Sequence record: NC_048186.1
DNA from: Escherichia phage vB_EcoM_KWBSE43-6
Reading direction: 5' to 3' (one strand)
Length of the DNA: 64,000 nt
Shown: in pieces, positions 1-64,000 of the stretch
Layout: each line of letters starts with the position of its first letter
Numbering within the stretch: the first letter of the stretch is position 1
The notes under the pieces: generated by a model
Seen by the model: only the letters and a program-made list of their open reading frames with translations
Databases searched by the model: none
What the model was told of the DNA's origin: nothing
Position numbers and translations under genes: made by a program

Positions 1-2
1 TG

Positions 3-854
3 AAGATTTCGTTGCTTTCCAATGGTTACAACAAATTGGAAGTCGATCTCTCTAATCTTGTCGTGAGGACAGACACAGCGCTCCCTCAATCGCTGGCTGT
101 GTATTCACCCACAGGTGGGTCACAAATATGGTCTATGACAAGCCTGTTCAACAGTTTTTTCGCTGACACTCGTTTCAACGACTACGTGAAGGTCGTGGAA
201 TATGATTCAGATATGCTGAACATTGAAACGCAATTCACTAGCGTCAACAACCGCATAAATCTGAAACTGGATACTGCGACATATACGACGAAAATGACCA
301 GTCTGGATTCTCAGATAGCGAATTTACAATCTGGGAAAGTGGATAATACGACGTATACGGCGAAAATGACAAGCCTTGACAGTCAAATCAGCGGCCTGTC
401 TACGAATAAAGTTGACAAATCGACGTATGACACCAAAATGGCTAGTTTAGACGGTCAAATCAGTGATCTGACTACAAACAAAGTCGATGTGTCGACGTAC
501 ACTACTGATATGAACGCCTTGAATTTGGCGCTGGCGGGTTCGGTGAAATTGGCTAAAACCAACACCACCAGTGTTTCTGTCCCGGCTTCTGGTAGTGCTG
601 CGTTACCTGATTTCACTTTGGTGAATCTGTGTCAAATTTTGATTACAGCCAAATGGGGTACATTGGTTGATACGTTCTTGGTCACAATGACGTATGACGG
701 TACTCTTCAGGCAACGTCATTGACACAAAAAAGTACGGCGGGGACTTTGTCGTTCGCAGGTTCTGTTGTTTCAGGTAAACTACGCCTGACAATGACCAAT
801 GCTAATACAACAACCGCAGCATCTGTCGATTATTCACTTCGTGCTTCTTTCTAA
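3..854 (+). CDS. tail fiber-like structural protein, C-terminal fragment (5' end outside window)
   Basis: Frame is open to the window start; four in-frame 24-aa repeats (KVDxxTYTxKMxSLDxQIxxL); Thr/Ser/Ala-rich C-terminus; sits at head of tail-spike cluster. Confidence 0.5.
   Translation, partial: KISLLSNGYNKLEVDLSNLVVRTDTALPQSLAVYSPTGGSQIWSMTSLFNSFFADTRFNDYVKVVEYDSDMLNIETQFTSVNNRINLKLDTATYTTKMTSLDSQIANLQSGKVDNTTYTAKMTSLDSQISGLSTNKVDKSTYDTKMASLDGQISDLTTNKVDVSTYTTDMNALNLALAGSVKLAKTNTTSVSVPASGSAALPDFTLVNLCQILITAKWGTLVDTFLVTMTYDGTLQATSLTQKSTAGTLSFAGSVVSGKLRLTMTNANTTTAASVDYSLRASF
264..542. repeat. four tandem in-frame 72-nt degenerate repeats inside fiber-like gene
   Basis: Peptide repeats KLDTATYTTKMTSLDSQIANLQSG / KVDNTTYTAKMTSLDSQISGLSTN / KVDKSTYDTKMASLDGQISDLTTN / KVDVSTYTTDMNAL read from translation. 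Confidence 0.7.
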
Positions 855-862
855 ATCTTAAA

Positions 863-901
863 CTAAATACCCCTAGACGATTACATGTGCTAGGGGTATT
901 T
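863..901 (+). promoter_or_regulatory. late-promoter-like CTAAATA box inside a 12-bp perfect palindrome abutting the start codon
   Basis: CTAAATA 863-869; arms AAATACCCCTAG 865-876 and CTAGGGGTATTT 890-901, 13-nt loop; ATG at 906. Confidence 0.5.
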
Positions 902-905
902 TCAA

Positions 906-3900
906 ATGGCTAATAAACCCACGAAACCAAATTTTCCGCTTGGGCTTGAATCACAAGATCAATCCGTATTTCAAGAAGGTATTCTGAATAATGGTGTTGT
1001 AGAACATGGCCCAGATGCGGTAATGACTGTGCCAGAAACTCCTGACGCATCTGGGGTTCCTTCTGCTGTCCGTTATAACGAAGATGACGACCAGTTTGAA
1101 GGCTATTACAACGAAGGCGGTTGGTTGCCGCTTGGGGGTGGTAACGGTGGGCGCTGGGAACTCCTTCCGCATGCCCCCTCTTCCTTGTTACAGCTCGGTC
1201 GTGCATATCTGGTGGATAACACTGACGGTGCCTCTACGGTGGTTTTCCCTCCCCCTAAACGGGTTGGTGATAGCATCACTGTGTGTGACCTTTTTGGTAA
1301 ATTCTCAACTTATCCTCTGACTGTTGACGGTAACGGTAAATCGATCTATGGCTCTGCGGATAGCATGACGATTTCTACCGATAACGTCAGCGCGACGTTT
1401 ACGTGGACTGGTGAATCCCGTGGCTGGGTTATTACATCAGGCGTCGGTCTGGGACAAGGCCGGGTTTATAGTCGCGAAATTTACAGCCAAATTCTGTCAG
1501 CGACAACACCATCTATTACCCTGAGCACTCAACCATCTATTGTAGATGTGTATGTTGACGGAAAACGTTTGAAAGAATCCCTGTATACTCTCGACGGGTA
1601 TGAAGTTAAATTCGATCCGGCGCTGGCCTCTGGTTCTGATGTGCAGATTATTCAGTACATCCCAATTCAGCTCGGCGCGGGCGGTGGGGGTTCTGGTGGA
1701 ACTGTAATCACCTGGGAATACAACGGCGGCTCAGCTATCGGCGGAGAAACCCAAATCGTGTTGGATGTGGTCGTGGACTCAGTATCTGAGATCTACATCC
1801 GTGGTTCCCGTCAACAGATAGGGCGCGGGTTCACATTTGATCCTGCCACCAGTACGATTACCTTGGCGGATGAACTGGATGCCGGGGATGACGTTGTCGT
1901 CGTTATCAACGGTGACCCAACGGTCTACAACCAAATAGATCGCACTCCTTGGGAAGTTGCTCGGGCGTTTAACGTCTCAAATAACAGCGTCATTATGAGC
2001 AATGACAGGAATACTACCCTTGACGGGAAAACGATAGTATACGATATTAACAGTCAAAACTCTTGGGAAATTCCTGCTGGTATTCCTGTTGGCGCTAAAA
2101 TATCAAGTGTTTCTTCAGGGATTCTTGTGTACACCCCTGGTAACGTCAGTGTCACATTGACATTGTTGACGACGGGTACTACTGTTCTGAAACGCCTCGC
2201 CAATAGCAATTCTGGTAACGGCGGTGATATGGTTCTTTACAAAGCATCTTCAAATGCTGTGGAAAGAGCTATTTCTATGGCGTTGAAAGATTTTGTAAAC
2301 CTCCATGATTATTATCTGTCTTCTGATAACGGAGATTGGTATCCTGCATTTAACAGGGCTTTCCAAGATTCCCAAAATATTTTAGTTCCTTATGGTTCTC
2401 ATGTTGTCAAAACCACGGTTGTTCCACCATCCAATTCAAAAATAATTGGTCTTGGGGAAGCCAGTATCGTTAAATCACCAGATGCGATTGACGCCGCCGC
2501 CACAAACCTCGTTACCGTGTTTCGGGCTACTGGTTCAGATAATATATTGATTTCTGATATTACAATAGATGGTGGTGTTAACGAAGTCAACACCGCCAAA
2601 TCCTTTACACGAACTGTAAGGTTCATTAATTGTACCAACGTGTCGTTGCTGAGGGTTCGAGTATTAAACAACGCGGATTGGTCGACATCGTTCGAAGGCG
2701 GTCATGACTTTACGGTGAAGAATTATTACCAAAGATCGTATCGTTATCAGAACACTGCTATCAATTTGAATGGTGGACGTGATGGCCTACATTTCATGGA
2801 TTGTTATAATGTGAATGCAGACGGCCTTGACATAGAATCTGGTGATGATTGCGTGGGTATCACCACTACTGGTACAGATCTTGAAAATATCACGATTCGT
2901 AACCTGTGGGGTTCATCCAATATTGCTTCTCTCGTTATTTTTAACGAAGAAAAAGATTCTAACGATGTGTACTATTCAGCTAATGTCACTGGATTGAATA
3001 TTAGTGGTATCAGGATCAAGAAAGGCGGCAACGCTCGAAATATCGTCAGGGTTATAGGATACGGTGCCAACACCCAAATCAAAGATGTTTCAATCTTGGA
3101 TGTAAGGGGAAAAGCCTTTAACTCTTATGGTATTTGGGTGCAAGGTAGCGTTGACCATCCAGTAGACACAGTACACATAAGCAATTCAGACGTTGGTTCA
3201 CAACAGGCCCACGGCGTTCTGTTGCAGAATATAAAACGTTTGTCCGGTAACGTCTATGGTTATTATGAGGGTGTGAATTCTTCCGCTTCATTTGTTGGTG
3301 TGAACATGGTTTCGATCACTGGTGCGATGTTCACTCCAGGTTCTAGAAGTTCTTACGGGTATGGTGTACAAGTTCTGACCAGTAAAGATATCGTGCTGAC
3401 ACCTGATATCGAAAGTTGCGGCGCTGGGTTGTTCAGCTCTGCTTCTGGGGGTAATTTACGAATAGTAAACTGTGATGGTGTAACCATACCTTATGGCCGT
3501 GCCGTCGGGGACGTGGCTGTCAGCTATTGGGGTATCAACTTCGGTGGAAATACAAATTTAGACGTGGGTCTGGAATTCGTGTTTGGTGGGTTTACCAACT
3601 CGTCTCTCCCGAACTCTTATTATTTAAAAGCCCCAGCAGTTGATATCAAATGGAAAGAAGCGTCTGACGGGACTGTGACTATGAGTATCGCTCGTGGCGC
3701 CAGTATAGTCAGAAACAGCCAAGGCAATTTTACAATAACGTTCAACAATGATATGCGCAGTACATTGTTTTCTTGGCAGGCGACCGCCTATCACAATGGC
3801 GCGTTACGTTTAGTTCGTCTTGCTTCTGCTGTGGGGACTAAAACGATGACGATACAAGTAACGGATACGGCAAATGCCGCGACGTTCGCTGATTTTATAG

Positions 3901-3935
3901 AATTGAAAGCGTTTAACACTGCTACAGGATCTTAA
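906..3935 (+). CDS. tail spike protein, 1009 aa (TSP4-like), pectate-lyase-type beta-helix
   Basis: ATG 906; beta-helix signatures (NNADWSTSFEGGHDF, GRDGLHFMDCYNVNADGLDIESGDDCVGITTTG); N-terminal Ig-like modules as in gp10-like attachment domains; late-promoter hairpin upstream. Confidence 0.75.
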   Translation: MANKPTKPNFPLGLESQDQSVFQEGILNNGVVEHGPDAVMTVPETPDASGVPSAVRYNEDDDQFEGYYNEGGWLPLGGGNGGRWELLPHAPSSLLQLGRAYLVDNTDGASTVVFPPPKRVGDSITVCDLFGKFSTYPLTVDGNGKSIYGSADSMTISTDNVSATFTWTGESRGWVITSGVGLGQGRVYSREIYSQILSATTPSITLSTQPSIVDVYVDGKRLKESLYTLDGYEVKFDPALASGSDVQIIQYIPIQLGAGGGGSGGTVITWEYNGGSAIGGETQIVLDVVVDSVSEIYIRGSRQQIGRGFTFDPATSTITLADELDAGDDVVVVINGDPTVYNQIDRTPWEVARAFNVSNNSVIMSNDRNTTLDGKTIVYDINSQNSWEIPAGIPVGAKISSVSSGILVYTPGNVSVTLTLLTTGTTVLKRLANSNSGNGGDMVLYKASSNAVERAISMALKDFVNLHDYYLSSDNGDWYPAFNRAFQDSQNILVPYGSHVVKTTVVPPSNSKIIGLGEASIVKSPDAIDAAATNLVTVFRATGSDNILISDITIDGGVNEVNTAKSFTRTVRFINCTNVSLLRVRVLNNADWSTSFEGGHDFTVKNYYQRSYRYQNTAINLNGGRDGLHFMDCYNVNADGLDIESGDDCVGITTTGTDLENITIRNLWGSSNIASLVIFNEEKDSNDVYYSANVTGLNISGIRIKKGGNARNIVRVIGYGANTQIKDVSILDVRGKAFNSYGIWVQGSVDHPVDTVHISNSDVGSQQAHGVLLQNIKRLSGNVYGYYEGVNSSASFVGVNMVSITGAMFTPGSRSSYGYGVQVLTSKDIVLTPDIESCGAGLFSSASGGNLRIVNCDGVTIPYGRAVGDVAVSYWGINFGGNTNLDVGLEFVFGGFTNSSLPNSYYLKAPAVDIKWKEASDGTVTMSIARGASIVRNSQGNFTITFNNDMRSTLFSWQATAYHNGALRLVRLASAVGTKTMTIQVTDTANAATFADFIELKAFNTATGS

Positions 3936-3936
3936 C

Positions 3937-4173
3937 ATGAATATAAATTGTGTTTTTGTGAAAGACGAAATTCCCCTTGAGAAACAAGATGACTTTTTGA
4001 AATTATTTTTGGAAAGAATATCATTGGAATTCTCTGATGTCGTGATAACGGCAGAATGGGGAGACGATGAAACTGCTGTCGTTTCAGAGGATTGTTCTGA
4101 TTACGTCAAAGCAAATTATCAAAGATTTGTAGACGGTCTTAAACAAGACCTCATTATTTTCGATTATTTCTAA
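3937..4173 (+). CDS. hypothetical protein, 78 aa, acidic
   Basis: ATG 3937 two nt after upstream stop; AT-rich small ORF between tail-spike genes. Confidence 0.5.
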   Translation: MNINCVFVKDEIPLEKQDDFLKLFLERISLEFSDVVITAEWGDDETAVVSEDCSDYVKANYQRFVDGLKQDLIIFDYF

Positions 4174-4174
4174 A

Positions 4175-4212
4175 CTAAATACCCCATATTGGTAACGCCT
4201 TATGGGGTATTT
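4175..4212 (+). promoter_or_regulatory. late-promoter-like CTAAATA box inside a 12-bp perfect palindrome abutting the start codon
   Basis: CTAAATA 4175-4181; arms AAATACCCCATA 4177-4188 and TATGGGGTATTT 4201-4212; ATG at 4216. Confidence 0.5.
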
Positions 4213-4215
4213 CAA

Positions 4216-6795
4216 ATGGCCAGAAACATAGAAGAAATTTTCGGTGGGGTAGTCGTAGCACCACACCAGATCCCGTTCACGTACACTTCAACAAACGGTG
4301 GGGAAACTTTTATATCTCTGCCATTTTATCCCATCACCGGGTTCGTTACTATCAACGGTGGTGTACAGGTCCCTCTTGACAATTTCGAAATAGACGGAAA
4401 CACATTAAATCTTGGTCGAGAACTGGATCCAAGTGATGTTGTGTTCTGTTTGTTCGATAAAATCATGTCACCTCAAGATGCCAGTAACAACGCAGTTCGA
4501 GTTTATAAATTCATCTCTGTTGGAGGAGAAACGGAATTCACTCCAGATTTTACGGCGTATGGTGTCCAATCTCTTTATATCAATGGGAAATACCAAATAG
4601 CTGGTGAGGATTACACATATTCTAAGACAGATGGGAAAGTTTCTTTTACTACCCCATTAGTTACTGGAGTATGGGTTGCAGCTGAGATGAACATAAAGCA
4701 AAATATCCCCGCTTTAGCTGGCAATAATGGCGCATCACAAATCGGAACAGAATCAGGGCAAAATGTTCAATTAGAACTCGATTCATTCCGTAATTTGTTC
4801 GGGGAATATGGGTTTAGCATGATAGGGCAAACCACATATCAAGGATTGAGGAATTATAACGGCAATTCCAATTATATGATGATATATGGTAGATCCTATC
4901 TTCTAGATGGTGGTCATGGTATATTTGATTTAGTTCCTGGCGGTAATGCCATGACAACCCCTGACGATGATTGTGTGCATATTCGAGATACGTTGGGGCG
5001 GTTATGGCGTCGTAGATTTGAAGACAATGTCATAAGAATGAGCTGGGCGGGTGCTAAAAACCAATTAGAAACATCATCACCACAAGATGATGCTTTCAGG
5101 AACTGCCTGCTTGCGGCCAAATCGTTGTCTCCTACTGGTTATCCACAATCAATCATTAAAGGATTAGACCGTGGTGTAGTTTATCTTGCAGAGCGGCATT
5201 ATATCCGTTGTGGTAATTTCCCTGAATATATGGCGTGGAAATTGCCACCTACTGGTGGTGGTGACCGTTTTGGGCTGGATCTGCTGTGTGCATTGGGAGA
5301 AGGGGCGGGGTTCTTTATCGTCCAAGCTAATAACCCATTGTTGCGCGTCCGGGTAGACAACACTGGTATCCCATTCAATGTTTCGAATTATACTGATGCC
5401 CAACTTGTGAGTATAGTTGAGAACAATTATATCTTACGTTTGGAATCAATGGTGAACGCTCCGGAATTCGACGTTCATCCAGGTAATTATCCCGGTACTG
5501 TTCTTTACAGCACGGGTAAAAAGGATTATTCTGCAGTAACTGCACAATGGCCTGATTTGGTCCAAGTCTTACCGTCTATACAGAACGTCGGTAACGCGGT
5601 GTTTAACATAAAAAACTGTGGTCGAGATTTTATGTTAACCAATACTGGGGCTGGGTTGGGTCATTTTCATTCCGTTTGGTCACAAAATAACCGACTCCCT
5701 GGTTATATATCGAACTGCTATGATTTAACGATGACATATGAAGATTATGTCCCACACAACGAAACATCTGGTGGATTGATATTTAGTGAATGTGGCACTC
5801 TTTCTTTAGAAAATATTTTGATTGGCGCAGGTGGGGTAGGACATTTGTGTATATGGGATTGCCGTAACGTCCATATGAACCGTCATATCTCTATATGTGG
5901 TAATACCACTTGGGCTGCATCTAACCAAGTAGATGATCTTTATGCTTTAGAAATTTGTAACTCCGAAGTTCATATGAGCGGCGTGCATGCTCAAAACTCT
6001 GGTAAATTCGCACGTGTAGGATTCAATTCACAATTAACGGTTGATCACCTTACTGCATGGGATGTTTCAAAATTATTCTTGATGACGAATGATTTGACTA
6101 AATTGAAATATCGTGGGCAGCGGCAGGCTGTTACAGGGGACCCGAGCCGGATTTATGTGACATCAGGATTCGCTCAAAACCTTAACGCATCTCAGTTCGG
6201 TTGGGCTTGTGCTCCTGTAATAGAAATCGACAGCACAGTTAACGGTGATTTCAAATTTTATTGGAATTGCTGGACCAATAACGTTCATGCAGGGTATGGA
6301 TCTGAATCTGAAGCAAATCTTGCTATTATTAGCGTGGCTTCTACAAGTTCTACAGGATCTGTGTCATTCGGCGAAGACGCTAAATTGGAAGGTAATACGA
6401 CGAACTACGTCCTTCGTCTTGCAAACAAAAACCAATTGGGGAAAGTGCGCACTCGTCAAACATCTTTCTGTCGTGTACGTTATACCAATGACAACTCACA
6501 GTCATCTTTTGCAATGCGCGAAGCTGCTCATGACAATGGAACTACTGTGATCCCTATTGACGGAACAACATACAGCTATCCGTACCGCAGACCTGCTAAA
6601 TATTTCGTATCTTTAAACGTCCCTGCTGGTGGTGGTTCATGCTCAGTGACATTAAACGGTATGACGATTTTCCAAACTACGGTAGTCGGGACACATGGTA
6701 TAGTTATTGAAATGAAATACCAAGAAACCGTCGTGTTTACGTCATCCAACGTTACTGTATCGAATGCGCAGTGGCGTTATATTTTGGAGGAATAA
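4216..6795 (+). CDS. tail spike protein, 859 aa (TSP2-like), beta-helix
   Basis: ATG 4216 (track start 4189 is TTG inside the hairpin); same upstream architecture and tttcaaATGGC start context as 906 gene; beta-helix-like repeats in C-terminal half. Confidence 0.7.
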   Translation: MARNIEEIFGGVVVAPHQIPFTYTSTNGGETFISLPFYPITGFVTINGGVQVPLDNFEIDGNTLNLGRELDPSDVVFCLFDKIMSPQDASNNAVRVYKFISVGGETEFTPDFTAYGVQSLYINGKYQIAGEDYTYSKTDGKVSFTTPLVTGVWVAAEMNIKQNIPALAGNNGASQIGTESGQNVQLELDSFRNLFGEYGFSMIGQTTYQGLRNYNGNSNYMMIYGRSYLLDGGHGIFDLVPGGNAMTTPDDDCVHIRDTLGRLWRRRFEDNVIRMSWAGAKNQLETSSPQDDAFRNCLLAAKSLSPTGYPQSIIKGLDRGVVYLAERHYIRCGNFPEYMAWKLPPTGGGDRFGLDLLCALGEGAGFFIVQANNPLLRVRVDNTGIPFNVSNYTDAQLVSIVENNYILRLESMVNAPEFDVHPGNYPGTVLYSTGKKDYSAVTAQWPDLVQVLPSIQNVGNAVFNIKNCGRDFMLTNTGAGLGHFHSVWSQNNRLPGYISNCYDLTMTYEDYVPHNETSGGLIFSECGTLSLENILIGAGGVGHLCIWDCRNVHMNRHISICGNTTWAASNQVDDLYALEICNSEVHMSGVHAQNSGKFARVGFNSQLTVDHLTAWDVSKLFLMTNDLTKLKYRGQRQAVTGDPSRIYVTSGFAQNLNASQFGWACAPVIEIDSTVNGDFKFYWNCWTNNVHAGYGSESEANLAIISVASTSSTGSVSFGEDAKLEGNTTNYVLRLANKNQLGKVRTRQTSFCRVRYTNDNSQSSFAMREAAHDNGTTVIPIDGTTYSYPYRRPAKYFVSLNVPAGGGSCSVTLNGMTIFQTTVVGTHGIVIEMKYQETVVFTSSNVTVSNAQWRYILEE

Positions 6796-6797
6796 TA

Positions 6798-7097
6798 ATG
6801 ATTAAAGCAATCAAAGGGGATTTCACTGCTGTAACTTCAGTAGGAGAAATTTCATATCAATACGCTACTGTCCAGACTTTTCGGGGAGATGCAACGAGCG
6901 TGACCGTAGATGTATTTCTTTCCGATCGCTGGATTATCCAACGGGACGGGATCAATGTGGTAGATGATACTGCGCCTGGATTTTTCAAATCTGTACAGTT
7001 TGCTCCTGATTGGCAGAGCAGTTTGAATATCATAGATCAGGCTTATGAATATTTGAAAAGTCTTCCAGAGTTTTCAAATTCTACTGATGTTGTATAA
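6798..7097 (+). CDS. hypothetical protein, 99 aa
   Basis: ATG 6798 with GGAGG 8 nt upstream; overlaps end of preceding tail-spike gene. Confidence 0.5.
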   Translation: MIKAIKGDFTAVTSVGEISYQYATVQTFRGDATSVTVDVFLSDRWIIQRDGINVVDDTAPGFFKSVQFAPDWQSSLNIIDQAYEYLKSLPEFSNSTDVV

Positions 7098-7130
7098 AGT
7101 TAAGGGGGCTAGACCCCCTTAACTTATTTT
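7097..7130. terminator. bidirectional rho-independent terminator
   Basis: 12-bp perfect stem AAGTTAAGGGGG / CCCCCTTAACTT, loop ctaga, T-tract after; A-tract before serves the minus strand. Confidence 0.6.
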
Positions 7131-7372
7131 TCTATTTGTACAACAATCCCGTTTTCTTTTAAAACAGCTTCCAATTGCTCAATATGTAGCCTTAAATTTG
7201 AGTAGACGGTCGCTGCGATCAAAATTTCTTCACTTAATTTAACAGGTGAGTGAAGTGCGTCTATGTTAAAATTTCCTCCTGACGCAATAACTTTTCCATC
7301 TTCGTTAAATGTGTAGATGCAAGGATCTGGTTTATTTTTCTTAATCTTTATCAGTATTTCTTGTTTCCCCAT
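7124..7372 (-). CDS. hypothetical protein, 82 aa, opposite orientation inside tail-spike cluster
   Basis: ATG (minus) at 7370-7372 with GGAGA 9 nt upstream; stop lies in bidirectional terminator. Confidence 0.45.
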   Translation of the reverse strand: MGKQEILIKIKKNKPDPCIYTFNEDGKVIASGGNFNIDALHSPVKLSEEILIAATVYSNLRLHIEQLEAVLKENGIVVQIEK

Positions 7373-7442
7373 GATACATATCTCCAGCTGACTATGATTT
7401 GTACAAACATTGTACCCGAAACCGTTCGTTTGGAATAATACA

Positions 7443-7449
7443 CTAAATA
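7443..7449 (+). promoter_or_regulatory. late-promoter-like box CTAAATA
   Basis: CACTAAATACAAG 39 nt upstream of ATG 7488; same 13-mer context upstream of 9822 gene. Confidence 0.4.
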
Positions 7450-7487
7450 CAAGAATCAAGCCACAGAAAAACAACAGGAGATTCATC

Positions 7488-9491
7488 ATGAATCCGCAAT
7501 TTAGTCAGCCCGGTGGTTCCGTCTCTAAAGACGTGAACAAACAATCTATCGCACGTGTATTCTCTAAGAAAAAGAGTGATATATCATATTTGAAAGTTGG
7601 TTCTAGCGTTAATGGTTATGCTGTGCTATTCGAGCCGACAACCCAAACGTGTTGGTTTAGAGGGACTGCAACAGGTAATACAGTTTCTTGGACTATCAAC
7701 AATGATATCATGACTTTAGTGACTTCGGGTGGTTCCTTCACTCTGAACAAAGCCCAAGTTTGGGATTCTGTTACACTTTCCGGTGGAAATGCGACGAGTT
7801 TGATCGGAACACCTTCTGGTGGAACGTTAGCTAATCTGTTATTACGGACTGTGTCTCCTGCTGAATTCGGATTAGAAAACGATCCAACAGGAGTCAAAGC
7901 AGATAAAAATACCATGGCTGTTCAAAAGGCTATTCGTTACCTGAATTCTTTGGGTGGTGGACGTCTCTTGTTCCCTACTGGGCAATACACATTTTGCTAT
8001 GGAATTTGGTTGTTTGACAACATTCTGATCGATCTGAACGGTAGCATCTGTACTTTCAAAAACGCAACTTTTCCATTACGCAGTCGGGCATGTTTTGTTA
8101 TGGGTTCTTCTTATGAAGTCAACCGTGACAAGGCTATGAGTTTTTATGATGACGGCACCTACATCAACAACCCAAACCCGACCAATACAGCATATGTGAA
8201 TTTGCCGTTGGGAACGTTTTTGCGTGACAATGTCAATAAAGCGGAAATCAAAAACGCGCATATAATGAATGGGCATATCAAAGCCACGTTTGATTCCCCT
8301 ACTGCAAACGGTGCTTATGCAATAAATATGGCAAATGCGATGTATTGCACAGCACATGATTTATTCTTTACTGGATTCACAGAAGCCATAAACATGGGTT
8401 CGGATACTGGTTCTGAAACTCCGTCTTGCCATGGTTGTCTGGCTCATGATCTTTATATCGTTCAGCCTGACCAAAATAAAACTTATTATTCAATTGGTTT
8501 TATTTCAAACTCCACCAACTGTTCCATTCAACGGGCGATACAATATCTGCCTTGCGCCGCCGGGACAGAGAACGGGTCGGGTGTGGCTACTAACGTCGTT
8601 GAAGATTGTATTATAGAGGACATATTCATACCTTCTTTGGGTATTACGCAATCTTCTGAAGGGGTTCTTTTAAACAACGCAAAAGGATGTGTTGTGAGGA
8701 ACATTTGTGTCCGAAACTGTAAAGTGGTGGTGGCTGTTTATTATGTCAGCACCAGCTATATCAGTGCTGACAAATGGAATCATATTTCTGGCATAACTGG
8801 CCAAGGCACAGTTGCATTGATCGCAGTGCGCGGAAAATATACCACATTTACCGGATTCGCTGCGGATTCAACGACGCCGTATGAAATATATTTCGGGACT
8901 ACAAACGGATCTAACAACCGTATTGAACAAGAACCGGCTAGTATGTATTTCACAGAGACATCAACGGTCAAACAATATTGGTATTGCAATAACAACTACA
9001 TCAAAGGATGGGTCGTCAAATATCTGTATTTGCGGCCAATGAATACACTGGTGAATGACAAATCTGTTGCATTCAACTGGAACATGAACAAATCCGTGTC
9101 AGCCAACGATGACACCACGTTGTATTTCTTATGGGAAGTTCCTCCGTCCGTGAAGGCTATAAAGGCGGTCAAACTTTTCGCATATTACAATACCAACGCA
9201 GTGGCTAAAGGAAGTAATATCAAAATAGAAGTTCGTAGGATGATAGCGTTTGATGGTAACGCTAACACGTTGCCGTACATAGAACCTGCCATTGGTGCAA
9301 CTTCTACAGCAACGGTGGATCAACAGAATATAGCCATGAGCGCGGTTCATTCCGATACGGTTAGTCCCGGCATGGTAGTAACTGGCGATACTACGAATGG
9401 CCTGTCGAATAGTGTTGACATTTTGGTTACGTTTGCCAACACGTCCAAAAACTCTTTAATGAAAGAAATGGAAATTACATACCTGGGGTGA
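7488..9491 (+). CDS. tail spike protein, 667 aa, conserved N-terminal anchor module
   Basis: ATG 7488; N-terminus MNPQFSQPGGSVSKDVNKQSIARVF... shared with 9822 gene and resembling Ackermannviridae tail-spike N-termini; beta-helix-like C-terminal region. Confidence 0.75.
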   Translation: MNPQFSQPGGSVSKDVNKQSIARVFSKKKSDISYLKVGSSVNGYAVLFEPTTQTCWFRGTATGNTVSWTINNDIMTLVTSGGSFTLNKAQVWDSVTLSGGNATSLIGTPSGGTLANLLLRTVSPAEFGLENDPTGVKADKNTMAVQKAIRYLNSLGGGRLLFPTGQYTFCYGIWLFDNILIDLNGSICTFKNATFPLRSRACFVMGSSYEVNRDKAMSFYDDGTYINNPNPTNTAYVNLPLGTFLRDNVNKAEIKNAHIMNGHIKATFDSPTANGAYAINMANAMYCTAHDLFFTGFTEAINMGSDTGSETPSCHGCLAHDLYIVQPDQNKTYYSIGFISNSTNCSIQRAIQYLPCAAGTENGSGVATNVVEDCIIEDIFIPSLGITQSSEGVLLNNAKGCVVRNICVRNCKVVVAVYYVSTSYISADKWNHISGITGQGTVALIAVRGKYTTFTGFAADSTTPYEIYFGTTNGSNNRIEQEPASMYFTETSTVKQYWYCNNNYIKGWVVKYLYLRPMNTLVNDKSVAFNWNMNKSVSANDDTTLYFLWEVPPSVKAIKAVKLFAYYNTNAVAKGSNIKIEVRRMIAFDGNANTLPYIEPAIGATSTATVDQQNIAMSAVHSDTVSPGMVVTGDTTNGLSNSVDILVTFANTSKNSLMKEMEITYLG

Positions 9492-9494
9492 TTT

Positions 9495-9740
9495 ATGCAA
9501 AATTCGGCTATGCGTGATGCGTTATCTCTATTTTATGCTTTATACGACTATTTGGTAAACAAAGTGGAATTGACAGAAACAGAAGAATCTGTCAAATCTA
9601 AAATAGAACAAGATATGGGGATACGTTGTGATGATTCATTGGATGAGCAAATCCTACAACTGCAATCAGAACTAAACCAAGCAGTTGAAGAGGGAGAACG
9701 TCACCAAATCTTAGATAATGTGGTTGAACTTTTGAAATAA
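9495..9740 (+). CDS. hypothetical protein, 81 aa, acidic
   Basis: ATG 9495 four nt after upstream stop; terminator follows. Confidence 0.5.
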   Translation: MQNSAMRDALSLFYALYDYLVNKVELTETEESVKSKIEQDMGIRCDDSLDEQILQLQSELNQAVEEGERHQILDNVVELLK

Positions 9741-9742
9741 CA

Positions 9743-9767
9743 AAGCCCCTTCGGGGGCTTTTCTTTT
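9743..9767 (+). terminator. rho-independent terminator
   Basis: AAGCCCC ttcg GGGGCTT followed by TTCTTTT. Confidence 0.6.
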
Positions 9768-9774
9768 GAACAAA

Positions 9775-9781
9775 CTAAATA
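9775..9781 (+). promoter_or_regulatory. late-promoter-like box CTAAATA
   Basis: AACTAAATACAAGGAG 41 nt upstream of ATG 9822. Confidence 0.4.
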
Positions 9782-9821
9782 CAAGGAGACATTGTTAGAA
9801 AAACAACATGAGGAACCACCC

Positions 9822-12098
9822 ATGAAAACGCAATTTAACCAATCACAAGGCTCAACTTCACGTGAGACGAATAAAGAAGCGATTGCTCGCATCTTTGGTC
9901 TCAAGAAGTCTCAAGTCGGATATCTGTCAACAACCACTCCAATTGATTCGTATGTCATATTGTTTGACAAAGAAACTCAGACGTGTTGGTATCGAGGTAC
10001 AGCAACAGGTACTCCAATTTCTTGGAATGTCAATGGTGAATCATTATCTTTGACAACTAATTCTGGAACTTCTATATTAACTAAATCTAAACCATGGGAT
10101 GAATTGAATCAAAAACTATCATCACCACAAGGATTTGGTGCGATAGGCAAATTTTCTTCTTTGATTAATTTAAGAAATCATGAACCCACATACCCTGGCG
10201 AATCTGTGATTTTAGAAAGAATAGCGTCTGGGAAACCGACAGTTAACGTAGTGCTAAGGCATGATCCTACTGATACCACGTCTGTGGATGACGACATAAG
10301 CATATTTGTTACACCTGGTGGTGCTCGTTGGAAATTGGATATTAGTGATGGTTATGATATGAGACTGGCAGGGGTTAATGTTGATGGTACAAACTTTTCC
10401 TCTGCTTTAAATAAAATAGTCAGTGTCATTATTTCAAAAATAGTAGCTAATGGGCGGGTAAATAATGTTGCTCGTCGCATAAAAGTTGTCCCGACAAATT
10501 TTTTATGTCAATTCTTTTTAACTGATCCTGTTGATTTACCATCAATCGTGTCATGTTCTTTTTATGGGTCACCATTCATAGAATCACAAAACATGACGGG
10601 ACTCTATTCTTTCAGAATAGCCAACCAACCGTTCAGCACGTTGACCAAGGCTATGATGCAAGCAGAAACTTCGTGGCCTAATGGCCCGTTAAACCAAGTT
10701 ATCGGGAATAAAGTTATAAATTCAGGGGATGGCGGGAGAATAACTTTAAGGGGACCCGGATTTTCAGATGGTGTCCCAAGGATAGGTGTTATATTAGGTA
10801 ATGATGTGACCACAGATAAAGACGTGAGGGATTGTAGCGTAGAAGATATGAATATCTTCGGCTTCGACGCTTCTCATACGTTGGGTGGCTATTTTACCTT
10901 TATGGCAGGCTTCCGGAATTGTAACTTCTCGCGTTGTAATGTTGGTATGCGATTACCAAATATCACTGGAAACGCTGGGGAAAGAATGTGGTATGATTCT
11001 TGCACTTTTGGTAACATGACAAGCCATGCATTACACGTATTTGGGGCTGGTACGTATAGCTTGGTCAACACTTCCATAGACTTCATAGGCGGGGATATGT
11101 TCCATTATGGATCTGATTCTTCTGTGTCTATAGAATTTATTTCAGGCCATATAGAAGGTATACAAGGGTATGATGCCGCGAAAGATACTCCGACGAACTA
11201 TTCTCAGGCCAGGGTTCATATCCATTCTGCCGTTCTGAGAGATCCGAGACAAGGAAGCGGCCAATACAGGGGTATAAGGCAACGTTGGTCTTGCCCTTCT
11301 TCTTCATTTGGGCAAGGACTTTCCGTAATAGACGAATCTATTTCCCCCGGAATGGAGAATACAAAACCGAACACTGCATATCCGTGCTTTATGGGTAGTC
11401 CAAGTAATACTGGTGTTTACATAGAAACCCCGCGAACTGCTAACCGGGGAACGCCGTGGTTGAACAGCTATAGTGATTCTTGTTCCAAGAGAATAAATCC
11501 GACATATTTCTTTATAACTTCGGCGGGTACTGGGGAGTTAGGTCAGAGTCAATTAGTGTTGGATTATAACTTTTCATACACCAAAACTGGGGATGGAATA
11601 GTAGAATATGGTGTAGTCGGTGACGCGGATGCAGATGGATTTATACCGTTCAAGATTACTTGTAATGATGTCAATACAGTCATTAATTTGTTCTGTAATA
11701 ACCGATCTAAAGCCACCAACGGAAACAAGCCTTTATGGGGAGCTTGCTCAGTTAAATTGGCGAATTCCGTGGGTGATGTCATGATCGCTCCACTTAGGGC
11801 AACATATTTAGGTTCTACTATCACGTCGATATATAATGACACCACGAAGACGGTAACAAGTACGTTAAATCCTGTTCTTCGTTCAACAAACGTGGGAGTT
11901 GCTCTTAACCTTAGAGATCTGTTGAACGGAAGCGGACTAACAACTAATGACTATCAGGCGACTTATCCTCGATATGTTACTGGTTACTACCAGGGCAATG
12001 ATTTCTTTGTCCCCGGTTTCCGCCTTTGGAATTTCACAGGAACCATATATTTGAAATTGCCTATTTGGTGGTTCGAAGGTGATAACTTTGGAGCATAA
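9822..12098 (+). CDS. tail spike protein, 758 aa, conserved N-terminal anchor module
   Basis: ATG 9822 (GAGGA 8 nt upstream); N-terminus MKTQFNQSQGSTSRETNKEAIARIFG... homologous to 7488 gene; divergent C-terminal receptor-binding/depolymerase region. Confidence 0.75.
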   Translation: MKTQFNQSQGSTSRETNKEAIARIFGLKKSQVGYLSTTTPIDSYVILFDKETQTCWYRGTATGTPISWNVNGESLSLTTNSGTSILTKSKPWDELNQKLSSPQGFGAIGKFSSLINLRNHEPTYPGESVILERIASGKPTVNVVLRHDPTDTTSVDDDISIFVTPGGARWKLDISDGYDMRLAGVNVDGTNFSSALNKIVSVIISKIVANGRVNNVARRIKVVPTNFLCQFFLTDPVDLPSIVSCSFYGSPFIESQNMTGLYSFRIANQPFSTLTKAMMQAETSWPNGPLNQVIGNKVINSGDGGRITLRGPGFSDGVPRIGVILGNDVTTDKDVRDCSVEDMNIFGFDASHTLGGYFTFMAGFRNCNFSRCNVGMRLPNITGNAGERMWYDSCTFGNMTSHALHVFGAGTYSLVNTSIDFIGGDMFHYGSDSSVSIEFISGHIEGIQGYDAAKDTPTNYSQARVHIHSAVLRDPRQGSGQYRGIRQRWSCPSSSFGQGLSVIDESISPGMENTKPNTAYPCFMGSPSNTGVYIETPRTANRGTPWLNSYSDSCSKRINPTYFFITSAGTGELGQSQLVLDYNFSYTKTGDGIVEYGVVGDADADGFIPFKITCNDVNTVINLFCNNRSKATNGNKPLWGACSVKLANSVGDVMIAPLRATYLGSTITSIYNDTTKTVTSTLNPVLRSTNVGVALNLRDLLNGSGLTTNDYQATYPRYVTGYYQGNDFFVPGFRLWNFTGTIYLKLPIWWFEGDNFGA

Positions 12099-12099
12099 T

Positions 12100-12354
12100 A
12101 TGTATACCATACATAAAATTCCTTGTGACATAGTCTACAATTCTTTGTTAGAGCATCATAAGTTTTTCATATCTTTAAAGAAAGATTTGGCAAAGCGTAT
12201 TAAGAATTCTACGTCAGGATTCAAATATGAAAATTTCAAATTTTGTTATGACAAAGATGATGTAAATCAATATTATCTAAAATTAGATTCAAAATGTCGT
12301 GACTTTGAAACCCAATTAAACGAAATTTGGTTTCATTCAGTACACCAACAATGA
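12100..12354 (+). CDS. hypothetical protein, 84 aa
   Basis: ATG 12100 immediately after tail-spike stop; AT-rich. Confidence 0.45.
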   Translation: MYTIHKIPCDIVYNSLLEHHKFFISLKKDLAKRIKNSTSGFKYENFKFCYDKDDVNQYYLKLDSKCRDFETQLNEIWFHSVHQQ

Positions 12355-12364
12355 GGATTATGGT

Positions 12365-12625
12365 ATGAAATTTAGTATAATTGAAACAGAAGTTAACCCA
12401 GGTTCTGAACTAAGGAATTTCTTAGTCGTTCCTGCAGGAAGTGAAAAAGAAACCGAAGACAATTGGATTCTTTCTTTCAAACATGATTCTGTCGATACTT
12501 TGCAAGAAACCGCTTCTCGTTATCTCATCGCATTCGGTGTCTTGTCCTCGTTGTCACTCAGTTTAGACAACACTGCTATTGTTGAATTGGTGAAAACTTT
12601 AGATAACACTTCAGTTTCAAGTTGA
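12365..12625 (+). CDS. hypothetical protein, 86 aa
   Basis: ATG 12365 with GAGGA 7 nt upstream; terminator follows. Confidence 0.5.
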   Translation: MKFSIIETEVNPGSELRNFLVVPAGSEKETEDNWILSFKHDSVDTLQETASRYLIAFGVLSSLSLSLDNTAIVELVKTLDNTSVSS

Positions 12626-12632
12626 TGCAATT

Positions 12633-12656
12633 AGCCCCCTCGGGGGCTTTATTCTT
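12633..12656 (+). terminator. rho-independent terminator
   Basis: AGCCCCC tc GGGGGCT followed by TTATTCTT. Confidence 0.6.
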
Positions 12657-12679
12657 CATACGATGGGTTGTGTGGTATA

Positions 12680-12686
12680 CTAAATA
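12680..12686 (+). promoter_or_regulatory. late-promoter-like box CTAAATA
   Basis: TACTAAATAATTCC about 35 nt upstream of ATG 12721. Confidence 0.4.
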
Positions 12687-12720
12687 ATTCCAAGACAAAA
12701 CTCTATAGATGGAGTACAAA

Positions 12721-15700
12721 ATGCAACAATTGAATCTTAACCGCCGCCCTTATTGGGACGACTGGAATCCAGAGAAGCGTTTCAGCCGCATCCTGTTCCG
12801 CCCAAATCCAATCAAAGTACAGACTCGTGAGCTGAACCAGCTGCAGACTATCCTACAGGATCAAATTGAGAAGATCGGTAATCATCTTTTCAAAGACGGT
12901 TCCATGGTAATCCCAGGCGGTTTGACTATTACCAATTCGGCTGTATCCATGAAGTTCCAGCTGGCGGGTGGGAGCGAATTCACCGACCTGGAAGGCATTC
13001 AAGAACTGTACGTGATTGGCAAAGACAACAACGCCAAGGCCCGTGTATTGTCTCTGGAACGCTACACCAGCGAACCGGATATGATGTTCTGTATCCTGGA
13101 AATGACCGAGTCCGGCACTGCCGATGGATTCAGCCCGAACGATAATCTATACTTCAACACTTATGATGTGAATGATAACTTCATCCGTATCGGTTATGGT
13201 GTTGCACAGACTGTCGGTGGCTCTATTGTTGCTCGGATGACCAAAGGCGTCTATTTCGTTCGTGGGTTCTTCCTCGACGTTGACGATGATATGTTGGTTG
13301 TCAACAAATATGCAAATAACACCAGCCATCGCGTCGGGTTCAAAGTTACTGAAGAAATCGTGACTGAAGAGCAAGATAGTAGTCTGTTCTCCAATGCCCA
13401 GGGTACACCGAACACCAAAGCGCCGGGCGCTCATCGCCTTCGTTTGGATCTGAGTCTTCAGGCGTTTGATTATGACGCAGAAGTCGAAGATTTCGTTGAG
13501 CTGGCGAAGATCAAAGACGGTAAAATCCAGTCTATGGTCACCCAATCGACGTACAATATCCTCGAAGACACTATGGCCCAGCGCACCTATGAGCAAGCTG
13601 GTGACTACAACGTGTCTACTCACCAGATCGACCTTCGCGAACACCTGAAAGAAAACAACAATGGTGGGGTATATACTCCGGCCGAAGGTGGCGATGAAAG
13701 CAAACTGGTTGCGGTAATGAAGCCGGGCATTTCTTATGTCCGTGGTCGTCGTATTGAGAACGTCGGGGAAGAACTCGTCGTCATTGATAAGGCGCGTGAT
13801 ACAGACCTCCTGAACAACACGCCAGTTGCTGTAGCGACAGGTAATTTCCTGACGACCAAGAACTCTAAAGGTGTTCCTGTTATCAGCCGTAGTATTCGCT
13901 ACAAATTGCTGAATGCTTCTGGTGTTACCCAAGCGACTGCCCTGTGTATCTCCGCCGACCGTACCGGGACGGAATTCCGTCTGTATATGCGTGACCTGGT
14001 CGTCACTGGTGATATGAGCACGGTCACCAAAGTCGCTTACGAAGAAAGCGGGACCACGATGTTCTCGGCAGCGTTGGAAACTAATCAGTTCTCACAAAGT
14101 TCATCTATGGATCTCATATTTGAACTGCCTGTCTTTGGCGTGAAAACTTTGGCTCCGACCGGAACGATTGATATCAACTACACCGTCTTGCGTTCTTACA
14201 AAATTACGCTGGATGCGTCAGGTAACGGTTCTATATCTGCACCGCTGGGATACAGTTTTTCTCCGGAATTCTCACTCTACTCCGGAGCGAAATCTGACGG
14301 AACCGCCGCCCAGATCGATATCTCCAGCAGCCTGTCTCTGACCGGGACACCAGTTGGGTCGGCTCTGCAGATTTCCCTCGGTTCCGGTAATGCTCTGCAA
14401 TCTATCAACCTGTTGGCGCTGATGGTACGCACCACTGCTATCATCAAAACCAAAACTGTTACGACTGCTACTGAGACTGTGATCTTCACCAACCAGGCCA
14501 GCATCCAGCTTGCGAACCATGACGGCTACAAATTGACTTCCGTCAAAAATGCCAATGGTGCTGACGTGACCTCTAACTTCACTCTGGATGGCGGGCAGCG
14601 TGATGCGGCGTACTACAAGTCCAGTCTGATATCGGCCACTGGAGCCATTTCAGGCGCGTATACCGTGGAATACACGTATTTCGCTCACAGTACTGGTGAC
14701 TTCTTTACCGCTGATTCGTATACTTCTATTGATTACAAATCAATCCCGAATTATACGTCGAGCACGTCGGGTACAGTGTATGGTCTGGCCGACAGTATAG
14801 ACTTCCGCCCTAAAATCACCAATGGTGCGTCTGATACTGATATGGTGCGGCCTAACACGGCGATCATCATGGACGTTGAATATTATCTGCCTCGCATTGA
14901 TGCTGTGTACCTGGCAGACAACGGCGTTTTCAACGTTGCTCGTGGTATCAGTTCGAACAACCTGGCGGCTCCGGCTATTCCAGCAAACGCCATGCGTTTG
15001 TACGAACTGTTGATTCCCCCATATACTCCGGATATTGACGATATTCAGATCCGTACTATCGACAACCGCCGCTACACAATGCGGGATATCGGTAAGCTGG
15101 ACACCCGTATATCGAACGTCGAGTATTACACAACACTGTCTCAGCTGGAATCTTCGGCTATGACTCAGCAAGTATTCGACCCGGTAACAGGCAACCCACG
15201 TTACAAAAATGGTATCGCTGCTGATCCGTTCAAAGACTTTCGTCTGATTGATGATCTGTCTTCCGACTGGATGGGTTCCGTAGACACCGACAATGGTCGC
15301 CTGCGTCCGTTTGTACAACAAAACGCGATTGACCTGGTTCCGGATGGGTGGGACAAGGTTATGGACGGTATGGTCGTGTGCAAATACACACCGGAAATTT
15401 CTGTTAATCAGGAATATGCGACGACGACGATCAACGTCAACCCATATGCTGTGTTTAACTGGACGGGGTTCCTCAAACTCAATCCGACAACAGATTACTG
15501 GTTTGAAAACTACTACGTTGCCCCTCGTGTTATCAACGAGACGATCAATACCCGTGGTGCTGTCCAAGAAGGTACGGTTTATGGTACATGGCGGACTGTG
15601 TCTGTATCTGAGCGGGTATGGGAACCGCACGGCGCGGGCGGCGTATGGTGGGGATATCGTTATAGAACCACTGTGTCTACACGTGATGTTTCGACTTACA

Positions 15701-17559
15701 CGTACACGGATACAACCACCACTTCACTTTCTGGCGAACAGATTGTTGAAACTCAGGTTATTCCGTACATGCGTTCAATCGAAATCAACTTTGACGCCAG
15801 CGGCCTGCGCCCGTTCACCAGAATGTATGCATTCTTCTCTGGTCGGGATGTGAATCTGTACTGCAAACCGAACGGCGGGGCATATGGTGCACCGTTGACG
15901 ACGGACGCCAACGGTAATCTGAAAGGTGTATTCAAAGTTCCGCAGAATAACACCATTAAATTCAATACTGGTGACAACGTCTTCCGGTTAACTGACAGCC
16001 CGACTGATAGCAAGTCTGCTGATGATACTCTGACGAATGCCGAGATTGTTCATAAGTCCTTTGGTAAGAAACAAGGTATCCAGAAGACCTATGTTAACAC
16101 ACGTGTCCTGGGTTATACTGTATCGACTAAATCTGAAACAACTTCGTCTGAAGCCGTTGTTGGTCAGTGGCGTGATCCTATCGCACAATCTTTCATGGTG
16201 GCGACCAGCATCGGTGGTGAATACATTGAAGGTGTGGAAGTGTTCTTCTCAAGCAAATCACGTGATGTTCCAGTAACTCTGGAAATCCGTGAGATGAGCA
16301 ATGGCCTTCCGGCAAGTACTGTTATCACCCGGAAAACTTTGAACCCGTCTGACGTCAAAGTATCGAATGACTCTTCCCTCGGGACGAAATTCACTTTCGA
16401 TTATCCAGTATATCTGCAGGCTGGCACAGAGTTTGCTATCGTTCTTCTGGCTAACACCCAGGATTACAATGCTTACATTGCAGAAATGGGTAAAAAGAAT
16501 TTGCTGTCGAACGAATATATCGCCAAACAACCGTATACTGGCGTGTTCTTCACCTCGTCAAACGGTTCAACCTGGTCTCCAAACCAAATGGCGGATATGA
16601 AATTCCGTGTGTATCGCTGTAATTTTGCTGCTGCCGACAACGTGGTGACATTTACTCCGAACGCCGGGCCTAAAATCCGTCCTCTTGGTCTGAACGTGTT
16701 GAACTGCGTCAACGGTTCTACTGTGGTCACAGTTTACGCACCGGGCCATGGTCTTGTTGCGGGCAACTCTGTGACGTTGTCAGAACTGACGGGCGGCTGC
16801 GGCTTTACCGCAGAGCAACTGAATAAAGTTCACACTGTCACGGATGCGAGCTATACTTCATTCAAGATTGATGTTGGCGCAGCTGCGGACAGCGATGGAC
16901 AGATTGGTGGTGAAGACGGTTCTTTCTTGGGCAATTACCTGGTAGATATGTTCTATGCCAGCGTGACCAATTCAGCCCTGGAAGGTTCTATATTGAAACT
17001 GGAATACCGTTATCGTGATTCTACTTCCAATTCTATGTCTGATTGGGCTGAGTTTGAATCTGATACTGATGTTCCTTTGCCAACAGAAGGTATTTATCGT
17101 CAGGCTGGGGATTTCCAGGTAAGAGCCACCATGACTCGCAGCGCGAGCAATGCGTACACGGCACCAATGATTGATGGTGATGACTTAACCGTGGTTCTCA
17201 ACTCGCATGGCGTAGATCCTTTCGAGGACGTTTTCCGCTATGTGACCAAGGACGTAAGTTTTGACAACCCGTGTACAACTTTGAAAATGTACTTCGGCGC
17301 GATGTTGCCTTCTCAGTCCACCATGACTGTACAGGTCAAACTTCTGCGCCCAGGGCAAGAAATGGATTCGATCGAATGGGAAACGGTTACGCCGAATTCT
17401 CCTCTGGTCAACGATGGTTCCGCATTCTTTGAATATGAATACGATAAGACCGTCGACAGCAGCAGTCCATTTTCAGCCCTGAAAGTCAGAGCATTAATTC
17501 GCGGAAGCCGGATAGCCCCACCTTCCTGCAAAGATTTCCGCTTGATTGCTCTGGCATAA
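12721..17559 (+). CDS. large virion structural protein, 1612 aa (baseplate or fiber component, function unassigned)
   Basis: 4.8 kb uninterrupted ORF; ATG 12721 preferred over 12709 because GGAG lies 6 nt upstream; between tail-spike cluster and neck genes. Confidence 0.6.
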   Translation: MQQLNLNRRPYWDDWNPEKRFSRILFRPNPIKVQTRELNQLQTILQDQIEKIGNHLFKDGSMVIPGGLTITNSAVSMKFQLAGGSEFTDLEGIQELYVIGKDNNAKARVLSLERYTSEPDMMFCILEMTESGTADGFSPNDNLYFNTYDVNDNFIRIGYGVAQTVGGSIVARMTKGVYFVRGFFLDVDDDMLVVNKYANNTSHRVGFKVTEEIVTEEQDSSLFSNAQGTPNTKAPGAHRLRLDLSLQAFDYDAEVEDFVELAKIKDGKIQSMVTQSTYNILEDTMAQRTYEQAGDYNVSTHQIDLREHLKENNNGGVYTPAEGGDESKLVAVMKPGISYVRGRRIENVGEELVVIDKARDTDLLNNTPVAVATGNFLTTKNSKGVPVISRSIRYKLLNASGVTQATALCISADRTGTEFRLYMRDLVVTGDMSTVTKVAYEESGTTMFSAALETNQFSQSSSMDLIFELPVFGVKTLAPTGTIDINYTVLRSYKITLDASGNGSISAPLGYSFSPEFSLYSGAKSDGTAAQIDISSSLSLTGTPVGSALQISLGSGNALQSINLLALMVRTTAIIKTKTVTTATETVIFTNQASIQLANHDGYKLTSVKNANGADVTSNFTLDGGQRDAAYYKSSLISATGAISGAYTVEYTYFAHSTGDFFTADSYTSIDYKSIPNYTSSTSGTVYGLADSIDFRPKITNGASDTDMVRPNTAIIMDVEYYLPRIDAVYLADNGVFNVARGISSNNLAAPAIPANAMRLYELLIPPYTPDIDDIQIRTIDNRRYTMRDIGKLDTRISNVEYYTTLSQLESSAMTQQVFDPVTGNPRYKNGIAADPFKDFRLIDDLSSDWMGSVDTDNGRLRPFVQQNAIDLVPDGWDKVMDGMVVCKYTPEISVNQEYATTTINVNPYAVFNWTGFLKLNPTTDYWFENYYVAPRVINETINTRGAVQEGTVYGTWRTVSVSERVWEPHGAGGVWWGYRYRTTVSTRDVSTYTYTDTTTTSLSGEQIVETQVIPYMRSIEINFDASGLRPFTRMYAFFSGRDVNLYCKPNGGAYGAPLTTDANGNLKGVFKVPQNNTIKFNTGDNVFRLTDSPTDSKSADDTLTNAEIVHKSFGKKQGIQKTYVNTRVLGYTVSTKSETTSSEAVVGQWRDPIAQSFMVATSIGGEYIEGVEVFFSSKSRDVPVTLEIREMSNGLPASTVITRKTLNPSDVKVSNDSSLGTKFTFDYPVYLQAGTEFAIVLLANTQDYNAYIAEMGKKNLLSNEYIAKQPYTGVFFTSSNGSTWSPNQMADMKFRVYRCNFAAADNVVTFTPNAGPKIRPLGLNVLNCVNGSTVVTVYAPGHGLVAGNSVTLSELTGGCGFTAEQLNKVHTVTDASYTSFKIDVGAAADSDGQIGGEDGSFLGNYLVDMFYASVTNSALEGSILKLEYRYRDSTSNSMSDWAEFESDTDVPLPTEGIYRQAGDFQVRATMTRSASNAYTAPMIDGDDLTVVLNSHGVDPFEDVFRYVTKDVSFDNPCTTLKMYFGAMLPSQSTMTVQVKLLRPGQEMDSIEWETVTPNSPLVNDGSAFFEYEYDKTVDSSSPFSALKVRALIRGSRIAPPSCKDFRLIALA

Positions 17560-17572
17560 ATAAAATTGAAAT

Positions 17573-17591
17573 GGCGGGGGATTCCCCCGCC
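17573..17591 (+). other. GC-rich hairpin after large structural gene
   Basis: GGCGGGGG att CCCCCGCC; no clear T-tract so terminator function uncertain. Confidence 0.35.
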
Positions 17592-17604
17592 CTCTTGAGA
17601 GGAT

Positions 17605-17859
17605 ATGTGTATGCGTGGAATGAAAGTACAGGGGCACGCATCAATGGTACGCAGTAGCTCTTGCCCCGGAGCAATCATCTGCACTGACCATGTTGCTGGA
17701 ATGGCGGCGCTTCGGTCTCGCCAAGATACTGAACAAAGAGAGGCTAAGATTGCTGCGCAATCGGCCCAAATTGATCAGCTTGAAGCAACCGTTAAAATGT
17801 TGGCAGAAAAACTCGGGATTACAATCCCGGACGGGGGCGAAAATGACAACGCAGAATAA
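17605..17859 (+). CDS. hypothetical protein, 84 aa, coiled-coil C-terminus
   Basis: ATG 17605 after GAGAGG; overlaps next gene in another frame; start uncertain. Confidence 0.3.
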   Translation: MCMRGMKVQGHASMVRSSSCPGAIICTDHVAGMAALRSRQDTEQREAKIAAQSAQIDQLEATVKMLAEKLGITIPDGGENDNAE

Positions 17860-18181
17860 CAGCTTGTTTAATGTTAAGGAAATCTTGACTGCTGCCGTTG
17901 CATCTCTATTGGTCTCTTCTGCGACATTCGTATGGTTTATGGGTGGATTAGAAAACCGTGTGAATGTTCTGGAAAAAGACTCTGGGAAAGTTGACCAGAT
18001 TTTGATAAAGGTTAATGATCTCAGCGAAAGAATGGCTGTCATGAACAACGATATATCCTACGTTAAACAAAACATGACTGAATTGAAATTAAACAGCAGC
18101 AGCCTTTCTGACGACGTTAGAACATTGCGCCTGACTGTTTCAGATCTACAGCGCAAGGAGGGTGATAATGGCCGTCAATAA
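17843..18181 (+). CDS. membrane-anchored coiled-coil protein, 112 aa
   Basis: ATG 17843; N-terminal hydrophobic helix ILTAAVASLLVSSATFVWFMGG followed by coiled-coil-like region. Confidence 0.45.
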   Translation: MTTQNNSLFNVKEILTAAVASLLVSSATFVWFMGGLENRVNVLEKDSGKVDQILIKVNDLSERMAVMNNDISYVKQNMTELKLNSSSLSDDVRTLRLTVSDLQRKEGDNGRQ

Positions 18182-18920
18182 GATTCGGGACAAAGATTCA
18201 TTTATGAATTATGTCCTTCGTAAATTGGGTGCGCCTGTCATCCAAATCAACCTCGACAAAACACAAGTTGAAGACGCGGTTGATGATGCTTTACAGAAGT
18301 TTTGGGAGTACCATCGCGACGGTAGCCAAGATGCATTCTTCCTTTACCAGGTGAAGCAGGAAGACATCGATAAAGGATATATCACCTTTCCAGAAGATAT
18401 CGATGACGTTGTCGAAGTTATCCAAGGGCCACCAATTGAATCTATCGGTAACTGGGCAACCCCCCAGTGGCAGATGGCTCAGGCGATGTTAGTGCCCAAA
18501 GCTGCTTTGGTATCTATCCGTCTTATCGATTATGTCTCTATGCAGCAGCGCCTTTCCGATATCACCAGCGTCCTCAATGTCCGCAGGGCATTCGTCTACA
18601 AGAAATTCCAGCGCCGTCTGTACCCTCAATTCTCAGCTGTTATCGACGAAGTCCTGGCGTTCAAGTGCTACCAGAACATCGACCCCACAGCGGAAGAGAA
18701 CACAGAAGCATGGAATGACATGTGGCTGAAGGCTTATGCGACCGCATTGGTAAAACGCCGCTGGGCGGAAGTGCTCAAAAAGGCCCGAGGCATCCGTCTC
18801 CCTGGCGGGATAGAACTGGATGGCGATAGTATGTTCAGCGAGGCCGAGGCCGAGATCGAGCGCCTGGAAGAAGAACTGCGTACTGGTCAGCAGTATCCCA
18901 TCGACTTCTTTATGGGATAA
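18168..18920 (+). CDS. gp13: neck protein gp13
   Basis: ATG 18168 with AAGGAGG upstream; VLRKLGAPVIQINLDK...EYHRDG and C-terminal LPGGIELDG match T4 gp13 as remembered. Confidence 0.85.
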   Translation: MAVNKIRDKDSFMNYVLRKLGAPVIQINLDKTQVEDAVDDALQKFWEYHRDGSQDAFFLYQVKQEDIDKGYITFPEDIDDVVEVIQGPPIESIGNWATPQWQMAQAMLVPKAALVSIRLIDYVSMQQRLSDITSVLNVRRAFVYKKFQRRLYPQFSAVIDEVLAFKCYQNIDPTAEENTEAWNDMWLKAYATALVKRRWAEVLKKARGIRLPGGIELDGDSMFSEAEAEIERLEEELRTGQQYPIDFFMG

Positions 18921-18924
18921 CAAA

Positions 18925-18950
18925 AAGCCGGGGTTTCCCGGCTTTCTTTT
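18925..18950. terminator. rho-independent terminator (bidirectional)
   Basis: AAGCCGGG gttt CCCGGCTT then TCTTTT; stop of minus ORF lies at its 3' edge. Confidence 0.6.
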
Positions 18951-19161
18951 AGAGTTTGATATCCCGAGGGCCGGGTAGCGCAGTCGCCTGAATATACCCA
19001 TCATGGACGTTATTACTGTCCCACCATTCAATGAAGTCATTCCCGTCAGATTGTTTTACCAAACCGACGATATCATAATCACCACCTGCAATTTTAGCAT
19101 CCACACAGATGATTCTTACTCGACTTCCATCACGAGTTTCTTTGATATCTTCTACTTGCAT
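18949..19161 (-). CDS. hypothetical protein, 70 aa, opposite orientation between neck genes
   Basis: ATG (minus) 19159-19161 with GAGGA 8 nt upstream. Confidence 0.4.
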   Translation of the reverse strand: MQVEDIKETRDGSRVRIICVDAKIAGGDYDIVGLVKQSDGNDFIEWWDSNNVHDGYIQATALPGPRDIKL

Positions 19162-19192
19162 TCATCAATTCCTCAATAGAATTAAACATCGA

Positions 19193-19199
19193 CTAAATA
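19193..19199 (+). promoter_or_regulatory. late-promoter-like box CTAAATA
   Basis: CGACTAAATACC 30 nt upstream of ATG 19223. Confidence 0.4.
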
Positions 19200-19222
19200 C
19201 CTTCAAAATTGAGGGTATAGTC

Positions 19223-19864
19223 ATGGCCACTTCAAAATATTTCAACTACACGAACCACCAAGGCACGCAGAAGTTAATTGATGACCTCGTGGTGGAGATG
19301 ATACAATTACGTGGGATCGACGTCAAGTATATTCCACGCGCCATTTATGAAAAATACCCAATTTTAAACGAAGCCGAACATCGTTTCGACCAGGCGTTTG
19401 ATATTGAGGTCTATATGCAGGATTATCAGGGCTTCAACACCCAAATGTGGGAGAAGTTCGGTGGTATCCAGCTACAAGATGAGGTGACATTTACTATCGC
19501 CCGTCGCCGCTTTGCGGAAGTTATTGGTAACGGACCAGGACTGGATCAACAACCTCAGGAAGGGGATCTCATTTATCTTCCGATGGCGAATAAAATATTC
19601 AAGGTCAATAACCCGAATAATGACGAAGACTTCATGCAATTCGGTAAATGGTACACGTATTCATTACCATGTACCTTGTTCCAGTATGGCAACGAAGACT
19701 TCGATACTGGTGTCCCTGAAATTGATGATATTGATAAACGTCTTCAAGATCTTGAAGGTGATGGGGTTTACCAGGATGCTACTCTCCAAACAGACAACCA
19801 GTTTGCTGATGAGATCGAAGAAGATCTGGCCCCCAATAATGTCAAAATAGATTTTGGAGAATAA
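19223..19864 (+). CDS. gp14: neck protein gp14-like
   Basis: ATG 19223 after GAGGG; position between gp13 and gp15 homologs; size and acidic C-terminus consistent. Confidence 0.65.
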   Translation: MATSKYFNYTNHQGTQKLIDDLVVEMIQLRGIDVKYIPRAIYEKYPILNEAEHRFDQAFDIEVYMQDYQGFNTQMWEKFGGIQLQDEVTFTIARRRFAEVIGNGPGLDQQPQEGDLIYLPMANKIFKVNNPNNDEDFMQFGKWYTYSLPCTLFQYGNEDFDTGVPEIDDIDKRLQDLEGDGVYQDATLQTDNQFADEIEEDLAPNNVKIDFGE

Positions 19865-19866
19865 CC

Positions 19867-20565
19867 ATGAGACCTTTTCAGAATTATTTTTACCATGGTT
19901 CACTCCTGAAATATATCCATGTGTTCAACGCTATTATGTCTGACGTTCAGGTGAAAACTGAGCGCGGTCTTATGAAAGTCCCGTTACACATGGCTATTGG
20001 TCGTCGTAATGACCTGAACCGAAATGTCCCAGCGAATGCATTACCATTTGCGACGATGTCTTTCGGTCAATTTGAAATCAATAAACAGGTAACGAATTCG
20101 TATCACAACAAATTGGCGACTAATACTGCGACGTCTAAGCAACGAATTCCAATCATCATCGACTTTGAATACAATGTGCGTACAAAGAAGATGAATGAAA
20201 TGCTTCAGATCCTCGAACAGATTTATTCTGTTTACACTCCTTCAATAGATTGCCAGATAAAGGACAACGAAACGCTCAAGCAGGATCAGGTTGTGAAGAT
20301 CCAATTGATGAGCCATACGATGTCAGATAACTGGGAAGGGGATGCTGCTGAATCTCCTCATGTCGATTGTAATTTCATGTTTCAGCTTCATGGTGCTATC
20401 TATGGCTGGGATTATTGGGTTGATGACGGTTCCGGTACTGGTGATCCAAACGTTATCAAGGAAATAATTATCGAAATGTCTACTGATTTGAATACACCGT
20501 GGACGGAATTGCCTCTTTGGTTTACTGTTGACAAAGACGGCGTCCACCATCCAGAGGATGATTGA
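19867..20565 (+). CDS. gp15: tail sheath stabilizer / tail completion protein gp15
   Basis: N-terminus FYHGSLLKYIHVFNAIMSDVQVKTERG...KVPL matches T4 gp15 pattern as remembered; synteny. Confidence 0.8.
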   Translation: MRPFQNYFYHGSLLKYIHVFNAIMSDVQVKTERGLMKVPLHMAIGRRNDLNRNVPANALPFATMSFGQFEINKQVTNSYHNKLATNTATSKQRIPIIIDFEYNVRTKKMNEMLQILEQIYSVYTPSIDCQIKDNETLKQDQVVKIQLMSHTMSDNWEGDAAESPHVDCNFMFQLHGAIYGWDYWVDDGSGTGDPNVIKEIIIEMSTDLNTPWTELPLWFTVDKDGVHHPEDD

Positions 20566-20567
20566 TT

Positions 20568-21254
20568 ATGTCTAATATGTCGGAACGTTTGTTACAGACC
20601 TTAGATGCTGTCTCAGCACGAGATGAGGTTGCTCAAGATGCGATGAAGAAAACCGCATTGAAGCCCGGTGTTGATTATGATGAAGAAACGGGGGAGTGGT
20701 TAGGTGATCCCCCGGAAGGGTATCAAGGATTCGAGATGCCACCATCATTGTCTGAAGTCGCATCAAAAGAATCAAAAGTTCCTGAATACGAGGACACTGA
20801 CGCCACGACTGACTACAAACGTATTCGTGACACCACATATGCTATGCAAGAAGCCACGATGTTCATGATGGGCAAGGCCGCTGAACTCGCCGCTTCTACA
20901 GAGGCTCCTCGTGCATTCAGCGTCTTCCGCGAGCTGGGTGAACTCATGCGTGGTCTCAATAAAGACTTGATGGAAAACCAGAAAACCATCAAGGATGTTA
21001 CTCGCGACAAAGAACCGCCGGGACAGACCACCGTTGAGGTTTCTGAAGATGAAAATGGAACGACTACAGTCAAAGTCGGTAAGACTGCTCGTTCGTCCAG
21101 AGATCTTCTCCAGATGATTGAGAAAGTTCGACGTGATGCCGAAGCCAATCGAAATTCTCGCGTCAACCCCGATGAAGAAGTAATTGACGTCGCGGAAGAA
21201 CCAAAACAGGAAGATAAGTCAGAGGGCGAGGACAATGGCGTATCCGAAGCGTGA
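20568..21254 (+). CDS. gp16: terminase small subunit gp16
   Basis: ATG 20568; central region MFMMGKAAELAASTEAPRAFSVFRELGELMRGLNKDLMENQKTIKDVT resembles T4 gp16; directly upstream of large terminase. Confidence 0.75.
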   Translation: MSNMSERLLQTLDAVSARDEVAQDAMKKTALKPGVDYDEETGEWLGDPPEGYQGFEMPPSLSEVASKESKVPEYEDTDATTDYKRIRDTTYAMQEATMFMMGKAAELAASTEAPRAFSVFRELGELMRGLNKDLMENQKTIKDVTRDKEPPGQTTVEVSEDENGTTTVKVGKTARSSRDLLQMIEKVRRDAEANRNSRVNPDEEVIDVAEEPKQEDKSEGEDNGVSEA

Positions 21255-23445
21255 AGTCGAATATGCCCCGGTCAAGACGGGGTTTAAAATTGAAGACGTC
21301 AAATTGCGTATGGACCAAACGTTCATGCGCAAGCCGACTGTGCGTGCTCCTCGTGTTGAATTAGTCCTTACTGATGAGCAAGAAGATGAATATGTCAAGT
21401 GTGCCATGGACGCACACTATTTCGCTGCGAACTATTACAAGATCACCACTATCGACCACGGCTTCATCTTGTTCGATATGCATGATTATCAGAAGCAATT
21501 GTTCCATGATTTCCAGGATCATCGATTCAATGCTGTCGTACAGGCTCGTCAGTCTGGTAAATGTGTTCGGGGCGACTCTGAAGTTTATGTTTACGATACT
21601 CTCAGCCAGGAAGAGTTCTCTATCACCATAGAGGAGCTTCACAGCCGCTTCGAGGACGTTAACCATGCAGAGCCGTTGAATACCATTGGCAAACACAATA
21701 AGTTCGTAGATAGCCGCTTCGGCAAACGATACTTTGTGAAGTCTGATAGTGGTTGGGTTCCTGTAATAGCAGCACACAAGACAAAAGAATATGCAGAATA
21801 TGTGGTAAAAACTGAAAGTGGTCGGACGATTCATGTCGCGGACGAACATCTATTCTTTAATGAATATAATAGTGAGGTTTTCGCCAAAGATCTGGAAGCC
21901 GGGGATGCCATCATGACGCAAGATGGCCTTGAATGTATTTCTGAAATTTGGGAAACCGGCGAATCTCACCACATGTTTGACCTCCAGGTGAAATCATCTG
22001 AGCAGCGTTATTACACCAATGGGTTCCTGAGCCATAATACGACAGTGGTGGCGGCATTTCTCCTCTGGTACGCGATGTTCAACTCTGACAAAGAGATCGC
22101 GGTTCTTGCGAACAAAGAGAAACAGGCTATTGAAATCCTGGATCGTATTCGTAAAGCATATCAGGACATGCCATTCTTCGTCCAGCAAGGTTGTGAGAAA
22201 TTTGGTTCAACCCTGATTGAATTCGAGAACGGTTCGAAGATCTTTGCATACGCGACTTCCTCGGACTCCATCCGTGGTCGTTCTGTATCTCTCCTGTATG
22301 TGGACGAAGTCGCATTCATCGAAAACGACTTTGAATTCTGGGAATCAACTTTCCCGGCGATCGCCCAGGCAGAGACTTCGAAGTGTATCCTCACCAGTAC
22401 ACCAAAAGGTCAGCGCGGGCTGTTTTACGACATCGTCACGAAGGCGAACCCAGAACATCCTCAATACAACGACTTCAATCTTACGGAAGTTCCTTGGTAC
22501 AGGGTTCCGGCGTACACCAAAGACCCGAATTGGGAATCCAAACAACGTGCCAAACTTGGCGACGCTCGTTTCGATCAGGAATTCGGTATCAAGTTCCGTG
22601 GTTCTGTCGGTTCATTAATACCGTCGAAATGTCTGGACAAGATGACATCCAAGTTGTATCAGGAGCCGAATGAGTTCACCAAAATCTACAAACCCTTTGA
22701 CAAAACCAGAACATATTTTGGTATTGCGGATACAGGCAAAGGGGTTGAGGGGGACTACTCTGTGCTGACCATATTGGACATCACGGAATATCCTCATACG
22801 ATTGCAGCCAAATACCGGAACAACACGATACCGCCGATGATGTATGCATACACGATTGCCGATATGTGTACTCAATACGGTGAATGCCCTGTGCTTGTAG
22901 AGACCAACAATGATGTTGGTGGCCAGGTGATCACAATCCTGTATCAAGAAATTGAATATCCGGAAATCGTGTTTACATCAACGGACAATAAGGGTACTGG
23001 TAAGAAGATCGGCGGTCGTCGTCCTGAACCAGGGATCAACACCAACAAGAAAGTTCGCTCTATCGGTTGTGCTAACCTGAAAGCACTTATCGAAAGAGAG
23101 ATGTTGGTAATCGAAGACCAGGATACGATTGATGAACTGAGTACGTTCGTGTTTACTGGGACCCGCTATGAGGCCGATCAGGGTTGTCATGACGACTGCG
23201 TTATGCCACTTGTTTTATATTCATGGGCTGTAAAACAGGAATGGTTCAGTGATTTAACTGATACCAGCATTTCTCGAGATATGCGCGGTCGTATGAATGC
23301 GATGGAGCAACACCAAGTCCTCCCGTTTGGGGGCAAATTTACTGGTGATACCCCTCATGAAGTACAGCATATGCCGGGCTTTGGGGGTGTGAATGTATTT
23401 GATGAACGTTCTGGGATGTCAATGGAAGAGTGGTTCAAGAACTGA
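21235..23445 (+). CDS. gp17: terminase large subunit gp17, intein-containing precursor
   Basis: ATG 21235; extein sequence reconstitutes Walker A QARQSGK-TTVVAAFLL (T4: SRQLGKTTVVAIF); downstream ATPase and nuclease regions match T4 gp17. Confidence 0.9.
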   Translation: MAYPKREVEYAPVKTGFKIEDVKLRMDQTFMRKPTVRAPRVELVLTDEQEDEYVKCAMDAHYFAANYYKITTIDHGFILFDMHDYQKQLFHDFQDHRFNAVVQARQSGKCVRGDSEVYVYDTLSQEEFSITIEELHSRFEDVNHAEPLNTIGKHNKFVDSRFGKRYFVKSDSGWVPVIAAHKTKEYAEYVVKTESGRTIHVADEHLFFNEYNSEVFAKDLEAGDAIMTQDGLECISEIWETGESHHMFDLQVKSSEQRYYTNGFLSHNTTVVAAFLLWYAMFNSDKEIAVLANKEKQAIEILDRIRKAYQDMPFFVQQGCEKFGSTLIEFENGSKIFAYATSSDSIRGRSVSLLYVDEVAFIENDFEFWESTFPAIAQAETSKCILTSTPKGQRGLFYDIVTKANPEHPQYNDFNLTEVPWYRVPAYTKDPNWESKQRAKLGDARFDQEFGIKFRGSVGSLIPSKCLDKMTSKLYQEPNEFTKIYKPFDKTRTYFGIADTGKGVEGDYSVLTILDITEYPHTIAAKYRNNTIPPMMYAYTIADMCTQYGECPVLVETNNDVGGQVITILYQEIEYPEIVFTSTDNKGTGKKIGGRRPEPGINTNKKVRSIGCANLKALIEREMLVIEDQDTIDELSTFVFTGTRYEADQGCHDDCVMPLVLYSWAVKQEWFSDLTDTSISRDMRGRMNAMEQHQVLPFGGKFTGDTPHEVQHMPGFGGVNVFDERSGMSMEEWFKN
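21562..22038 (+). mobile_element. mini-intein (159 aa) inserted in terminase Walker A P-loop
   Basis: Begins Cys (TGT 21562), ends His-Asn (AAT 22036-22038), +1 residue Thr; block A CVRGDSEVYV and block F/G FDLQV...NGFLSHN recognisable; no homing endonuclease domain. Confidence 0.8.
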
Positions 23446-23448
23446 TCA

Positions 23449-23455
23449 CTAAATA
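23449..23455 (+). promoter_or_regulatory. late-promoter-like box CTAAATA
   Basis: CACTAAATATC 43 nt upstream of ATG 23498. Confidence 0.4.
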
Positions 23456-23497
23456 TCTTTCAAATTGAGCGAAACTCTACCGAGAAGGAATAATATT

Positions 23498-25393
23498 ATG
23501 GCAACTACAAGCTTCAGCGTTGCGCCGTCTGTACAGTGGACCGAGCGCGATGCCACGCTTCAGACATCTCCGTCCGTTGTTGTTCAGGGCGCGTCTGCTG
23601 GTAAATTCCAATGGGGTGAAGTAGAATTGCCCGTGTTGGTTACTAGCGGTGAGACTGGTCTGGTGAAGAAATTCTTCAAACCGAATGATGATACTGCAAT
23701 CGACTTTCTGGTCATCGCTGACTTTTTGTCGTACAGTTCTGCTGCATGGGTGACCCGTATCGTCGGCCCTACTGCCAAGAACGCCGTGACTAAAGGTCAG
23801 AGCGCTATCCTCATCAAAAACAAACTGGACTTTGAGACCGCAAGTCCTTCGGCTTCTATCACGTGGACTGGTCGTTATCCCGGTTCCCTGGGCAACGATA
23901 TTGCCGTTAACATCTGTGATGCAGCGTCATTCCCAACCTGGGAATTCCGTAACAACTTCGCCTATGCTCCTCAGGCTGGTGAATTCCACGTTGTTGTTGT
24001 GGATAAAGTTGGCCGTATCACCGATTCTTCCGGCGCTGTCGGTCAGGTTGATCGTATTTCTATTTCTGGTACTGCTACCGCCGCTGGCGCCATCACAGTA
24101 GCAGGTGAATCTGTTGCGTACCTGCAGACGGATACCCCAGCAACTCTGGCGGCTAAAATCGGCCTGGAGATGGAAGCACTGACTGATGTTTATTCGAGCG
24201 TTGTTGTGAAATCGAATACCGTCATTCTGACCCACAAAGCTATCGGCCCGCAGCCTGTTACCACCGTGGTTCCTGATGCCAATGGTCTGACTGGGACTGC
24301 GATCATCACCACTGTTGGCGCATCCGGTACGATCATTGAGAAATATGAACTGATGCAGAATACCCAGGGTTCTAAAAAATCCGACGGCGCGAACGCATAT
24401 TTCAAAGATGTTATCAACAATACTTCGAATTGGGTTTACACCTTCACTAATGCCCTGGCGGCAGGTGTAGTTGAACTCGAAGGTGGTGTTGATGATTACG
24501 ACGTCAACCGTGTCGCTGCTATCGAAGCCCTGAACAACGCCGAAGCATACGATGCCAAACCTGTGTTTGCATACTGCGAAGAGCTGATTGAACAGCAGGC
24601 GATCATCGATCTGTCGACTAACCGTAAAGACACAGTGTCCTTCGTGTCGCCGCTGCGTGATGTTGTAGTCGGCAACCGTGGTCGTGAAATGGATGATGTT
24701 GTGGCTTGGCGTGAAAGCCTGGTGCGCGATTCTTCCTATTTCTTTATGGATGACAACTGGGCATACGTTTACGACAAGTACAACGACAAAATGCGCTGGA
24801 TCCCGGCGTGTGGTGGTACTGCAGGTCTGTGGGCGCGTACTATTGAGATTGCTGGTATCTATAAGTCCCCGGCGTTCCATAACCGTGGCAAATACAACAA
24901 CTACAATCGTATGGCATGGTCCGCGTCTTCTGATGAACGTGCTGTGCTGTATCGCAACCAGATCAACAGCATCGTCACCTTCTCCACAGAAGGCATCGTG
25001 CTGTACGGTGATAAGACTGGCCTGACCCGCCCGTCAGCGTTCGATCGCATTAACGTGCGCGGCCTGTTCATCATGGCTGAACAAAACATCGCTGCCATCG
25101 CCAAATACTATCTTGGTGAAAACAACGATGCGTTCACTCGCAGCCTGTTTAGCAACGCCGTTCGTCCTTATATTCGCCAGCTGGCCAACATGGGCGCGAT
25201 TTATGACGGTAAAGTGAAGTGCGACGAAGACAATAACCCGGCTGAAGTTATTGCTGCCAACCAGATGGTTGCTGGTATCTGGCTGAAACCAGAATACAGC
25301 ATTAACTGGATTTATTTGGATTTTGCTGCCGTTCGTCCGGACATGGAATTCTCGGAAATCGAATCCGGCGGCGGTATTGTCGCAGCGTCATAA
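23498..25393 (+). CDS. gp18: tail sheath protein gp18
   Basis: ATG 23498; GKFQWG motif and overall similarity to T4 gp18. Confidence 0.9.
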   Translation: MATTSFSVAPSVQWTERDATLQTSPSVVVQGASAGKFQWGEVELPVLVTSGETGLVKKFFKPNDDTAIDFLVIADFLSYSSAAWVTRIVGPTAKNAVTKGQSAILIKNKLDFETASPSASITWTGRYPGSLGNDIAVNICDAASFPTWEFRNNFAYAPQAGEFHVVVVDKVGRITDSSGAVGQVDRISISGTATAAGAITVAGESVAYLQTDTPATLAAKIGLEMEALTDVYSSVVVKSNTVILTHKAIGPQPVTTVVPDANGLTGTAIITTVGASGTIIEKYELMQNTQGSKKSDGANAYFKDVINNTSNWVYTFTNALAAGVVELEGGVDDYDVNRVAAIEALNNAEAYDAKPVFAYCEELIEQQAIIDLSTNRKDTVSFVSPLRDVVVGNRGREMDDVVAWRESLVRDSSYFFMDDNWAYVYDKYNDKMRWIPACGGTAGLWARTIEIAGIYKSPAFHNRGKYNNYNRMAWSASSDERAVLYRNQINSIVTFSTEGIVLYGDKTGLTRPSAFDRINVRGLFIMAEQNIAAIAKYYLGENNDAFTRSLFSNAVRPYIRQLANMGAIYDGKVKCDEDNNPAEVIAANQMVAGIWLKPEYSINWIYLDFAAVRPDMEFSEIESGGGIVAAS

Positions 25394-25399
25394 GACACC

Positions 25400-25423
25400 A
25401 AACCCCGCTTCGGCGGGGTTTTA
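25400..25423 (+). terminator. rho-independent terminator
   Basis: AAACCCCGC ttcg GCGGGGTTT. Confidence 0.6.
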
Positions 25424-25461
25424 CTTCGGGGTAAATAATATCGGCAACCCGGAGATTTGAA

Positions 25462-25917
25462 ATGATATTTGCATACAAAATTGAAATGATATCTAACAAC
25501 AAGGTCTACATCGGTGTGACCAATGATCCGCAAAGGCGATATGAGCAACATTTGGCCAATGCATTTCAATATAATGTTGAAAGTGAATTGTATGATGCCA
25601 TGCGCAAATATGGGGCTTCCGCTTTTACTTTCGTGATTATTGCTCAAACCGATGAAGTCCACAAATGGGAATTGGAAAAGCAATTAATTGCTCAATACGA
25701 TTCTTATGAATTGGGCTACAACATGAATAAAGGCGGTAACGATGGAAGTCATCTGGTTGGTAAAGCTGCTGCTAAATTGACCTCCACTGGAGAACATATT
25801 GGTATGGTCTCATTAATTGATCCACGTTGGGATCTCTGTGAGATTGAACCAGTACGGAACAATGTTGATCATGGCTTTGATCTCAGTAAATTGACGATCA
25901 AAAGATTAACAGACTAA
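25462..25917 (+). CDS. GIY-YIG endonuclease (free-standing homing endonuclease-like), 151 aa
   Basis: YKIEMISNNKVYIGVTNDPQRRYEQH aligns with I-TevI GIY-YIG catalytic core; conserved R, E and N (GYNMNKGG) present; inserted between sheath and tube genes. Confidence 0.8.
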   Translation: MIFAYKIEMISNNKVYIGVTNDPQRRYEQHLANAFQYNVESELYDAMRKYGASAFTFVIIAQTDEVHKWELEKQLIAQYDSYELGYNMNKGGNDGSHLVGKAAAKLTSTGEHIGMVSLIDPRWDLCEIEPVRNNVDHGFDLSKLTIKRLTD

Positions 25918-25951
25918 TTAGAATTGTGTAACTCTTTTTGGAGAATGTATA

Positions 25952-26485
25952 ATGGCTACAGTAAATGAATTTCGCGCGGCCATGTCACGTGGGGGCGGCG
26001 TTCAACGTCAGCACCGCTGGCGTGTGACTGTAAACTTCCCGGCATTCGTAGCGGGTTCTGACACCATTCGTGACGTATCTCTGTTGGCTGTAACAACCAA
26101 CACCCCGACAGGCCAGCTGGGTGAGATTCTCGTTCCGTGGGGTGGCCGTGAACTGCCGTTCCCTGGCGACCGTCGTTTTGAGGCTCTGCCTGTAACGTTT
26201 ATCAACGTTGTGGACAACGCCCCGTACAACGCATTTGAAATCTGGCAGCAGTATATCAACGGCAGCAACAACAACCGTGCGTCTGCTAACGCAGATGATT
26301 ATTTCCGTGACATCATCATGGAACTGCTGGATGCTAACGACAACGTCACCAAGACCTGGACGCTGCAGGGCGGCTGGCCTCAGAACCTCGGTCAGCTGGA
26401 ACTGGATATGTCTGCTATGGACTCCTATACTCAGTTCACTGTTGACCTGCGTTACTTCCAGGCCATTTCGGACAAGTCTCTCTAA
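25952..26485 (+). CDS. gp19: tail tube protein gp19
   Basis: C-terminus WTLQGGWPQNLGQLELDMSAMDSYTQFTVDLRYF matches T4 gp19 as remembered. Confidence 0.85.
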   Translation: MATVNEFRAAMSRGGGVQRQHRWRVTVNFPAFVAGSDTIRDVSLLAVTTNTPTGQLGEILVPWGGRELPFPGDRRFEALPVTFINVVDNAPYNAFEIWQQYINGSNNNRASANADDYFRDIIMELLDANDNVTKTWTLQGGWPQNLGQLELDMSAMDSYTQFTVDLRYFQAISDKSL

Positions 26486-26553
26486 CGTTACACGTGGTGG
26501 GGGAATTTATTTCCCCCTCACTAATTACAAGAAAACGTTGAGGACATATAATC

Positions 26554-28236
26554 ATGGCATACGGCAAAGGTTTCTTTGGTCTGTTCAGCGGCGGCGGTTT
26601 AGTTGACGCCAAAGTTGACACGGACAAATATGTCCAGAGTCAAGAAGAGAAGCTGCTTTCAAAAGCGACTGTTGTAGCTCTGGACGACGCTCAGGATGGT
26701 TCAGTCATCCTCCAGGGCGGGGCCAACACTTACAATTATGTTGGTGTTGAGAGCGAGCTGCTTAATGTCAAACAGCTTGTTGAAGAATATCAGTCCATGG
26801 CTCAGCAGCCTGAAATCCGCAAAGCGGTGGACATCATTATTAACGACGTTGTCACCTGCGAAGAAGATGAAACGCCGGTTACTATCAATCTCGATAAAGT
26901 TGAAGGCATCAGTGAAGATTTGAAAGAACAAATCACAGAATGCTTCAAAGAGATTATGAATTTGCTGGACTTTGACGACACTGCGTATCAGAAGATGCGT
27001 AAATGGTATGTTGAAGGCCGTCAGGCATATCATGTTGTAACTGACCCGACCAAGCCAGGTAACGGCATTCAGAAGCTGGTCATGCTTGATTCTCGTTGCA
27101 TCCGTCCAGTATACGTCGTTGAGAAAACGATGCGAGAAGGCGGCATCGAGGCAATCGAAAAGGTCACTCTCAAGTATTACTACAATCCGAACTACAACCG
27201 CAACCAATTCACTGGTCAATCTGGGACATCTCAGAACTTCCAGCCGTCTCAACAGGAACTGGTATTTGACGAAGAAAGTATCGTCTATGTTGATAGCGGT
27301 GAAGATCCTTTGGCAAATGGTGTTGTTCCCGGTCTGCTGAACCCTGCTATCCGCCCGCTCAACAACCTGGTTACGGTTGAGGATGCGACGGTAATTTACG
27401 CCATCACCCGTGCTCCAGAAAAACGTGCATTCTATCTGGACGTCGGTACTCTCGGTAAGAAATCTGCCGAAGAATACATGACTATGATGATGGGTAAATT
27501 CAAAAACCGTCTGGCGTTTGACCGCAGTACTGGTAAGATTACGGGCAACAGCCATCTGATGGGGATAGCTGAGGACTATTGGTTGCCTCGTCGTGAAGGT
27601 CAGAACGCCACTGAGATTTCAACAGTCGGTGGTGGCGACCAATTAGGACAGATGGACCACGTCAATTACTTCCTTGAAAAACTGTATAGCTCTCTGTTTA
27701 TTCCAAAGAGTCGTATCCAGGAAGAAGGGAGCATCAATATTGGCGGTTCTAATTTGGCTGAGATCACCCAGGAAGAACTGCGGTTCAACAAATTCTGCGC
27801 AGGTTTGCGCCGTCGTTATTCTAAATTCTTCTCTGAATTTTTACGTCGTCAGTTAATTTTGAAAAAGATTACTGACGAACAAGATTGGGTTGAAAAAATT
27901 CAACCGTTCGTTACGTTTGAATTCACCTCAGACAGTTTTATCCGTGAACAGCAAGAAAATGAAATGCTTGCTGGTCGTCTGAGCGCCCTGACCGGGATTG
28001 AGCCTTATATCGGAACATTCTTCTCAATTGATTACGCGATGCGGAACATTATGCGTATGTCTGATGAAGAAATTAAGGCCCAGCAAGAGAAGATCAAAGA
28101 AGAAAAAGATAAAGGAATGTATCCGAAGGTTCAGGCTGATGAGAGTGGTGGATTTAGTGGACAAGATGTTAGCCCGCTGAAATGGCGACCTGAAGTTATC
28201 CCTTTCCAGGGTACACCCGGCGGAGTAGAAGAGTAA
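26554..28236 (+). CDS. gp20: portal vertex protein gp20
   Basis: AVVIYAITRAPEKRAFYLDVG...EDYWLPRREGQ matches T4 gp20. Confidence 0.9.
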   Translation: MAYGKGFFGLFSGGGLVDAKVDTDKYVQSQEEKLLSKATVVALDDAQDGSVILQGGANTYNYVGVESELLNVKQLVEEYQSMAQQPEIRKAVDIIINDVVTCEEDETPVTINLDKVEGISEDLKEQITECFKEIMNLLDFDDTAYQKMRKWYVEGRQAYHVVTDPTKPGNGIQKLVMLDSRCIRPVYVVEKTMREGGIEAIEKVTLKYYYNPNYNRNQFTGQSGTSQNFQPSQQELVFDEESIVYVDSGEDPLANGVVPGLLNPAIRPLNNLVTVEDATVIYAITRAPEKRAFYLDVGTLGKKSAEEYMTMMMGKFKNRLAFDRSTGKITGNSHLMGIAEDYWLPRREGQNATEISTVGGGDQLGQMDHVNYFLEKLYSSLFIPKSRIQEEGSINIGGSNLAEITQEELRFNKFCAGLRRRYSKFFSEFLRRQLILKKITDEQDWVEKIQPFVTFEFTSDSFIREQQENEMLAGRLSALTGIEPYIGTFFSIDYAMRNIMRMSDEEIKAQQEKIKEEKDKGMYPKVQADESGGFSGQDVSPLKWRPEVIPFQGTPGGVEE

Positions 28237-28248
28237 AAATTTTATCAA

Positions 28249-28255
28249 CTAAATA
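28249..28255 (+). promoter_or_regulatory. late-promoter-like box CTAAATA
   Basis: CAACTAAATATAG 28 nt upstream of ATG 28283. Confidence 0.4.
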
Positions 28256-28282
28256 TAGAAAATTAACTTCGGAGATACAATC

Positions 28283-28447
28283 ATGAGCGCGATCGATATT
28301 GTTCGAGCCGTACTGGATGGTGACATCGAAAATGCCACGGCAGAATGTGGTATGGAACTTGATGCCCGCCGTGAAGAACTGATTGCTCAGGGTACAGAAT
28401 ACGTTCTGAATTCCCTGGGTGACGATCTCAGCACTGGCGCGGAATAG
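28283..28447 (+). CDS. small protein, 54 aa (possible gp67-like prohead core protein)
   Basis: ATG 28283 with GGAGA upstream; not in ORF track (<60 aa); position between portal and protease as T4 gene 67. Confidence 0.4.
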   Translation: MSAIDIVRAVLDGDIENATAECGMELDARREELIAQGTEYVLNSLGDDLSTGAE

Positions 28448-28456
28448 GTGATTAAT

Positions 28457-28765
28457 ATGGAAATCAAAGAAATTGCCACGTTCGCTGATTTCCTGGCTTC
28501 CCGCATGGACGAACAGAAAGTCATCGATAAAGTGAACGCAAAAGGTAAACGCCGTCGTCGTTTAAAATGCGCTCCTGGATTCAAACTTTCCGCTGATGGT
28601 TCTCGTTGTGAAGTCATGAACGCCAGCGAGCGTCGTACCCGTAAACTGGGCAACCGGAAAGCCATACGCGCTAAAAAACGTATGGGCCTGGGGTATGAAC
28701 GCAAAGTGGAGCGGCGTAAAAAGAAAGCCATGAAGTTCCGTAAAATGATGGGACTGAGCAAGTAA
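28457..28765 (+). CDS. basic protein, 102 aa (possible gp68-like prohead core / internal protein)
   Basis: ATG 28457; Arg/Lys-rich; synteny with T4 gene 68. Confidence 0.5.
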   Translation: MEIKEIATFADFLASRMDEQKVIDKVNAKGKRRRRLKCAPGFKLSADGSRCEVMNASERRTRKLGNRKAIRAKKRMGLGYERKVERRKKKAMKFRKMMGLSK

Positions 28766-28772
28766 GGAGCAA

Positions 28773-29441
28773 ATGATGAAACTGTTGCGTGAGATCACGG
28801 CGATAGGAAAGGAACTTCAGATCGGGGAAGCGCAAACTTCCACTGGTGGGAAGGCCATGTTCATCGAAGGTCCGTTTGTGATGTGTAACCAGGTTAACCG
28901 CAACGGGCGCAACTACGACCTTGAAAAAGTCGGTCGCCCTGCTGTGGAAGCATATGACCGGGAATACATTCAAGATCGTCGCGCAATCGGTGAACTCAAG
29001 CATCCTGACTATCCATTTCCTGATATCGAACATGCCGCCCTCAAAACCGAGTCACTCGTGTGGCAAGGCAACAATGCAATCGGGCGGGCGCGTATTTTAA
29101 ACACCCCCAAAGGTCAGATCATCCGTGCTCTGGCTGATGCGGACTTCAACCTGGCTGTCTCTACACGTGGCCTGGGTGAGACAGTAGAAGTTAACGGCTA
29201 TGATGACGTCAAGCCGGGCTTCATGCTTACCGCTGTTGATGCTGTCGACCGTCCTTCTGGACAAGTTTGTTATGTAAAAGCGGTTCACGAATCTGTAGAC
29301 TGGCAACTTGATGAATCCTCTGGTATCTGGATGCCTCGGGACATCAAAGGTCAGGTTGTAGACAATCTGGTTAAACACAATAGCCAGCTTGAAGACGACT
29401 TCCTGCGCCGTCTTGATTTAGCTCTTAAAAAATTGGGTTGA
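28773..29441 (+). CDS. gp21: prohead core protease gp21
   Basis: GELKHP, GRARI, STRGLG and TAVDAV motifs parallel T4 gp21. Confidence 0.85.
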   Translation: MMKLLREITAIGKELQIGEAQTSTGGKAMFIEGPFVMCNQVNRNGRNYDLEKVGRPAVEAYDREYIQDRRAIGELKHPDYPFPDIEHAALKTESLVWQGNNAIGRARILNTPKGQIIRALADADFNLAVSTRGLGETVEVNGYDDVKPGFMLTAVDAVDRPSGQVCYVKAVHESVDWQLDESSGIWMPRDIKGQVVDNLVKHNSQLEDDFLRRLDLALKKLG

Positions 29442-29451
29442 TTTCAGCTCA

Positions 29452-29458
29452 CTAAATA
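29452..29458 (+). promoter_or_regulatory. late-promoter-like box CTAAATA
   Basis: CACTAAATACTG 29 nt upstream of ATG 29487. Confidence 0.4.
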
Positions 29459-29486
29459 CTGAAAAATCGTTCAGAAGGAAATTATC

Positions 29487-30347
29487 ATGAAACCTGAATT
29501 ACAAAAACTGTTTGAGGGCGTTAATGGCCTCAGCACCGAGTTCCTGGACAAAGTGAGCGGTCTGATGGAGGCTAAAGTCGGCGAAGCCCGTCTTCAGGCT
29601 ATCCAAGAGACTGAACATGTTGCCCACCAGGAACGTCTGAAACTGGTGGAAGCGCATCAGCAAGAAATCGCTAACCTGAAAGAAACTCATATTCAGGAAG
29701 TGGCGACCAAAGTTGATGCATTCCTGAATGCCGTGGTTGAAGAATGGGCGAACAAAAATGCTCCGGCTATTGACGCTACCATCAAAACCGAAGCGGCTGA
29801 AAAATTCCTGTCTGGTATGGTCAACGTGCTGAAAGAAGCCAACGTTGAATTTACTGTAGACACCGACGGCCAGATCGCGGCCCTGACTCATCGTCTGGCG
29901 GAAGCAGAAAAACGTGCAAACGTTTCTGAATCCGAGCTGAAACAGATCCGTGAACAAGAAAGTGTCCGCCAGCGCAATAACGTCATTGACGAAATTTGCG
30001 AAGGCATGGTCAGTACCAAAAAAGAAGTCGTTGTTGGCCTTCTGGAAGGTATTCAATTTTCTGACGCCTCTTCCTTCGGCGCTCGCGTTCGCACCTTCCG
30101 CAACCTGGTAGAAGGTAACAAAGACGACTTTACTGACAAAGTCGGTAAAGACAACGAAGGCGGTAAATCTTCTGATGATCAGGAAAAAGACATCAAAGAA
30201 GGCAAAAAACAGAAAAAAGAAGGCGACGATGACGATGATGACGACAACGACAACGACGATGACCCTGATGAAACCGACAAAGAACTGAAAGAGTCGGTCA
30301 GCCGTCAGCTGGAAGAATACCGTCGTATGCGTGGTCTGAAAGGCTAA
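29487..30347 (+). CDS. gp22: prohead scaffold protein gp22
   Basis: Coiled-coil, highly acidic C-terminal tract DDDDDDDNDNDDDPDE; between protease and capsid genes. Confidence 0.8.
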   Translation: MKPELQKLFEGVNGLSTEFLDKVSGLMEAKVGEARLQAIQETEHVAHQERLKLVEAHQQEIANLKETHIQEVATKVDAFLNAVVEEWANKNAPAIDATIKTEAAEKFLSGMVNVLKEANVEFTVDTDGQIAALTHRLAEAEKRANVSESELKQIREQESVRQRNNVIDEICEGMVSTKKEVVVGLLEGIQFSDASSFGARVRTFRNLVEGNKDDFTDKVGKDNEGGKSSDDQEKDIKEGKKQKKEGDDDDDDDNDNDDDPDETDKELKESVSRQLEEYRRMRGLKG

Positions 30348-30361
30348 ATTTTGCAGCCACA

Positions 30362-30389
30362 GCCCTCTATAAAAGGGGGCTTGATTTTG
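30362..30389 (+). terminator. terminator-like hairpin
   Basis: GCCCTCT ataaaa GGGGGC (one G-U pair) followed by TTGATTTTG. Confidence 0.45.
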
Positions 30390-30394
30390 AACGA

Positions 30395-30401
30395 CTAAGT
30401 A
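30395..30401 (+). promoter_or_regulatory. late-promoter-like box variant CTAAGTA
   Basis: One mismatch to CTAAATA, 41 nt upstream of ATG 30442. Confidence 0.3.
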
Positions 30402-30441
30402 ATTTCAACTTAACTGAATATCAATGTAAGGAATGAGCATC

Positions 30442-31764
30442 ATGGCTAAGAAACTTGTTACTGAACAAATGCGCGAAACGTGGCTGCCGGTTCTGAATGA
30501 AGAATCCAAATCTATTCAGCCGCTGTCTGCCGAAAACGTCGCGGTTCGCCTGCTGCAGAACCAGGCCGAATGGAACGCCAAAAACCTGGGCGAATCCGAA
30601 GCGCCGGGTTCTCTGAACACCACTGTCGGTAAATGGCAACCGGTTCTGATCGATATGGCAAAACGTCTGGCGCCGATCAACATCGCGATGGACTTCTTCG
30701 GCGTTCAGCCGCTGTCTGGTCCGGACGGTCAGATCTTCGCACTGCGTGCTCGCCAGGGCGTTGCTGACGGTTCTAACACCCAGCAGTCCCGTAAAGAACT
30801 GTTCATGCAGGAAGCCGATTCCGGTTATTCTGGTGACGGTACTGTACAGGCTGGCGACCCGTCTGGCTTCACCCAGGCTGAGATCGAAGGTTCCGGCGCT
30901 GGCACCACCACCATCGGTAAAGGTATGCCGTCGACCGACGCTGAACTGCTGGGCTCTCCGTCCAATCCGTGGGCGCGTGTTGGTATCACCGTTCAAAAAG
31001 CGACCGTTACTGCGAAATCTCGCGGCCTGTACGCTGATTACAGCCACGAACTGCGCCAGGATATGATGGCGATCCACGGCGAAGACGTGGACAACATTCT
31101 GTCCGACGTGATGGTAACTGAAATTCAGGCGGAAATGAACCGCGAATTCATCCGCACCATGAACTTCAGCGCAGTGCGTTTCAAAAAATTCGGCACCAAC
31201 GGTATCGTAGACATCGCTCAAGACATCTCCGGTCGTTGGGCGCTGGAAAAATGGAAATTCCTGACCTTCATCCTGGAAGTTGAAGCGAACGGTATCGGCG
31301 TCGACACCCGTCGTGGTAAAGGCAACCGTGTTCTGTGTTCCCCGAACGTAGCGTCCGCGCTGGCAATGTCCGGCATGCTGGATTACGCTCCAGTTCTGCA
31401 GGAAAACACCAAGCTGGCGGTTGACCCGACTGGTCAGACCTTTGCGGGCGTTCTGTCCAACGGTATGCGCGTCTATATCGACCCGTATGCAGTAGCAGAA
31501 TATATCACCCTGGCGTACAAAGGCGCAACTGCGCTGGATGCTGGTATCTTCTTCGCACCTTACGTGCCGCTGGAAATGTACCGTACCCAGGGTGAAAGCA
31601 CCTTCGCACCGCGTATGGCGTTCAAAACCCGTTACGGTATCTGCGCGAACCCGTTCGTACAGATCCCGGCGAACCAAGACCCGCAGGTATACGTTACTGC
31701 CGATGGCATCGCCCAAGACAGCAACCCGTACTTCCGTAAAGGTCTCATCAAATCTCTGTTCTAA
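30442..31764 (+). CDS. gp23: major capsid protein gp23
   Basis: ATG 30442 preferred (ATG 30433 abuts the SD); FFGVQPLSGPDGQIFALRA and KSRGLYADYSHELRQDMMAIHG match T4 gp23. Confidence 0.9.
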   Translation: MAKKLVTEQMRETWLPVLNEESKSIQPLSAENVAVRLLQNQAEWNAKNLGESEAPGSLNTTVGKWQPVLIDMAKRLAPINIAMDFFGVQPLSGPDGQIFALRARQGVADGSNTQQSRKELFMQEADSGYSGDGTVQAGDPSGFTQAEIEGSGAGTTTIGKGMPSTDAELLGSPSNPWARVGITVQKATVTAKSRGLYADYSHELRQDMMAIHGEDVDNILSDVMVTEIQAEMNREFIRTMNFSAVRFKKFGTNGIVDIAQDISGRWALEKWKFLTFILEVEANGIGVDTRRGKGNRVLCSPNVASALAMSGMLDYAPVLQENTKLAVDPTGQTFAGVLSNGMRVYIDPYAVAEYITLAYKGATALDAGIFFAPYVPLEMYRTQGESTFAPRMAFKTRYGICANPFVQIPANQDPQVYVTADGIAQDSNPYFRKGLIKSLF

Positions 31765-31784
31765 TCGGACAGCTGATCTGAATC

Positions 31785-31812
31785 AAACCCCGCCATGTGC
31801 GGGGTTTTTCTT
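31785..31812 (+). terminator. rho-independent terminator (sequence repeated at 49594)
   Basis: AAACCCCGC catgt GCGGGGTTT TTCTTT. Confidence 0.65.
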
Positions 31813-31863
31813 TATACACCCTCAGTGTTATTATATTATGGTCTATCACTGAGGAAACAAAAC

Positions 31864-32109
31864 ATGAATCTGTCAGGAGCAGCAATTGATGTTCTATACC
31901 AACTTTTCTGGTTTGGGCCAAGAGAAGCTGGTGAAATTCCGTCTAAATCTGGTGAGTTGGAATTGTTGTCTAAAGGGTTGTGCGAAAGATTAGATCTGGT
32001 TTCTACACCCAAAGGCAAAGATACTCATCTCTGCGTTTTGACTCCAAATGGTTACATCCAATCCCGCGCTCTTTTCTTCCATTCCAACAAACAGGAAATC
32101 AAATCATGA
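31864..32109 (+). CDS. hypothetical protein, 81 aa
   Basis: ATG 31864 after GAGGA; SD lies in right arm of inverted repeat CCTCAGTG/CACTGAGG. Confidence 0.5.
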   Translation: MNLSGAAIDVLYQLFWFGPREAGEIPSKSGELELLSKGLCERLDLVSTPKGKDTHLCVLTPNGYIQSRALFFHSNKQEIKS

Positions 32110-32426
32110 GTATTCAATTAACCATTTCTTCCCTGATCCCAGCGTTCGGCAGCAATCTGGAACAAATCACTTACATCCGTAATCGGCTGGAAGATGTGGC
32201 GTTCCAATTGGGGTATGTGGAACCTCCTCGGGAAGTAAAAGAAGCGGAGGATGCTGCGGCACCTTCCAACCTCATCGATGCGTATGATGAAATCGGGCGT
32301 AAAACGAACGTTGTCATACAGCAAATTTTTGAATATATCGGGTTTATAGAAAACGCGCTGGGGAATTCTTACCACCCCCAGTCTGATTCGGTTAAGGAAA
32401 TTGTTCCAACATCTAATGGTATTTAA
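32106..32426 (+). CDS. hypothetical protein, 106 aa
   Basis: ATGA overlap with upstream stop. Confidence 0.55.
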   Translation: MSIQLTISSLIPAFGSNLEQITYIRNRLEDVAFQLGYVEPPREVKEAEDAAAPSNLIDAYDEIGRKTNVVIQQIFEYIGFIENALGNSYHPQSDSVKEIVPTSNGI

Positions 32427-32464
32427 AGAGAGGGCGCAGTCGCGCCCTTTTATTTGGGGGTTTT

Positions 32465-32713
32465 ATGTACTCAAATATTTCAAACTCTGAAGCCCTGTCT
32501 TTGGCTAAACGATACCATTGCTTCAAGTCCCGCGCCGGGCATTCCTGGGATAAAAAGGCGTGGATCAAGCAATTACAGATACAAATAGAGATAATGGAAT
32601 CTCTATCCACTCAGTGCGGAAATAACCCATTCGCTGCCCGTTGTCTTGAACAAGAGTATGCAACTCTTAAAATGCAACTGAACACTGCGATGTCACACGT
32701 TTTGCACTCTTAA
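32465..32713 (+). CDS. hypothetical protein, 82 aa
   Basis: ATG 32465 after hairpin GGGCGC agtc GCGCCC. Confidence 0.5.
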   Translation: MYSNISNSEALSLAKRYHCFKSRAGHSWDKKAWIKQLQIQIEIMESLSTQCGNNPFAARCLEQEYATLKMQLNTAMSHVLHS

Positions 32714-32742
32714 CTTTTCAATAAACAGATTTCAATTATTAT
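32714..32742 (+). promoter_or_regulatory. early-promoter-like element (-35 CTTTTC, 17 bp, -10 TATTAT)
   Basis: -35 immediately followed by AATAAAC; 30 nt upstream of ATG 32772. Confidence 0.35.
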
Positions 32743-32771
32743 TCACCCACAATCTAAACGAGGAACAACTG

Positions 32772-32978
32772 ATGGCCCGCGAAGACAATTCACAGATTTC
32801 TACCAACGCCAACTCAACCTTCAATGAGTGGCACAACACCCTTGAGCGCGTAGCACGTTCTCAAGGTGGTTCAGCTGCTGACGCCGATGCCTGGCGTGAA
32901 GATTATGACAATGGCAAGACTCCGCGCCAGGCATGGGAAGACGAATGGGGATGGGAAGATGCAGACACTAATTCGTAA
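32772..32978 (+). CDS. hypothetical protein, 68 aa
   Basis: ATG 32772 with GAGGAA upstream. Confidence 0.45.
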   Translation: MAREDNSQISTNANSTFNEWHNTLERVARSQGGSAADADAWREDYDNGKTPRQAWEDEWGWEDADTNS

Positions 32979-33189
32979 AATCTTTCTGGATAAAAAGGGG
33001 ATGGAATCAAAGGTCGAAATCATCACGACTCAAAAATTGTTTGAGAAAGGTGAAACTCGATACTATCTTAATGTGTTCCTTTACCTTCCAGAATGCAGCC
33101 TGAACCGCGATATTACCCAACCGGATGGAACTGTGGTCCGTTGGGAAATAGCCAAACAGGAAGATGTTGAAAAAGACATATCACTTTGA
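32959..33189 (+). CDS. hypothetical protein, 76 aa
   Basis: First in-frame ATG giving minimal overlap with upstream gene. Confidence 0.4.
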   Translation: MQTLIRKIFLDKKGMESKVEIITTQKLFEKGETRYYLNVFLYLPECSLNRDITQPDGTVVRWEIAKQEDVEKDISL

Positions 33190-33204
33190 AGCGAGATCTA
33201 TATC

Positions 33205-33642
33205 ATGACAAATAAATTCATTTTTCTGGACGTTCGCGGTAAACGATTCTTCAAAACCGATCTGGACGAAAAGACAGAAGGGTTCCAGGGGCGATTATCA
33301 TATTTGTTGCCGACAGGCGATATCGACACCCAAAGATATGTGGCGGATGTACGGGATCTCCTGGATTGTGGTTGGGTTGAAATTCCTAACCCCCAGGTGT
33401 TGACCGTCAACCTGTATTACATGAAGGAAAGTGGGAAGTATTATTCCAATGGAGAACTCCACCTCCTTCGTTCTGAAGTCACTGCCGATCCAGCCAAGAG
33501 TTGGTACAATGCTAGAGAAACCGTCCGGAAGATGGTTGATGAAGGCAATTTGCCTGGCCTGGTATCCGGTTCTCGTTACGATGTGTTCATGTCCTGTGAA
33601 GAGCACCCGTGTTATGTGCCCACTTTGGTGAAGGTGAAATGA
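33205..33642 (+). CDS. hypothetical protein, 145 aa
   Basis: ATG 33205. Confidence 0.55.
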   Translation: MTNKFIFLDVRGKRFFKTDLDEKTEGFQGRLSYLLPTGDIDTQRYVADVRDLLDCGWVEIPNPQVLTVNLYYMKESGKYYSNGELHLLRSEVTADPAKSWYNARETVRKMVDEGNLPGLVSGSRYDVFMSCEEHPCYVPTLVKVK

Positions 33643-34022
33643 TGGAACTCTTAACTGTTGGTGACGTTTTCGAATTGACGCCGGATATGAAAATCGGCAC
33701 AAATGTCCCTAATCATTTCCTGTATTCAAATCGAGTAGGTGATTGGACGCTTTCTCATGGGAGCGTATATCCAGAAGGCGTGTTTGATTATATGCTTGGG
33801 AATTATGTGGTCACCAAAACTGCCAAAGACGGCGGTGGTACTGGTCATGGCCCAGGCGACGTCTATCCCGACGGGCATCACGTTTGGGCGCAGAATGTGG
33901 ACAACGAGAATATCGTAATTGATTTCTATCAGACTGGTTGTTTCACTAATATGCATCGTAATGTGTCCGTCATCGGAAAAGCAAAGGCTCAGAAATGGTC
34001 TTGGGAACGTTTAGATGGGTAG
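33639..34022 (+). CDS. hypothetical protein, 127 aa
   Basis: ATGA overlap with upstream stop. Confidence 0.55.
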   Translation: MMELLTVGDVFELTPDMKIGTNVPNHFLYSNRVGDWTLSHGSVYPEGVFDYMLGNYVVTKTAKDGGGTGHGPGDVYPDGHHVWAQNVDNENIVIDFYQTGCFTNMHRNVSVIGKAKAQKWSWERLDG

Positions 34023-34179
34023 ATCCCTCGTTTCTCATCATTACCGTGACCTCATAAAGCGTCTGGAGCGCAAAGGTATCTTTGAGGGAATGGATAAAGA
34101 AAAGGTGAAGGTCTTGAAAGAAGAAATTCATGAAGCCATTAAAGACACTTCTCGTTCCACATATTTCAAAACTTTATAG
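34015..34179 (+). CDS. small protein, 54 aa
   Basis: ATG 34015 overlapping upstream stop; not in ORF track; weak SD. Confidence 0.3.
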   Translation: MGRSLVSHHYRDLIKRLERKGIFEGMDKEKVKVLKEEIHEAIKDTSRSTYFKTL

Positions 34180-34189
34180 GCTATAACAA

Positions 34190-34630
34190 ATGAAAACTCT
34201 CGAACAAATTTTAGAAGGTCATAAAACAGGAACTTTGTCAGCGGCTTTAGACGGTCGTGACCTGGTTCGCCTGTCTCAGTTTTTGACAGTTGAGCAAATT
34301 GAAAGTCTGGGATTGTCTTTCGAATCTTCTGAAAAACGTGAATCCCATGTCCCGGTTGAATTCACCAAAGAAAATATCCTGAAACAACTGGAAAAGGACG
34401 TCGCCTTTGGGTTTGAAAAGGCTCTGAATCGTCGTGGGATTAGTTCTAGCCTTATGTACGAAGTCGTACAAATGTGGAACTGTATCCTTGAAGAAGGTCT
34501 CGAAGATTTTGATTCGTATGCGATGTACGGCCTTCCTCTGTTTAAAGCAACTGCTGTCAAATACGGGTTTGACAACCCAATCGGTGATGACACAGGTGCC
34601 GAAGATCATTATGAAGAGCAGGGCTATTAA
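34190..34630 (+). CDS. hypothetical protein, 146 aa
   Basis: ATG 34190. Confidence 0.55.
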   Translation: MKTLEQILEGHKTGTLSAALDGRDLVRLSQFLTVEQIESLGLSFESSEKRESHVPVEFTKENILKQLEKDVAFGFEKALNRRGISSSLMYEVVQMWNCILEEGLEDFDSYAMYGLPLFKATAVKYGFDNPIGDDTGAEDHYEEQGY

Positions 34631-34631
34631 T

Positions 34632-34868
34632 ATGCGTATCAAAAAGATCGGATCCAGCCCGCTGACTGGTACTATCTTCTACGGCACCCTGGAAACCAAA
34701 ACCAGCATGTGGGTAGGGGATAAAATTGATGTCACCGAAGAGTGTGTCGCAGCGACGGCTGAGCATATGCGTCATATCAAGAAAGACTACTGCTACAAAA
34801 CGCCTGATGGAAAATATCTGGTGTTGTCTGCTGAAGTCCACGATACTCTTCCGGACAGATTCAAATAA
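34632..34868 (+). CDS. hypothetical protein, 78 aa
   Basis: ATG 34632 two nt after upstream stop. Confidence 0.5.
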   Translation: MRIKKIGSSPLTGTIFYGTLETKTSMWVGDKIDVTEECVAATAEHMRHIKKDYCYKTPDGKYLVLSAEVHDTLPDRFK

Positions 34869-34891
34869 TTTAAAAATATTCAATAAACGGG

Positions 34892-34920
34892 GTTTACTTC
34901 TTCAATAAACCCCGTATACT
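34892..34920 (+). promoter_or_regulatory. early-promoter-like element (-35 GTTTAC, 17 bp, -10 TATACT)
   Basis: Matches T4 early promoter pattern as remembered; contains 17-mer TTTACTTCTTCAATAAA also found at 52830. Confidence 0.4.
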
Positions 34921-34969
34921 TCATTTCATAAGCAGTACGACACCAACTCTGAAATGAAGGAACTATATC

Positions 34970-35392
34970 ATGATCACTCCCAACATCACCGCCTATGCGT
35001 TTGACGACTTCGCCAATTTTGATTCATTCATCAAGAAATTTGGTGTGAATTCCGTCGAAGCCAAGCAATTGTATGGTTCCGATCGTCTGAGCAAAACCGC
35101 CCAGATCAAAGCTACGTTGGAAGAACTGATTGAGTCCTTGGGTGAATCCTTCCGCGCCAAAATCTATAAGAAGGACGGTGGCCTGCGCCAACTGAAAGGC
35201 AAGACTGTCATTCATGAGGCTGATCAATTTACCGTATCTATGCATTTCACGTTCAAGCCTGAATATGAACTTTTTTCCAACGGCGAGGATTCCACCCATT
35301 ACGTCATAGCCAAAGGTAGCAATCGCCCAGTATTTGAATCCGGTGATATCATGGCAGCAATCAATGAAATGGAACGCCTGAATAAAGCATAA
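34970..35392 (+). CDS. hypothetical protein, 140 aa
   Basis: ATG 34970 with GAAGGA upstream. Confidence 0.55.
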   Translation: MITPNITAYAFDDFANFDSFIKKFGVNSVEAKQLYGSDRLSKTAQIKATLEELIESLGESFRAKIYKKDGGLRQLKGKTVIHEADQFTVSMHFTFKPEYELFSNGEDSTHYVIAKGSNRPVFESGDIMAAINEMERLNKA

Positions 35393-35421
35393 CTATTCAA
35401 TAGTCACTATCGGGGTATGAT
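35393..35421 (+). promoter_or_regulatory. early-promoter-like element (-35 CTATTC, 17 bp, -10 TATGAT)
   Basis: TTCAATA-N9-GGGGTATGAT shared with 47033 and 53390. Confidence 0.35.
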
Positions 35422-35461
35422 AAACTTCGTACCCTACACAAATTGATGAGGTCTATATATC

Positions 35462-35722
35462 ATGGCTTGTGCGTCATCTATTCCGAAAATGCTTATCCTG
35501 AAATGGTATGAGCACAGTATTTATGCTCGCATCAAATCAGCTGCGAAAGAGGGTCGAAAAACGATCGAATTATTCCGTCCTTGCGCATCCTCCAAAGCGC
35601 ATCGCGATACATTCGTCTTACTGCGTGAATTGGAACGACTCGGCATCAAAATCGAACCTATGCCATGCAGTAACCCGATGGTCAATCTCTTCGTTCTGAG
35701 CAATTTTGAGAATTTGGAATGA
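35462..35722 (+). CDS. hypothetical protein, 86 aa
   Basis: ATG 35462. Confidence 0.5.
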   Translation: MACASSIPKMLILKWYEHSIYARIKSAAKEGRKTIELFRPCASSKAHRDTFVLLRELERLGIKIEPMPCSNPMVNLFVLSNFENLE

Positions 35723-36162
35723 ATACGATTATCCTCATAACTGGTTCGCGTTCTATTACGGAGCGCGACAAAATCTTTGAAAAGTTAGACGAACTTTCTC
35801 ATACAGATTCCGTTTGTAATCTGTATCATCCGTGCGATACCCTATTGATCGCTGGGGAGGCTGTCGGCGTCGATACGATCTGCAAAGATTGGGCTGAATC
35901 CAGAGGGGTGACTTATCTCGGGATGCCTATCCCCGATGAATACTTCGCTACATATGGGAAAGGGGCTGGAAACAAACGCAACCAGGACATGTTAGACAAG
36001 GCGTTGGAGTTATCACAGAAATACAAGGCGGAGATACTGCCTCTGGCTTTCTGGGACGGTTCATCGACTGGTACGCAGGATATGATCAAACGAATCAACA
36101 AAGCAGGGTTGCATTGTAAGGTCATGCTCTTGGGTAAGCCAAAAACCAAACGCCTTCTGTAA
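35719..36162 (+). CDS. SLOG-like (YpsA/DUF2493-type) Rossmann-fold protein, 147 aa
   Basis: N-terminal ILITGSRS strand-loop, central IAGEAVGVD glycine loop, C-terminal WDGSSTGT; pattern recalled from SLOG family. Confidence 0.45.
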   Translation: MNTIILITGSRSITERDKIFEKLDELSHTDSVCNLYHPCDTLLIAGEAVGVDTICKDWAESRGVTYLGMPIPDEYFATYGKGAGNKRNQDMLDKALELSQKYKAEILPLAFWDGSSTGTQDMIKRINKAGLHCKVMLLGKPKTKRLL

Positions 36163-36185
36163 TTTGTTAACACTGGAGACGTCCC

Positions 36186-36353
36186 ATGATCATTTTTCAA
36201 CTGTTTTGCTATTTGTTCACTCTGTACTTTCTGGTTGCTGTCGGTTATGAAACCTTCCGTGACCTGGCATCGAGCCAGTATGCGTCCAAACTGGTTTATG
36301 CTAAGAAATTTGCTGTCCGCTTCTGGAGCAATTTTCTGTATCGCCTCCCCTGA
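36186..36353 (+). CDS. small membrane protein, 55 aa
   Basis: ATG 36186 with GGAGA upstream; N-terminal hydrophobic helix; not in ORF track. Confidence 0.35.
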   Translation: MIIFQLFCYLFTLYFLVAVGYETFRDLASSQYASKLVYAKKFAVRFWSNFLYRLP

Positions 36354-36354
36354 T

Positions 36355-36383
36355 TTAAATACCCCCATCAATTGGGGGTATTT
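36355..36383 (+). promoter_or_regulatory. late-promoter-like box TTAAATA inside an 11-bp palindrome abutting the start codon
   Basis: Arms AAATACCCCCA 36357-36367 and TGGGGGTATTT 36373-36383, 5-nt loop; ATG 36388. Confidence 0.5.
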
Positions 36384-36387
36384 TCTT

Positions 36388-37116
36388 ATGAACGCACAAA
36401 TTTATGACGCCCTTGAACAAGGCAATGCATTTAACAATCCTCTCCCGGGATTCTCTGCTACTTCTCAGACGTTAATCACCAGTGGCCAACAAAGTATAGC
36501 TGGTATTACAAGCATCCCGGATACGTCCGTTCAGGCGGCGATAACCGCTGGTGGTTTGACTCCTGCTAAACTCAATACAATGAACACCATGTACGGGACT
36601 GCCAACACCGGGATCGGGACTCTGAATTCTTATGGTGACCAGACCGTTAATGAGGCATACAATAGGATCGGAACTTCAGTATCCTATAAATCCGGCCTCA
36701 AAAGTATTGAACGAGAACCCACCAACTGTGATTTGATTAACAACGCATTCGGTGTTGTACAGACACTTGGTCGTCAATGGTTGACTGCAATGGAGGATGC
36801 CTTATCTCCAATAACAGACAAAGTTCAAGAACTGTATGATCTGGCCAAACAAGGCGCGGCGGCGGGGCTGGCCAAAATACAGGCATTAGCCTCACAGGTC
36901 AACGGATTAATCAATGACGCTGTAGCAAAGGTGAATGGTGTTATTCAGAACATCACTGATGGGATAGCTGCTGAGTTAGCTCATATTGAAGATATGGTGA
37001 AGAAGTGTCTTAATTTCTCCTTTGCTAATGTTCTTGGCGAATGGGCAAAAGATCTTTGCGCAGGCGGTGTCATCAACAATATCGGTTCTAATGATCTGAA
37101 AAATGCCCTGAAATAA
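36388..37116 (+). CDS. hypothetical late protein, 242 aa, coiled-coil-rich (possible virion component)
   Basis: ATG 36388; same palindromic late element as two tail-spike genes. Confidence 0.6.
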   Translation: MNAQIYDALEQGNAFNNPLPGFSATSQTLITSGQQSIAGITSIPDTSVQAAITAGGLTPAKLNTMNTMYGTANTGIGTLNSYGDQTVNEAYNRIGTSVSYKSGLKSIEREPTNCDLINNAFGVVQTLGRQWLTAMEDALSPITDKVQELYDLAKQGAAAGLAKIQALASQVNGLINDAVAKVNGVIQNITDGIAAELAHIEDMVKKCLNFSFANVLGEWAKDLCAGGVINNIGSNDLKNALK

Positions 37117-37767
37117 TCAGGGCACAGTCCTTGCTGGCAGAACTCCCACTGGCTCAATACCTTCCACCAGGAGGGAGTTCACGCCTACATCGCTCAACCT
37201 AATCCATATCTTCCCACCAGGCTTAATTTCAAAAACGTTCATTTCATTTCCAACCGCTTCATTATTCACAAATACACCTTGTGTTGCGATCCTGATAGGC
37301 TTCTTCGTGTTGTTTGTGATTTGAAATGTAACAGTTATATCCGTGGTCAGATTAACTCCCTGTTTCATGGTGTAGCGTTTTATTTTGTCGTAGAATGATG
37401 GATTGAATGTGATGATGATGCTGTTGTTCTGTGAGTAATAAATACTTGCTGACAAGTAAGGAATTTTGCCTTCTTCCCCTTTGCGTAAAAGAGGGATGGT
37501 GGTTTTCCAGTATGGTCGCAAAGTGTCTTTATTGTCATCAAAACAACCGACAGGCTGGAGATTTTGGAAACTTTGAAACAAAATAGTGGCCTCATCCAGC
37601 ATGGATTTTTCACATTTGTTGCTGTCTGTTGAAATGGTTACTGGTACAACACGGACATCAGTATCCCAGAGGTCACTAACGGAAATGATGGGCGTGACGA
37701 AAATACGGCAACTTGTCAATACAAGTACCATAAAAATCATCACAATCCATCTTCTGATTCCGCGCAT
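37117..37767 (-). CDS. predicted lipoprotein, 216 aa
   Basis: Minus ATG at 37765-37767; signal peptide MRGIRRWIVMIFMVLVLTSC with lipobox LTSC; stop abuts stop of converging plus gene. Confidence 0.6.
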   Translation of the reverse strand: MRGIRRWIVMIFMVLVLTSCRIFVTPIISVSDLWDTDVRVVPVTISTDSNKCEKSMLDEATILFQSFQNLQPVGCFDDNKDTLRPYWKTTIPLLRKGEEGKIPYLSASIYYSQNNSIIITFNPSFYDKIKRYTMKQGVNLTTDITVTFQITNNTKKPIRIATQGVFVNNEAVGNEMNVFEIKPGGKIWIRLSDVGVNSLLVEGIEPVGVLPARTVP

Positions 37768-37805
37768 CAGGGACACAATTAATCTCCACAGCAAAGGTGC
37801 TAACA

Positions 37806-38306
37806 ATGTCTACTTCAGTCCAATTCAAACATGACAACCCAAATTATGCAGCATCCGATAAGTGGCGCTTAACTATCGGTGATCTGATATTGTTATCCCG
37901 CTCTGTACACGATTTTAGCATACCAGGCGTGTATTCCGAGGGCATCGATGGGCCTTCGCCCGGTTCAGTGCTCAACACGATCCCTTCTGAACGTTTAACA
38001 TATGATCCCATCGTATTTACGTTCGTTATCGATGAGGATTGGGTAAACTGGGAAACCATCTACAACTGGATAGCCAGCAACGCCGCCGCTGATATGGCTG
38101 TTAGTAAAGACATCACCATAGAATTACTCAACAACATGAACCGCCCGGTTGGCCTGCAACTTCTGTTGGAAGAAGCACGTCCAACTGCACTGGACAACGT
38201 TCTTGTTGATGTGGACGCTTCTGTTCCCCAATTAGTTACAACGGTGACTTTCAAGTATCTGAAACTGACACCGACCCGTGTCGTACGTGAAATTGATAAA
38301 GAATGA
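37806..38306 (+). CDS. hypothetical protein, 166 aa
   Basis: ATG 37806; diverges from lipoprotein gene across a 38-bp spacer. Confidence 0.55.
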   Translation: MSTSVQFKHDNPNYAASDKWRLTIGDLILLSRSVHDFSIPGVYSEGIDGPSPGSVLNTIPSERLTYDPIVFTFVIDEDWVNWETIYNWIASNAAADMAVSKDITIELLNNMNRPVGLQLLLEEARPTALDNVLVDVDASVPQLVTTVTFKYLKLTPTRVVREIDKE

Positions 38307-38343
38307 GTTATAATAGAGAGAGTTGAAAAGGTGGGAATATTTT

Positions 38344-38805
38344 ATGGAAGTTAACAACACTCAATATCAAACGATGTCTATAGAGGACATCATGGCTGAA
38401 CTGGATCCACTGATTACGGTTGATCCAGCTGATCGTAATTTAGATCAGATTTCGTTGAAGATCGGACGTTCCTTTATGACAGTGCAGCGGCATTACATTC
38501 GTGAAGGGCGTTATCTGGAATATCTGACTGGGCGGTTTAAACAGATTGATGTTTATCTGCGGAGATATTATGCCGGGGAATTACCTGCGCAATCGTACCG
38601 AGATCGTCCTCTCAACAACAAACCACTGAAAACTGATCTGCCTCTATGGGTCCAGGCTGATGACATGTATGTTGAGATGTCCGGGCTGCTCCAAGAGCAG
38701 AGAGCAAAAGTGAAATTCATCGAAAGTTGTTTGGATCGTTTGAACAAGCTGGGTTATGAAGTCAAAAACGCCATAGATTGGCGAAAATACATGGACGGTA
38801 TGTAG
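38344..38805 (+). CDS. possible recombination mediator UvsY-like protein, 153 aa
   Basis: C-terminal half aligns loosely with remembered T4 UvsY; adjacent to nuclease and UvsW. Confidence 0.4.
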   Translation: MEVNNTQYQTMSIEDIMAELDPLITVDPADRNLDQISLKIGRSFMTVQRHYIREGRYLEYLTGRFKQIDVYLRRYYAGELPAQSYRDRPLNNKPLKTDLPLWVQADDMYVEMSGLLQEQRAKVKFIESCLDRLNKLGYEVKNAIDWRKYMDGM

Positions 38806-38807
38806 CG

Positions 38808-39554
38808 ATGAGTCGACTCCAGGCACTCAAGAAGATCAACAATATTGAGGAACGTCAATATACATTTCAGCAGTACGAATTACCGTACAAGGAGCTGACT
38901 TGTGTAACGAACGAGAATGGACGCCATTACGTTTCCCCAACAGGAGTAAAGTTGACCTCTGTGACAACCATGTTGGGGCGTACCAGTGATCATACATGGT
39001 TGGATGCCTGGGTCGAAAGGCTTGGAGTTGAAGAAGCAGCAATTGAAACACAAAGGTGCGCTGATAGGGGAGAGGCAGTGCATCTTGCTTGTGAGTTATA
39101 TCTGAAGAATGCCCCAATGAAAGATGTTGTGGCCGCCGCCGGACAATATCTGTTCATGTTCATGCAGTTGTTTCCCTATCTGAACCGCATGACAAAGATA
39201 TATGCTCAGGAAATACCTCTATATAGCGAAGTATTGGGCTTGGCCGGGCGTGTGGATTTAATTGGGGTGTACAACGGAACCCCAGCAATTATCGACTTCA
39301 AGACTTCGAACACCCTGAAAACCAGAGACATGATCGAGGATTACAGCATCCAATTGTGTCTGTATTCAGTTATGTTTCAACAGATGTTTAATGTCAAAAT
39401 CGAGCGTCTCATCAACATCATATCCAATGAGAATGGTTTACTGCCGACAGTAATAGAATTCGACAGAAAGGATATTCTCCCAAAAATGTTCGAGCGCGTC
39501 CGTTTATATCACCGTATGGACAAGGAACAGAATGGAATCTGGGCAGACCGCTAA
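38808..39554 (+). CDS. PD-(D/E)xK family nuclease (RecB/Cas4-like exonuclease fold), 248 aa
   Basis: Motifs GEAVH, GRVDL, IIDFKTS, QLCLY in canonical order. Confidence 0.65.
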   Translation: MSRLQALKKINNIEERQYTFQQYELPYKELTCVTNENGRHYVSPTGVKLTSVTTMLGRTSDHTWLDAWVERLGVEEAAIETQRCADRGEAVHLACELYLKNAPMKDVVAAAGQYLFMFMQLFPYLNRMTKIYAQEIPLYSEVLGLAGRVDLIGVYNGTPAIIDFKTSNTLKTRDMIEDYSIQLCLYSVMFQQMFNVKIERLINIISNENGLLPTVIEFDRKDILPKMFERVRLYHRMDKEQNGIWADR

Positions 39555-39557
39555 ATA
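39551..39557 (+). promoter_or_regulatory. late-promoter-like box CTAAATA
   Basis: GCTAAATACTCC 25 nt upstream of ATG 39582. Confidence 0.35.
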
Positions 39558-39581
39558 CTCCATATAATTGGGAGGATTGGT

Positions 39582-41099
39582 ATGGCCGACATTTCTGTGA
39601 CCAAAGTGAACGAAGTCCGTATGCGTGTGCATGCTGACGCAGGGATCTATGAAGAACTAAATGATTATTTCAAATTTGAAGATCCCAACTTTCAGCCTAA
39701 TCCTTTCAGCAAATGGGATGGCGTCGTCCGTTTATTCACCAAATCTTCCGGGTTGATCGACATCGGTCTTCTGTTTGAACTCTTCAAATTTTGTAAGACC
39801 AACGGTTATTCACTTGACGTAGATCCTGCATTGAAATATATCCAGGACATCCCTGATAATGAAATTCATGATTTCTGTAATAATTTGAAAACACAAATTC
39901 GCACAGAATCTGGGGAATACATTGATGCTGAAGTTCGACAGTATCAATTCGATTCCATCGCCACTGCCATGAGGCAATCTCGCTGCGTCCTCGAGCTGGC
40001 TACAAGTGCCGGTAAATCCTTTATTCTTTATGTGATGGCCCGTTACTACAGGGAAAGACGAGAAGCGCTCGAAAGTAATCTGAGGACGCTTATCGTTGTT
40101 CCTTCTGTGCATCTTGTCAGACAATTGTACGAGAACTTCGAAGAATACAGTCATGGACAATCCTGGAACCCGTTCTACCAGGTACAGACCATATGCGAAG
40201 GTGCAACCCGCAATATTGATAAACCCATCACAATTTCCACATGGCAAGGCATACAAGACCAGCCAAAGGATTGGTTTCATCAGTTTGGTGATATCATTGT
40301 TGACGAAGTTCATACCTCAAAGTCGGATAAACTTTCATATATCCTCAACAACTGCATAAATGCTGACCAGCGCCTTGGGGTGACTGGTACTTTGGCGAAC
40401 ACTAAAGTTGCTGGTCTGCAGGTGGTATCCCACTTTGGTGCCTATCACAAGATCATCACGGCTCGAGAACTGATCAGTATGGGATATGCAGCTGACATTA
40501 AAATCCGGATGATAGAATTGAAACACAGATTGGCCGACGCTATTGATATGCATGGCGCCGATTACCAGAAAGAAATGGAATATTTGATATCGAACGAAGT
40601 TAGAAACCGGCTTATCGCCAAGATGGCTTTAACATTGAAGGGTAACGTCGCCATCATGTTCGAACGTATTGATGCCCATATGATGATCGTGTATGATATC
40701 CTCAAAGAAATAAAGCCCAACGTATTTGTCATCAACGGGGAAGTCAAATCAGCAGACCGCATGCAAATCCAAAGGGCGATAGAAGAAGGTGAGGATATTA
40801 CTCTGTTGGCATCTTATGGAACGATGCAACAAGGGGTTTCTATAAAGAAACTTCACCATCTGGTATTGGCACACCCAAGCAAATCATATATTCGTGTTAT
40901 CCAGACTCTGGGAAGATTGATGCGTCAGCACTCAACAAAAGACGTGGCACTCATATGGGATTTGGTAGACAATTTGAGTTATAATGGGAGTTACAATCAT
41001 GCGTTGCGTCACTCTCACGAGCGATACAAATTTTATTTGACAGAACGCCACCCTGTCGAATTGAAAAGAGTGGCGCTGGAAGATTATTTGGGGTCTTGA
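39582..41099 (+). CDS. uvsW: UvsW-like SF2 DNA helicase
   Basis: ATSAGKSFILYVMARYY (Walker A), DEVH box, TWQGIQDQPKDWFHQFG match T4 UvsW. Confidence 0.85.
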   Translation: MADISVTKVNEVRMRVHADAGIYEELNDYFKFEDPNFQPNPFSKWDGVVRLFTKSSGLIDIGLLFELFKFCKTNGYSLDVDPALKYIQDIPDNEIHDFCNNLKTQIRTESGEYIDAEVRQYQFDSIATAMRQSRCVLELATSAGKSFILYVMARYYRERREALESNLRTLIVVPSVHLVRQLYENFEEYSHGQSWNPFYQVQTICEGATRNIDKPITISTWQGIQDQPKDWFHQFGDIIVDEVHTSKSDKLSYILNNCINADQRLGVTGTLANTKVAGLQVVSHFGAYHKIITARELISMGYAADIKIRMIELKHRLADAIDMHGADYQKEMEYLISNEVRNRLIAKMALTLKGNVAIMFERIDAHMMIVYDILKEIKPNVFVINGEVKSADRMQIQRAIEEGEDITLLASYGTMQQGVSIKKLHHLVLAHPSKSYIRVIQTLGRLMRQHSTKDVALIWDLVDNLSYNGSYNHALRHSHERYKFYLTERHPVELKRVALEDYLGS

Positions 41100-41476
41100 T
41101 CCACATAGGCGGGCGTTGGCTCGCCTTCTTCACTGTCGTCAACCAAACCCAGGAATGCGTCAATACTATCACAACAACGTTGTAACAGTTCCGGTTTGAT
41201 GGTTTTGTTGATGATCGCCTGATTTTTGTTGACCAGAGGGAACACTCTTAATTCGCCGAAGTTGCTCATATTGACGATCGCAACATAAAGCCCTGGCTTG
41301 GTATTACCAGACAGAAATGAGAATGGGACTTCTTTGGCAGAGTCGGATTTTGTTTCATCAACTAAAACCTTCAAAAGAGTAGTTGTTGATGTCTCACTAC
41401 CCAATTTCCGGCTTGCCATATCTCCGTGGCTGTACCCTACGGCATAGATTGCTACTAATTGTTTCATTCTATTCAT
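41084..41476 (-). CDS. hypothetical protein, 130 aa, opposite orientation
   Basis: Minus ATG 41474-41476; 3' end overlaps uvsW by 16 nt. Confidence 0.45.
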   Translation of the reverse strand: MNRMKQLVAIYAVGYSHGDMASRKLGSETSTTTLLKVLVDETKSDSAKEVPFSFLSGNTKPGLYVAIVNMSNFGELRVFPLVNKNQAIINKTIKPELLQRCCDSIDAFLGLVDDSEEGEPTPAYVDQDPK

Positions 41477-41790
41477 CTCGTGTTGTTTACATCCTTATAT
41501 AATAGTCTCATGTTATGTTTAGACCAATTTAAAATAATTTGCCTTTCGGATTAAAAAGTCCTTTCTTGTTGAACAACTCCGTCGTACTATACGAGTTGTG
41601 AGCTTTGCGAGCAACGAGTATTAGGGGTTTACGAGCGAAGCGAGTTGATTAATATAAATTAATAGATTAATCTATTTCGTTAATAATTTGCGCGCGAAGA
41701 GATTTAACACTTGTTCTATATCCCCAAATGGGCGATACTAAATTGCGTCAACAACATGACTTGACTTCACTATATCTTGAGGATACATAA
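41477..41790. promoter_or_regulatory. 314-bp AT-rich divergent intergenic region with direct repeats upstream of clamp gene
   Basis: Repeated ACGAG/GCGAG (ACGAGTTG 41591, GCGAGTTG 41636), clustered ATTAAT/TTAATA 41648-41690; TTGACT and MotA-box-like TTGCGTCA near gene 45 start. Confidence 0.4.
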
Positions 41791-42459
41791 ATGCAAGAAA
41801 TTACTCTGTCGGAACGCACTCTGCAACTTCTGGCTAACTTTGAAACCATCTGCCCGTCTATCGTCCTGACTCCTGGCAAAAAGCTGCGTACCGTAAATGA
41901 CGCATCGACGGTTATCGCCATCGCCGATATCGACGAAGACTTCCCGTTCGAATTCCCGATCCTCGATCTAACCAAGCTGCTGGCCATCCAGCGCCTGCCG
42001 AGTTTCAAGAGCGGTAAGATCGAAATGTACGAAGATCACGTGCTGCTCAAAGGCGAAAACTCTCAACTGCAATTCTGGCGCTCGGCCAAAGAACTGACGA
42101 CTGTTCCGGCTGATACCATTGATCTGCCGTCGGTTGATTTCGAAGCAACTGTGTCGCCGGAAAAAATGAAAGAGCTGATCCGCGCGTGTTCTACCCTGGG
42201 CCACAAAACTGTCCGTATGGTCGCCAGCGGCGGCAAAACCCGTCTGGTGGGTACTACTCCGGCAATCGACAATTCCAACGATTACACCGTTGAATTGGGC
42301 GAAACTGCGCTGGGTGATTTCTCCATGCCGATCGACGTTGTCAACCTGAAAATGATCGAAGGCAACTATACTATCCGCGCCTGCACTGAAATGCAGCTGG
42401 TCAATTTCCAATCGGTCGACGGCACCATCAACTATTACGTCGGCATGCAGCTGGAATAA
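41791..42459 (+). CDS. gp45: sliding clamp gp45
   Basis: N-terminus TLQLLANFETICPSIVLTPGK parallels T4 gp45; followed by clamp loader genes. Confidence 0.8.
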   Translation: MQEITLSERTLQLLANFETICPSIVLTPGKKLRTVNDASTVIAIADIDEDFPFEFPILDLTKLLAIQRLPSFKSGKIEMYEDHVLLKGENSQLQFWRSAKELTTVPADTIDLPSVDFEATVSPEKMKELIRACSTLGHKTVRMVASGGKTRLVGTTPAIDNSNDYTVELGETALGDFSMPIDVVNLKMIEGNYTIRACTEMQLVNFQSVDGTINYYVGMQLE

Positions 42460-42492
42460 TCTTCAATATCTGCCTGTTGCTTTAATATCGTT

Positions 42493-42518
42493 GCAGGGGC
42501 TTTGTGCCCCTGTATTTT
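42493..42518 (+). terminator. terminator-like hairpin
   Basis: GCAGGGGC tttgt GCCCCTGT then ATTTTG. Confidence 0.45.
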
Positions 42519-42544
42519 GAAACGCATCATCTAAAGAGGCTGTA

Positions 42545-43534
42545 ATGTCTAATATCACAATCGTTGGTGACCAATACGCATGGGAAAACAAATATCGCCC
42601 GGACAATCTGGACGAAATCGTTCTCCCCCAGGACGTCCGTGCCAAGATCCATGGCTATATCACTGGTGGCAATGGCAACATCCCGTCAATGCTGTTCTAC
42701 TCACCGAAACCGGGTACTGGTAAGACCACGACTGCTCTGGCGGTTTGTAATGAAATCGGCTGCGTCAAGCCGCTGATGATCAACGCATCCCTGGACAACA
42801 ACATCGACACCATCCGCGACAAAGTTATCCAGTATTCGACTGGCGTCAGCGTATATGGCGGACGGAAAGTCGTTATCCTGGATGAAGCCGAGCGCCTGTC
42901 TATGGCCGCTCAGGAATCGTTGAAAGGTATTATCGAGAAGGTGAGCAAAAACTGCTCGTTTATCCTCACCACCAACTCGAAATCCCGTCTGAACGAACCG
43001 CTGGTTTCCCGCTGCCGTGAAATCGACTTCATCTGGACCGACAAAGAAGCACATGAAGTGCAGCTACAGTTCATGCGGCGCTGTGCTGAAATCCTTGCTG
43101 CTGAAAACGTCGAAGTCGATCTGAAAGTCCTCGGCCGGATCATTCCTCAGTTCTTCCCGGACAACCGTAAGATCATGGGCATCTTGCAAGACAATGCCTC
43201 CACCTACGGAAAAATTGATGAACGCGCTTTGGCCGTCGTCAACGCAGGCGGTATGCGCCAGCTGGTTGAAGAGATGAAGAAAAACAACTGGGACGGCGTT
43301 CGCCAATGGGTGACTGATAATCAGAACTACATCGGCGATGATTTCTATTCCCGTTTCTTCCATTTCTGTGTGCCGCAGGATAAGGACAAGCCACGGGCTA
43401 TCGAAACGACTAGCATCGTCGATATGGTCGCTCTCTGCGGTCAGGCGCAGATTGAACACAGACAGGCTGGTGACGTTTGGCTGCATGCGGTTTATTTCCT
43501 GACCAACGTCATGCTCAACATTAAGTGGAGCTGA
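42545..43534 (+). CDS. gp44: clamp loader large subunit gp44 (AAA+)
   Basis: WENKYRP, Walker A SPKPGTGKTT, Walker B ILDEAER, sensor SRCREIDF; matches T4 gp44. Confidence 0.9.
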   Translation: MSNITIVGDQYAWENKYRPDNLDEIVLPQDVRAKIHGYITGGNGNIPSMLFYSPKPGTGKTTTALAVCNEIGCVKPLMINASLDNNIDTIRDKVIQYSTGVSVYGGRKVVILDEAERLSMAAQESLKGIIEKVSKNCSFILTTNSKSRLNEPLVSRCREIDFIWTDKEAHEVQLQFMRRCAEILAAENVEVDLKVLGRIIPQFFPDNRKIMGILQDNASTYGKIDERALAVVNAGGMRQLVEEMKKNNWDGVRQWVTDNQNYIGDDFYSRFFHFCVPQDKDKPRAIETTSIVDMVALCGQAQIEHRQAGDVWLHAVYFLTNVMLNIKWS

Positions 43535-43536
43535 TT

Positions 43537-43959
43537 ATGGCCGCTCCGTCTTTGTTCGATTTCCTGGGTGCGTTGAACAACACCAAAGAGAACCTCTTGC
43601 AAACGGACGACCCTGATGTTCGTAAGGCTTTTGATCCGTTTATGACCCGGCGCGGGCTGGCACAGAACAAAGATACTCTTGTCATCGCCCAGCGAATGAA
43701 TTTGCTTCACAAGGTCACGCCGTGGATGCAATGGAATATGGCATTCCATTCTATCCCGGCGCGTAAGCGGTATGGGAAGTGGGCCAAAAAAGGTCCGCTC
43801 GACCCTGATATTCAGATGTTGTCTGAGTATTATTACATCAGCCATGAAAAGGCATCAGAGTATCTCAAATTTCTTCCAAAAGAAGCACTGGCCGAGATCA
43901 GGAAGAAAGTTGAGTTGTCTAACAGCAACGAGAAAGCGAAGCCGCGCAAGGCTAAGTAG
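43537..43959 (+). CDS. gp62: clamp loader small subunit gp62-like
   Basis: RYGKWAK motif and position directly after gp44. Confidence 0.7.
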   Translation: MAAPSLFDFLGALNNTKENLLQTDDPDVRKAFDPFMTRRGLAQNKDTLVIAQRMNLLHKVTPWMQWNMAFHSIPARKRYGKWAKKGPLDPDIQMLSEYYYISHEKASEYLKFLPKEALAEIRKKVELSNSNEKAKPRKAK

Positions 43960-43987
43960 TTAAAATCATTAATGAAGGAGTTTGGTC

Positions 43988-44452
43988 ATGGCGCGCAATA
44001 CGCTCGACATCTTAAAACTGACTGCGGTCGACGATGAGGCCAGCATCGTCGATTGTATGGTCGAAGTTGAACTGAACCAAGATAAACCGGGAATTTTCCT
44101 GGGTATCAAGGAAACACTGAGCCGAATCGGGGTTAATACTCGCCAAGAGCCTGAAACCCTGTATCAGACCTGCCATATCCTCCACAAATCTGGCAAGTAT
44201 TTTATCGTCCATTTCAAGCATCTGTTTATGCTGGATGGGCATTACAACGGCTTTCAGCGTGAAGATGTCCTGCGTATGAATCGCATCATTCGTCTTCTGG
44301 AGCAGTGGAAGATGATTAAGGTTCTGCATCCGGAACAAGTAACCGAATGCGCCGACATGTCCCGTATCAAAGTTGTGAAACACGATCAGATCGCTGATTG
44401 GAAACTGGTTCCCAAATATATCATTCGCCCATCTCGGGCCAAAAGCGAATAA
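43988..44452 (+). CDS. regA: translational repressor RegA
   Basis: LYQTCHILHKSGKYFIVHFKHLFMLDG and DWKLVPKYIIR match T4 RegA; AAGGAG SD. Confidence 0.75.
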   Translation: MARNTLDILKLTAVDDEASIVDCMVEVELNQDKPGIFLGIKETLSRIGVNTRQEPETLYQTCHILHKSGKYFIVHFKHLFMLDGHYNGFQREDVLRMNRIIRLLEQWKMIKVLHPEQVTECADMSRIKVVKHDQIADWKLVPKYIIRPSRAKSE

Positions 44453-44468
44453 CTGGAGTCGCTATATT

Positions 44469-45335
44469 ATGACAACTACATTTAGTAAGAACGTGAGACT
44501 GAATCTGGCTTTTGGTAATGCTAAAGGGGACGTAACCGCCCCCGACTTTAGCAAAATTCGCAATCAGGCGAAACTCGTTCTGGAAGAAACCCGCGAACTC
44601 CTGGAAGCGGCGTATTTCGATCATCAAGTAGTTCTGACATTGGAACTTAATCCTCGGGAAAGTGAAACGCCGACCACTACCGAAGATCTGATGAAAGCCA
44701 TCATGGATGCGCAGGGTGATATCACCACAGTCAACGACGGCGTAGCTCATATTGCCGGTTTCGACGGTGATGAATGCCTGCAACGTGTCTTTGCTTCCAA
44801 CATGAGCAAGTTCATCCGTTCTGAAGATGAAGTCGGCCCGGCGCTGGACTACTACTATTCCCGTGGTTTCCCGGAAGGCCAGCTGCGCGTTGAAGGCGAA
44901 TTCCCCCAGGCATGCATCAAGGTTAATGAAACCGTGATGTGGAAAGGTAAAGAATATCCGGCTGGCAAATTCCTGAAGAACATGGCGGTCTTCCAGGAAC
45001 CGGATTTCAGTGACATGTTGACGGATAGCCCCAAACAACAGATCAAAACCATCATCGCTACCCAAGCGGTTGAAGAAGGTAAATTACATGTTGATCATAC
45101 AAACGGCGTCGCGTATTTCCATTTGAAAGATTTTCAGGCATTCCTTTTAGCCCAATCTGAAACTTTTTCGCACAGCGTTGTTGCAAACAAAGGCCATATC
45201 GAAAGTTATGTCCCTGTCTTTCAAGTCGTGGACGAAGAACATCCGCCACTGAAAGGCGTTTGGGCAGCGAATGTCCGTATGTTTGTGTACTCCCCGTACA
45301 ATCCGGAAATTACACAGCTGACCCGAATCGATTAA
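44469..45335 (+). CDS. MazG-like all-alpha NTP pyrophosphohydrolase domain protein, 288 aa
   Basis: EExxELxEA (LVLEETRELLEAA) and downstream EDL...DAQGD acidic motif in N-terminal 110 aa; C-terminal 170 aa unassigned. Confidence 0.55.
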   Translation: MTTTFSKNVRLNLAFGNAKGDVTAPDFSKIRNQAKLVLEETRELLEAAYFDHQVVLTLELNPRESETPTTTEDLMKAIMDAQGDITTVNDGVAHIAGFDGDECLQRVFASNMSKFIRSEDEVGPALDYYYSRGFPEGQLRVEGEFPQACIKVNETVMWKGKEYPAGKFLKNMAVFQEPDFSDMLTDSPKQQIKTIIATQAVEEGKLHVDHTNGVAYFHLKDFQAFLLAQSETFSHSVVANKGHIESYVPVFQVVDEEHPPLKGVWAANVRMFVYSPYNPEITQLTRID

Positions 45336-45359
45336 GGCTATCAGGGTTTCAATATACAG

Positions 45360-45386
45360 CAGAGGCTATAATGGCCTCTGTTTTTG
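45360..45386 (+). terminator. rho-independent terminator
   Basis: CAGAGGC tataatg GCCTCTG TTTTT. Confidence 0.6.
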
Positions 45387-45406
45387 TATTCTAAGAAGAG
45401 GATACC

Positions 45407-46624
45407 ATGAAAGATAAACAGTCAGACATCCAATATTGCGGTGTCCGTGAAGATAAAATCAAATCAGCTGAACCAATTCTCAGTCCTTTCCATCGTAAGC
45501 TGTCCTATGATTGGATGGATGAACGTTACAAAATCCACGTGAGAAAGGACGTCCAGCGCCTTCCTTCTCCCTGGACAGAAAACGAGATACTACGGCAGGT
45601 CAAGTTCTGTAACGTCCGGAGAGAGCACGACAGGCAGTCTCAGCATCTTATCCGCAATATTGTCGAGAACAACAACCTGTCTCTGGCCGACAAGATGTTC
45701 AACTGCCTTCTGTTTCGTATGTTCAACATGTGGGATCCTATCGAACATGTTCTAGAAGGCCCGGTCTCCATCAATGATTTCCGTAATATCAATTTGGATC
45801 GAACTCGTGAACGGTTTGCGGACTTTGATAAAAAAGGCGGCGTGACATTCACCAATGCTTTCAACACAGGCGGTCTAAAGCAATGTTTGGCCTTCCCTGA
45901 ACTGGCAGTGACTGGAAAGCCCGCCAGCCCCAGCAAAATGATGGTGAAAGTCTTCGAGAACGAAGGACCGATGAAGTTTTATGTCGGTGAAATGAAATAC
46001 AAAGATGCCAAGTCTTTGGCGGAAGATAATCCAGGGTCAGTAACAATCGAAGGGTGGGAACCGCATATGGGGATGCGTGTTGTCCGGTTCCTGAAATCGT
46101 TTGTTACCCATAACCCTCATTTCTTCCATTCATTGTTGGGGTTCAATTCACCGCTATCTGTTTATGAAGAACTCCTTAACAAAGTTGAAGGCCTCGGACC
46201 ATTCTTGGCATATCAGGTTTGGGTTGACTTCACGTACAACCCGGATTATCCGTTTAGTGAAAACCATTTCACTATCGCCGGGCCGGGGTGCCGCGCCGGG
46301 ATTGATCTGTTGTTCCTGGATAAAGACGGGATGACACATGAAGAATGTATCTTCTGGCTGCGTGACAATCAGGATGATGTGTATCGGCAATATGGTTATG
46401 AACGTGATGCGTTTTGGTCAGCAGAAGAGCCGTATGACCGTTGTATGAACGTCATGCAGCTGGAAAACATGTTCTGCGAGCTGAGCAAATACACCCGTTG
46501 TGTTGAGGCTGTCATGCGCGGCGAGAAACCTCGAGGCAAGGTTGGATACAATGGCGGGGAAGTGTATACCGCTCCTAAGACCCAAGTCCGCTCTATCAAC
46601 CTCCTAGAAAGGATGAAGAAATGA
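45407..46624 (+). CDS. hypothetical protein, 405 aa
   Basis: ATG 45407 with GAGGA upstream; no motif recognised by eye. Confidence 0.6.
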   Translation: MKDKQSDIQYCGVREDKIKSAEPILSPFHRKLSYDWMDERYKIHVRKDVQRLPSPWTENEILRQVKFCNVRREHDRQSQHLIRNIVENNNLSLADKMFNCLLFRMFNMWDPIEHVLEGPVSINDFRNINLDRTRERFADFDKKGGVTFTNAFNTGGLKQCLAFPELAVTGKPASPSKMMVKVFENEGPMKFYVGEMKYKDAKSLAEDNPGSVTIEGWEPHMGMRVVRFLKSFVTHNPHFFHSLLGFNSPLSVYEELLNKVEGLGPFLAYQVWVDFTYNPDYPFSENHFTIAGPGCRAGIDLLFLDKDGMTHEECIFWLRDNQDDVYRQYGYERDAFWSAEEPYDRCMNVMQLENMFCELSKYTRCVEAVMRGEKPRGKVGYNGGEVYTAPKTQVRSINLLERMKK

Positions 46625-47028
46625 AACCTGTGAAGTGCCACCGTTCTTGGAAAGTATGCCCGGCATGTTCAAGCCGGGCCACAAAGATGATTGAATTTGA
46701 GACTGGCTTGTATCGTTGTCAGATCTGCTTTCATCGTTATTCGGATCCAGCTGGTCGTTCTTTGGTTGATAAGAAGTACAAATTCAAAATATTGTTGGGG
46801 ACTTCTGAACAATATGAATACACTGTGGTGGGCGACTCTCTTTCTCAGATTAATCTTCATGTCCTGGAAAAGATTTCCCATTATGATAAAAATTGTGAAC
46901 GTCCTGTGCGAGTTGTCAAAACTCCAAAGGGATACCCGGAAGGCACTCGCAGTGTTGTCGTGGCTGGATACACAAGATTTGACGGTAAGAGATTCAGAAG
47001 TATCCGAATTAATATGATCCCGGTTTAA
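46621..47028 (+). CDS. zinc-ribbon protein, 135 aa
   Basis: ATGA overlap with upstream gene; CPAC-x17-CQIC cysteine pairs near N-terminus. Confidence 0.55.
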   Translation: MKPVKCHRSWKVCPACSSRATKMIEFETGLYRCQICFHRYSDPAGRSLVDKKYKFKILLGTSEQYEYTVVGDSLSQINLHVLEKISHYDKNCERPVRVVKTPKGYPEGTRSVVVAGYTRFDGKRFRSIRINMIPV

Positions 47029-47029
47029 A

Positions 47030-47058
47030 GTTTTCAATAACTGTAATCGGGGTATATT
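47030..47058 (+). promoter_or_regulatory. early-promoter-like element (-35 GTTTTC, 17 bp, -10 TATATT)
   Basis: TTCAATA-N9-GGGGTATATT; 66 nt upstream of ATG 47124. Confidence 0.35.
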
Positions 47059-47123
47059 GACCTCACTTTAACGAAGCGCCTCAACCGGGGCGCACATTTG
47101 AACTGAAACAGGAAGACTATATC

Positions 47124-49160
47124 ATGTCAGATTTTAAACCCTTCGCAGTTGCTGTAAAGAATCAAATCACCGCGATGTCCAGCAATGGCCTGTACATGAC
47201 TTCGGTTGACAAAGACGCCCTGTGGGATCTGTACCTGTCATCTTTCCCGGAAGGCACGAACAACATCTACCGCGAGCGCACTGAGCACGATTGCACCTGC
47301 TGCAAGCAATTCATCCGTAACATCGGCGGCGTCGTATCGATTGACGCTGATCTGAACCTGGTTACTGTGTGGGACAGCGTCAATCTGGGTAACGAATACG
47401 AAGTGGTGGCGGCAGCGCTGGCCAAATATGTCAAGCAGCACAACATCGTCGGCGTTTACTTCAACGATTCAGCTAAGGTGAGCGTAGAAAGCAACCACGA
47501 AATGGGTGAAAACGGTAAAGTCCGCACCTACGACCATTTCCACGCCGTTCTGAACAATAAATTCGTCCTGCGCGGCGAAGATATCGCCTCCACCAAAGGC
47601 GAAATTTCCCAATCCATTGAAGTATTTGAGCGCAGCATGCGTGAGCTGACTATGGAATCGGCTGAAATCGTCCTGGAACTGATCGATCAGAATTCTCTGT
47701 ATCGCGGCGAAGAGCATCGTTCGGCTGTACAAAGTTTTGTGCAGAGCAAAACCGAATACATGAAAATTCGCTCCGATCTGAAACAACTTTGGGCCTGGCG
47801 AACTGGTTGGTTGTCTAAAAACCATAAGCCGTTCGGCATCCGCAATACTGTCATCGGCACCCTGCTGACCGATCTTTCTGACGGCGTTGAAATGGAAAAG
47901 GCGGTGAAATCCTTTGAAACCAAAGTCGCTCCGACCAACTACCGCCGCCCGACTGCCCTGGTCACCAAAGGTATGATCGAAAAGGCGCAGAAAACGGTTG
48001 CCGAACTCGGCCTGACTGAATCTTTGGGTCGCCGCTATGCGAAGTATGAAGACCTGACGATCAACAACGTGCTGTTCGCCGATATCGATGCGCGGAAAGC
48101 TATGGATCCGTTCGATCAATTGGCGCAGGAAGTCAAAGTGACTGAAAAGTCGCTGGGTAAAATTGAAGAGATCAGCGTCGATGATTTCATCAAAAACGTT
48201 ATCCCGAAAGCGCGTTCCATGGAAGTGATGTTTGAAGGACGTCATACCGCCAACCTGATGTCTCTGGTCGCACCGGAAACTCAAGGCGCTCCGAACCTGT
48301 TCAAATGGGGTAATAATTTCTCCTGGTCCTACAACGGTGAAGTTGCTGATTCCATCAAAGAGCGCGTGAAAGCCGCTGGTGGTAACGTTGATTCATTCCT
48401 GCGCATTTCGCTGGCCTGGTTCAACAATGACGACCTGGACCTGCACATGTACACTCCGACGAACGAACACATTTATTTCTCTCGCGGTTGCCGCCGTTCT
48501 TACCATACTGGTGGTGAGTTGGATATTGACATGAACGGTATGGATGGGATCAACAAAGAGCGTAAACCGGTTGAGAACATCTTCTTCAAAGACAAGAACA
48601 TGCTGCGTGATGGCGTGTACCGTTTCATCGTCGACAACTATGCCCAGCGTGAAACCATCGACACCGGGTTCATCGTTGAGGTGGAATATGAAGGCGACCT
48701 GAAACGTTTCTCCTGTGAAAAAGGTCTGAAGAATAAACAGCAGATGACCGTCATTGAACTGCGCGTCAAAGACAAAAAGGTTGTTGAAATTCAGTCTTCC
48801 CTGGTGCCGACAACTGGCGTGGAAACTGAAATTTGGGGTATCCGTACCCAGAATTTCCAGAAGGTGCAACTGGTCCTGAATTCTCCTAACCACTGGGACG
48901 GTGAACAGACCGGAAACCGACATCTGTTCTTTATCCTGGAAGGTTGTATCAACCCGGCCAGCACTCGCGGCTTCTACAATGAATATCTGAAGCCGGAATT
49001 GGCACCGCATGGCAAGGTTTTTGAAATGTTGGGCGCTAAAATGAGAGCAGAACCGAGTGATAAGCAACTCAGCGGCCTGGGCTTCTCTTCCACTCAGCGC
49101 AATTATGTCCTGGTGAAGGTAAGCGGTTCATTTAATCGTGTAGTCAAAGTCGTTTTTTAA
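47124..49160 (+). CDS. hypothetical protein, 678 aa
   Basis: Long ORF with good start context; HDCTCCKQF cysteine cluster near N-terminus; no Walker motifs. Confidence 0.6.
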   Translation: MSDFKPFAVAVKNQITAMSSNGLYMTSVDKDALWDLYLSSFPEGTNNIYRERTEHDCTCCKQFIRNIGGVVSIDADLNLVTVWDSVNLGNEYEVVAAALAKYVKQHNIVGVYFNDSAKVSVESNHEMGENGKVRTYDHFHAVLNNKFVLRGEDIASTKGEISQSIEVFERSMRELTMESAEIVLELIDQNSLYRGEEHRSAVQSFVQSKTEYMKIRSDLKQLWAWRTGWLSKNHKPFGIRNTVIGTLLTDLSDGVEMEKAVKSFETKVAPTNYRRPTALVTKGMIEKAQKTVAELGLTESLGRRYAKYEDLTINNVLFADIDARKAMDPFDQLAQEVKVTEKSLGKIEEISVDDFIKNVIPKARSMEVMFEGRHTANLMSLVAPETQGAPNLFKWGNNFSWSYNGEVADSIKERVKAAGGNVDSFLRISLAWFNNDDLDLHMYTPTNEHIYFSRGCRRSYHTGGELDIDMNGMDGINKERKPVENIFFKDKNMLRDGVYRFIVDNYAQRETIDTGFIVEVEYEGDLKRFSCEKGLKNKQQMTVIELRVKDKKVVEIQSSLVPTTGVETEIWGIRTQNFQKVQLVLNSPNHWDGEQTGNRHLFFILEGCINPASTRGFYNEYLKPELAPHGKVFEMLGAKMRAEPSDKQLSGLGFSSTQRNYVLVKVSGSFNRVVKVVF

Positions 49161-49196
49161 GTTAAAATATAACCGAATTCAATTGAGGATACAAAA

Positions 49197-49568
49197 ATGT
49201 TTGATAAAGCAACCCGTCTGAAACTGCGTTTCAACTCCAACAAAGGACAGCTGTCCGTTGAGCAGGTGTGGGATCTGAGCCTGACTGCTCTGAACGAAAT
49301 GGCGAAAGGTCTGAGCCGCGAACTGAAAGCTGCTGCGGTCGACGATGAAGATTTCATCGGCAACAATACATCCGTCGACTCTCAGCTGCAACTGCGCTTT
49401 GACATCGTCAAAAGCATCATCAGCACCAAGCTGAAAGAGCGCGATGACAGCCTGTCCGCTGCAGAAAAACGTGAGCACAACCAGGCCATCCTGGAACTCA
49501 TCAAGAAGAAACAGCAGGAAGAGCTGGCGGGTAAATCTGTTGAAGAACTGCAAGCCCTGCTGAAATAA
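49197..49568 (+). CDS. hypothetical protein, 123 aa
   Basis: ATG 49197 after GAGGA. Confidence 0.5.
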   Translation: MFDKATRLKLRFNSNKGQLSVEQVWDLSLTALNEMAKGLSRELKAAAVDDEDFIGNNTSVDSQLQLRFDIVKSIISTKLKERDDSLSAAEKREHNQAILELIKKKQQEELAGKSVEELQALLK

Positions 49569-49593
49569 ATCCGCTGCCTTTGGCGCGATAATG

Positions 49594-49620
49594 AACCCCG
49601 CCATGTGCGGGGTTTGTTGT
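49594..49620 (+). terminator. rho-independent terminator (same hairpin as 31785)
   Basis: ACCCCGCCATGTGCGGGGTTT identical to 31786-31806. Confidence 0.6.
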
Positions 49621-49694
49621 ATCCATCAGCAATAAAGCCTCATTCAATATACGTGGGCATATAATATCCTAGTGTTAAACAGTGGAGAAGATTT

Positions 49695-50051
49695 ATGTCG
49701 GTCAAAATGAAAGGTGCCGAGTTTAAAGCATACTACGATGACTCAGAGTATTGGGTTCAGGATGCTTGGCATGATTATCACAACATAAAGGTTAATGGCG
49801 AATATATCGACGATATTGAAACTGAGAATATTCCCGACGAGGCTGATGTGGTTATTGAGTCGGGGATAGTTTATATTCCCATCAGAAGTGAATCCGGTTA
49901 TGAAGAAAAAGAAGTCCAACTGGTCACTCACATCAAGAACTGGCGCAAACAGCAGAAATTTTCTACTATTGTCGTGGTAGTTGAAAAAGACAAAGCTGAA
50001 GAAATTATAGCCTCAATTAAAACGATACCTGGCGTCAATACCGTCAAGTGA
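49695..50051 (+). CDS. hypothetical protein, 118 aa
   Basis: ATG 49695 after GGAGAAG; perfect TATAAT at 49660. Confidence 0.5.
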   Translation: MSVKMKGAEFKAYYDDSEYWVQDAWHDYHNIKVNGEYIDDIETENIPDEADVVIESGIVYIPIRSESGYEEKEVQLVTHIKNWRKQQKFSTIVVVVEKDKAEEIIASIKTIPGVNTVK

Positions 50052-50058
50052 GGCGATA

Positions 50059-50202
50059 ATGGATTCCTGTCTATTAGATCCCGAGAACGTTCTTGTGGTT
50101 GAAATTGAAAACAACAAGCCGTTCATTTTGAAAATGTTGGAGAAGGATAATAATCCTGAAACCAATCCTAAACTATCCCAAAAGGGGAATAACGATGATT
50201 GA
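50059..50202 (+). CDS. small protein, 47 aa
   Basis: ATG 50059 after GAGG; not in ORF track; overlaps next gene start. Confidence 0.3.
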   Translation: MDSCLLDPENVLVVEIENNKPFILKMLEKDNNPETNPKLSQKGNNDD

Positions 50203-52448
50203 ATCATTAGAATTTAAGAATGCCACACAGACGGTCGCTCCTTCCAATCACGTCATCGTCGTTGACATTTCTTATTCCATGTGTTATGCGCTGCCGAAAC
50301 TGCGCCAGCACCTGAAAGAAAACCTGCCCTCCCTGGTTAAGCCGGAAGACACCGTCAGTATTCTGTACTTCTCTTCTCGTGGCGACTTCGGTACTGTGTT
50401 CGCTGGGCGCCAGGTCACCAACGCATCTGACCTGAGTGAGCTGGGTAAACTGATCGATCGCTTCCTGCAACCAACTGGCTGCACCGGATTTGTTGAGCCG
50501 CTCAAGCTGGCTATCGAAACCGCCAACGATCTGAAAAAGTCCGGCGTCATCAATTCCCTGGTGTTCATGACCGACGGTTATGACAACTGCTGGCGTTCCA
50601 GTGAAATTCTCGCGGTCGCAGAGCAGCTGCCAAAGGCGTACGACAACATCACGCTGATCGAATACGGCTGGAACTGCAACCGGGAACTGCTGCAGAAAAT
50701 GGCAGAGTGCTCTGGTGCCACCCATGTATTCGCCGAAGGCCAGGAAGAATATCAGATCGAACTGGAAACAGCGATGGTTTCTGTCGCTCCGCGCGTTCGC
50801 GTTGATTTCAGTATCATCTATTCCTATGCCGTTTATATCGAAAACGGGATTCCGACCATCCTGGCCGCCCAGTCTGATGAAGACCATCCTATCAATTACG
50901 TCAACATCCCTGAGAGCGTCTCTAAGCTGTGGGTTGTTGATCCTGATATGATCGACCAACTGGATAACCTGGCGGACGTTGAAGCGGCATATGTGCTGGC
51001 TCTCTTTGGCGTGCATACTATGGATGCCGACCTGGTGTGGGCCGCGCTGAAAAAGACTGGCGATGTGCGCTTCATTAAACAGTACACCAACTGCTTCACC
51101 AAGCAGGATTATTCCAACATCAAAACTGACATCACAGCAGCGATTGTAGACCCGGCGCTGCGCGGTGTGGACGGTATCGATTACAATCTGGTGCCGCCGG
51201 AAGACGCAACTACTGTTGTTGATGTTCTGACTTACCTGGCGGGAGCAGATGCACAACTGGTTGTTGACCATCCCCTGTTCTCTTACAAGCGGATCGGTCG
51301 CGGTACGGTACAAAAAGCCGACGATACCGAAGACAAGCTGGCGGCAGAAATTGCCGAAGCCAAATCTAAAGAAGAGCGTAAAGCGCTGGCCCTGAAACTG
51401 GCTGAGCACGAAGACTGGACTCCTGTGTTTGAGCCGGTGAAAGGCGCGGGCGTTCCCATCAGCAATCTGGTTTACAACTCGGCCCGCCCGAACATCAGTC
51501 TGCAGACTGTGCAAAACGGGACCGTCATCATCCCGAAGTTCGCACAAAAGAAATACGATCTGCCTGAATCTATTGATACGTGGCAGTGGAAGAACTACAC
51601 CAAAGAAATACGATCTGCCTGAATCTATTGATACGTGGCAGTGGAAGAACTACACCATCGTCAAAGACGGTATCATCCATATGAAGACCCTTCCTGTGGT
51701 CTGCTCGGTGGAAACCGTATCTGAACTGGTTAGCAAAGGCGTTGAAGTTTACGGCGGGCCGGAAGTGTTCATCGTAAATCTGGGCAGCGTTCCTCTGGTT
51801 AACCGCGCGATGGTTAAGAACATCAGCGCCGCGCAGTTCTTTGCTGACCACGTCCGTCTGGAATCCCTGAAAGCCAAGCAGAAGGTTCTCAAATATTTCC
51901 GTGACGAACTGGTTGGGAAAGGTAATGCCGTGGGCCTGGCAGGCAAATACGGCTTTGAAGCGGCTGAGTTTTTGTCTGCGAATGGCATCCGCGATTACGG
52001 CTTCTCTCCGAAGACCGCTTCGGTTGAGTCTACTGATTTCTACATGAGCCGCGAACTCAATGTGAAGATCAAAGGCGCTTCCTCGCTGCCGTCAATTGCC
52101 GCCGTTCTGAAGAAACAGGCCGACAACAAAAAACTGAACGCAGCTGATCAGCTGATCGCTAATGCGCTGGCAGAATACAACGCCTTTGTCAAATCTCCGG
52201 CGGTGACTGCAGTTCCGGAAGCAACGCAGGCCAAGATCATTGAATCTTGGATCAGTGATGCTGCCAAGGCTGCTATCACCCAAGTCCGTGAGCTGAACAA
52301 GACCCTGTCCAAATCTCTGTATGCCATCGTTGCAGGCCATGGCTGGTTCACCGACCTGGATCTGGAAGAGTCCACCATGGAAGTGGAAGTTGATGGCGTC
52401 AAATACACCGTCAGTGCAGTCCTGGAAGAGAAAGAGATCAAAATCTAA
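50195..52448 (+). pseudogene. vWA-domain protein gene split into two ORFs (50195-51622, 51573-52448) by a 55-bp tandem duplication
   Basis: N-terminal vWA/MIDAS motifs (VVVDISYSM, FMTDG); removing one repeat copy restores a single ORF of about 732 aa with KKYDLPESIDTWQWKNYT read once. Confidence 0.6.
51547..51656. repeat. perfect 55-bp direct tandem duplication (2 copies)
   Basis: AAAGAAATACGATCTGCCTGAATCTATTGATACGTGGCAGTGGAAGAACTACACC at 51547-51601 and 51602-51656; 55 is not a multiple of 3. Confidence 0.9.
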
Positions 52449-52456
52449 TCAACTGT

Positions 52457-52478
52457 GCCGGGGAAACCCGGCCTTTTC
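52457..52478 (+). terminator. rho-independent terminator
   Basis: GCCGGG gaaa CCCGGC CTTTTC. Confidence 0.55.
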
Positions 52479-52492
52479 ATAAGGTATCCCAA

Positions 52493-52816
52493 ATGTCTAA
52501 GAATGTGTCTTATATCGATGTCATGCGCTTCCTTGTCCAGTATGCAAGTGACAATCTGAATATGGAACTGTGGCGTGAGAAGAAACACTCCGTAACAATA
52601 CAATCCGCGATTGACAAAATCGAAGATCAGCTGGAATCCCTGGCTCCTCTGCGCGTCAAAGAACATCTGGGTGGCGATGAACTTGACGCGATAGAGATCA
52701 TCATGGACCTGGAAGAAGAATATGATGTAGAGATCACGGATTATTGGGTCGGTTCTCATAAAGACGACCCAACCCTGGGTGAATTGGCAGAGCATGTGGT
52801 GCATCTTTTAAAATAA
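52493..52816 (+). CDS. acyl carrier protein-like protein lacking the phosphopantetheine-attachment serine, 107 aa
   Basis: EHLGGDELDAIEIIMDLEEEYDVEITD aligns with ACP [26 protein letters not shown]; canonical DSL is DEL. Confidence 0.65.
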   Translation: MSKNVSYIDVMRFLVQYASDNLNMELWREKKHSVTIQSAIDKIEDQLESLAPLRVKEHLGGDELDAIEIIMDLEEEYDVEITDYWVGSHKDDPTLGELAEHVVHLLK

Positions 52817-52828
52817 TTTTGAAGTTGG

Positions 52829-52857
52829 CTTTACTTCTTCAATAAATGATTTAATAT
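52829..52857 (+). promoter_or_regulatory. early-promoter-like element (-35 CTTTAC, 17 bp, -10 TAATAT)
   Basis: Contains 17-mer TTTACTTCTTCAATAAA identical to 34893-34909. Confidence 0.35.
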
Positions 52858-52909
52858 TAATTTTGTAGGGCGGGAACGGCTCCCGCCTGATTGAAGAAGG
52901 CACTATATT

Positions 52910-53155
52910 ATGGAACAACTACTCCCCGAATCCGTATGCACATACGTGCGCCTCGCAGGTGAAGGCCACGATGTAGCAACTCAACTTACCGACCTCATTC
53001 TGAGCTACGGTATCAAGAAAGTTAATTCCGTTGACAACTCTGGTGTGAAAGGCGACTATATCGTTCTGAACCACCGCGGTCTGAAGACCAATCCGGTATT
53101 TTTCGTCGGCGTTCATAAGAAAGATGGCCAGGAAGTCGTGGAGATCGTATCGTGA
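52910..53155 (+). CDS. hypothetical protein, 81 aa
   Basis: ATG 52910 after GAAGAAGG and hairpin GGGCGGG...CCCGCC. Confidence 0.5.
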   Translation: MEQLLPESVCTYVRLAGEGHDVATQLTDLILSYGIKKVNSVDNSGVKGDYIVLNHRGLKTNPVFFVGVHKKDGQEVVEIVS

Positions 53156-53388
53156 GTAATAAGAAAGTCGAAACCACGGTTGAAATTGAAAAGAATTGGG
53201 GTTTCCTGCGTGCTAAAGGTTTCCGCCGTGTGTATGCTGCGAAGGAAGTCTATGTCCAGCGTAAGGACGTTATCATTAGCAAGAAAGGTAAGTCCTGGGT
53301 GGCAGAAGAAGTAGACGAAGACGGCATCGTAGGCAAGATTAAGGCCAAGGCCGAAATCCTCTTCGCTCTTCTGAAGCAAATTAACTAA
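53152..53388 (+). CDS. hypothetical protein, 78 aa, basic
   Basis: GTG start overlapping upstream stop, GGAGA 7 nt upstream. Confidence 0.45.
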   Translation: MSNKKVETTVEIEKNWGFLRAKGFRRVYAAKEVYVQRKDVIISKKGKSWVAEEVDEDGIVGKIKAKAEILFALLKQIN

Positions 53389-53414
53389 AATCAATAACAC
53401 GGACGGGGTATGAT
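53386..53414 (+). promoter_or_regulatory. early-promoter-like element (-10 TATGAT in GGGGTATGAT context)
   Basis: ATCAATA-N8-GGGGTATGAT; overlaps hairpin GACGGGG...CCCCGTC so the two roles conflict. Confidence 0.3.
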
Positions 53415-53447
53415 TGCCCCGTCTATTTGAAATGCAGGAACTATACC

Positions 53448-53918
53448 ATGACCCGTATTAATGTCATTCCCGTTGAATCTCTGTGTGATCAGCATTTGCT
53501 CGCTGAATATACCGAACTGGCGCCTGTTGTCCTTAATGTTGTGAATGGAAAACGTCGCAATCTCAAAGGCGCTCCAAAACATTACAAACTCAACGAAGGT
53601 CATGTGTTATTTTTCCGGGACAAACTGATTTATCTGATTGAGCGCTATGACCAACTTGTCACTGAACTGATATCTCGCGGGTATACCGTGAATTATCCTT
53701 CTCTTCGAAATCAGATAACTCATGAGAACAAACAGGAACTCCGGATTTATCTAAATGATTATCAACCGACTCAAGCTGCAGTCCAAGAAAATGTGGAACG
53801 CATAGTCGAAAGGTTGAAGGGTATGGGCAAAATAACGTATAACAGAAAGCCCGTAGATCCTTCTTATATGGTTGGCGTCATGAAACAGAATTTCGAATTT
53901 GGTGAGGTGGCATTATGA
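53448..53918 (+). CDS. denV: endonuclease V (pyrimidine dimer DNA glycosylase) DenV
   Basis: MTRINVIPVESLCDQHLLAEYTELAPV...GHVLFFRDKL matches T4 DenV N-terminus. Confidence 0.8.
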   Translation: MTRINVIPVESLCDQHLLAEYTELAPVVLNVVNGKRRNLKGAPKHYKLNEGHVLFFRDKLIYLIERYDQLVTELISRGYTVNYPSLRNQITHENKQELRIYLNDYQPTQAAVQENVERIVERLKGMGKITYNRKPVDPSYMVGVMKQNFEFGEVAL

Positions 53919-54223
53919 CAGATTTTATAGTCCCTCCAGCCTCATTCCTTCGCGTGAAAAATGAAGTGAAGGAAATCACGGGCTGTACTCACAAAGAATC
54001 TACGACTATCACCATGATGCTGGAAGCAAAAATGTTGGTAGATTCAGAGGATACAAAAGCGGCACTGAATTCTCTGTTGGCTCTTATTATCCGAGCGTAC
54101 CGAATCCCTGCTATTTCAGATGCGGACGATTTGGTTAAACTCCTCAACACTGGAGGGAAAGAATATGATTCCCTCCGCATCTTTATGACCGGTATACAAG
54201 AAGGTGGTTGGTATGAATCTTAA
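53915..54223 (+). CDS. hypothetical protein, 102 aa
   Basis: ATGA overlap with denV stop. Confidence 0.5.
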   Translation: MTDFIVPPASFLRVKNEVKEITGCTHKESTTITMMLEAKMLVDSEDTKAALNSLLALIIRAYRIPAISDADDLVKLLNTGGKEYDSLRIFMTGIQEGGWYES

Positions 54224-54389
54224 TTGGGAATTAATGGGTTGGATCCTTTGCTCCATTTTTGGCGTATTGGGTATTCTGTGGATTATTGTTGGTATCTGGT
54301 TCTATCGGGTTATTACACAATATGAAGCGCGTAAAGCGGAGCGCCAGGTACGCCAGGAAGAAATTCGCAATCGCCGGGAGAACTGGTGA
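54213..54389 (+). CDS. small membrane protein, 58 aa
   Basis: ATG 54213; hydrophobic helix WILCSIFGVLGILWIIVGIWFY then basic tail. Confidence 0.4.
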   Translation: MNLNWELMGWILCSIFGVLGILWIIVGIWFYRVITQYEARKAERQVRQEEIRNRRENW

Positions 54390-54502
54390 TGGAAGAAAAT
54401 ATCTGGCATGTCATCGGCGGCAATCTGTTGGGTATTCTGATCGTCTGGTTCTGTTATTGGTTCGGTGGCAAGCTGGCTAAATTTTTCCACGGACGTGACT
54501 AA
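54389..54502 (+). CDS. small membrane protein, 37 aa
   Basis: ATG overlapping upstream stop; single hydrophobic helix; not in ORF track. Confidence 0.25.
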   Translation: MEENIWHVIGGNLLGILIVWFCYWFGGKLAKFFHGRD

Positions 54503-54534
54503 CTAAGGGATAACTCCATATCCCGAGGTGTGCC

Positions 54535-54984
54535 ATGTTCTTGACTTCCTTTATCGACTGGTTGAATATCATCAACGGCCTGAGGATTCCTGTGGGAAAC
54601 CTCGGGCTTTCTCGTTCTTCTATGCCACAAATTGACGCTGATAAACAGCAAGACTTCCATGATTATCTGGAGGCGAATGGCGTGACCATAGATGCATCTC
54701 AAGTCCCGATCCGAACATTGCGGCTGACTCAGAACGAGATCAACAAAATGAAGGTCTGGAAGATCATGAAGCAGATCAGGAACAAGAAGCCGATGGGCCG
54801 GGTTTGGGTATCTTCAGACAATTACGTCGTGGATGGTTCCCATCGGTTTGTGGCCGCTCTGAATATGGACGGCAAGCAACGAATGAAGGTTTACAAAGTA
54901 GATTTGCCTGCCATGGAATTTGTCAAATTAGCTCGAAAATTCAATGGGGTGCGTTATCGTACTGTTTCTGATGCACGTTTCTGA
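54535..54984 (+). CDS. ParB/sulfiredoxin-like nuclease domain protein, 149 aa
   Basis: IRTLRLTQNEI and VVDGSHRFVAA resemble ParB N-terminal domain motifs (DGHHR-type). Confidence 0.5.
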   Translation: MFLTSFIDWLNIINGLRIPVGNLGLSRSSMPQIDADKQQDFHDYLEANGVTIDASQVPIRTLRLTQNEINKMKVWKIMKQIRNKKPMGRVWVSSDNYVVDGSHRFVAALNMDGKQRMKVYKVDLPAMEFVKLARKFNGVRYRTVSDARF

Positions 54985-55005
54985 ATAAAGAATATTATTG
55001 AAATC

Positions 55006-55035
55006 CTTTACTCAATAAACCTTCCGAACTACTAT
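55006..55035 (+). promoter_or_regulatory. early-promoter-like element (-35 CTTTAC, 18 bp, -10 TACTAT)
   Basis: CTTTAC followed by TCAATAAAC; 28 nt upstream of ATG 55063. Confidence 0.35.
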
Positions 55036-55062
55036 TTCCTCAATGAACAAGAGGGAATCACC

Positions 55063-55749
55063 ATGAAACGTTTAATCCTTGGGGTGCTGCTGGCTGGGCT
55101 GGCGCTCCCCGCCGCTGCCAAACTGAACTCTACAGGTGAGAAACTGTGGGGAGATCTTTCTTACTGTGCTGGATGGTCTCAGGCTGTCGCCATAGACAAG
55201 ACTGGTTCTATCGAGAACTTTTCTGAATTGTGGAACACAGGCAACGTATCTGACGCTGTTGTCAACGCCGGAATTGAATTTAATCGATACAAACAAGGAG
55301 CCTATAATCTCAAAGGCTATCTGAATGACGATAAATTCAACAAAGGTGGGATGGATGCCTCAGATTTGATCATGACCGGGCGTATGGGGACGGCAGGGAG
55401 GATTCAGGTTAGACAATGCCGTTCGCTTCCCATCCCGGCGCTTCAGAAAGGTGTCAACATCGGGCGTCGCCATCTTGATCTCATTAATGATGGGAACCAG
55501 TGCGTCAAAGTATTTGAATACAGTGCCGATCAGATCAATGATCCTAAATTAAAGAAAGAATGGCGGACTCGTGCTCTTGGGCTTCGGGCCTGGTTGGTAG
55601 AGAATGACCATTATTACCAGGACAGGGTTGATTCAGGCCTCAAAGATTTATCGACCAACTTGTCTGTAAATCTGGATGACCCAAGACTTTCCCGGGAACT
55701 TCAACAGACACGTATTGATTGTGACAACATGATGAAGGAGAACGAATGA
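55063..55749 (+). CDS. secreted / periplasmic protein, 228 aa
   Basis: Signal peptide MKRLILGVLLAGLALPAAA. Confidence 0.6.
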   Translation: MKRLILGVLLAGLALPAAAKLNSTGEKLWGDLSYCAGWSQAVAIDKTGSIENFSELWNTGNVSDAVVNAGIEFNRYKQGAYNLKGYLNDDKFNKGGMDASDLIMTGRMGTAGRIQVRQCRSLPIPALQKGVNIGRRHLDLINDGNQCVKVFEYSADQINDPKLKKEWRTRALGLRAWLVENDHYYQDRVDSGLKDLSTNLSVNLDDPRLSRELQQTRIDCDNMMKENE

Positions 55750-56093
55750 TGCGTGCGAAAAAGTCGACTATCATTATCGTCTACCTGATTTTGGTCTCTG
55801 TCTTTGGTTTATGGGCAAACCATGCATTGGCGGTCCCGGCCAACAATCTGAACAAATGTGCTGCATGGTTGTCTACTTATCAACAATTTCATCCTGACGA
55901 TAAAGATACTTCCATTTTGCTTTCCGATTTTGAAGGTGAAATGAAACGTTTGGACCAGTACAGTACTGACCAGATTGAGAATGCTCTGGATTTACCGATG
56001 ATGGATTCCGCAGCAGATAACAGTCACCAAACTGCCGTAGACCTGTCATATTGCCGTGAGATTGCGATTAACTTTACCCGTAATCAAAAATAA
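55746..56093 (+). CDS. secreted or membrane-anchored protein, 115 aa
   Basis: ATGA overlap; N-terminal KKSTIIIVYLILVSVFGLWANHALA signal/anchor. Confidence 0.55.
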   Translation: MMRAKKSTIIIVYLILVSVFGLWANHALAVPANNLNKCAAWLSTYQQFHPDDKDTSILLSDFEGEMKRLDQYSTDQIENALDLPMMDSAADNSHQTAVDLSYCREIAINFTRNQK

Positions 56094-56142
56094 AATCGGG
56101 TTAAAATTTAGGCTCTAATTGAAAATGACCGGAGTACTTTAA

Positions 56143-56883
56143 ATGACCGATAACGAAATTGCCCAGATCATTAAGCAGCATTCCCGTTTTGCTCCGAATG
56201 CTGCTAATGTCATCATAGTACACAAAGACGGACGTGTATTCTTTGCTGAAAAGTTTGAGCAAGGGAGCCAGTTCTGGGATGCGAGCACGATGCTTCCACG
56301 TACCTTACAAGGTATCATCTACTCCTGTTCTCTGGTGGCGAAGCGGAGCGATGCCGGTCATTGGGTTGGCGTTAATGATCTCGGTGGCATTATGGGTGGG
56401 AAAGAATATCCGACCAAACGCTCCCCGCCGCCTTATGTCAAAGAACAGATGTCCAAGATTACCAATCGTCCAAGGCCGACCCCGAAAGAACCGAAAGTCG
56501 AAGTCGTTCCTGCAACGGCGGTAGAAACAAAACCAGCCAAAAAGGATACTGATTGGCGTTCTGGATTTATCGGGGTTAAAGAATTGGATCGCGAACGTAA
56601 TCCTCGCAATCATCCATTGTTCGTGTCAATACGGACTGATGGTAAAATCATCCTGAGCAAAGGTCTTCTGGATAAAATCGATGGTAATTTTGATTTTCTG
56701 GTGTCTAAGGATCGGAAGGTCATTGCCCTGGTGAAAAACGGTTCTATGTATAATATGAACAAATCGGGGAATTACTCTCACAAAGGTCTGCCCAAGTATC
56801 TCAAGTTCCCAGAAGATTCCGGCACAGTTCGAATCTATATGGATTGGGACCAAGAAAAGAACGCATTTATCGGCAGTCTATAA
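56143..56883 (+). CDS. hypothetical protein, 246 aa, two domains joined by Pro/Lys-rich linker
   Basis: ATG 56143 after CCGGAG; internal linker PPPYVKEQMSKITNRPRPTPKEPKVEVVP. Confidence 0.55.
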   Translation: MTDNEIAQIIKQHSRFAPNAANVIIVHKDGRVFFAEKFEQGSQFWDASTMLPRTLQGIIYSCSLVAKRSDAGHWVGVNDLGGIMGGKEYPTKRSPPPYVKEQMSKITNRPRPTPKEPKVEVVPATAVETKPAKKDTDWRSGFIGVKELDRERNPRNHPLFVSIRTDGKIILSKGLLDKIDGNFDFLVSKDRKVIALVKNGSMYNMNKSGNYSHKGLPKYLKFPEDSGTVRIYMDWDQEKNAFIGSL

Positions 56884-56930
56884 TATCGGGGCGGTTATAA
56901 TGACCGCCTCTTTGATTTGAAGGAATTATT

Positions 56931-57641
56931 ATGCACAATGTAACAAAACTCTATCCGATCATTATCGGGGCCGATCAAGGGCACCTGCATTTATCTGAAC
57001 CCTCATATATCGCCTACGCCCGCGCCGGGGGATCTCGGTATGTATATTGTGAACATGACCATGGGCGTGGTACAGGCATCCTTCACTATACGGTGAACGA
57101 CACTACAATGGTCCCTCTGGCCCCAGAAGACGTTGTGTTGGCCCGGCGCATTTACATTGAATTTAATGCCATGCACAACAACGAAATAGACGCTCGTTAT
57201 CATGCCATGCGTTCTATGGAGGGGCGAGACTGTATTTATCGTATTGATCATTTTTCTGAATTTAGCCAGTCTATAGATTGGTTCATTTCTGACAAGATCT
57301 TGGGTGAAAGGATCATCACAACTCCTTGGGCGCATGCCGAACAACTTCGTGTCTCCACAGACGCATACAAAGAAGTTGATACCCTGTGCAACAAATTCCG
57401 CATTTCTGTAACCTGCAACCAGGACCTGGGTGAAGAGATACAATGGAAAGCGCAGTCCCCACATTTTAGTGATATGGAAATGTGGGCTGAAACCCGTTCC
57501 CGTGCTGTTGTTCAATTAGTTCTGTGGGCATTCTACCAGCGCACCCCATTCTCTTACATGGGACAGAAAACGATTGGTGAAATTCTGAAATCTCATAAAG
57601 TAGAGATTGTTGAAGATTTAATGGGTTGGAGCACATTATGA
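56931..57641 (+). CDS. hypothetical protein, 236 aa
   Basis: ATG 56931 after GAAGGA. Confidence 0.55.
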   Translation: MHNVTKLYPIIIGADQGHLHLSEPSYIAYARAGGSRYVYCEHDHGRGTGILHYTVNDTTMVPLAPEDVVLARRIYIEFNAMHNNEIDARYHAMRSMEGRDCIYRIDHFSEFSQSIDWFISDKILGERIITTPWAHAEQLRVSTDAYKEVDTLCNKFRISVTCNQDLGEEIQWKAQSPHFSDMEMWAETRSRAVVQLVLWAFYQRTPFSYMGQKTIGEILKSHKVEIVEDLMGWSTL

Positions 57642-57871
57642 GCATGCTATTTGATGTCTATTTGGTCCATTTCGTTGCCAGTCAATCCCAAACAACTTTC
57701 CTAGTTTTGTTGCCTTCTGGCAAAGGTATGAGCCTTGATGACATATCCACTTTAGAAAATCAATTCTACGAACGTTGTCATGATCTTGGGTATTTGGTTA
57801 ATTTCAATAAATTGACGGACGAGATCACTGCCGAAGAACATGACCAACTCCATCTTTTTTTCCAATTTTGA
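57638..57871 (+). CDS. hypothetical protein, 77 aa
   Basis: ATGA overlap with upstream stop. Confidence 0.45.
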   Translation: MSMLFDVYLVHFVASQSQTTFLVLLPSGKGMSLDDISTLENQFYERCHDLGYLVNFNKLTDEITAEEHDQLHLFFQF

Positions 57872-57894
57872 ATTACAACAGATTAGAGGCAAAC

Positions 57895-58221
57895 ATGAGC
57901 AGCCGTATTTTTGATCTAAAATTCCGCGTTTGGCACGTTCCTCAGGTGCCGGGGAAAATGTTTACAGTTGAAGTCCCGACGTATGCTGAAGCTGAACGTT
58001 TGAAATCGTCGCTGGCTGATTATGATCTGTTCCAGTATGAGAACAACATCAAACCCGATTATTGCAATGCCAGCGGTATTCAGATTTATCAACACGACCT
58101 ATGTGACGCCGAGTTGATCGAAATGGGCCTTGAAGATCGTTGGGTGGATATCGAGGATGACCAAGATCTACAGGATTATCTGGATCATATTCGTTCTACT
58201 GGTTGGGAAATAAAATCATGA
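57895..58221 (+). CDS. hypothetical protein, 108 aa, acidic
   Basis: ATG 57895 after AGAGG. Confidence 0.5.
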   Translation: MSSRIFDLKFRVWHVPQVPGKMFTVEVPTYAEAERLKSSLADYDLFQYENNIKPDYCNASGIQIYQHDLCDAELIEMGLEDRWVDIEDDQDLQDYLDHIRSTGWEIKS

Positions 58222-58532
58222 CCATGATCAGTTCTTATATCGTTCAAAAAGGTGATACCCTTATGGGGATCTGTATGAAATTTTATTCAGATCCCTATAT
58301 GTATTCAGATATAGCGAAGTACAACAATATCATTGATCCGAACAAAATTTGCGTCGGCCAGCTGATTAAATTCCCCCGGCCTGTCAATGACCCACAAACA
58401 GTCGTTATCCCGGTAGAACCCACTCAGAAATGTTTGGATGCTATTGCAGGCTTATTCCAGGAAGGATTTTGTGATGGTCGTATAGAAAGAGATATTTATG
58501 CCGTCATAGTGAGTTCGGCTCTGAACCAATAA
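58218..58532 (+). CDS. LysM domain protein, 104 aa
   Basis: YIVQKGDTLMGICMKFYSDPYMYSDIAKYNNIIDPNKICVGQLIKFP fits LysM consensus. Confidence 0.6.
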   Translation: MTMISSYIVQKGDTLMGICMKFYSDPYMYSDIAKYNNIIDPNKICVGQLIKFPRPVNDPQTVVIPVEPTQKCLDAIAGLFQEGFCDGRIERDIYAVIVSSALNQ

Positions 58533-58648
58533 TTTATTGGGAATCGGCAAATAAGTGCTTTATTCAATAATTTTTGTTAGGTAAGCTGTAATCCTCTTGT
58601 AGTGAACACAGAAGTAAACATTAACATAAACCAACTGGAGTAATCCGA

Positions 58649-58927
58649 ATGAATCGTCAAGATTTTATCGCACATATCGCCCAAACTCAGGGTGTGACCA
58701 AAACCGAAGCTGAAAAAACTGTCGCGTCCTTTATCGCTGGTATCAACTCTGCCGTCGCTGCTGGCCAATCCGTTCAACTCGTCGGATTCGGCACCTTCGA
58801 AGTGAAACATCAGGAAGCCCGCGCTGGCCGCAACCCGCTGACCGGGGCTGCGCTGACCATCGAAGCGAAAAATGTCGTCAAATTCAAGGTCGGCGAAACT
58901 CTGAAAAACGTCGCCAACGGCAAATAA
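58649..58927 (+). CDS. HU/IHF-family DNA-binding protein
   Basis: GFGTFEVKHQEARAGRNPLTGAALTIEAKNVVKFKVGETLK matches HU beta-arm signature. Confidence 0.8.
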   Translation: MNRQDFIAHIAQTQGVTKTEAEKTVASFIAGINSAVAAGQSVQLVGFGTFEVKHQEARAGRNPLTGAALTIEAKNVVKFKVGETLKNVANGK

Positions 58928-58976
58928 AACAAATTCGGCCAGTACCAGGCGCACTGCGCAGGCAGGTACAAAGAGG

Positions 58977-59003
58977 AAGCCGGGGATTACCCCGGCTTTT
59001 TCG
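58977..59003 (+). terminator. rho-independent terminator
   Basis: AAGCCGGGG atta CCCCGGCTT TTTCGTTCTT. Confidence 0.65.
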
Positions 59004-59052
59004 TTCTTGGGATTCGGGTAAACTATACTGACACCCCCAAAGGAGAAATCAA

Positions 59053-60774
59053 GTGACAGCATTTAACCAGCATGCCAAAGCGCTGGATACTCTTCGCAGA
59101 GAAATACCTATAGAAGAAATCCAGAAATTGGCCGAACAATATTTTCCATATGACCACGCCAACCCCGGCCAAATGGAATGTATTGTTGAAGCCATAGATG
59201 CGTTGGCCAATAAGAAATTCAAACACGTGATTATCGAAGCTCCTACCGGAGTCGGTAAATCCCTCATCGGCACAACTATCCATCAGGTGTTGCGCCATCT
59301 TGTGCTTGAAGCAAACCCTTATGGCCAATTCCGTACATCCATTTCCACGCCGACCAAAGGTCTACAAGATCAATATGCGGCTGAAAAAGCTGTTGCTATC
59401 GATATCCTGAAAGGCAAGAAGAATTATCGCTGCCATATGCATCCGGATATCTATTACAACGCAGTGCAATGCCGTATCGCTTGCCGGGATGGGCATTGTA
59501 GTAAGAGGCGTTGCCCCTATGTCCAGGCCCGTAATCTCTGGACCAACATCTCTTCATTACGCTGCACAAACGCAGCCATGATGATAGAAATGTGCACCAC
59601 CATTTGTATGAAGCCAGAAAACCGGGCCGACATGCTTATTTTGGATGAGTGCCATAAAATGCCCTCTACACTCCTAGACCATACGATCATGGAATACAAT
59701 ACGAAGGTATTGGAAGGACTGAGATCGTTGCCTCAGGGGAAGGATATCGTCCAGGCAGTGGTTGAGATCGTTTCCCATTGCAAAGACTATGAATTGGGCA
59801 AGCTGTATTCCCTTGATGGTTATCTGTTCGACCGTTTTGTAGACTTGTTAGGAAAGGTGGAAGCCATTTTAACAGAACTGCATGAACTCGTCGAAGATGA
59901 CCGCCTGACCGAAGCCCAGGTAATGAAGCTGGCCGATATTATCGACATCCTCCACAACCTATCTGACTATTGTGGTATCATGTCACAGACCCAGGCGAGT
60001 ACATTCATTGTACAGGAGAAAGGAGAAGAATTCATCCGCTTCAAACCTGTTATGGCATCGGATGTGTCTGAATTCGGGCTTTTCCGCAAAGCCGATTATC
60101 ACGTACATATGTCTGCAACCATCTGTGGAATTGATGCGTATGCTCGCTCCTTGGGTATTCGTCCTGGGCAGTACCATAAGATACAGATAGGAAACCCAAT
60201 CCCGATTGAGAATCGCAAAGTCAATTACATGCCGGTTATGAAAATGACCAACAATATGGGTGACTATGAGATGCGTCAGCTGGCCGGGTTTGTTGACGAG
60301 ATCATACAATTCCATCAAGGCCAGTCTGGCATCATTCATACGGTGAGTTATGACCGGGCGCTGGCGATACAGAAGTTCAGCAAATATCGGAACATCATCC
60401 ACGTACCCAGGACCCGTAAGGCTCTGATGGAACTGATGGATAATGCTTTCCGTACGAAGACGCCGTGCATCATCGCCAGCCCGGCTATGGAAGAAGGATA
60501 TGACTTCAAAGGGGATTATAGTCGTTTCCAGATTCTTATCAAGGTGCCATATGATTACCTTGGTGACCCATTAGTTGCGCATATCAACTCTGTGGATCCA
60601 TCGGCGTATTTCCGGAATGCCATACTGCGTATCATACAAATGTGTGGGCGTTCGGTCAGGGGCGTGAACGACTGGGCCGCGACATACATCCTGGATTCTT
60701 CCTTTGAATCCTTGATGATGCGCAACCCAGAGTTCTTTCCAACTTGGTTTACCGAGGCAGTATTTGAAGTTTAA
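59053..60774 (+). CDS. DinG/Rad3(XPD)-family helicase, 573 aa
   Basis: GTG start with AAAGGAGA SD; Walker A EAPTGVGKSL, DECH box, Cys cluster CRIACRDGHCSKRRCPY. Confidence 0.8.
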   Translation: MTAFNQHAKALDTLRREIPIEEIQKLAEQYFPYDHANPGQMECIVEAIDALANKKFKHVIIEAPTGVGKSLIGTTIHQVLRHLVLEANPYGQFRTSISTPTKGLQDQYAAEKAVAIDILKGKKNYRCHMHPDIYYNAVQCRIACRDGHCSKRRCPYVQARNLWTNISSLRCTNAAMMIEMCTTICMKPENRADMLILDECHKMPSTLLDHTIMEYNTKVLEGLRSLPQGKDIVQAVVEIVSHCKDYELGKLYSLDGYLFDRFVDLLGKVEAILTELHELVEDDRLTEAQVMKLADIIDILHNLSDYCGIMSQTQASTFIVQEKGEEFIRFKPVMASDVSEFGLFRKADYHVHMSATICGIDAYARSLGIRPGQYHKIQIGNPIPIENRKVNYMPVMKMTNNMGDYEMRQLAGFVDEIIQFHQGQSGIIHTVSYDRALAIQKFSKYRNIIHVPRTRKALMELMDNAFRTKTPCIIASPAMEEGYDFKGDYSRFQILIKVPYDYLGDPLVAHINSVDPSAYFRNAILRIIQMCGRSVRGVNDWAATYILDSSFESLMMRNPEFFPTWFTEAVFEV

Positions 60775-61538
60775 TAACCAGCAATAAATGACAGGCGACA
60801 TTTGAGATTCGGTGCCAGGGATGTCAGGGATATGATCATATCATCGCTGTCCATACTGTACTCAATTGTCGCCAGTTGCTGGGTTTGAACATTGTTGTAT
60901 TCACTGTAGATCAAGTCCTCACCACGGAAACCGATTTTTCCATCTGTATCTTGCCAATGACCTTGTGTTTTGTCATAAACATGGACACGGAATTCTACCA
61001 TATGGAAAAGCGCTTTCGGTATACTTTTCAATATACTGGTGCCGACGACTGGGATCTCAATATTGGCATCATTGGCCCCGCCTTCATAAACTGGCGCCCA
61101 ATTGAATATAGGATCACCACCAGCGACCGGAGTCCTTTTCCAATATTGGAATTCCGGGTTCCCTGAATCGTTTTTCTGCAACAATATGACTTCACCACCT
61201 GTAAAATTGGTGGTATCAATATCGTCTCGTGCCAAGATATCTGCCGGGGAACCGATAAATTTCCAGCCATCACGATCCAATAATGACTTATAATAGTCTG
61301 TGAAAACGTTGCTGTCGCCAGCATTGTTGATTGCGTCTTTGAGACCTTCTCCTGTGACCATCTCATTGACTTTCAACCACATGTTTTTGACCGCAGACGC
61401 TGCCGCAACCTGGCCTGGTGTACCGCCTGCAGCGTAGTCATAGATGATGTCTACATTCTGTATTGCGGTCTGTATGGACAGGAGAAGTCGTTCAATTTCA
61501 GCTGCGGTTAAACTGAAACGATAAGAACGTTCAGCCAT
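60771..61538 (-). CDS. hypothetical protein, 255 aa, opposite orientation
   Basis: Minus ATG 61536-61538 with GAGGA 8 nt upstream; stop overlaps helicase stop by 4 nt. Confidence 0.5.
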   Translation of the reverse strand: MAERSYRFSLTAAEIERLLLSIQTAIQNVDIIYDYAAGGTPGQVAAASAVKNMWLKVNEMVTGEGLKDAINNAGDSNVFTDYYKSLLDRDGWKFIGSPADILARDDIDTTNFTGGEVILLQKNDSGNPEFQYWKRTPVAGGDPIFNWAPVYEGGANDANIEIPVVGTSILKSIPKALFHMVEFRVHVYDKTQGHWQDTDGKIGFRGEDLIYSEYNNVQTQQLATIEYSMDSDDMIISLTSLAPNLKCRLSFIAGY

Positions 61539-61579
61539 AATAATGTCCTCATGATAAACAAGTTTGGAGTATTTATATC

Positions 61580-62119
61580 GTGATTGAAATTTACACTGAC
61601 GGCGCTTCATCGCCACAGACCACACAAGCGGCGGGATGGGCCTTTGCAGTCAGCCCGATTTCTGGCGGGGCACAATGGAACGTATTCTATGGTTATTTGC
61701 CACCGCCTTCCACAAATAATATAGCAGAACTCTTGGGCGTTATTAATGCTCTGAAACTCCTTTGGAAATTTTCGGGTTGTGGTGAGCGTAATATTCCCAA
61801 AGCGACGATTATATCCGACAGCCAGTATGTCATCAATAGTGCCACCAAATGGCGTTCGAAATGGGAATATGAGGGTATGCCTCCCAAAAATACTGAATTG
61901 CTTCTTGATTTGTTCAATATGTATGACAAAGTTTGTTCAATTTGTGAACTTGAACTAAAATGGGTCAAAGGTCATGCGGGTACAATCGGCAACGAAATTG
62001 CGGATCAGTGGAGTGTCCGGGCCAAAGAAAATAGCAGTATGGTCCTGGAAAACGAACGATTTCGCGTCAAGAAAGTAGTCGGTTCATTCAATCAATTTAT
62101 CGGTATCTCTGAGGGTTAG
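61580..62119 (+). CDS. ribonuclease HI (RNase H type 1)
   Basis: IEIYTDGAS, TNNIAELLG, ISDSQYV, WVKGHAGTIGNEIADQ reproduce the D-E-D-H-D catalytic pattern of E. coli RNase HI. Confidence 0.8.
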   Translation: MIEIYTDGASSPQTTQAAGWAFAVSPISGGAQWNVFYGYLPPPSTNNIAELLGVINALKLLWKFSGCGERNIPKATIISDSQYVINSATKWRSKWEYEGMPPKNTELLLDLFNMYDKVCSICELELKWVKGHAGTIGNEIADQWSVRAKENSSMVLENERFRVKKVVGSFNQFIGISEG

Positions 62120-62122
62120 ATC

Positions 62123-62893
62123 ATGGGCATGAATTTCGTAGACAGAGGGGAAAACGTCACCAAATATTTCACTGACGAAGACAATGAGCGTGTCATCGCA
62201 ATATTACGTGACTGGATACCCGGAAGGAAAAAGGCGATAGCCGAAGGGAAGCCCCTACCCAAGATTCCGAATTATGTGGCCGCCAAAGTTCATATGATCA
62301 TCCACAAAATGAGTACCCGCTACAACTACAGAGATTATCCTTTCCGTGAAGATATGGTGAGCGATGCCGTCGCCAATATCCTTCGATATTTGCATACCTT
62401 CGATGTCAGCCATGTTGGAAAGAAAGGGAAGATCAATTTCTTCTCTTGGGTGACCATGTGTGCTGACCGTTCATTCGCCCGCAAATTGACCATCGAAGAA
62501 GAACACACATATATCAAATTGCGTTCGTTCGAAGACGCGGGCGGATTTGCTGCGTTCAGTGATGATCCAGACTTCCAGCCTCAGACATTTGTTGACAACA
62601 CTGGGATCACAATGGATTTTCGTGAGCGGATAGGTCACTTCGAAAATAAGAAAGAATCCCAGCGTGAAAAGGAAAGACAAAAACAAGCCGACCTCAAAGA
62701 AGACGAAAAGAATAAAAAGATTCCAAAAGGTATACTTCAATGTCTCCGTGGACCGCAAAATAATGCTACCGCACAGGCCGAAGATGATTCAGAACAAGAC
62801 TTCGGCAAAACCCAATTCAGCCTTGAAGAAATAATGGATAGCCCTACACTGCTATCCGAATTATCAGGAGAAAAGAATAATGGCGATTGCTAA
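62123..62893 (+). CDS. gp55: late-transcription sigma factor gp55-like, with long acidic/basic C-terminal extension
   Basis: N-terminal 130 aa resemble remembered T4 gp55; immediately upstream of gp47 as in T4. Confidence 0.6.
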   Translation: MGMNFVDRGENVTKYFTDEDNERVIAILRDWIPGRKKAIAEGKPLPKIPNYVAAKVHMIIHKMSTRYNYRDYPFREDMVSDAVANILRYLHTFDVSHVGKKGKINFFSWVTMCADRSFARKLTIEEEHTYIKLRSFEDAGGFAAFSDDPDFQPQTFVDNTGITMDFRERIGHFENKKESQREKERQKQADLKEDEKNKKIPKGILQCLRGPQNNATAQAEDDSEQDFGKTQFSLEEIMDSPTLLSELSGEKNNGDC

Positions 62894-63998
62894 GATCGGC
62901 GATTTACACATCGGGAGCCGTAATGGATCTCGTTATGTTCGTGACTTCATTAAGAATTATCTCATCAACTATTTCATTCCTGAACTCGTTGATGCCGATA
63001 TCAAAGAAGTCTGGCAATTCGGCGACACATTTGACGTCCGTAAATTCATGTATGGGCGCGACAAAGATTGGCTAAAAGATGAGTTGGCCCCGGCTCTGCG
63101 TGCTGCTGGTATCAAGTGGAACGGTCTTGTCGGCAACCATGACATCACTCTGGAAGAATCTAACCGCATCAACTGGCCTTCTTACCTTGTCGATATGGCC
63201 CCGGATGTGTTCACCTATTACTCCGAACCGACGGAAGTTATGGTCGAGGGCAAAAAAGTCCTGGTGCTTCCGTGGATCAACAAAGAGAATTACAATGCAT
63301 CTATTAAAGCATTACAAGATACAGACGCCAAGTACTGTTTTGCGCATCTGGAGTTGGCAGGGTTCAAAATGTACCAATCATCTGTTTGTGATCACGGTCA
63401 GATCGACGTTGCATTGCTTTCCAAATTTAACCGGGTCGACACGGGGCATTTTCATACCCGTTCGATGGAAGGTAACATTCAGTATCTGGGAACGCCATAC
63501 CATCTGACATGGGAAGACCACAAAGACGGGGATAACCGTGGATTCTACGTGGACGACCTGACTGAAGGTGGTGAGCTGTTCATCCCCAACAACGCCAGCC
63601 AAACTCTATTCCGGTATGTGGAATATGATTACACCAAACTGTCATCTGATGACGAAGGTAATTGGATCGATCCGGAATGGCTAAACACCAAGTTGGGTAT
63701 TGAAGGACAGATCGTTAAGATTATCGTAACCAATCGTGATAATTCTAAGCATTACGAGAAGTTCTGTGATGCGATGAAGCGCTGTAAATGTATTGACTAC
63801 AACTTCATCGATAAGACCGTGACTGTTTCGGCTGAAAAGGTTGAAGTCACCGAAGAAATGATCGCGACCGATGCTGTGGAAGTTCTGAAGAATGATATCC
63901 GCGCTGCTGACAATATCCAGCGCCCAGAATCGGTCTGTAAACTGGCCGAAGCATTCTATACAGCCGCCCAACAACGTCTTAATACTCTGGATGCATAA
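62880..63998 (+). CDS. gp47: recombination endonuclease subunit gp47 (Mre11/SbcD-like metallophosphoesterase)
   Basis: GDLHIG, GDTFD, GNHD phosphoesterase motifs; overlaps gp55 end by 14 nt. Confidence 0.8.
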   Translation: MAIAKIGDLHIGSRNGSRYVRDFIKNYLINYFIPELVDADIKEVWQFGDTFDVRKFMYGRDKDWLKDELAPALRAAGIKWNGLVGNHDITLEESNRINWPSYLVDMAPDVFTYYSEPTEVMVEGKKVLVLPWINKENYNASIKALQDTDAKYCFAHLELAGFKMYQSSVCDHGQIDVALLSKFNRVDTGHFHTRSMEGNIQYLGTPYHLTWEDHKDGDNRGFYVDDLTEGGELFIPNNASQTLFRYVEYDYTKLSSDDEGNWIDPEWLNTKLGIEGQIVKIIVTNRDNSKHYEKFCDAMKRCKCIDYNFIDKTVTVSAEKVEVTEEMIATDAVEVLKNDIRAADNIQRPESVCKLAEAFYTAAQQRLNTLDA

Positions 63999-64000
63999 CG

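Follow-up and report, generated by a model that had tools for sequence, protein, structure and literature searches.

The window, by which we mean the whole 64,000-nt stretch of DNA that was analysed, belongs to a phage of the genus Taipeivirus (Klebsiella phage type, family Ackermannviridae) and shows ~98% identity to KP6F1 and Menlow. The gene map built for it, with 82 genes, is consistent with the annotation of Menlow. Genes for tail spikes, neck, sheath, tube, portal, scaffold and major head proteins, that is virion genes, together with the uvsW helicase gene, are preceded by the heptamer CTAAATA or a variant of it, and genes for a gp55-like late sigma factor and a gp45-like sliding clamp are encoded in the same window (Table 1). 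The 54-aa gene at 28283 is followed by a head scaffold gene (28457-28765) and then by a protease gene (28773-29441).

Table 1. Boxes of the CTAAATA type, related sites and the sigma factor and clamp genes in the window
Feature	Position	Strand	Context
CTAAATA	863..869	+	36 nt 5' of tail-spike gene 906-3935; 5' part of hairpin 865-901
CTAAATA	4175..4181	+	34 nt 5' of tail-spike gene 4216-6795; 5' part of hairpin 4177-4212
CTAAATA, intragenic	6596..6602	+	inside tail-spike gene 4216-6795; 195 nt from next start
CTAAATA	7443..7449	+	38 nt 5' of tail-spike gene 7488-9491
CTAAATA	9775..9781	+	40 nt 5' of tail-spike gene 9822-12098; just 3' of terminator-like hairpin 9742-9761
CTAAATA	12680..12686	+	34 nt 5' of 1612-aa gene 12721-17559 (DUF4815, VrlC-like); 3' of terminator-like hairpin 12633-12648
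CTAAATA	19193..19199	+	23 nt 5' of gp14-like gene 19223-19864; weaker hairpin 19197-19218
CTAAATA	23449..23455	+	42 nt 5' of tail sheath gene (gp18) 23498-25393
CTAATTA variant	25914..25920	+	31 nt 5' of tail tube gene (gp19) 25952-26485
CTAATTA variant	26521..26527	+	26 nt 5' of portal gene (gp20) 26554-28236
CTAAATA	28249..28255	+	27 nt 5' of 54-aa gene 28283-28447
CTAAATA	29452..29458	+	28 nt 5' of gp22 scaffold gene 29487-30347
CTAAGTA variant	30395..30401	+	40 nt 5' of major head gene (gp23) 30442-31764; 3' of terminator-like hairpin 30361-30381
TTAAATA variant	36355..36361	+	26 nt 5' of DUF7217 gene 36388-37116; hairpin 36357-36383
CTAAATA	39551..39557	+	24 nt 5' of uvsW helicase gene 39582-41099; overlaps upstream gene's end
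gp45-like sliding clamp	41791..42459	+	phrog_223
CTAAGTA variant, candidate	43952..43958	+	29 nt 5' of regA-like translation repressor gene 43988-44452; overlaps clamp-loader stop codon
CTAACTA variant, candidate, weakest of set	54499..54505	+	29 nt 5' of gene 54535-54984
Perfect T4-type TATAAATA	61570..61577	-	31 nt 5' of minus-strand gene 60771-61538 (phrog_3833)
gp55-like late sigma factor	62123..62893	+	phrog_234, E = 3e-54

A recurrent box upstream of virion genes

Expected numbers of CTAAATA were obtained from dinucleotide shuffles of the window, and the zone from -15 to -50 relative to start codons was taken as the upstream zone for the enrichment test. The heptamer was found 13 times (11 copies on the plus strand and two on the minus strand) versus 6.5 ± 2.5 times in the shuffles. 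Ten of the 11 plus-strand copies ended 23-42 nt 5' of a plus-strand start codon, and since the upstream zone holds only 4.3% of positions, the occurrence of 10 of 11 copies within it gives a binomial P of ~2.5e-13. Among all 7-mers of the window CTAAATA ranked first for enrichment in this zone. Intergenic DNA contained 10 copies versus 0.72 in the shuffles, and none on its opposite strand. Both minus-strand copies (5780 and 11805) fell within genes, and the remaining plus-strand copy, inside a tail-spike gene, is probably a chance occurrence and not a promoter. The count and the positional bias bear out the sequence-only reading, which had described a recurrent CTAAATA ahead of structural-gene starts.

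When the T4 late promoter box TATAAATA is numbered -13 to -6, the box of the window reads A(-13)C(-12)TAAATA(-6). The ten exact sites demonstrated the consensus a-CTAAATA-c, with A at -13 in nine of them, and no conserved position 5' of -13, that is neither a -35 element nor a TG extension. The base directly after the box was often C (C at +1 in 7/10 sites, CCCC in 3). The resemblance to the T4 late promoter claimed earlier was thus found, but the substituted base was another one: C stands for A(-12) and not for the first T.

The fifth base of the box, at -8, is degenerate. Relaxing the heptamer to CTAANTA gave 16 copies in the window, 15 of which lie 15-50 nt upstream of starts, and added gp19, gp20, gp23, regA and the 54535 gene to the box-bearing set. 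The two variants named in the sequence-only reading, CTAAGTA ahead of gp23 (30395) and TTAAATA ahead of the gene at 36388 (36355), were both present. Six sites had been overlooked there, namely those of gp19, gp20, regA and the 54535 gene, the minus-strand TATAAATA, which is the single perfect match in the window, and an ATAAATA at 17556. The last is a weaker box, which we judged unlikely to be a promoter.

Conservation of the box and of paired leaders

The comparison of orthologous sites took in nine phages, among them Menlow, CBA120, XF4, phiEa2809, Kevin and Vibrio K485. CTAAATA was found de novo as the top upstream 7-mer in Menlow, CBA120, XF4, phiEa2809, Kevin and Kuja, which cover five other genera of the Ackermannviridae. 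The box precedes the orthologous gp14, gp18, gp19, gp20, gp22, gp23, DUF7217 and uvsW genes within diverged flanks; that of gp18 is kept in eight of the nine compared phages and that of the 1612-aa gene in CBA120 and Kevin. The gp19 site, CTAATTA in the window, is CTAAATA in XF4, phiEa2809 and Kevin, and the gp20 site, also CTAATTA in the window, is CTAAATA in phiEa2809, Kevin and Vibrio K485. At gp23 Menlow, CBA120 and XF4 share the CTAAGTA of the window, and phiEa2809 and Kevin have CTAAATA. The regA site is CTAAGTA also in CBA120 and TTAAATA in Kevin.

The leaders at 7443 and 9775 contain the common 13-mer ACTAAATACAAGR (at 7442 and 9774), as had been noted before, share the blocks ACTAAATACAAG and AGAAAAACAACA and are homologous from the box through the start codon. 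The N-terminal protein modules of the two tail spikes are only 44% identical. In view of the homologous leaders, a joint duplication of promoter and tail-spike gene, as suggested earlier, is plausible. Perfect conservation of 12-nt leader blocks next to such diverged modules, however, is a mark of purifying selection on the leader and not of a recent copy.

The gp55-like sigma factor and the residues that contact DNA in T4

The protein encoded at 62123-62893, already recognised as gp55-like in the sequence-only reading, matched the family 'late sigma transcription factor'. Its sole solved-structure match was T4 gp55 (PDB 7d7c chain F, E = 0.006), and tblastn gave matches to genes annotated as gp55 in cyanophages and in Aeromonas phages. 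The gp55 of ZPAH1, which is related to Aeh1, showed 27% identity in this search, and Aeh1 gp55 was absent among the tblastn matches listed. Homologues of gp33 are reported in genomes of Ackermannviridae, outside the window region.

In T4 gp55 the base at -12 is flipped into a deep pocket, where it stacks on Y97, and T99 contacts A(-8). The protein of the window has W at the position of Y97 and F at that of H95, and T99 is conserved. Since T99 is conserved though -8 varies, promoters with a variant base at -8 may be weaker, or the box may be read in another register. At the positions whose residues touch -12, -9 and -8 in T4 gp55, the proteins of Aeh1 and of the window were found to share no specific change.

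Predicted hairpins that hide the Shine-Dalgarno sequence

In the predicted folds at 863, 4175 and 36355, and in a weaker one at 19193, the box and the CCCC after it form the 5' arm of a hairpin, and the sole Shine-Dalgarno sequence of the gene forms the 3' arm. The arms of hairpin 865-901 are AAATACCCCTAG and CTAGGGGTATTT, the latter carrying the only Shine-Dalgarno-like GGGG of the gene, and hairpin 4177-4212 likewise buries the GGGG of its tail-spike gene. Hairpin 36357-36383, with the arms AAATACCCCC and GGGGGTATTT, buries the Shine-Dalgarno sequence of the DUF7217 gene, and in hairpin 19197-19218 box-adjacent sequence pairs with GAGGG. The cCcc tail goes with the sites that have such a hairpin; the full 11-mer CTAAATACCCC is found at 863 and 4175, and TTAAATACCCC at 36355. 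The DUF7217 hairpin recurs in five genera, its loop and inner stem differing between them, and the same cassette lies ahead of three CBA120 tail-spike genes. Because the outer nine stem pairs are invariant, there is almost no formal covariation.

The predicted probability that the Shine-Dalgarno sequence is unpaired was 0.01-0.13 for read-through RNA versus 0.28-0.55 for RNA from the predicted start, the start being assumed from T4. Of the 82 genes, the three with box and CCCC had the most strongly occluded ribosome sites, and genes with a box were overrepresented among occluded ribosome sites (Fisher P = 0.012). A precedent is known from the T4 genes e, soc, 49 and I-TevI, whose late promoter specifies the 5' side of an RNA helix in which the Shine-Dalgarno sequence is sequestered, and translation is possible only from late-initiated RNA (PMC3014915). 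The layout of T4 gene e is matched at 863, 4175 and 36355, and also at 19193, provided that RNA starts inside the 5' arm as assumed from T4. Unlike the T4 devices of this type, the predicted one serves tail-spike and structural genes and not lysozyme or homing endonucleases, and its hairpins may also terminate transcription. The stems could simply be terminators.

Interpretation of the box

The box itself might be a mere A-tract of intrinsic terminators (AAATA-stem-TATTT) that recurs because terminators recur between genes. The layout is exact at 863, 4175 and 36355, and the Menlow annotation labels the equivalent of 36355 a terminator. However, 12 of the 16 sites upstream of starts lack such a hairpin, pairing does not require the C and T that invariably precede AAATA, and a separate terminator ahead of the box is commoner than a box that is itself part of a terminator, so that we regard this explanation as extremely unlikely. 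It is also highly improbable that host sigma-70 reads the box as a -10 element without a good -35, with genes that do not form a separate late class. TAAATA does agree with TATAAT at 4/6 positions, and TATAAT is present just 3' of the uvsW box, but this hexamer is not conserved in CBA120 or XF4, whereas the box is. Moreover, A(-13) is the only conserved upstream base, with no -35 and no TG extension, an invariant C(-12) is not characteristic of sigma-70 promoters, and the sigma-70-like sites of the window occur at chance level, none of them taking the box as its -10.

A DNA signal and an RNA signal are indistinguishable from sequence alone, and the box is strand-specific, always lies in the leader region ahead of the start codon and is accompanied by further conserved leader blocks such as AGAAAAACAACA. 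These properties would also suit an RNA leader element (serving, for example, nuclease processing, ribosome stand-by or the enhancement of translation) on long polycistronic transcripts started elsewhere. Elements of translation, however, usually keep a constant distance to the start, and that between box and start ranges from 23 to 42 nt; the heptamer matches a published gp55-type late promoter consensus exactly, and the sigma factor is present; and many boxes lie directly 3' of terminator-like hairpins, where read-through RNA would be scarce. We therefore consider a role in RNA alone very unlikely.

The sequence argues that the box is very probably a T4-type late promoter of virion genes, with putative translational gating at the hairpin sites. 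As in T4, a -10-like box related to TATAAATA without a -35 lies on the coding strand ahead of late genes, and a gp55-family sigma factor is encoded. The strand and position bias, the occurrence ahead of virion genes and uvsW, the conservation across genera, the gp55 and gp45 homologues and the identity to the Aeh1 box support the gp55-type late promoter that the sequence-only reading had proposed. In T4 uvsW is a late gene.

Promoter activity, start-site position, timing and translational gating are inferred as follows. Host core RNA polymerase would carry the gp55-like sigma factor late in infection, assisted, by analogy with T4, by a gp33-like co-activator and by the clamp gp45, which activates late transcription in T4. 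The polymerase would open the DNA at the box and start RNA ~6 nt downstream, giving leaders of ~17-36 nt for the four tail-spike genes and those of the 1612-aa protein, neck, sheath, tube, portal, scaffold and major head. Equally short leaders would result for uvsW and the DUF7217 structural gene and, probably, for regA. Since many boxes lie directly 3' of a terminator-like hairpin, each late unit would be insulated from the preceding one. At the hairpin sites RNA reading through from upstream would fold and mask the ribosome site, with possible termination at the same place, and box-started RNA without the 5' arm would be translatable. The Ackermannviridae literature searched contained neither mapped 5' ends nor data on timing or on in vitro transcription, and the words promoter, sigma and transcript are all absent from a 2024 review of the Ackermannviridae.

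Relation to known late promoters

The CTAAATA box is already published for Ackermannviridae and for Aeh1, and because it is the same box its finding here is ordinary. The motif CTAAATAcCcc was reportedly first described by Adriaenssens et al. in 2012 (Arch Virol 157:2035). It is listed as one of 'two unique regulatory motifs' of 'Viunalikevirus'/Ackermannviridae in the EspM4VN genome paper (PMC7283392), and it has the same heptamer and comes from the same family as the window. The published motif includes the cCcc tail, which two of the ten exact sites in the window carry (three sites when TTAAATACCCC is counted). No experimental test of CTAAATAcCcc was found in the literature searched. The Aeh1 late promoter, reported in 2006, has CTAAATA from -12 upstream of T4 late-gene orthologues (PMC1524935), a heptamer identical to that of the window, with a/gC instead of TA at -13/-12 (PMC1524935, PMC2988020). 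Aeh1 belongs to another family, the Straboviridae, and between its gp55 and the window protein there is only distant similarity.

The T4 late promoter box spans -13 to -6 (PMC2988020). Like T4, the window has an 8-bp -10-like box about one helical turn upstream of the predicted start, no -35, and homologues of gp55 and gp45; unlike T4, it has C for A at -12, a degenerate -8 and, often, C-rich sequence downstream of the box. T4 late promoters are A/T-rich there, and this difference counts against a late promoter.

To the published box the present analysis adds the degenerate -8, the lone perfect TATAAATA on the minus strand and the hairpins predicted to bury the Shine-Dalgarno sequence at three or four sites. 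In a further reading, which we hold only tentatively, the cCcc tail would lie outside the promoter and mark a second layer of control. On tail-spike and DUF7217 genes of Taipeivirus and Kuttervirus, the cassette of promoter, hairpin and ribosome site would silence or terminate read-through RNA, so that only late-initiated RNA is translated. Near-identical cassettes flank highly variable tail-spike genes across genera and could anchor homology for their swapping. The gp55 of the family, with W for Y97 and F for H95, would read C(-12) strictly and tolerate any base at -8, a specificity other than that of T4.

A CTAAATA box upstream of late genes

The heptamer CTAAATA was found 13 times in the window, 11 of them on the + strand, as compared with 6.5 ± 2.5 copies in shuffled sequences. 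Ten of the 11 + strand copies ended 23–42 nt 5′ of a + strand start codon. The zone from −15 to −50 comprises 4.3% of positions, and the placement of 10 of 11 copies within it gave a binomial P = 2.5e-13. Exact boxes preceded the four tail-spike genes, the gene for the VrlC-like 1612-aa protein, gp14, gp18, the 54-aa gene that follows the portal gene, gp22 and uvsW. This recurrence before structural genes and uvsW had been claimed by a sequence-only reading, which proposed a count against expectation and a test of positional bias; both, when run on the window, bore the claim out. CTAAATA was the most enriched 7-mer in the −15 to −50 zone and was followed by its overlapping neighbours, ACTAAAT and TAAATAC. 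Intergenic DNA by itself held 10 copies where 0.72 were expected; the opposite strand had none. The extended consensus was a-CTAAATA-c, with no conserved position further upstream. A perfect TATAAT lies 6 nt 3′ of the uvsW box; of the two, only the box is conserved in CBA120 and XF4.

Variants at position 5 of the box were located exclusively upstream of starts (CTAAGTA, 2/2; CTAATTA, 2/2; CTAACTA, 1/1), so that 15 of the 16 copies of CTAANTA occupied such positions. Single-base variants at the other positions showed no upstream enrichment, and CTCAATA, CAAAATA, CTGAATA, CTAAATT and similar single-mismatch variants were rejected as promoters for this reason. The sites gained with CTAANTA are listed in the table. 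Those of gp19, gp20 and gp23 are real orthologous sites: each reads CTAAATA in phages phiEa2809 and Kevin. The box of the DUF7217 gene reads TTAAATA in both the window and CBA120, whereas XF4 has CTAAATA, and phiEa2809 and Kevin have ATAAATA; judging from these orthologues, position 1 can also vary. The octamer of the T4 late promoter, TATAAATA, has a single perfect copy in the window, on the − strand, 31 nt before a − strand gene.

Positions of boxes, hairpins and other features in the window
Feature	Position	Remark
Hairpin cassette, tail-spike gene	863–905	box at 863
Hairpin cassette, tail-spike gene	4175–4215	box at 4175
Tail-spike leader	7443	A-rich block 7458–7469
Tail-spike leader	9775	A-rich block 9790–9801
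1612-aa gene	12721–17559	exact box
ATAAATA	17556	rejected as promoter; 5′ of terminator hairpin
Weaker hairpin	19193	
GIY-YIG homing endonuclease gene	25462–25917	between sheath and tube genes
gp19 box	25914	CTAATTA
gp20 box	26521	
gp23 box	30395	
DUF7217 gene	36388–37116	box at 36355
TATAAT	39563–39568	
gp45-type clamp gene	41791–42459	
Clamp-loader gene	42545–43959	
Candidate regA box	43952	
Gene containing tRNA-Thr call	47124–49160	+ strand
tRNA-Thr call (anticodon GGT)	47534–47624	− strand, 91 nt
ORFs of split 732-aa gene	50195–51622, 51573–52448	
55-bp tandem duplication	51543–51657	2.1 copies, 98% identical
Candidate box of gene 54535	54499	
Gene behind perfect TATAAATA	60771–61538	− strand
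gp55-like gene	62123–62893	256 aa

Source phage and gene map

The window was assigned to a Klebsiella phage of the genus Taipeivirus, family Ackermannviridae. Over bases 28000–32000 the identity to KP6F1, Menlow and numerous other Klebsiella phages is 98–99%, and the gene order is that of the Menlow annotation: four tail-spike genes, the VrlC-like gene, neck, terminase, sheath, tube, portal, scaffold and major head genes, and later uvsY/uvsW, clamp and clamp loader, regA, RNase H, the late sigma factor and gp47. Our map of 82 genes, obtained with a scorer of codon usage and Shine-Dalgarno sequences, matched that annotation after three hand corrections. The homing endonuclease gene is found at the same place in Menlow, CBA120 and XF4, and the gp19 box overlaps its last codon and stop codon. 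The 55-bp duplication, absent from Menlow, puts a conserved 732-aa gene out of frame and splits it into two ORFs; either a genuine mutation or an error of assembly may account for it. The tRNA-Thr called by ARAGORN is probably a false positive, since no known RNA family was detected when the whole window was scanned with Rfam.

Conservation across the Ackermannviridae

For CBA120 (Kuttervirus), XF4 (Limestonevirus), phiEa2809 (Nezavisimistyvirus), Kevin (Miltonvirus), Vibrio phages K485 and Kuja (Kujavirus) and Acinetobacter phage nACB2, we compared a stretch of about 26 kb that surrounds the major head gene. In Menlow, CBA120, XF4, phiEa2809, Kevin and Kuja, CTAAATA came top in an unbiased test of 7-mer enrichment. 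The box precedes the same orthologous genes while the surrounding intergenic DNA has diverged, a pattern that we read as the phylogenetic footprint of a functional signal. Kuja retains CTAAATA before gp18 and gp3, but upstream of gp14, gp20, a small gene, gp22 and gp23 it carries CTATATA in place of the CTAAATA of the other genera; this suggests that late-promoter specificity in Kujavirus has shifted or relaxed.

The box as a probable T4-type late promoter

The T4 late promoter is the 8-bp element TATAAATA at −13 to −6, without a −35 element (PMC2988020, PMC1524935). Aeromonas phage Aeh1 uses CTAAATA starting at −12 instead (Nolan et al. 2006; PMC1524935), a variant described by Geiduschek and Kassavetis as a/gC at −13/−12 (PMC2988020). 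The A-C-TAAATA of the window is the same variant. The likeness to T4 seen by the sequence-only reading holds, but in the Aeh1-type alignment C replaces A at −12 and not the first T.

Other readings account less well for these sites. A role at the RNA level is unlikely and fits poorly with the variable distance from box to start codon and with the placement of boxes after terminators. A host sigma-70 element is unlikely: −35 and TG elements are absent, the invariant C is foreign to sigma-70, and a consensus scan of the window gave sites at chance level, on which ground host-type promoters were rejected. That the box is the A-tract of terminators is very improbable, as it would explain no more than three or four sites out of 16. 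We consider the observation real and, on the sequence evidence, its interpretation as a late promoter sound.

The gp55-like late sigma factor that had been claimed in the window was confirmed. The protein matched the PHROG late sigma factor family (E = 3e-54), its sole match among solved structures was T4 gp55 (7d7c), and tblastn matched annotated gp55 genes of cyanophages and Aeromonas phages; a Pfam search of this protein gave no match. A gp45-type clamp is also encoded. No gp33 homologue was seen in the window; papers on related phages place such homologues in other parts of the genome. The bases that T4 gp55 flips out in the open complex are those at −12 (stacked on Y97), −9 (N13, H95) and −8 (T99). 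Our alignment of eight gp55 proteins showed that the window protein retains N13, R57, F86 and T99 and carries L54M, H95F and Y97W. Aeh1 gp55 retains H95 and Y97 and carries L54F, R57H and T99S; Y97 is also retained in Vibrio phage K368, whose near-identical relative K485 has CTAAATA boxes. A pocket change common to the window phage and Aeh1 was rejected as the cause of C at −12 because the substitutions differ, and no simple shared residue change accounted for it. The conserved T99 fits oddly with a degenerate −8.

Predicted hairpins over the ribosome site

At sites 863, 4175 and 36355 the AAATA of the box and the following CCCC are predicted to pair with a downstream GGGGTATTT, located 8–10 nt before the start codon, whose GGGG is the sole Shine-Dalgarno-like element of the gene. 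If, as in T4, RNA synthesis begins 6 nt 3′ of the box, late RNA would lack the hairpin's 5′ arm. By prediction, the ribosome site is unpaired with a probability of 0.01–0.13 in read-through RNA and of 0.28–0.55 in late RNA, and the remaining box sites show no such rise. These three genes have the most occluded ribosome sites of all 82, and box genes were over-represented among occluded sites (Fisher P = 0.012). T4 genes e, soc, 49 and I-TevI have the same layout: an inhibitory helix whose 5′ strand is encoded by the late promoter (PMC3014915).

The DUF7217 hairpin is retained in five genera. Its outer nine pairs are invariant and yield no statistical covariation; only the differences in loop length and inner stems speak for the structure. 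The gp14 hairpin persists in three genera, and two have lost it. The promoter-hairpin cassette of sites 863, 4175 and 36355 also stands before three of CBA120's four tail-spike genes, and the two tail-spike cassettes of the window are nearly identical to those before CBA120 orf211, orf212 and orf213, while the tail-spike bodies differ. Speculatively, such cassettes could serve as homology anchors for tail-spike exchange. The predicted hairpins would explain the 'cCcc' tail of the published consensus. They may also act as terminators, and the Menlow annotation labels one of them so.

The leaders at 7443 and 9775 have ACTAAATACAAG in common, followed 11 nt later by AGAAAAACAACA, and the coding-region starts behind them are also homologous; the N-terminal modules of the two proteins are 44% identical over 95 residues. 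The leaders are thus homologous, in line with the earlier proposal that the promoter was duplicated with the gene. However, since the two 12-nt blocks are perfect in such old paralogues, their conservation points to selection on the leader and not to recent copying. In CBA120, orf210 carries this AGAAAAACAA leader too. The A-rich block AGAAAAACAAC(A), also found before orf210, lies directly 5′ of the Shine-Dalgarno sequence in tail-spike genes with the common N-terminal module. Its conservation exceeds that of the coding sequence, and it may be a translation enhancer.

Discussion

The box is already published, for the Ackermannviridae and, identically, for Aeh1. The family motif CTAAATAcCcc reportedly goes back to the 2012 'Viunalikevirus' proposal. 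For phages of this family, Kutter et al. 2011 wrote that a late promoter sequence was still to be identified, Anany et al. 2011 used TATAAATA with up to one mismatch as their search pattern, and a 2020 genome paper quoted CTAAATAcCcc among two 'unique regulatory motifs' (PMC7283392). A 2024 review of the family mentions no promoters, sigma factors or transcripts, and our literature search found no start-site or RNA-seq data for it; the earlier publication of the motif in the family is an in silico signal only. What this analysis adds is a degenerate −8, a further six candidate sites and the predicted hairpin cassettes.

Understanding of T4-type late transcription is unchanged, and the known scheme is extended to one more genome. 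The hairpin cassettes would account for the silence of the four tail-spike genes until late. A correct late-promoter model would give a transcription map for a family widely proposed for therapy and for biocontrol of Klebsiella, Salmonella, E. coli O157 and Dickeya, and would guide engineers as to where promoters go or stay during tail-spike swaps.

Follow-up and report, generated by a model that had tools for sequence, protein, structure and literature searches.

A mini-intein predicted to splice from the Walker A loop of the large terminase of an Ackermannviridae phage

How does a phage obtain a working packaging motor when the ATP-binding loop of its large terminase (TerL) is interrupted by 159 in-frame codons? 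We addressed this question in a window of 64,000 nucleotides, the whole stretch of DNA analysed, from Escherichia phage vB_EcoM_KWBSE43-6 (NC_048186.1), a Taipeivirus-like member of the Ackermannviridae. On the strength of sequence comparison and structural modelling, the insert is very probably a bona fide class 1 mini-intein at the 'classic' P-loop site, predicted to splice out of TerL and carried as a vertically inherited passenger. This TerL intein is already known from near-identical and related phages, in which it has been annotated and has appeared in genome announcements: Klebsiella phage Magnus has a mat_peptide 'intein' at equivalent coordinates, published in 2019 (PMC6763660), and the TerL intein of Salmonella phage Marshall was published in 2013 (PMC3853055). 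An earlier sequence-only reading of this locus had proposed a mini-intein as a new find; the identification held for Cys1, the block B His, the block F Asp, His-Asn, Thr+1, the HINT fold and the precise absence from orthologues, whereas the novelty did not.

The 5' end of terL overlaps the end of terS by 20 nt. The ORF finder returned a frame of 753 codons that opens at an upstream TTG (21184); the ATG at 21235 is likely the true start, and the CDSs deposited for Magnus and 0507-KN2-1 agree with it in both start and length. Pfam recognized Terminase_6N in the product (E 5e-17) and gave a sub-threshold hint of Terminase_6C (E 2e-4, 21.8 bits against a gathering score of 22.6). The insert of 477 nt lies in frame between the Walker A Lys and Thr (QARQSGK/TTVV), flanked by ...DHRFNAVVQARQSGK on the N-extein side and TTVVAAFLLWYAMFN on the C-extein side. 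As had been read from the letters alone, it starts with Cys, ends with His-Asn and is followed by Thr; this Thr (ACG, 22039-22041) is the first residue of the C-extein and serves both as the Walker A Thr and as the predicted Thr+1 nucleophile. Removal of the insert had been said to recreate the Walker A motif of T4 gp17, and indeed the joined exteins aligned colinearly with T4 gp17 (3ezk, E 2.2e-76) without a gap at the splice junction, where 'arqsgkttvvaafl' lies over 'sRQlGKTTVVAiFL' of T4 gp17. Two further ORFs in the intein DNA, one of 162 aa on the antisense strand (21361-21849) and one of 85 aa in a plus-strand frame, were rejected as genes for want of any Pfam match.

Table 1. Features of the terL locus and the neighbouring endonuclease gene (window coordinates).
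Feature	Position	Strand	Remarks
Large terminase precursor gene (TerL, T4 gp17-like)	21235..23445	+	736 aa, 84.6 kDa; likely start
N-extein, 109 aa	21235..21561	+	ends in first Walker A half, ...QARQSGK
Predicted class 1 mini-intein, 159 aa, 18.4 kDa	21562..22038	+	no endonuclease domain; precursor residues 110-268
Cys1 (TGT), N-terminal nucleophile, block A (CVRGDSEVYV)	21562..21564	+	
Disordered loop AEPLNTIG, residues 36-43	21667..21690	+	after helix alpha1 (residues 23-29)
Block B motif A93-D-E-H96	21838..21849	+	Ala in place of canonical Thr
Block F Asp140 (MFDLQV)	21979..21981	+	M138, D140 invariant in family
Block G His158-Asn159 (CAT-AAT), C-terminal splice junction	22033..22038	+	invariant in family
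C-extein, 468 aa	22039..23442	+	rest of ATPase and nuclease domain
Predicted free-standing GIY-YIG homing-endonuclease gene, 151 aa	25462..25917	+	between tail sheath and tail tube genes

Profile searches, which the sequence-only reading had recommended, placed the insert among inteins: TIGR01445 (intein_Nterm) matched at 27.6 bits, above its curated cut-off of 24.5, and PF14890 (Intein_splicing) at 34.4 bits (E 2.4e-8), just under its gathering score of 35.8. AF2 modelled the insert with a pLDDT of 92.8 and a pTM of 0.86 as one compact, continuous all-beta domain, in which pLDDT fell below 50 only in the loop of residues 36-43. The modelled insert adopts the HINT fold; all 50 of the 50 Foldseek matches listed from the PDB were inteins, BIL or Hedgehog HINT domains (E < 5e-6), the best being VidaL (E 1.4e-10, TM 0.76/0.83). 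At the sequence level, the intein matched the gp41-1, Cdc21, VidaL and CatC inteins in the PDB, and a profile of its family found VidaL at 1.3e-13, gp41-1 at 2.6e-12 and CatC at 9.8e-11. A word-indexed protein search with the intein gave 2 matches, too few to align, and we used an exhaustive HMMER search, in which phmmer against 1.84 billion representatives returned 368 matches at E<=1e-10. These 368 matches, together with the Foldseek hit to a solved intein, put the resemblance far beyond chance, as judged from sequence and model. For Met-initiated proteins in the phmmer results, the match starts at query residue ~46.

Intein blocks A, F and G were all present as previously quoted. Cys follows RQxGK or xGxGK in 28 of 28 retained contiguous family members, a set from which one putative Ser-start member was left out as suspicious. 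In the family alignment of 61 sequences, G64, T74, A93, H96, M138, D140, H158 and N159 did not vary, and the +1 residue was Thr or Ser in nearly every case. A Pfam search of the intein found no LAGLIDADG, HNH, other endonuclease or extra domain, and this result and the single compact domain of the AF2 model agree with the earlier statement that an endonuclease domain is absent. With 159 aa, the intein also falls within the range of about 130-200 aa expected of a mini-intein.

Comparison with intein-less terminases, also suggested beforehand, revealed precise empty sites in Erwinia phages phiEa2809 and Bue1 and in Vibrio phage D508, and T4 gp17 is likewise uninterrupted at the exact insertion point. 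The intact Walker A region reads QARQSGK-TTVVAAFLLWY in phiEa2809 and QCRQSGK-TTVVAAFLLWY in D508. When occupied and empty sites were aligned by hand in register, MAFFT having misplaced the 477-nt gap, 67 of the 90 nucleotides around the insert (45 on each side) were identical to the phiEa2809 empty site. Exactly 477 extra nucleotides were found in all 36 listed non-Erwinia enterobacterial relatives, and Bue1 had none. Across the intein, dN/dS was 0.02-0.10 where computable, values that are semi-quantitative only because dS was saturated in many pairs. Homologous terminases bearing the segment as an ordinary domain, the counter-case named by the sequence-only reading, did not emerge, and we rejected this interpretation given the precise empty sites within the family.

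The same distribution and constraint bear on a second interpretation, in which the intein still splices but has been domesticated: conditional splicing, tuned for instance by temperature, by the binding of a partner or by the redox state of Cys1, would delay or gate the terminase until late infection and make the intein a post-translational regulator instead of a neutral passenger. The intein is apparently fixed in nearly all enterobacterial Ackermannviridae with an invariant length of 477 nt, strong purifying selection acts across the whole intein domain, and regulatory inteins in P-loop ATPases have been discussed (PMC5050341). However, a selfish intein without an endonuclease would be expected just as much to become fixed and to show purifying selection when its host gene is essential. 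In addition, the intein is dispensed with in phiEa2809, Bue1 and the Vibrio D508-type phages, and we identified no sequence feature in it specific to conditional splicing. We therefore regard such gating as quite unlikely and prefer a mini-intein that is a passenger.

Inheritance of this passenger would be essentially vertical across the enterobacterial Ackermannviridae, with occasional replacement of alleles by recombination. In the genus Kuttervirus, the exteins of CBA120 are identical to those of SFP10, but the inteins of the two phages differ at 131 of 477 nt (27%), the co-converted tract covering ~515 nt and extending to the 3' side only. Judging from these sequences, an exchange between two alleles of the intein has taken place in the genus, and comparison of the CBA120 and SFP10 loci revealed no endonuclease-gene indel.

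A free-standing GIY-YIG gene had been noted 3.4 kb downstream of the intein, and an ORF starting 3424 nt past the intein end fits that description. It matched PF01541 (GIY-YIG) at 37.9 bits, above the cut-off of 22.6, and TIGR01453 at 49.2 bits, under the cut-off of 56.05; its motif is F-A-Y-x10-Y-I-G followed by R-R, and many relatives have the gene annotated as a homing endonuclease. The corresponding slot is empty in phiEa2809, contains a 56% identical allele in Menlow and is occupied in Dickeya phage PP35 by a different endonuclease gene of 596 aa on the opposite strand. The gene is a real free-standing element, sporadic and separate from the intein.

Split inteins have been associated with free-standing endonuclease genes. 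It is conceivable that the mini-intein, instead of being an immobile relic, is still mobile through a free-standing endonuclease acting in trans ('collaborative homing'), and the GIY-YIG enzyme encoded nearby would be one candidate. The one-sided Kuttervirus replacement would be consistent with this idea, free-standing endonuclease genes crowd the terL module, among them that of the terS-terL NUMOD3 endonuclease of Dickeya phages, and the majority of the metagenomic family members seem to be split where the intein described here has its loop of residues 36-43. Yet 3.4 kb separate the GIY-YIG gene from the intein, and the two are not coupled in their distribution, the Dickeya phages having the intein and different endonuclease genes in the GIY-YIG slot; we accordingly set aside a functional link between the two, save as an idea of low probability. 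No endonuclease-gene indel is seen at the CBA120 and SFP10 loci, and ordinary homologous recombination during co-infection explains the patch equally well. Collaborative homing is in our view improbable, and exchange of the intein in trans by a free-standing homing endonuclease, perhaps with co-option as a packaging timer, is an unlikely account of this locus.

Elsewhere, the window has ~950 nt more than 0507-KN2-1 between the capsid gene and position 35719; when this extra DNA was checked for an endonuclease, no nuclease domain turned up and the sole find was a DUF7446 ORF. In an Rfam scan, no family reached its gathering score anywhere in the window, and the lone tRNA-Thr called by ARAGORN (47534-47624, minus strand, 91 nt), which lies inside a plus-strand ORF, is a probable false positive.

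That the insert is instead a degenerate, non-splicing HINT derivative, which persists as an additional domain of mature TerL or is capable of cleavage only, as block B without its canonical Thr (Ala93) and the marginally sub-threshold Pfam score might suggest, is very hard to credit: unspliced TerL would have no functional P-loop with the insert between the Walker A Lys and Thr, cleavage without ligation would let the ATPase halves come apart, none of the nucleophiles and catalytic residues has been lost or varies, the semi-quantitative dN/dS is about 0.02-0.10, and the active intein VidaL also has Ala at this block B position (PMC13014065). Measured against the TxxH pattern of block B, His is present and Thr is absent; the Ala is a weak objection because it is family-wide and shared with active VidaL, which reads C-A-F-N-H there.

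For the preferred reading, a splicing class 1 mini-intein, we propose the following course of events. The TerL precursor of 84.6 kDa would be translated with its ATP-binding loop physically interrupted. An N-S acyl shift at Cys1, assisted by His96 of block B, would be followed by trans-esterification of the N-extein onto the side chain of Thr+1. Cyclization of Asn159, with the assistance of His158 and block F Asp140, would then release the 18.4-kDa intein, and an O-N shift would restore a normal peptide bond, yielding a spliced TerL of 66.2 kDa with an intact Walker A motif (QARQSGKTTVV). Since the ATP-binding loop would be restored by splicing alone, packaging should depend on splicing. The intein itself, which brings no homing endonuclease with it, would be a selfish passenger whose function is preserved because loss of splicing by mutation would knock out an essential gene. 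Our literature search found no experimental splicing test for this intein or any Ackermannviridae orthologue.

As a discovery the locus carries little weight, phage TerL inteins, including those at the Walker A Lys/Thr site, being well documented. For annotators, it matters that many deposited relatives are labelled just 'terminase large subunit', 'hypothetical protein' or 'pretoxin HINT domain protein'. The predicted mature TerL has 577 aa, not 736 aa, which is relevant to expressing TerL from the Ackermannviridae, a medically relevant phage family. A modest scientific value is left. In addition, the AceL/GOS-TerL and VidaL split inteins, which are used as protein-engineering tools, have in this intein a relative that is contiguous and mesophilic (enteric); with a single disordered loop at the natural split position, it could offer a 37 °C scaffold for engineered atypical split inteins.

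Among known systems, the closest are the orthologous inteins of Magnus (MN045230), which has the same gene, the same Lys/Thr site and a 159-aa intein 98.7% identical to ours, and of Salmonella phages Maynard/Marshall, whose NCBI record YP_008772116 'intein' shows the same site and length at 84% identity. These differ from the intein in the window by strain-level substitutions only, and the Magnus, Maynard and Marshall records report no experimental splicing test. The metagenomic, T4-like AceL-TerL, GOS-TerL and Cat-TerL share the TerL host family and the intein sequence family, as the profile match to CatC (6dsl) illustrates. In nature they occur as atypically split inteins that act in trans, their Int-N being 25-37 aa long, whereas the intein described here is contiguous and predicted to act in cis; their natural split after helix alpha1, described as the S2 position for AceL/GOS-TerL (PMC13014065), corresponds to its disordered loop. 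Block B reads S-D-N-H in CatC against A-D-E-H here, and the nucleophile pair is Ser1/Cys+1 in GOS-TerL (PMC11766414) against Cys1/Thr+1.

VidaL (6vgv) and gp41-1 (6qaz), both 'cyanophage-like', are the best sequence and structure matches. Like our intein, they fold as compact HINT domains and lack an endonuclease, and VidaL has the block B Ala in common with it; unlike ours, they are naturally split, and their identity to it is only ~19%. No host protein is stated in their PDB molecule names; gp41-1 resides in a helicase of the gp41 type, and VidaL in a phage protein known from metagenomes.

The mycobacteriophage TerL1-a inteins (Kelley et al. 2016, PMC5050341) occupy the same Lys/Thr 'classic' P-loop site, in terminases of the Terminase_1 family rather than the T4-type Terminase_6 family seen here, and are of another intein lineage. 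Active endonuclease domains are present in some of the inteins that Kelley et al. studied, in contrast to the one described here, and other TerL inteins splice efficiently in reporters (PMC5050341). For TerL1-a, splicing is needed for ATPase activity and pentamer assembly (PMC5050341), and the same logic would apply to the TerL of this phage.

The large terminase (TerL) gene is interrupted by an insert of 477 nt, or 159 codons, that opens with Cys, closes with His-Asn and is followed by Thr, at the coordinates that had been proposed from the sequence alone. The true start of terL is probably ATG 21235, since the deposited CDSs of phages Magnus and 0507-KN2-1 start likewise. From this codon, terL shares 20 nt with the 3' end of terS and encodes a precursor of 736 aa (84.6 kDa) composed of a 109-aa N-extein, the 159-aa intein and a 468-aa C-extein. 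Once joined, the exteins read ...QARQSGK-TTVVAAFLLWY..., and the 577-aa product aligned with T4 gp17 (PDB 3ezk; E 2.2e-76) with Walker A in register and without a gap at the junction, so that removal of the insert indeed restores this motif.

The terL region shows 96-98% DNA identity to Taipeivirus phages of Klebsiella (Ackermannviridae) such as phi1_175010, Magnus, 0507-KN2-1 and Menlow, and its gene order is T4-like: neck genes, gp15-like, terS, terL, tail sheath, GIY-YIG gene, tail tube and portal. Elsewhere, the window is ~950 nt longer than 0507-KN2-1 at ~31765-35718, from the major capsid gene to a YspA/SLOG-like gene (35719-36162), where the small ORFs had no Pfam match except for a DUF7446 protein at 34434-34868. 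The tail-spike/tail-fibre region (1-12100) carries ORFs of 1009, 868, 693 and 768 aa, sizes unlike those of 0507-KN2-1, in keeping with the modular swapping of receptor-binding proteins known from Ackermannviridae. ARAGORN called a 91-nt tRNA-Thr(GGT) at 47534-47624 on the minus strand, antisense to and inside a plus-strand 678-aa ORF (47124-49160); no Rfam tRNA reached the gathering score there, and the call is probably a false positive.

Positions of the insert, its reading frame and the endonuclease slot (positions in the window unless a comparison locus, L, is named)
Feature	Position	Remark
ORF-finder frame	21184-23445	753 codons, TTG start; contains the whole insert
Cys (TGT)	21562-21564	insert start
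His-Asn (CAT-AAT)	22033-22038	insert end
Thr (ACG)	22039-22041	first residue after the insert
GIY-YIG ORF	25462-25917	151 aa; 3424 nt downstream of the intein; passes the Pfam gathering score
Sheath-tube slot, window	25394-25951	
Sheath-tube slot, L001	8833-9731	
Sheath-tube slot, L013	1565-3671	
Sheath-tube slot, L002	9558-9634	

Profile searches identified the insert as an intein. TIGR01445 (intein N-terminal splicing region) scored 27.6 bits, exceeding the curated cut-off of 24.5, and Pfam Intein_splicing matched with an E-value of 2.4e-8 at 34.4 bits, slightly below its gathering score of 35.8. When solved structures were searched with the single sequence, the gp41-1, Cdc21, VidaL and CatC inteins were matched, and a profile of 61 family members again retrieved VidaL (1.3e-13), gp41-1 (2.6e-12) and CatC, the consensus atypical TerL intein (9.8e-11). 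AlphaFold2 modeling on the family alignment (pLDDT 92.8, pTM 0.86) predicted a single beta-rich domain whose one short helix spans residues 23-29 and whose sole disordered loop covers residues 36-43. Each of the 50 PDB matches listed by Foldseek was an intein or another HINT domain, and VidaL ranked first (E 1.4e-10, TM 0.76/0.83). As the sequence-only reading had stated, no endonuclease domain was detectable in the insert by Pfam; alternative-frame ORFs over the intein DNA had no family match, and the size and predicted fold leave no space for an endonuclease.

Residues G64, T74, A93, H96 (block B), M138, D140 (block F) and H158-N159 (block G) were invariant across the 61-member alignment, and Cys1 was present in 28/28 retained contiguous members, one putative Ser-start contiguous member having been left out as suspicious. 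The +1 residue, the first of the C-extein, is Thr or Ser in the family. The only departure from the textbook motifs is block B, which reads A-D-x-H across the family instead of T-x-x-H. This Ala is family-wide and also occurs in VidaL (C-A-F-N-H), an intein that splices rapidly in trans (PMC13014065), and we regard it as at most a weak objection to the predicted activity. By computational standards the case for a mini-intein is close to the strongest attainable, and both the element and its insertion site are textbook examples.

Standard class 1 splicing comprises an N-S acyl shift, trans-esterification, Asn cyclisation and an O-N shift, and we infer that the window intein follows this route. 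An N-S acyl shift at Cys1, helped by block B His96, would be followed by trans-esterification of the N-extein onto Thr+1; Asn159 would then cyclise with the assistance of His158 and Asp140, and the O-N shift would re-form a normal peptide bond. The P-loop of the precursor cannot be functional, since the insert parts the Walker A Lys from the next Thr. The same argument was made by Kelley et al. for mycobacteriophage TerL inteins, five of which spliced efficiently (PMC5050341). Our literature search found no experimental splicing test for any Ackermannviridae intein.

The alternative named in the sequence-only reading, that the segment is an ordinary terminase domain, is rejected on the basis of precise empty sites in phages phiEa2809, Bue1 and D508. 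A 153-aa probe across the spliced junction matched Erwinia phage phiEa2809 (Ackermannviridae, Nezavisimistyvirus) in a single unbroken 459-nt piece at 85.6% identity and Vibrio phages D508 and K474 in one piece each at ~66%, whereas Klebsiella, Salmonella and Serratia relatives matched in two pieces. In the protein alignment, the window insert falls exactly between K and T of phiEa2809 QARQSGK-TTVVAAFLLWY and D508 QCRQSGK-TTVVAAFLLWY, and its DNA flanks (45+45 nt) are identical to the uninterrupted phiEa2809 site at 67 of 90 positions. Among the matches listed for a probe of the phiEa2809 site, only phiEa2809 and Bue1 gave a single 300-nt match; the remaining 36/36, from Dickeya, Serratia, Enterobacter, Salmonella, Shigella, Escherichia and Yersinia phages, comprised two pieces over 772-773 nt (295 + 477 nt). 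The counts are consistent with this pattern, with the intein found at >=60% identity in 277 records and the extein probe at >=80% in 275. The segment is therefore an insertion and, judging from these records, one close to fixation among the enterobacterial Ackermannviridae. Vibrio phage SD25, also of this family, carries a diverged 179-aa version at the same site (39% identity).

Nei-Gojobori comparisons of six orthologues (window, Magnus, CBA120, SFP10, Dickeya PP35 and Serratia phiMAM1) gave intein dN/dS values of 0.02-0.10 where dS was computable, which are semi-quantitative given saturated dS in many pairs, and an intein dN ~2-3 times the extein value. Decay of the insert can clearly be discounted, as expected if an essential enzyme is lost whenever splicing fails. 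Between the Kuttervirus phages CBA120 and SFP10, the loci are colinear with flanks 99-100% identical and extein proteins 100% identical, while the inteins differ at 131 of 477 nt. This divergence begins sharply at the first intein codons and fades over ~515 nt of purely synonymous C-extein differences, forming a patch at terL nt ~324-1320 in which one intein allele has been replaced by another through recombination or gene conversion.

The free-standing GIY-YIG gene noted earlier 3.4 kb downstream was confirmed, and the sheath-tube slot in which it lies is a hot spot or landing site for such genes. Magnus carries the same GIY-YIG gene plus an additional 100-aa ORF, Menlow an allele 56% identical to that of the window, and Dickeya phage PP35 a different 596-aa 'homing endonuclease' gene on the opposite strand; the phiEa2809 slot is empty. 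In PP35, a putative homing-endonuclease gene (292 aa, containing NUMOD3; L011 609-1487) also separates terS from terL and directly precedes the intein-bearing gene, whereas the window has none there and its terS and terL overlap. A specific tie between the GIY-YIG gene of the window and the intein is improbable, since the distributions of these endonuclease genes are decoupled from that of the intein.

The family also includes interrupted members. Among 152 retrieved proteins (150 best representatives of an exhaustive search and two earlier matches), 97 had a match confined to query residues ~46-159 that began inside the N-terminal 25 residues of the protein. All but one of them (96) start with Met, and the match is followed by SHN|T/S and the second P-loop half. 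The 28 retained contiguous members span 150-223 aa, most being preceded by RQxGK. The break point coincides with the sole disordered loop of the window intein (21667-21690) and with the S2 position at which AceL/GOS-TerL are described as split (PMC13014065). The family in metagenomes thus seems mostly split at this position, although truncated gene calls could add to the count. Some members reside in P-loop proteins other than TerL; their C-exteins include TLIAKKLAEE and TNVGKTLF.

DNA-level support for splitting came from two cultured phages, whose inteins belong to the same family, sit at the TerL Walker A and are both interrupted. In Delftia phage PhiW-14 (L004 ~1900-2900), two in-frame stops at the break point, after ~50 intein residues, precede a Met restart, which is the annotated gp17 start. 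In Agrobacterium phage Atu_ph07 (L007 1983-4174), a pair of neighbouring CDSs, each named 'terminase large subunit', occupy different frames; the first ends ...RQLGK|SVHKSTD...LVR* and the second reads MVNKMNIF...LSHN|TTVAAAYLLW. Both look like naturally, atypically split TerL inteins, and neither record carries a split-intein annotation.

The sequence-only reading was right in both observation and interpretation; the intein itself is not new, being already annotated and published for orthologous phages. The Magnus record (MN045230) lists a 'terminase large subunit precursor', a joined mat_peptide and an 'intein' mat_peptide corresponding exactly to 21562-22038, and the genome announcement states that the large terminase gene contains an intein (PMC6763660). 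A separate 159-aa 'intein' protein record exists at NCBI for Maynard and Marshall and is 84% identical to that of the window. Many deposited relatives lack intein annotation, some naming the gene 'hypothetical protein' or 'pretoxin HINT domain protein'. The remaining novelty lies in the predicted splicing, its possible regulation and the route of allele exchange within Kuttervirus for an intein that lacks an endonuclease. The Lys|Thr P-loop position has been named a 'classic' intein site (PMC5050341), and the nearest characterised family-level relatives are the phage-derived VidaL, gp41-1 and AceL/GOS/Cat-TerL inteins. Of these, the terminase inteins AceL-TerL and GOS-TerL occur naturally in split form, and their Int-N is short (PMC11766414; PMC13014065).

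Follow-up and report, generated by a model that had tools for sequence, protein, structure and literature searches.

In this phage, the tail sheath gene is separated from the tail tube gene by a spacer with a short GIY-YIG endonuclease gene, here called S, that is best explained as an ancient, C-terminally truncated and fixed derivative of a homing endonuclease, retained as a nuclease that would act in trans on DNA lacking S; we hold this reading of the sequence data with moderate confidence. The window analysed is the whole stretch of 64,000 nucleotides; it belongs to a Klebsiella phage of the Ackermannviridae (genus Taipeivirus), neither T4 nor closely related to T4, with 97-98.6% nucleotide identity to such phages as phi1_175010, 0507-KN2-1, May and UPM 2146. 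The sheath-tube spacer comprises 558 bp (25394-25951), and S is the one convincing gene inside it, surrounded by the following elements.

23498-25393, + strand: tail sheath gene, gp18 homologue, left flank (Pfam Phage_sheath_1C, PHROG 23)
25400-25426, + strand: intrinsic terminator 3' of the sheath gene, with a 9-bp GC-rich stem, a TTCG loop and a T-run
25451-25454, + strand: Shine-Dalgarno sequence of S, GGAG, 7 nt before its ATG
25462-25917, + strand: S, truncated GIY-YIG endonuclease gene, ATG ORF of 151 aa
25940-25943, + strand: Shine-Dalgarno sequence of the tube gene, GGAG
25952-26485, + strand: tail tube gene, gp19 homologue, right flank (PHROG 45, E=5e-56; Pfam Phage_T4_gp19)

The initial annotation had placed a gene with its own Shine-Dalgarno sequence between the tail sheath and tail tube genes and downstream of the gp18 terminator, and this placement is borne out by the Pfam and PHROG matches on both flanks, by the GGAG 7 nt from the ATG and by the hairpin with its T-run. 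The interval that it gave, 25394-25951, is the entire spacer, S itself occupying 25462-25917. The terminator hairpin has the form AAACCCCGC-TTCG-GCGGGGTTT at 25400-25421, followed by TTTTACTT, and the records of phages May and Menlow list the equivalent element as a terminator. For the sheath gene, the ATG at 23498 agrees with the 631-aa length in relatives, while the ORF list has a TTG at 23465. The GC content of the S ORF is 0.384, versus 0.508 for the sheath gene and 0.539 for the tube gene. No paralogue of S was found elsewhere in the 64-kb window, nor is there an RNA gene under the S ORF, as an Rfam search returned only sub-threshold matches to the terminator hairpin. A separate feature of the window is a 159-aa mini-intein (21562-22038) in the Walker A motif (…QARQSGK/CVRGD…FLSHN/TTVVAAF…) of the terminase large subunit gene (21235-23445), for which the Pfam Intein_splicing score is below threshold (27.9 versus 35.8 bits). 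The terminase of phage Magnus is annotated as an intein-containing precursor, and the intein appears to be fixed in the family, since the terminases of relatives have a matching length of ~736 aa.

For the S protein, the complete GIY-YIG core that had been proposed for the 151-aa ORF was confirmed by a match to Pfam GIY-YIG PF01541 (E=2e-9, aa 3-81) and by conserved catalytic residues, and PHROG 5123, 'homing endonuclease with GIY-YIG motif', is matched over the full length (E=2e-88). Residues Y5, Y16, R26, H30, E72 and N87 of S align with Y6, Y17, R27, H31, E75 and N90 of I-TevI and are unchanged in orthologues down to 57% identity, and by its fold and these catalytic Tyr, Tyr, Arg, His, Glu and Asn residues S belongs to the I-TevI-like branch of the GIY-YIG nuclease superfamily. 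The AF2 model of S was built from a 50-sequence alignment (pLDDT 85.7), an earlier one from a 6-sequence alignment (pLDDT 52) having been set aside. The protein is divided as follows.

25462-25752, + strand: GIY-YIG catalytic domain, I-TevI-like, aa 1-97
25759-25851, + strand: linker module, here named the DPRW module, aa 100-130 (GKAAAKLTSTGEHIGMVSLIDPRWDLCEIE), a conserved stretch
25852-25914, + strand: C-terminal tail, aa 131-151, pLDDT 38-56, at which full-length relatives go on into an HTH-like domain

Beyond aa 81 of S no Pfam match was obtained, and the DPRW module corresponds to no Pfam family and to no match among solved structures. It contains many invariant residues, exhibits dN/dS of 0.08-0.10, is modelled as a beta-hairpin, a short helix and a strand (AF2, pLDDT 86-89), and is common to S and to the L and S-full proteins of related phages, in one copy each. 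The motif is ~35-40 aa long and reads G-x-AA-x4-TGE-x-(I/L)G-x-V-x3-DPRW-x-TGEI. An exhaustive profile search identified 4-6 tandem copies in the metagenomic putative nucleases P0010, P0011, P0015, P0023 and P0030, in which the copies sit downstream of putative nuclease domains, and these N-terminal domains gave only sub-threshold SegE_GIY-YIG matches. In cultured phage genomes no multi-copy repeat was found, only the single-copy genes of Ackermannviridae. As a variable copy number behind different catalytic domains resembles the DNA-binding repeats of homing endonucleases, we infer that the module is a putative small DNA-contacting unit, and it may constitute an undescribed DNA-binding repeat.

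The sheath-tube spacer is a family-wide hot spot for homing endonuclease genes. When it was compared in 25 related loci, at least seven states of occupancy were distinguished, as listed below.

Empty, 78-bp spacer: Salmonella phage P46FS4; Shigella phages Ag3, MK-13 and Gloob; Enterobacter phage EspM4VN
S alone: most Kuttervirus, Taipeivirus and Miltonvirus; Serratia phage IME250
L alone (GIY-YIG gene of 231-248 aa): Limestonevirus XF4; Agtrevirus CECAV_050
L directly upstream of S: KpS110, rabagast, a Miltonvirus and one metagenomic contig
R alone (GIY-YIG gene of 262-264 aa, reverse strand): SW16-7, Se-H
R and S: two Kuttervirus loci
S-full replacing S (230 aa): Madison, Menlow, K5lambda5, BRM 13314, SeKF_19
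100-aa ORF and S: Magnus
596-aa reverse-strand endonuclease and a 36-aa fragment of an S-full/L-type C-terminus: Dickeya phage Kamild

Presence or absence at the gp18-gp19 junction, to which the initial annotation had pointed as informative, is thus variable, with an empty site in Ag3, MK-13, Gloob, P46FS4 and EspM4VN, and S is free-standing, being located between conserved genes at a site that in some relatives is only a 78-bp spacer. All insertions share the right boundary CTAATTAGAATTGTGTAAC, which is found in the empty site too. Only Aglimvirinae and EspM4VN have empty sites; the genes found in this group are of the L, R or Hef type and never S, and S is carried by nearly all Kuttervirus, Taipeivirus and Miltonvirus genomes. 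Among the Kuttervirus and Taipeivirus records no simple empty junction was found, and in those genomes of the two genera that are without S another GIY-YIG gene occupies the same place. S is found together with L or R, or with S-full or R in its place, and because S-bearing genomes were invaded by L, R and S-full, S does not protect its site; rather than being the invader that it was first taken for, S gets replaced or joined by full-length genes.

Some of the loci contain further elements. In Kamild (locus L022), the 596-aa reverse-strand putative homing endonuclease is encoded at 551-2341, and the unannotated 36-aa fragment at 2501-2608 is 92% identical to the S-full-type C-terminus and appears to be left over from a previous occupant that another gene has since overwritten. 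The 100-aa ORF of Klebsiella phage Magnus (locus L009, 2473-2775) has no family match; it was inserted upstream of S, with the sheath terminator on one side and a second terminator on the other. Paralogues of the L type are also located elsewhere, for instance adjoining the head completion gene.

In close relatives that differ only in endonuclease content, the sheath gene is 98-100% identical upstream and 70-87% identical over its last ~100-150 nt, a part that corresponds to the following interval of the window.

25250-25393, + strand: 3' end of the sheath gene, ~100-150 nt, recombination zone with a drop in identity at endonuclease gain or loss

Identity over the last 90 nt of the sheath gene does not follow genus, whereas that over nucleotides -330 to -150 does, and the divergent 3' tracts are read as co-conversion of flanking DNA during homing. 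The S-full genes of Menlow, a Klebsiella phage of the genus Taipeivirus (locus L024, 2134-2950), and of BRM 13314, a Salmonella phage of the genus Kuttervirus (locus L025, 2135-2950), are 98.6% identical in nucleotide sequence, as compared with 81.5% for the flanking sheath genes and 82.5% for the tube genes. The near-identical tract extends from the terminator to the first few tens of nucleotides of the tube gene, and judged by these identities S-full represents a clear recent inter-genus transfer into the sheath-tube spacer. Since occupancy varies, the sheath-end tracts diverge and S-full outmatches its flanks, it is evident from the comparisons that homing endonucleases do move through this spacer.

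The homology of S to the full-length genes covers their first ~145 residues, with 53-57% identity to S-full over the length of S, the linker module included, and 37-43% identity to the L proteins (L aa 5-147). S-full, L and R share a homologous C-terminal domain (~85 aa, weak HTH matches), and S is without it. The early remark that S lacks a DNA-binding extension is therefore correct in that S has no counterpart of the ~85-aa HTH-like domain seen in its full-length relatives and retains the ~30-aa linker module, this module being all that is left where a C-terminal DNA-binding region (HTH, NUMOD or similar) was looked for. In a set of 1.84 billion cluster representatives, S-full came out as nearest to S (P0008, E=6e-52). 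A single-sequence word-index protein search returned six clusters only, all from Ackermannviridae, and the full-length relatives were reached via the exhaustive profile search and an alignment-seeded search. Every protein with which S groups has the C-terminal domain, so that parsimony favours its loss in S. Aligned with S-full, the S proteins of Taipeivirus, Kuttervirus and Miltonvirus have one and the same gap, and a gap common to three genera points to a single old truncation event. The 'L(I/N)RIV*' end shared by Miltonvirus S and the full-length genes had been considered as proof of an internal deletion; that argument was withdrawn because the codons come from the conserved spacer sequence CTAA(T/A)TAGAATTGT(G/A)TAA, which is present in the empty site too.

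With respect to inheritance, S alleles follow genus, all copies with at least 95% amino acid identity being from Klebsiella phages and those of Salmonella and E. coli phages having 80-90% identity, and among roughly 200 records no S allele was seen to cross genera. Synonymous divergence between Taipeivirus and Kuttervirus is 1.53 for S versus 1.28 and 1.22 for the flanks, and between Taipeivirus and IME250 it is 0.59 versus 0.87 and 1.12; in the overall comparison, dS of S is 1.4-1.5 and that of the flanking structural genes 1.2-1.6. Because alleles follow genus and dS agrees with the flanks, these comparisons show S as inherited vertically with its flanking genes since before the split of Taipeivirus, Kuttervirus and Miltonvirus. 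S bears no sign of horizontal mobility, for which S-full serves as the positive control (98.6% versus ~82% nucleotide identity).

It is therefore decidedly unlikely that S is an active, currently mobile homing endonuclease that cuts the empty junctions of naive relatives and copies itself in. Such a gene would be expected to have the complete catalytic core, the presence/absence polymorphism at the family level, the low GC relative to the flanks and the expression set-up of a phage free-standing endonuclease gene, all of which S has; however, S diverges with its flanks and its alleles stay inside genera, whereas S-full crosses between them, the HTH-like domain that occurs in every relative with signs of mobility is missing from S, and the empty sites belong only to Aglimvirinae and EspM4VN, groups never carrying S. 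Of the initial description of S as an intronless homing insertion, the free-standing position, the homing ancestry and the empty site in some relatives stand, and the mobility signature is not seen in S. That S itself is spreading is contradicted by the partition of its alleles by genus, by the agreement of its dS with the flanks and by the missing DNA-binding domain. On this evidence an 'actively spreading' interpretation suits the relatives of S and not S.

For selection on S, Nei-Gojobori estimates of dN/dS are 0.08-0.12 between genera and 0.19-0.24 within genera, from a codon-level analysis of about a dozen S sequences; inter-genus dS is near saturation, so that the between-genus values are approximate, their direction not being in doubt. 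The catalytic and C-terminal parts are both constrained (0.08-0.14), and the L genes give 0.07-0.15, on par with S. An intact frame was found in 244 phage records with query coverage of 80% or more, a set that includes L-, R- and S-full-type hits and ~200 S-type copies, and the S ORF is unbroken in nearly all records. The match in SE14 is split into two pieces. These values show purifying selection on S as strong as that on the still-mobile full-length genes. The initial annotation had set its homing interpretation against a gene under purifying selection in all relatives; the purifying selection was indeed found (dN/dS 0.08-0.14), and the gene is carried not by all relatives but by nearly all genomes of Kuttervirus, Taipeivirus and Miltonvirus. 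S does not resemble a pseudogene, with dN/dS of 0.08-0.24 and with its frame and catalytic residues kept. The idea of a functionless remnant of a dead homing endonuclease gene that has not yet decayed would account for the lost C-terminal domain and the lack of any sign of mobility, and true remnants do exist at the site, such as the 36-aa fragment in Dickeya phages, but it is strongly disfavoured and the least probable reading of S in view of dN/dS of about 0.1 in each half of the protein while synonymous divergence is saturating, the intact reading frame across records and the invariant catalytic residues.

For expression, the sequence CTAA[AT]TA (often CTAAATAC) occurs 13 times on the + strand and three times on the - strand of the window, and 10-11 of the + strand copies precede a long + strand ORF, at a distance of 29-49 nt from its ATG. 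The elements relevant to S are as follows.

863, 4175, 7443, 9775, 12680, 23449, 25914, 26521, 29452, 39551 and a few others, + strand: CTAA[AT]TA sites
25914-25921, + strand: CTAATTAG, candidate late-promoter motif of the tube gene, overlapping the S stop codon TAA (25915-25917)
25424-25454, + strand: predicted 7-bp stem CTTCGGG / CCCGGAG covering the S ribosome-binding site, from RNA fold prediction only

The motif precedes the sheath (23449), tube (25914) and portal (26521) genes, and it is a plausible candidate for a late-promoter element; the late promoter of the ViI family of CBA120 was stated as unidentified in the 2011 CBA120 paper (PMC3184105). The copy CTAATTAG at 25914-25921 also marks the right boundary of all insertions and is common to empty and occupied sites. 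Upstream of S, only a 6/7 match, GTAAATA at 25434, was found, and it is not conserved in Kuttervirus; S is probably transcribed by read-through of the sheath terminator. The RNA fold of 25385-25475 has a predicted energy of -29.4 kcal/mol (z=-2.9), with 25424-25430 pairing with the S ribosome-binding site, and the predicted stem, both arms of which are kept in IME250 and not in Kuttervirus, would hold the translation of S low. S is not mentioned in a proteomics paper on Vi01-like phages.

In genomes that carry both genes, the stop codon of L and the start codon of S overlap as ATGA in KpS110, rabagast and the metagenomic contig (overlaps at 2750-2753 of locus L003, 2767-2770 of L004 and 1092-1095 of L023), which suggests that the two endonuclease genes are coupled in translation. 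In Miltonvirus the L/S junction is constructed differently. It is conceivable that S partners or regulates the neighbouring full-length endonucleases, for example as a second catalytic subunit or as a modulator of L, and such a role would fit the overlap in Taipeivirus, Kuttervirus and one metagenomic lineage as well as the linker module common to S and L. This reading is nevertheless very improbable, as most S-bearing genomes are without L, L occurs without S in Limestonevirus and Agtrevirus, and the Miltonvirus junction is built another way.

According to the preferred explanation, a retained nuclease acting in trans, the ancestor of S would have been a full-length, free-standing GIY-YIG homing endonuclease in the sheath-tube spacer, of the kind still there in some relatives, and S would still encode an active nuclease. 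The protein may be made in small amounts and late in infection through read-through of the sheath terminator, because no candidate late-promoter motif precedes S and the ribosome-binding site of S is perhaps partly sequestered. S would be kept for acting in trans on DNA without S, the likeliest targets being the junction region of co-infecting relatives with other alleles, and its cutting would bias inheritance toward its own genome (marker exclusion), with no current spread of S between lineages. Relatives with empty sites are viable, so the gene is dispensable in them, and this speaks for a selfish or competitive function and not for a core one. It counts against this explanation that genomes with S were invaded by L, R and S-full, and that a gene nearly fixed in its genera should be under little selection for homing or exclusion. 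In I-TevI, the catalytic domain without the DNA-binding domain binds and cuts DNA poorly, and by this analogy S may be without useful site specificity.

The main rival is that S was domesticated for a job unrelated to the junction, as a low-specificity nuclease or nickase (EndoII-like) on host or unmodified DNA or in late DNA processing, and we regard it as rather unlikely. Long retention without mobility and an EndoII-like architecture would be explained in this way. Some relatives are, however, viable without any gene at the site, S was swapped outright for S-full or R in some Kuttervirus and Taipeivirus genomes, the gene is part of the late structural module yet is preceded by no candidate late-promoter motif, and S is much nearer to I-TevI than to EndoII. 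Furthermore, family members with and without S are both reported to be generalised transducers (PMC4184006), and bulk destruction of host DNA by S therefore seems unlikely. A further proposal, that S was domesticated after the loss of the HTH domain and of mobility and serves competitor exclusion or a nuclease role via a single copy of an undescribed, repeatable DNA-binding module, the DPRW module, is put forward as a tentative possibility.

S itself is ordinary, being annotated in well over a hundred public phage genomes, and the useful part is its context: a single 78-bp spacer in one family presents the empty state, at least four different endonuclease genes, tandem pairs, decayed fragments and an immobile truncated copy. 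Under the homing cycle model a fixed endonuclease gene is expected to decay, and the sequence record of S contradicts this prediction, with S-full at the same site providing a built-in mobility control. If the S protein is active, it would represent a tractable case of a selfish nuclease turned phage asset, and the DPRW module would merit testing as a DNA-recognition unit. With mobile full-length and immobile truncated versions at one site, the spacer would offer a natural setting in which to ask why homing endonucleases are retained by phages.

Neither S nor its annotation is new, identical proteins being listed as 'GIY-YIG endonuclease' or 'homing endonuclease with GIY-YIG motif'. Public Ackermannviridae copies (PHROG 5123; for example in Vi01, PhiSH19, 0507-KN2-1, May and UPM 2146) are located at the identical site between sheath and tube genes, and the S protein is 100% identical in May, UPM 2146, HMGUkp5 and others and about 83% identical in Vi01 and SFP10. 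A 152-aa GIY-YIG endonuclease between the tube and sheath genes of PhiSH19 was tabulated in 2011 (PMC3220722), and a 2012 paper on the related LIMEstone phages described their many homing endonucleases (PMC3296691). No description of S as a truncated, immobile and selectively retained derivative was found in the searchable literature, and the value added here is the evidence for such a copy within a populated homing hot spot.

Among known systems, S-full (Klebsiella phages Madison, Menlow and K5lambda5, Salmonella phages BRM 13314 and SeKF_19) has the same insertion site and right boundary as S; unlike S, it possesses the ~85-aa HTH-like C-terminal domain and has undergone recent inter-genus transfer, and the Menlow and BRM 13314 copies are preceded by a CTAAATA motif, whereas S is without one. 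SegA-G of T4 and F-Lim of the LIMEstone phages resemble S in the GIY-YIG domain, the free-standing location between conserved genes and the presence or absence among relatives (PMC3296691). The likeness extends to the flanking tracts at the S site, which look co-converted. Characterised Seg enzymes are roughly 200-250 aa long and have a C-terminal DNA-binding region, in contrast to S with its 151 aa, no such region and no mobility signature. I-TevI is an intron-encoded T4 enzyme of 245 aa in which the catalytic domain is followed by a zinc-finger linker, a minor-groove helix and an HTH; S differs in its unclassified linker module of ~30 aa, with nothing after it. The fold match of S to T4 endonuclease II (DenA) is far weaker than that to I-TevI, with no family match at the sequence level, and whereas EndoII is the product of an early gene and acts in host-DNA breakdown, S belongs to the late structural module.

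Follow-up and report, generated by a model that had tools for sequence, protein, structure and literature searches.

A repeated box and -10 motif marks likely promoters of non-structural genes in a Taipeivirus phage

A repeated motif, in which the box TTCAATAA precedes a TATAAT-like hexamer, is real and marks likely promoters of non-structural genes in the window, the 64,000-nt stretch of phage DNA analyzed here, which belongs to a Klebsiella Taipeivirus (Ackermannviridae) and is 98% identical at the nucleotide level to Klebsiella phage phi1_175010. We consider it likely that these elements are promoters of prereplicative (non-structural) genes with a sigma-70-type -10 in two related layouts, and the promoter role is well supported by the strand bias of the sites, their intergenic position, the fixed distance to the -10, their retention at orthologous positions across five genera, and the lack of any such site in the structural half. 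The core of the motif, TTCAATAA about 13 bases 5' of a TATAAT-like box, is an already published Ackermannviridae hallmark, so the finding is in large part an ordinary one. The regulatory motif TTCAAT[N14]TATAAT is said to have been first proposed by Adriaenssens and colleagues in Arch Virol in 2012. In PMC7283392, the pairing of this motif with a late motif, CTAAATAcCcc, is given as a family trait of the Ackermannviridae ('Viunalikevirus').

The pattern TCAATA-N12-14-TAnnnT, whose spacing is equivalent to TTCAAT plus 13-15 nt, occurs ten times on the + strand of the 64-kb window and not once on the - strand (0.88 expected), and all ten + strand matches are intergenic. The sequence-only reading of this DNA had tied its claim of a recurring promoter-like motif to enrichment over shuffled sequence, and a motif search found such enrichment, with ten matches reached in none of 200 dinucleotide-preserving shuffles, which served as the null, or of 100 in a separate run. 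In the hexamer comparison TTCAAT, TCAATA, and TATAAT are among those most enriched in intergenic DNA, and the GTTTAC-type hexamers that the same reading had placed at the head of the motif show no enrichment there. Across five genomes, the distance from intergenic TCAATA to the -10 peaks sharply at 13 nt, equal to 14 nt after TTCAAT (6 cases at 12 nt, 17 at 13 nt, and 8 at 14 nt), and rises again at 7-9 nt, where the class I cassettes described below are among the cases; TCAATA boxes within coding sequence in these genomes give a flat distribution. When sequences were anchored on strong -10 elements, TCAAT at -19 was the most position-specific 5-mer, followed by CTTTAC at -24. Although intergenic DNA is AT-rich and the TAnnnT pattern loose, both of which could favor a chance product of such DNA, the shuffle counts, the strand split of ten to zero, the sharply peaked spacing, and the conservation of the sites across genera leave that explanation a negligible probability, and we regard it as already refuted by the shuffles and the conservation. 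A generic sigma-70 consensus scan scores the sites at only 9/12, inseparable from background; several -10 hexamers are weak (e.g. TAAGCT, TACTAT), and at 49644 and 52839 other choices of -10 are possible.

The sites are partitioned from the late promoters. None of the 16 intergenic gaps in the structural half contains a class I or II motif, compared with 12 of 26 gaps in the remaining half (p = 0.001), and the late motif shows the reverse, with 9 of 16 structural-half gaps versus 3 of 26. On the + strand CTAAATA occurs 11 times, where 4.2 would be expected; most of these copies lie in the structural half, and CCCC follows those at 863 and 4175. Motif sites span 32717 to 58587, a little past the range given earlier (32714-55035), and in the closest relative's complete genome matches on either strand lie mostly where genes share that direction. 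Both classes hold their position in other Ackermannviridae genera: the motif is present at orthologous positions in ViI, PP35, ChubbyThor, and phiEa2809, and the orthologous promoters of Kuttervirus, Limestonevirus, Agtrevirus, and Nezavisimistyvirus retain box and -10, with a variable spacer in one of two alignments; orthologous sites of this kind are not independent observations.

Eight sites, all on the + strand, make up class II, in which a TTCAATAA-type box at about -32 to -25 is followed after 12-14 nt by a TAnnnT -10, with no -35-like hexamer. The first (32717-32742) has its box TTCAATAA at 32717-32724, a 13-nt spacer, and -10 TATTAT at 32737-32742, and precedes a 68-aa ORF starting at 32772; this is also the only place where a hexamer is followed immediately by AATAAAC (exact at 32714), an arrangement proposed earlier as the recurring one, and the element that does recur is TTCAATA(A). 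The second (35396-35435) combines TTCAATAG, 13 nt, and TATGAT at 35416-35421 upstream of a gene at 35462. Boxes of the form TTCAATAT occur at three sites: 14 nt from TAATAT (42483-42488) before the gp44-like clamp-loader gene at 42545 (42462-42514), 12 nt from TATAAT (45367-45372) before the 5-hmdU DNA kinase gene at 45407 (45348-45389), and 12 nt from TAATAT (49662-49667, with an alternative TATAAT at 49660) before a gene at 49695 (49643-49667). At 47033-47058, TTCAATAA lies 13 nt from TATATT (47053-47058) ahead of a 678-aa gene at 47124, and across five genera neither box nor -10 changes here, only the spacer. The promoter of the denV-like gene at 53448 (53390-53424) has ATCAATAA, 12 nt, and TATGAT at 53409-53414, and that of the gene for an HU-like DNA-binding protein at 58649 (58563-58587), which is conserved in five genera, has TTCAATAA, 12 nt, and TAAGCT at 58582-58587. 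What class II members have in common is limited to the box, the -10, and the constant distance between them; their spacers and flanks are unrelated. A G is present at -14 in 5 of 10 sites, mostly without T at -15.

Class I comprises three + strand sites, both copies of an identical 17-mer included, with (G/C)TTTACT located 16-17 nt (17-18 nt when counted from the (G/C)TTTAC hexamer) from a -10 that approximates TAtAcT. The 17-mer TTTACTTCTTCAATAAA is, as had been claimed, identical at 34893 and 52830 (2 matches versus 0.04 expected). In the first cassette (34879-34920), GTTTACT at 34892-34898 is followed by the box TTCAATAA at 34901-34908 and -10 TATACT at 34915-34920; a direct copy, TTCAATAAAC, lies upstream at 34879, a hairpin at 34887-34915 covers -35 to -10, and a conserved leader hairpin follows before the gene start at 34970, with about 60 nt nearly identical in ViI, PP35, and ChubbyThor. 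The second (52829-52888) has CTTTACT at 52829-52835, the box TTCAATAA at 52838-52845, -10 TAATAT at 52852-52857, and a leader hairpin at about 52868-52888 upstream of a gene start at 52910. At both 34892 and 52829 the gap between hexamer and box is 4 nt and the box is just 7 nt from the -10, a geometry that differs from that of class II, which means that the sequence-only reading had merged two layouts. The third site (55006-55035) is a mixed class I/II promoter in which CTTTACT at 55006-55012 overlaps the box CTCAATAA at 55011-55018, itself 12 nt from -10 TACTAT at 55030-55035, with an inverted copy, TTATTGAA, upstream at 54996-55003 and a gene start at 55063. Eight class I cassettes, orthologs and paralogs included, all retain TTTACT...TTCAATA unchanged, and neither the position nor the orientation of the box is fixed around class I promoters.

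One alternative holds that all of the sites form a single class of T4 early-like sigma-70 promoters, with (G/C)TTT(A/T)C 17-18 nt from the -10, served by unaided host polymerase right after infection. The pattern [GC]TTT[AT]C-N17-18-TAnnnT does recur as reported earlier, with 7 + strand matches versus 1.6 expected (7 being reached in 1 of 200 shuffles), and the stricter [GC]TTTAC-N17-18-TAnnnT gives 5 versus 0.65; moreover, across seven compiled class I sites it is the distance from CTTTAC to the -10 that stays at 17-18 nt and the box that moves, and with a 16-nt spacer class II sites would read TnTTCA, a 3-4 of 6 match to TTGACA. However, TTTAC is missing from 8 of 11 sites, GTTTAC-type hexamers lack the intergenic enrichment, and the conserved TTCAATAA would correspond to hexamer positions 3-6 plus four spacer bases, leaving unconserved the TTG that sigma-70 region 4 contacts. 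A TGn extended -10 is also absent, none of the three sites listed by the scan having TG ahead of its -10. The proposed T4 early type with a GTTTAC -35 fits only three or four sites (34892, 52829, 55006, and perhaps 41627), where the class I-type spacing is present, and fails at the eight class II sites, and we regard a single class as rather unlikely.

The repeats might instead be copies of a mobile or recombining cassette, alike by common descent only and not acting as promoters themselves. Long stretches, the 17-mer included, are shared among class I cassettes, paralogous copies exist elsewhere in the genomes, and in phage XDRKpn-1 an ORF is inserted directly after the 34892 cassette, with a 27-nt repeat of leader and ribosome-binding-site sequence on its flanks; another indel, at 33652-34189, is not located at a cassette. 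Against this, the preservation in class II of nothing more than box, -10, and their distance points to functional constraint instead of recent duplication, and orientation tracks gene direction, so we judge this origin very improbable.

The remaining puzzle in the sequence-only reading was GGGGTAT, which it had seen both at the -10 and as the right arm of late palindromes. The pattern TCAATA-N8-9-GGGGTAT(R)(W)T indeed occurs exactly three times (35397, 47034, and 53391; 0 expected), GGGGTAT itself is over-represented (17 copies versus 4.9 expected), and the late palindrome is found on the + strand in a late-promoter hairpin at 863-899 with left arm CTAAATACCCC and right arm GGGGTATTTT, a design repeated at 4175-4210 and 36354-36381. 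The puzzle is resolved because hairpin arms overlap promoters: GGGGTAT either joins a G-rich stem arm to the TAT of a -10 hexamer or is the late ATACCCC read on the other strand. At 6 of the 12 promoters a hairpin of -12.7 kcal/mol or stronger covers the -35, the -10, or the predicted +1, and two further promoters have leader hairpins, that of the 47033 promoter lying at about 47076-47092. The hairpin of the 35396 promoter (35412-35435) starts with GGGGTAT; that of the clamp-loader promoter (42492-42514) is terminator-like, is followed by TTTT, and crosses the predicted +1; and the -10 elements of the kinase and denV-like promoters lie within the loops of a predicted terminator hairpin (45358-45382) and of a GACGGGG...CCCCGTC hairpin (53401-53424), respectively. 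A related element that has no box (56888-56910, + strand) likewise carries its -10, TATAAT at 56896-56901, in the loop of a strong predicted terminator hairpin upstream of a gene at 56931. Such a GC-rich hairpin, often with a T run after it, could in this model halt transcripts coming from upstream, and transcripts initiated at the promoter would start inside or after the hairpin and thereby escape the stop.

From these features we infer promoter activity and prereplicative timing for both layouts. In class II the box would stand in place of the -35 element, with G frequent at -14, and class I would be a sigma-70 -35/-10 promoter that usually holds the same box within the spacer and is frequently preceded by an inverted copy. 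A possible further reading, which we consider less likely than not, is that class II works like T4 middle promoters and that the same box in class I spacers shuts class I off, giving an early-to-middle switch. In T4 a MotA box centered at -30 lies 12 +/- 1 nt from TAtaaT, and AsiA and MotA together carry out sigma appropriation (PMC2988021). The 12-14-nt distance from box to a good -10 resembles that spacing, class II sites have no -35 element and precede replication and DNA-modification genes (clamp loader, 5-hmdU kinase, denV, HU-like), class I precedes small ORFs of unknown function, and the box lies around class I promoters at varying positions in both orientations. Set against this, no candidate factor was found: an AsiA homologue is absent from the window and from the full genome of a close relative, the best tblastn E-value for T4 AsiA across the window, that complete genome, and four more loci being 0.1, inside a gp55-like gene. 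The query itself was validated, with 100% identity to annotated asiA genes, and it matched 1,173 records in a phage collection, T4-type phages throughout among the matches listed. A second sigma factor or a phage RNA polymerase was looked for and none was found, and a 246-aa ORF annotated as a sigma factor was rejected as not sigma-like. Kutter et al. reported no MotA, AsiA, Alt, or ModA in ViI-like phages (PMC3184105). We suggest, tentatively, that a protein encoded by Ackermannviridae binds TTCAATAA, replacing the -35 contact in class II and binding the spacers of class I, and so drives an early-to-middle switch.

If true, this would answer the question of Kutter et al. 2011 of how prereplicative timing is achieved in ViI-like phages without MotA, AsiA, Alt, and ModA. 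The literature searched yielded no transcription-start or timing data for the phage or its family. Separating sigma-70-like sites from sites that have the box but no -35 provides a concrete, testable hypothesis, and the motif helps to annotate transcription units in the Ackermannviridae, a family with many candidates for phage therapy or biocontrol. The terminator-in-promoter design may also show how densely packed genes can be insulated from each other. To our knowledge, early and middle promoter recognition in the Ackermannviridae has never been worked out by experiment.

Several known systems invite comparison. [quoted passage not shown] Class I resembles them in sequence layout, with (G/C)TTTACT 16-17 nt from TAtAcT and AT-rich DNA upstream, but it lacks TGn, has three to four qualifying sites, and carries TTCAATAA in the spacer. 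Class II resembles T4 middle promoters in having a phage-specific box 12-14 nt 5' of a strong TAnnnT -10 with no -35, at sites that precede replication and nucleotide-metabolism genes; the likeness is one of geometry, since the MotA box, (a/t)(a/t)TGCTT(t/c)a, differs in sequence from TTCAATAA, and the proposed box-binding protein would be a functional analogue of MotA/AsiA without sequence homology. Half of the promoters (6 of 12) appear to be built like the PeSL (promoter-early stem-loop) cassettes of the T4-type phages RB49 and phi1 (Arbiol et al. 2010, PMC2839356), in which a stem-loop sits between or over the -35 and -10 of a sigma-70-like promoter, or just 5' of its start site, and copies of the cassette recur between small non-essential ORFs, and here too a gene insertion adjoins one cassette in a close relative; the phage family and promoter consensus are different, and the terminators here are predicted from a consensus scan and folding energies. 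The closest match is the Ackermannviridae motif TTCAAT[N14]TATAAT, which is like the class II sites in box, spacing, -10, and virus family, with no essential difference, whereas the consensus as published does not set apart the class I (G/C)TTTACT layout, its variable box position, or the overlapping hairpins.

The element that recurs in the intergenic gaps of the window, all of which were listed, is a TTCAATA(A)-type box (TTCAATAA) followed 12 to 14 nt on by TAnnnT. The pattern TCAATA-N12-14-TAnnnT is matched 10 times on the plus strand and 0 times on the minus strand against 0.88 expected, a count that 0 of 200 shuffles reach, and all 10 matches are intergenic. When intergenic hexamers are counted without bias, TATAAT, TTCAAT, and TCAATA rank among the highest, as do CTAAAT and words from hairpin stems, and no GTTTAC-type word is among those enriched. 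TCAATA plus 13 nt and TTCAAT plus 14 nt are equivalent notations, and the core motif is one already known for the Ackermannviridae, published as TTCAAT[N14]TATAAT alongside a late motif, CTAAATAcCcc (PMC7283392). An earlier analysis of ViI-like phages had described few promoters of σ70 consensus, the absence of MotA, AsiA, Alt, and ModA, and early and middle signals that were then unidentified (Kutter et al. 2011; PMC3184105), and our literature search turned up no work on transcription starts or transcriptomes in this family. The additions made here are modest: a split into class I promoters, with a (G/C)TTTACT -35-like element and a -10, and class II promoters, with the box and a -10; a variable position of the box in class I; and a terminator-in-promoter design.

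Window positions 32000-40000 are 98% identical over 99% of their length to Klebsiella phage phi1_175010 (PQ066595.1; Ackermannviridae, Taipeivirus), and approximately 270 further Ackermannviridae records match the same segment. The structural module occupies 1-32000, and in the PQ066595.1 annotation the major capsid gene (30433-31764) is followed by small hypothetical ORFs; then come genes for UvsY, UvsW, the sliding clamp, the clamp loader, RegA, a MazG-like protein, 5-hmdU DNA kinase, an HU-like protein, helicases, and gp55. In the structural half, 0 of 16 intergenic gaps hold a class I or II motif, against 12 of 26 in the other half (Fisher p = 0.001); CTAAAT-type late motifs are found in 9 of 16 versus 3 of 26 (p = 0.004). 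This partition supports a prereplicative role for the two classes, and it does not separate "early" from "middle".

The sequence-only reading had proposed T4-early-like promoters in which a GTTTAC-type -35 is followed immediately by AATAAAC and then by a TATnnT -10. The repeats that it noticed are real: the identical 17-mer is present at 34893 and 52830 (0.04 expected), TCAATA-N8-9-GGGGTATRWT occurs 3 times against 0 expected, and its -35/-10 pattern is enriched on the plus strand (7 matches against 1.6 expected, with 7 reached in 1 of 200 shuffles). The description was imprecise, the hexamer directly abutting AATAAAC exactly at one site only, and the interpretation was partly right, in that a T4-early-like reading suits class I, which has normal -35/-10 geometry, but not the 8 class II sites, where no -35-like hexamer is found. 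Two more general descriptions were discarded. A generic σ70 consensus scan returned 43 matches, distributed over both strands, where approximately 30 are expected, and its ranking did not lift the real sites above background; canonical TTGAC-N17-19-TAnnnT is not enriched (3 matches against 3.3 expected).

The class II sites lie at 32717, 35396, 42462, 45348, 47033, 49643, 53390, and 58563, and at all eight the hexamer found at a 17-nt spacer is a sequence such as CTTTTC, CTATTC, or GGGTTT. Across five genomes, the distance from box to -10 in intergenic sequence has a sharp peak at 13 nt (17 cases, with 6 at 12 nt and 8 at 14 nt) and a second hump at 7 to 9 nt that includes the class I cassettes; for boxes within coding sequence the distribution is flat. 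Upstream of the genes for a 678-aa protein and the HU-like protein, box and -10 are invariant in Taipeivirus, Kuttervirus, Limestonevirus, Agtrevirus, and Nezavisimistyvirus; the spacer is conserved too in front of the HU-like gene, while the 13- to 14-nt spacer in front of the 678-aa gene varies, and such variation between a fixed box and a fixed -10 is the footprint of a bipartite promoter. In the gp45-like/gp44-like and MazG-like/kinase gaps this layout is retained, with the box differing by one base. In Erwinia phage phiEa2809, 44 kb contain 14 matches on the plus strand and 2 on the minus strand, and in the complete genome of the closest relative the strand of most matches follows gene direction, plus where genes run forward and minus where they run backward.

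With strong -10 hexamers of the closest relative's reconstructed complete genome taken as anchors, the most position-specific 5-mer was TCAAT, whose first base is 19 nt upstream of the -10, followed by CTTTA/TTTAC at -24/-23. A search of six sequences with [GC]TTTAC-N16-18-TAnnnT recovers a second, rarer layout of (G/C)TTTACT, 16 to 17 nt, and TAtAcT, which is class I and is represented in the window at 34892, 52829, and 55006, and perhaps at 41627; the 17-mer sits in the first two. The class I spacer usually holds TCAATAA, and the box often recurs upstream in inverted orientation (TTTATTGAA). CTTTAC and the box are 0 to 4 nt apart, yet CTTTAC stays at a constant 17 to 18 nt from the -10, and when eight class I cassettes, orthologous and paralogous, are aligned, TTTACT and TTCAATA are invariant and the -10 position is fixed. 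At cassette 34892, approximately 60 nt are nearly identical in ViI, PP35, and ChubbyThor, transcribed leader included.

That leader (34921-34969) contains a conserved hairpin, CTTCATTTCA...TGAAATGAAG, whose right arm overlaps the Shine-Dalgarno sequence and whose loop sequence, CATAAGCAGTACGAC, is common to paralogous cassettes; it is also present at L004:12559-12610 and L005:44947-44998 in two of the compared sequences, and an Rfam scan of the window matched no known RNA family, here or elsewhere. In Klebsiella phage XDRKpn-1 (L010, 3432-3712, compared with window 34946-34972), an extra 83-aa ORF and a terminator lie between the class I cassette and its gene, and on either side of this insertion stands a 27-nt repeat from the leader and ribosome-binding site (GAAATGAAGGAACTAyATyATG); the arrangement suggests that modules are shuffled at conserved regulatory sequences. 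Several promoters probably share the 314-nt gap upstream of the sliding-clamp gene (41477-41790), where GTTTAC-N17-TAATAT (at 41627), AT-rich repeats, and a late-like ACTAAATT are found.

Other features of the prereplicative genes are recorded here in their own right. CTATAT(C/T)ATG, located at 33198, 34963, 44462, 47117, 52903, and 53441 (and 35452), coincides with the start codons of prereplicative genes, with 6 plus-strand occurrences against 0.33 expected and 0 of 200 shuffles reaching 6, and orthologues in other genera retain it as GGAA(C)CTAyAyCATG; since a RegA homologue is encoded at 43988-44452, the motif could serve as the operator of RegA or as a signal for translating this particular set of genes. 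The 678-aa protein (47124-49160) has more than 5000 homologues and the precomputed domain PF26675, and the position of its gene beside that of the 5-hmdU DNA kinase suggests a possible link to thymidine hypermodification. Its label in ChubbyThor, "putative DNA-directed RNA polymerase", was not borne out, as there was no PDB sequence match and a fold search gave local β-sandwich matches only and no polymerase fold; likewise, the "sigma factor" ORF at 56143-56883 had no family match and its fold is not sigma-like. The overlapping ORFs 50195-51622 and 51573-52448 are one 2199-nt gene in PQ066595, labeled "tail protein" there and von Willebrand factor A-domain protein in PP35 and ChubbyThor, and may reflect a frameshift or a sequencing error in the window.

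Folding places strong hairpins over the promoters. The hairpin at 34887-34915 extends from -35 to -10, those at 45358-45382 and 56888-56910 (the latter a site without the TTCAATA box) hold TATAAT within the loop, that at 53401-53424 holds TATGAT within the loop, that at 35412-35435 begins at the -10, and that at 42492-42514 runs across the predicted +1. In a consensus scan, 45358-45382 and 56888-56910 are among the best terminator-like sites. The hairpin's left arm would be missing from transcripts that begin at the promoter itself, and therefore only read-through transcripts would be terminated. The arrangement is that of the PeSL cassettes of RB49 and phi1, whose stem-loop either is positioned at the -35 and -10, between or over them, or immediately precedes the start site (PMC2839356). 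GGGGTAT, with 17 copies against 4.9 expected, has two origins: in prereplicative promoters it consists of a G-rich stem arm and, directly after it, the TAT of the -10, which places a G at -14 (5 of 10 window sites and 8 of 14 phiEa2809 sites), and in the late region it is the complement of ATACCCC in the late motif CTAAATACCCC. At 863-899, 4175-4210, and 36354-36381, CTAAATACCCC forms the left arm and GGGGTATTT(T) the right arm of a terminator-like hairpin, so that the late promoter is embedded in the terminator of the upstream gene.

The polymerase is likely the host holoenzyme, since the -10 hexamers are of σ70 type; the two ORFs labeled as a sigma factor and an RNA polymerase gave no phage-encoded alternative. 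Class I, given its normal geometry, is plausibly readable by the unmodified enzyme. In class II the conserved octamer is at about -32 to -25, and its bases do not match the part of the -35 that σ70 reads; the T4 MotA box is 12 ± 1 nt from the -10 and centered at -30 (PMC2988021), and class II is therefore middle-promoter-like in geometry. That a phage protein reads the class II box is a tentative proposal, to which we give somewhat less than an even chance; the small ORFs downstream of the promoters gave no DNA-binding or transcription-factor families in Pfam or PHROGs. Alternatively, class II may depend on the -10 and the G at -14 alone, and the question of mechanism is testable. As for the known system that class II most recalls, its geometry is like that of T4 middle promoters but its box differs in sequence from the MotA box, and because of this difference, and because no AsiA homologue was found encoded, class II falls outside the T4 middle system.
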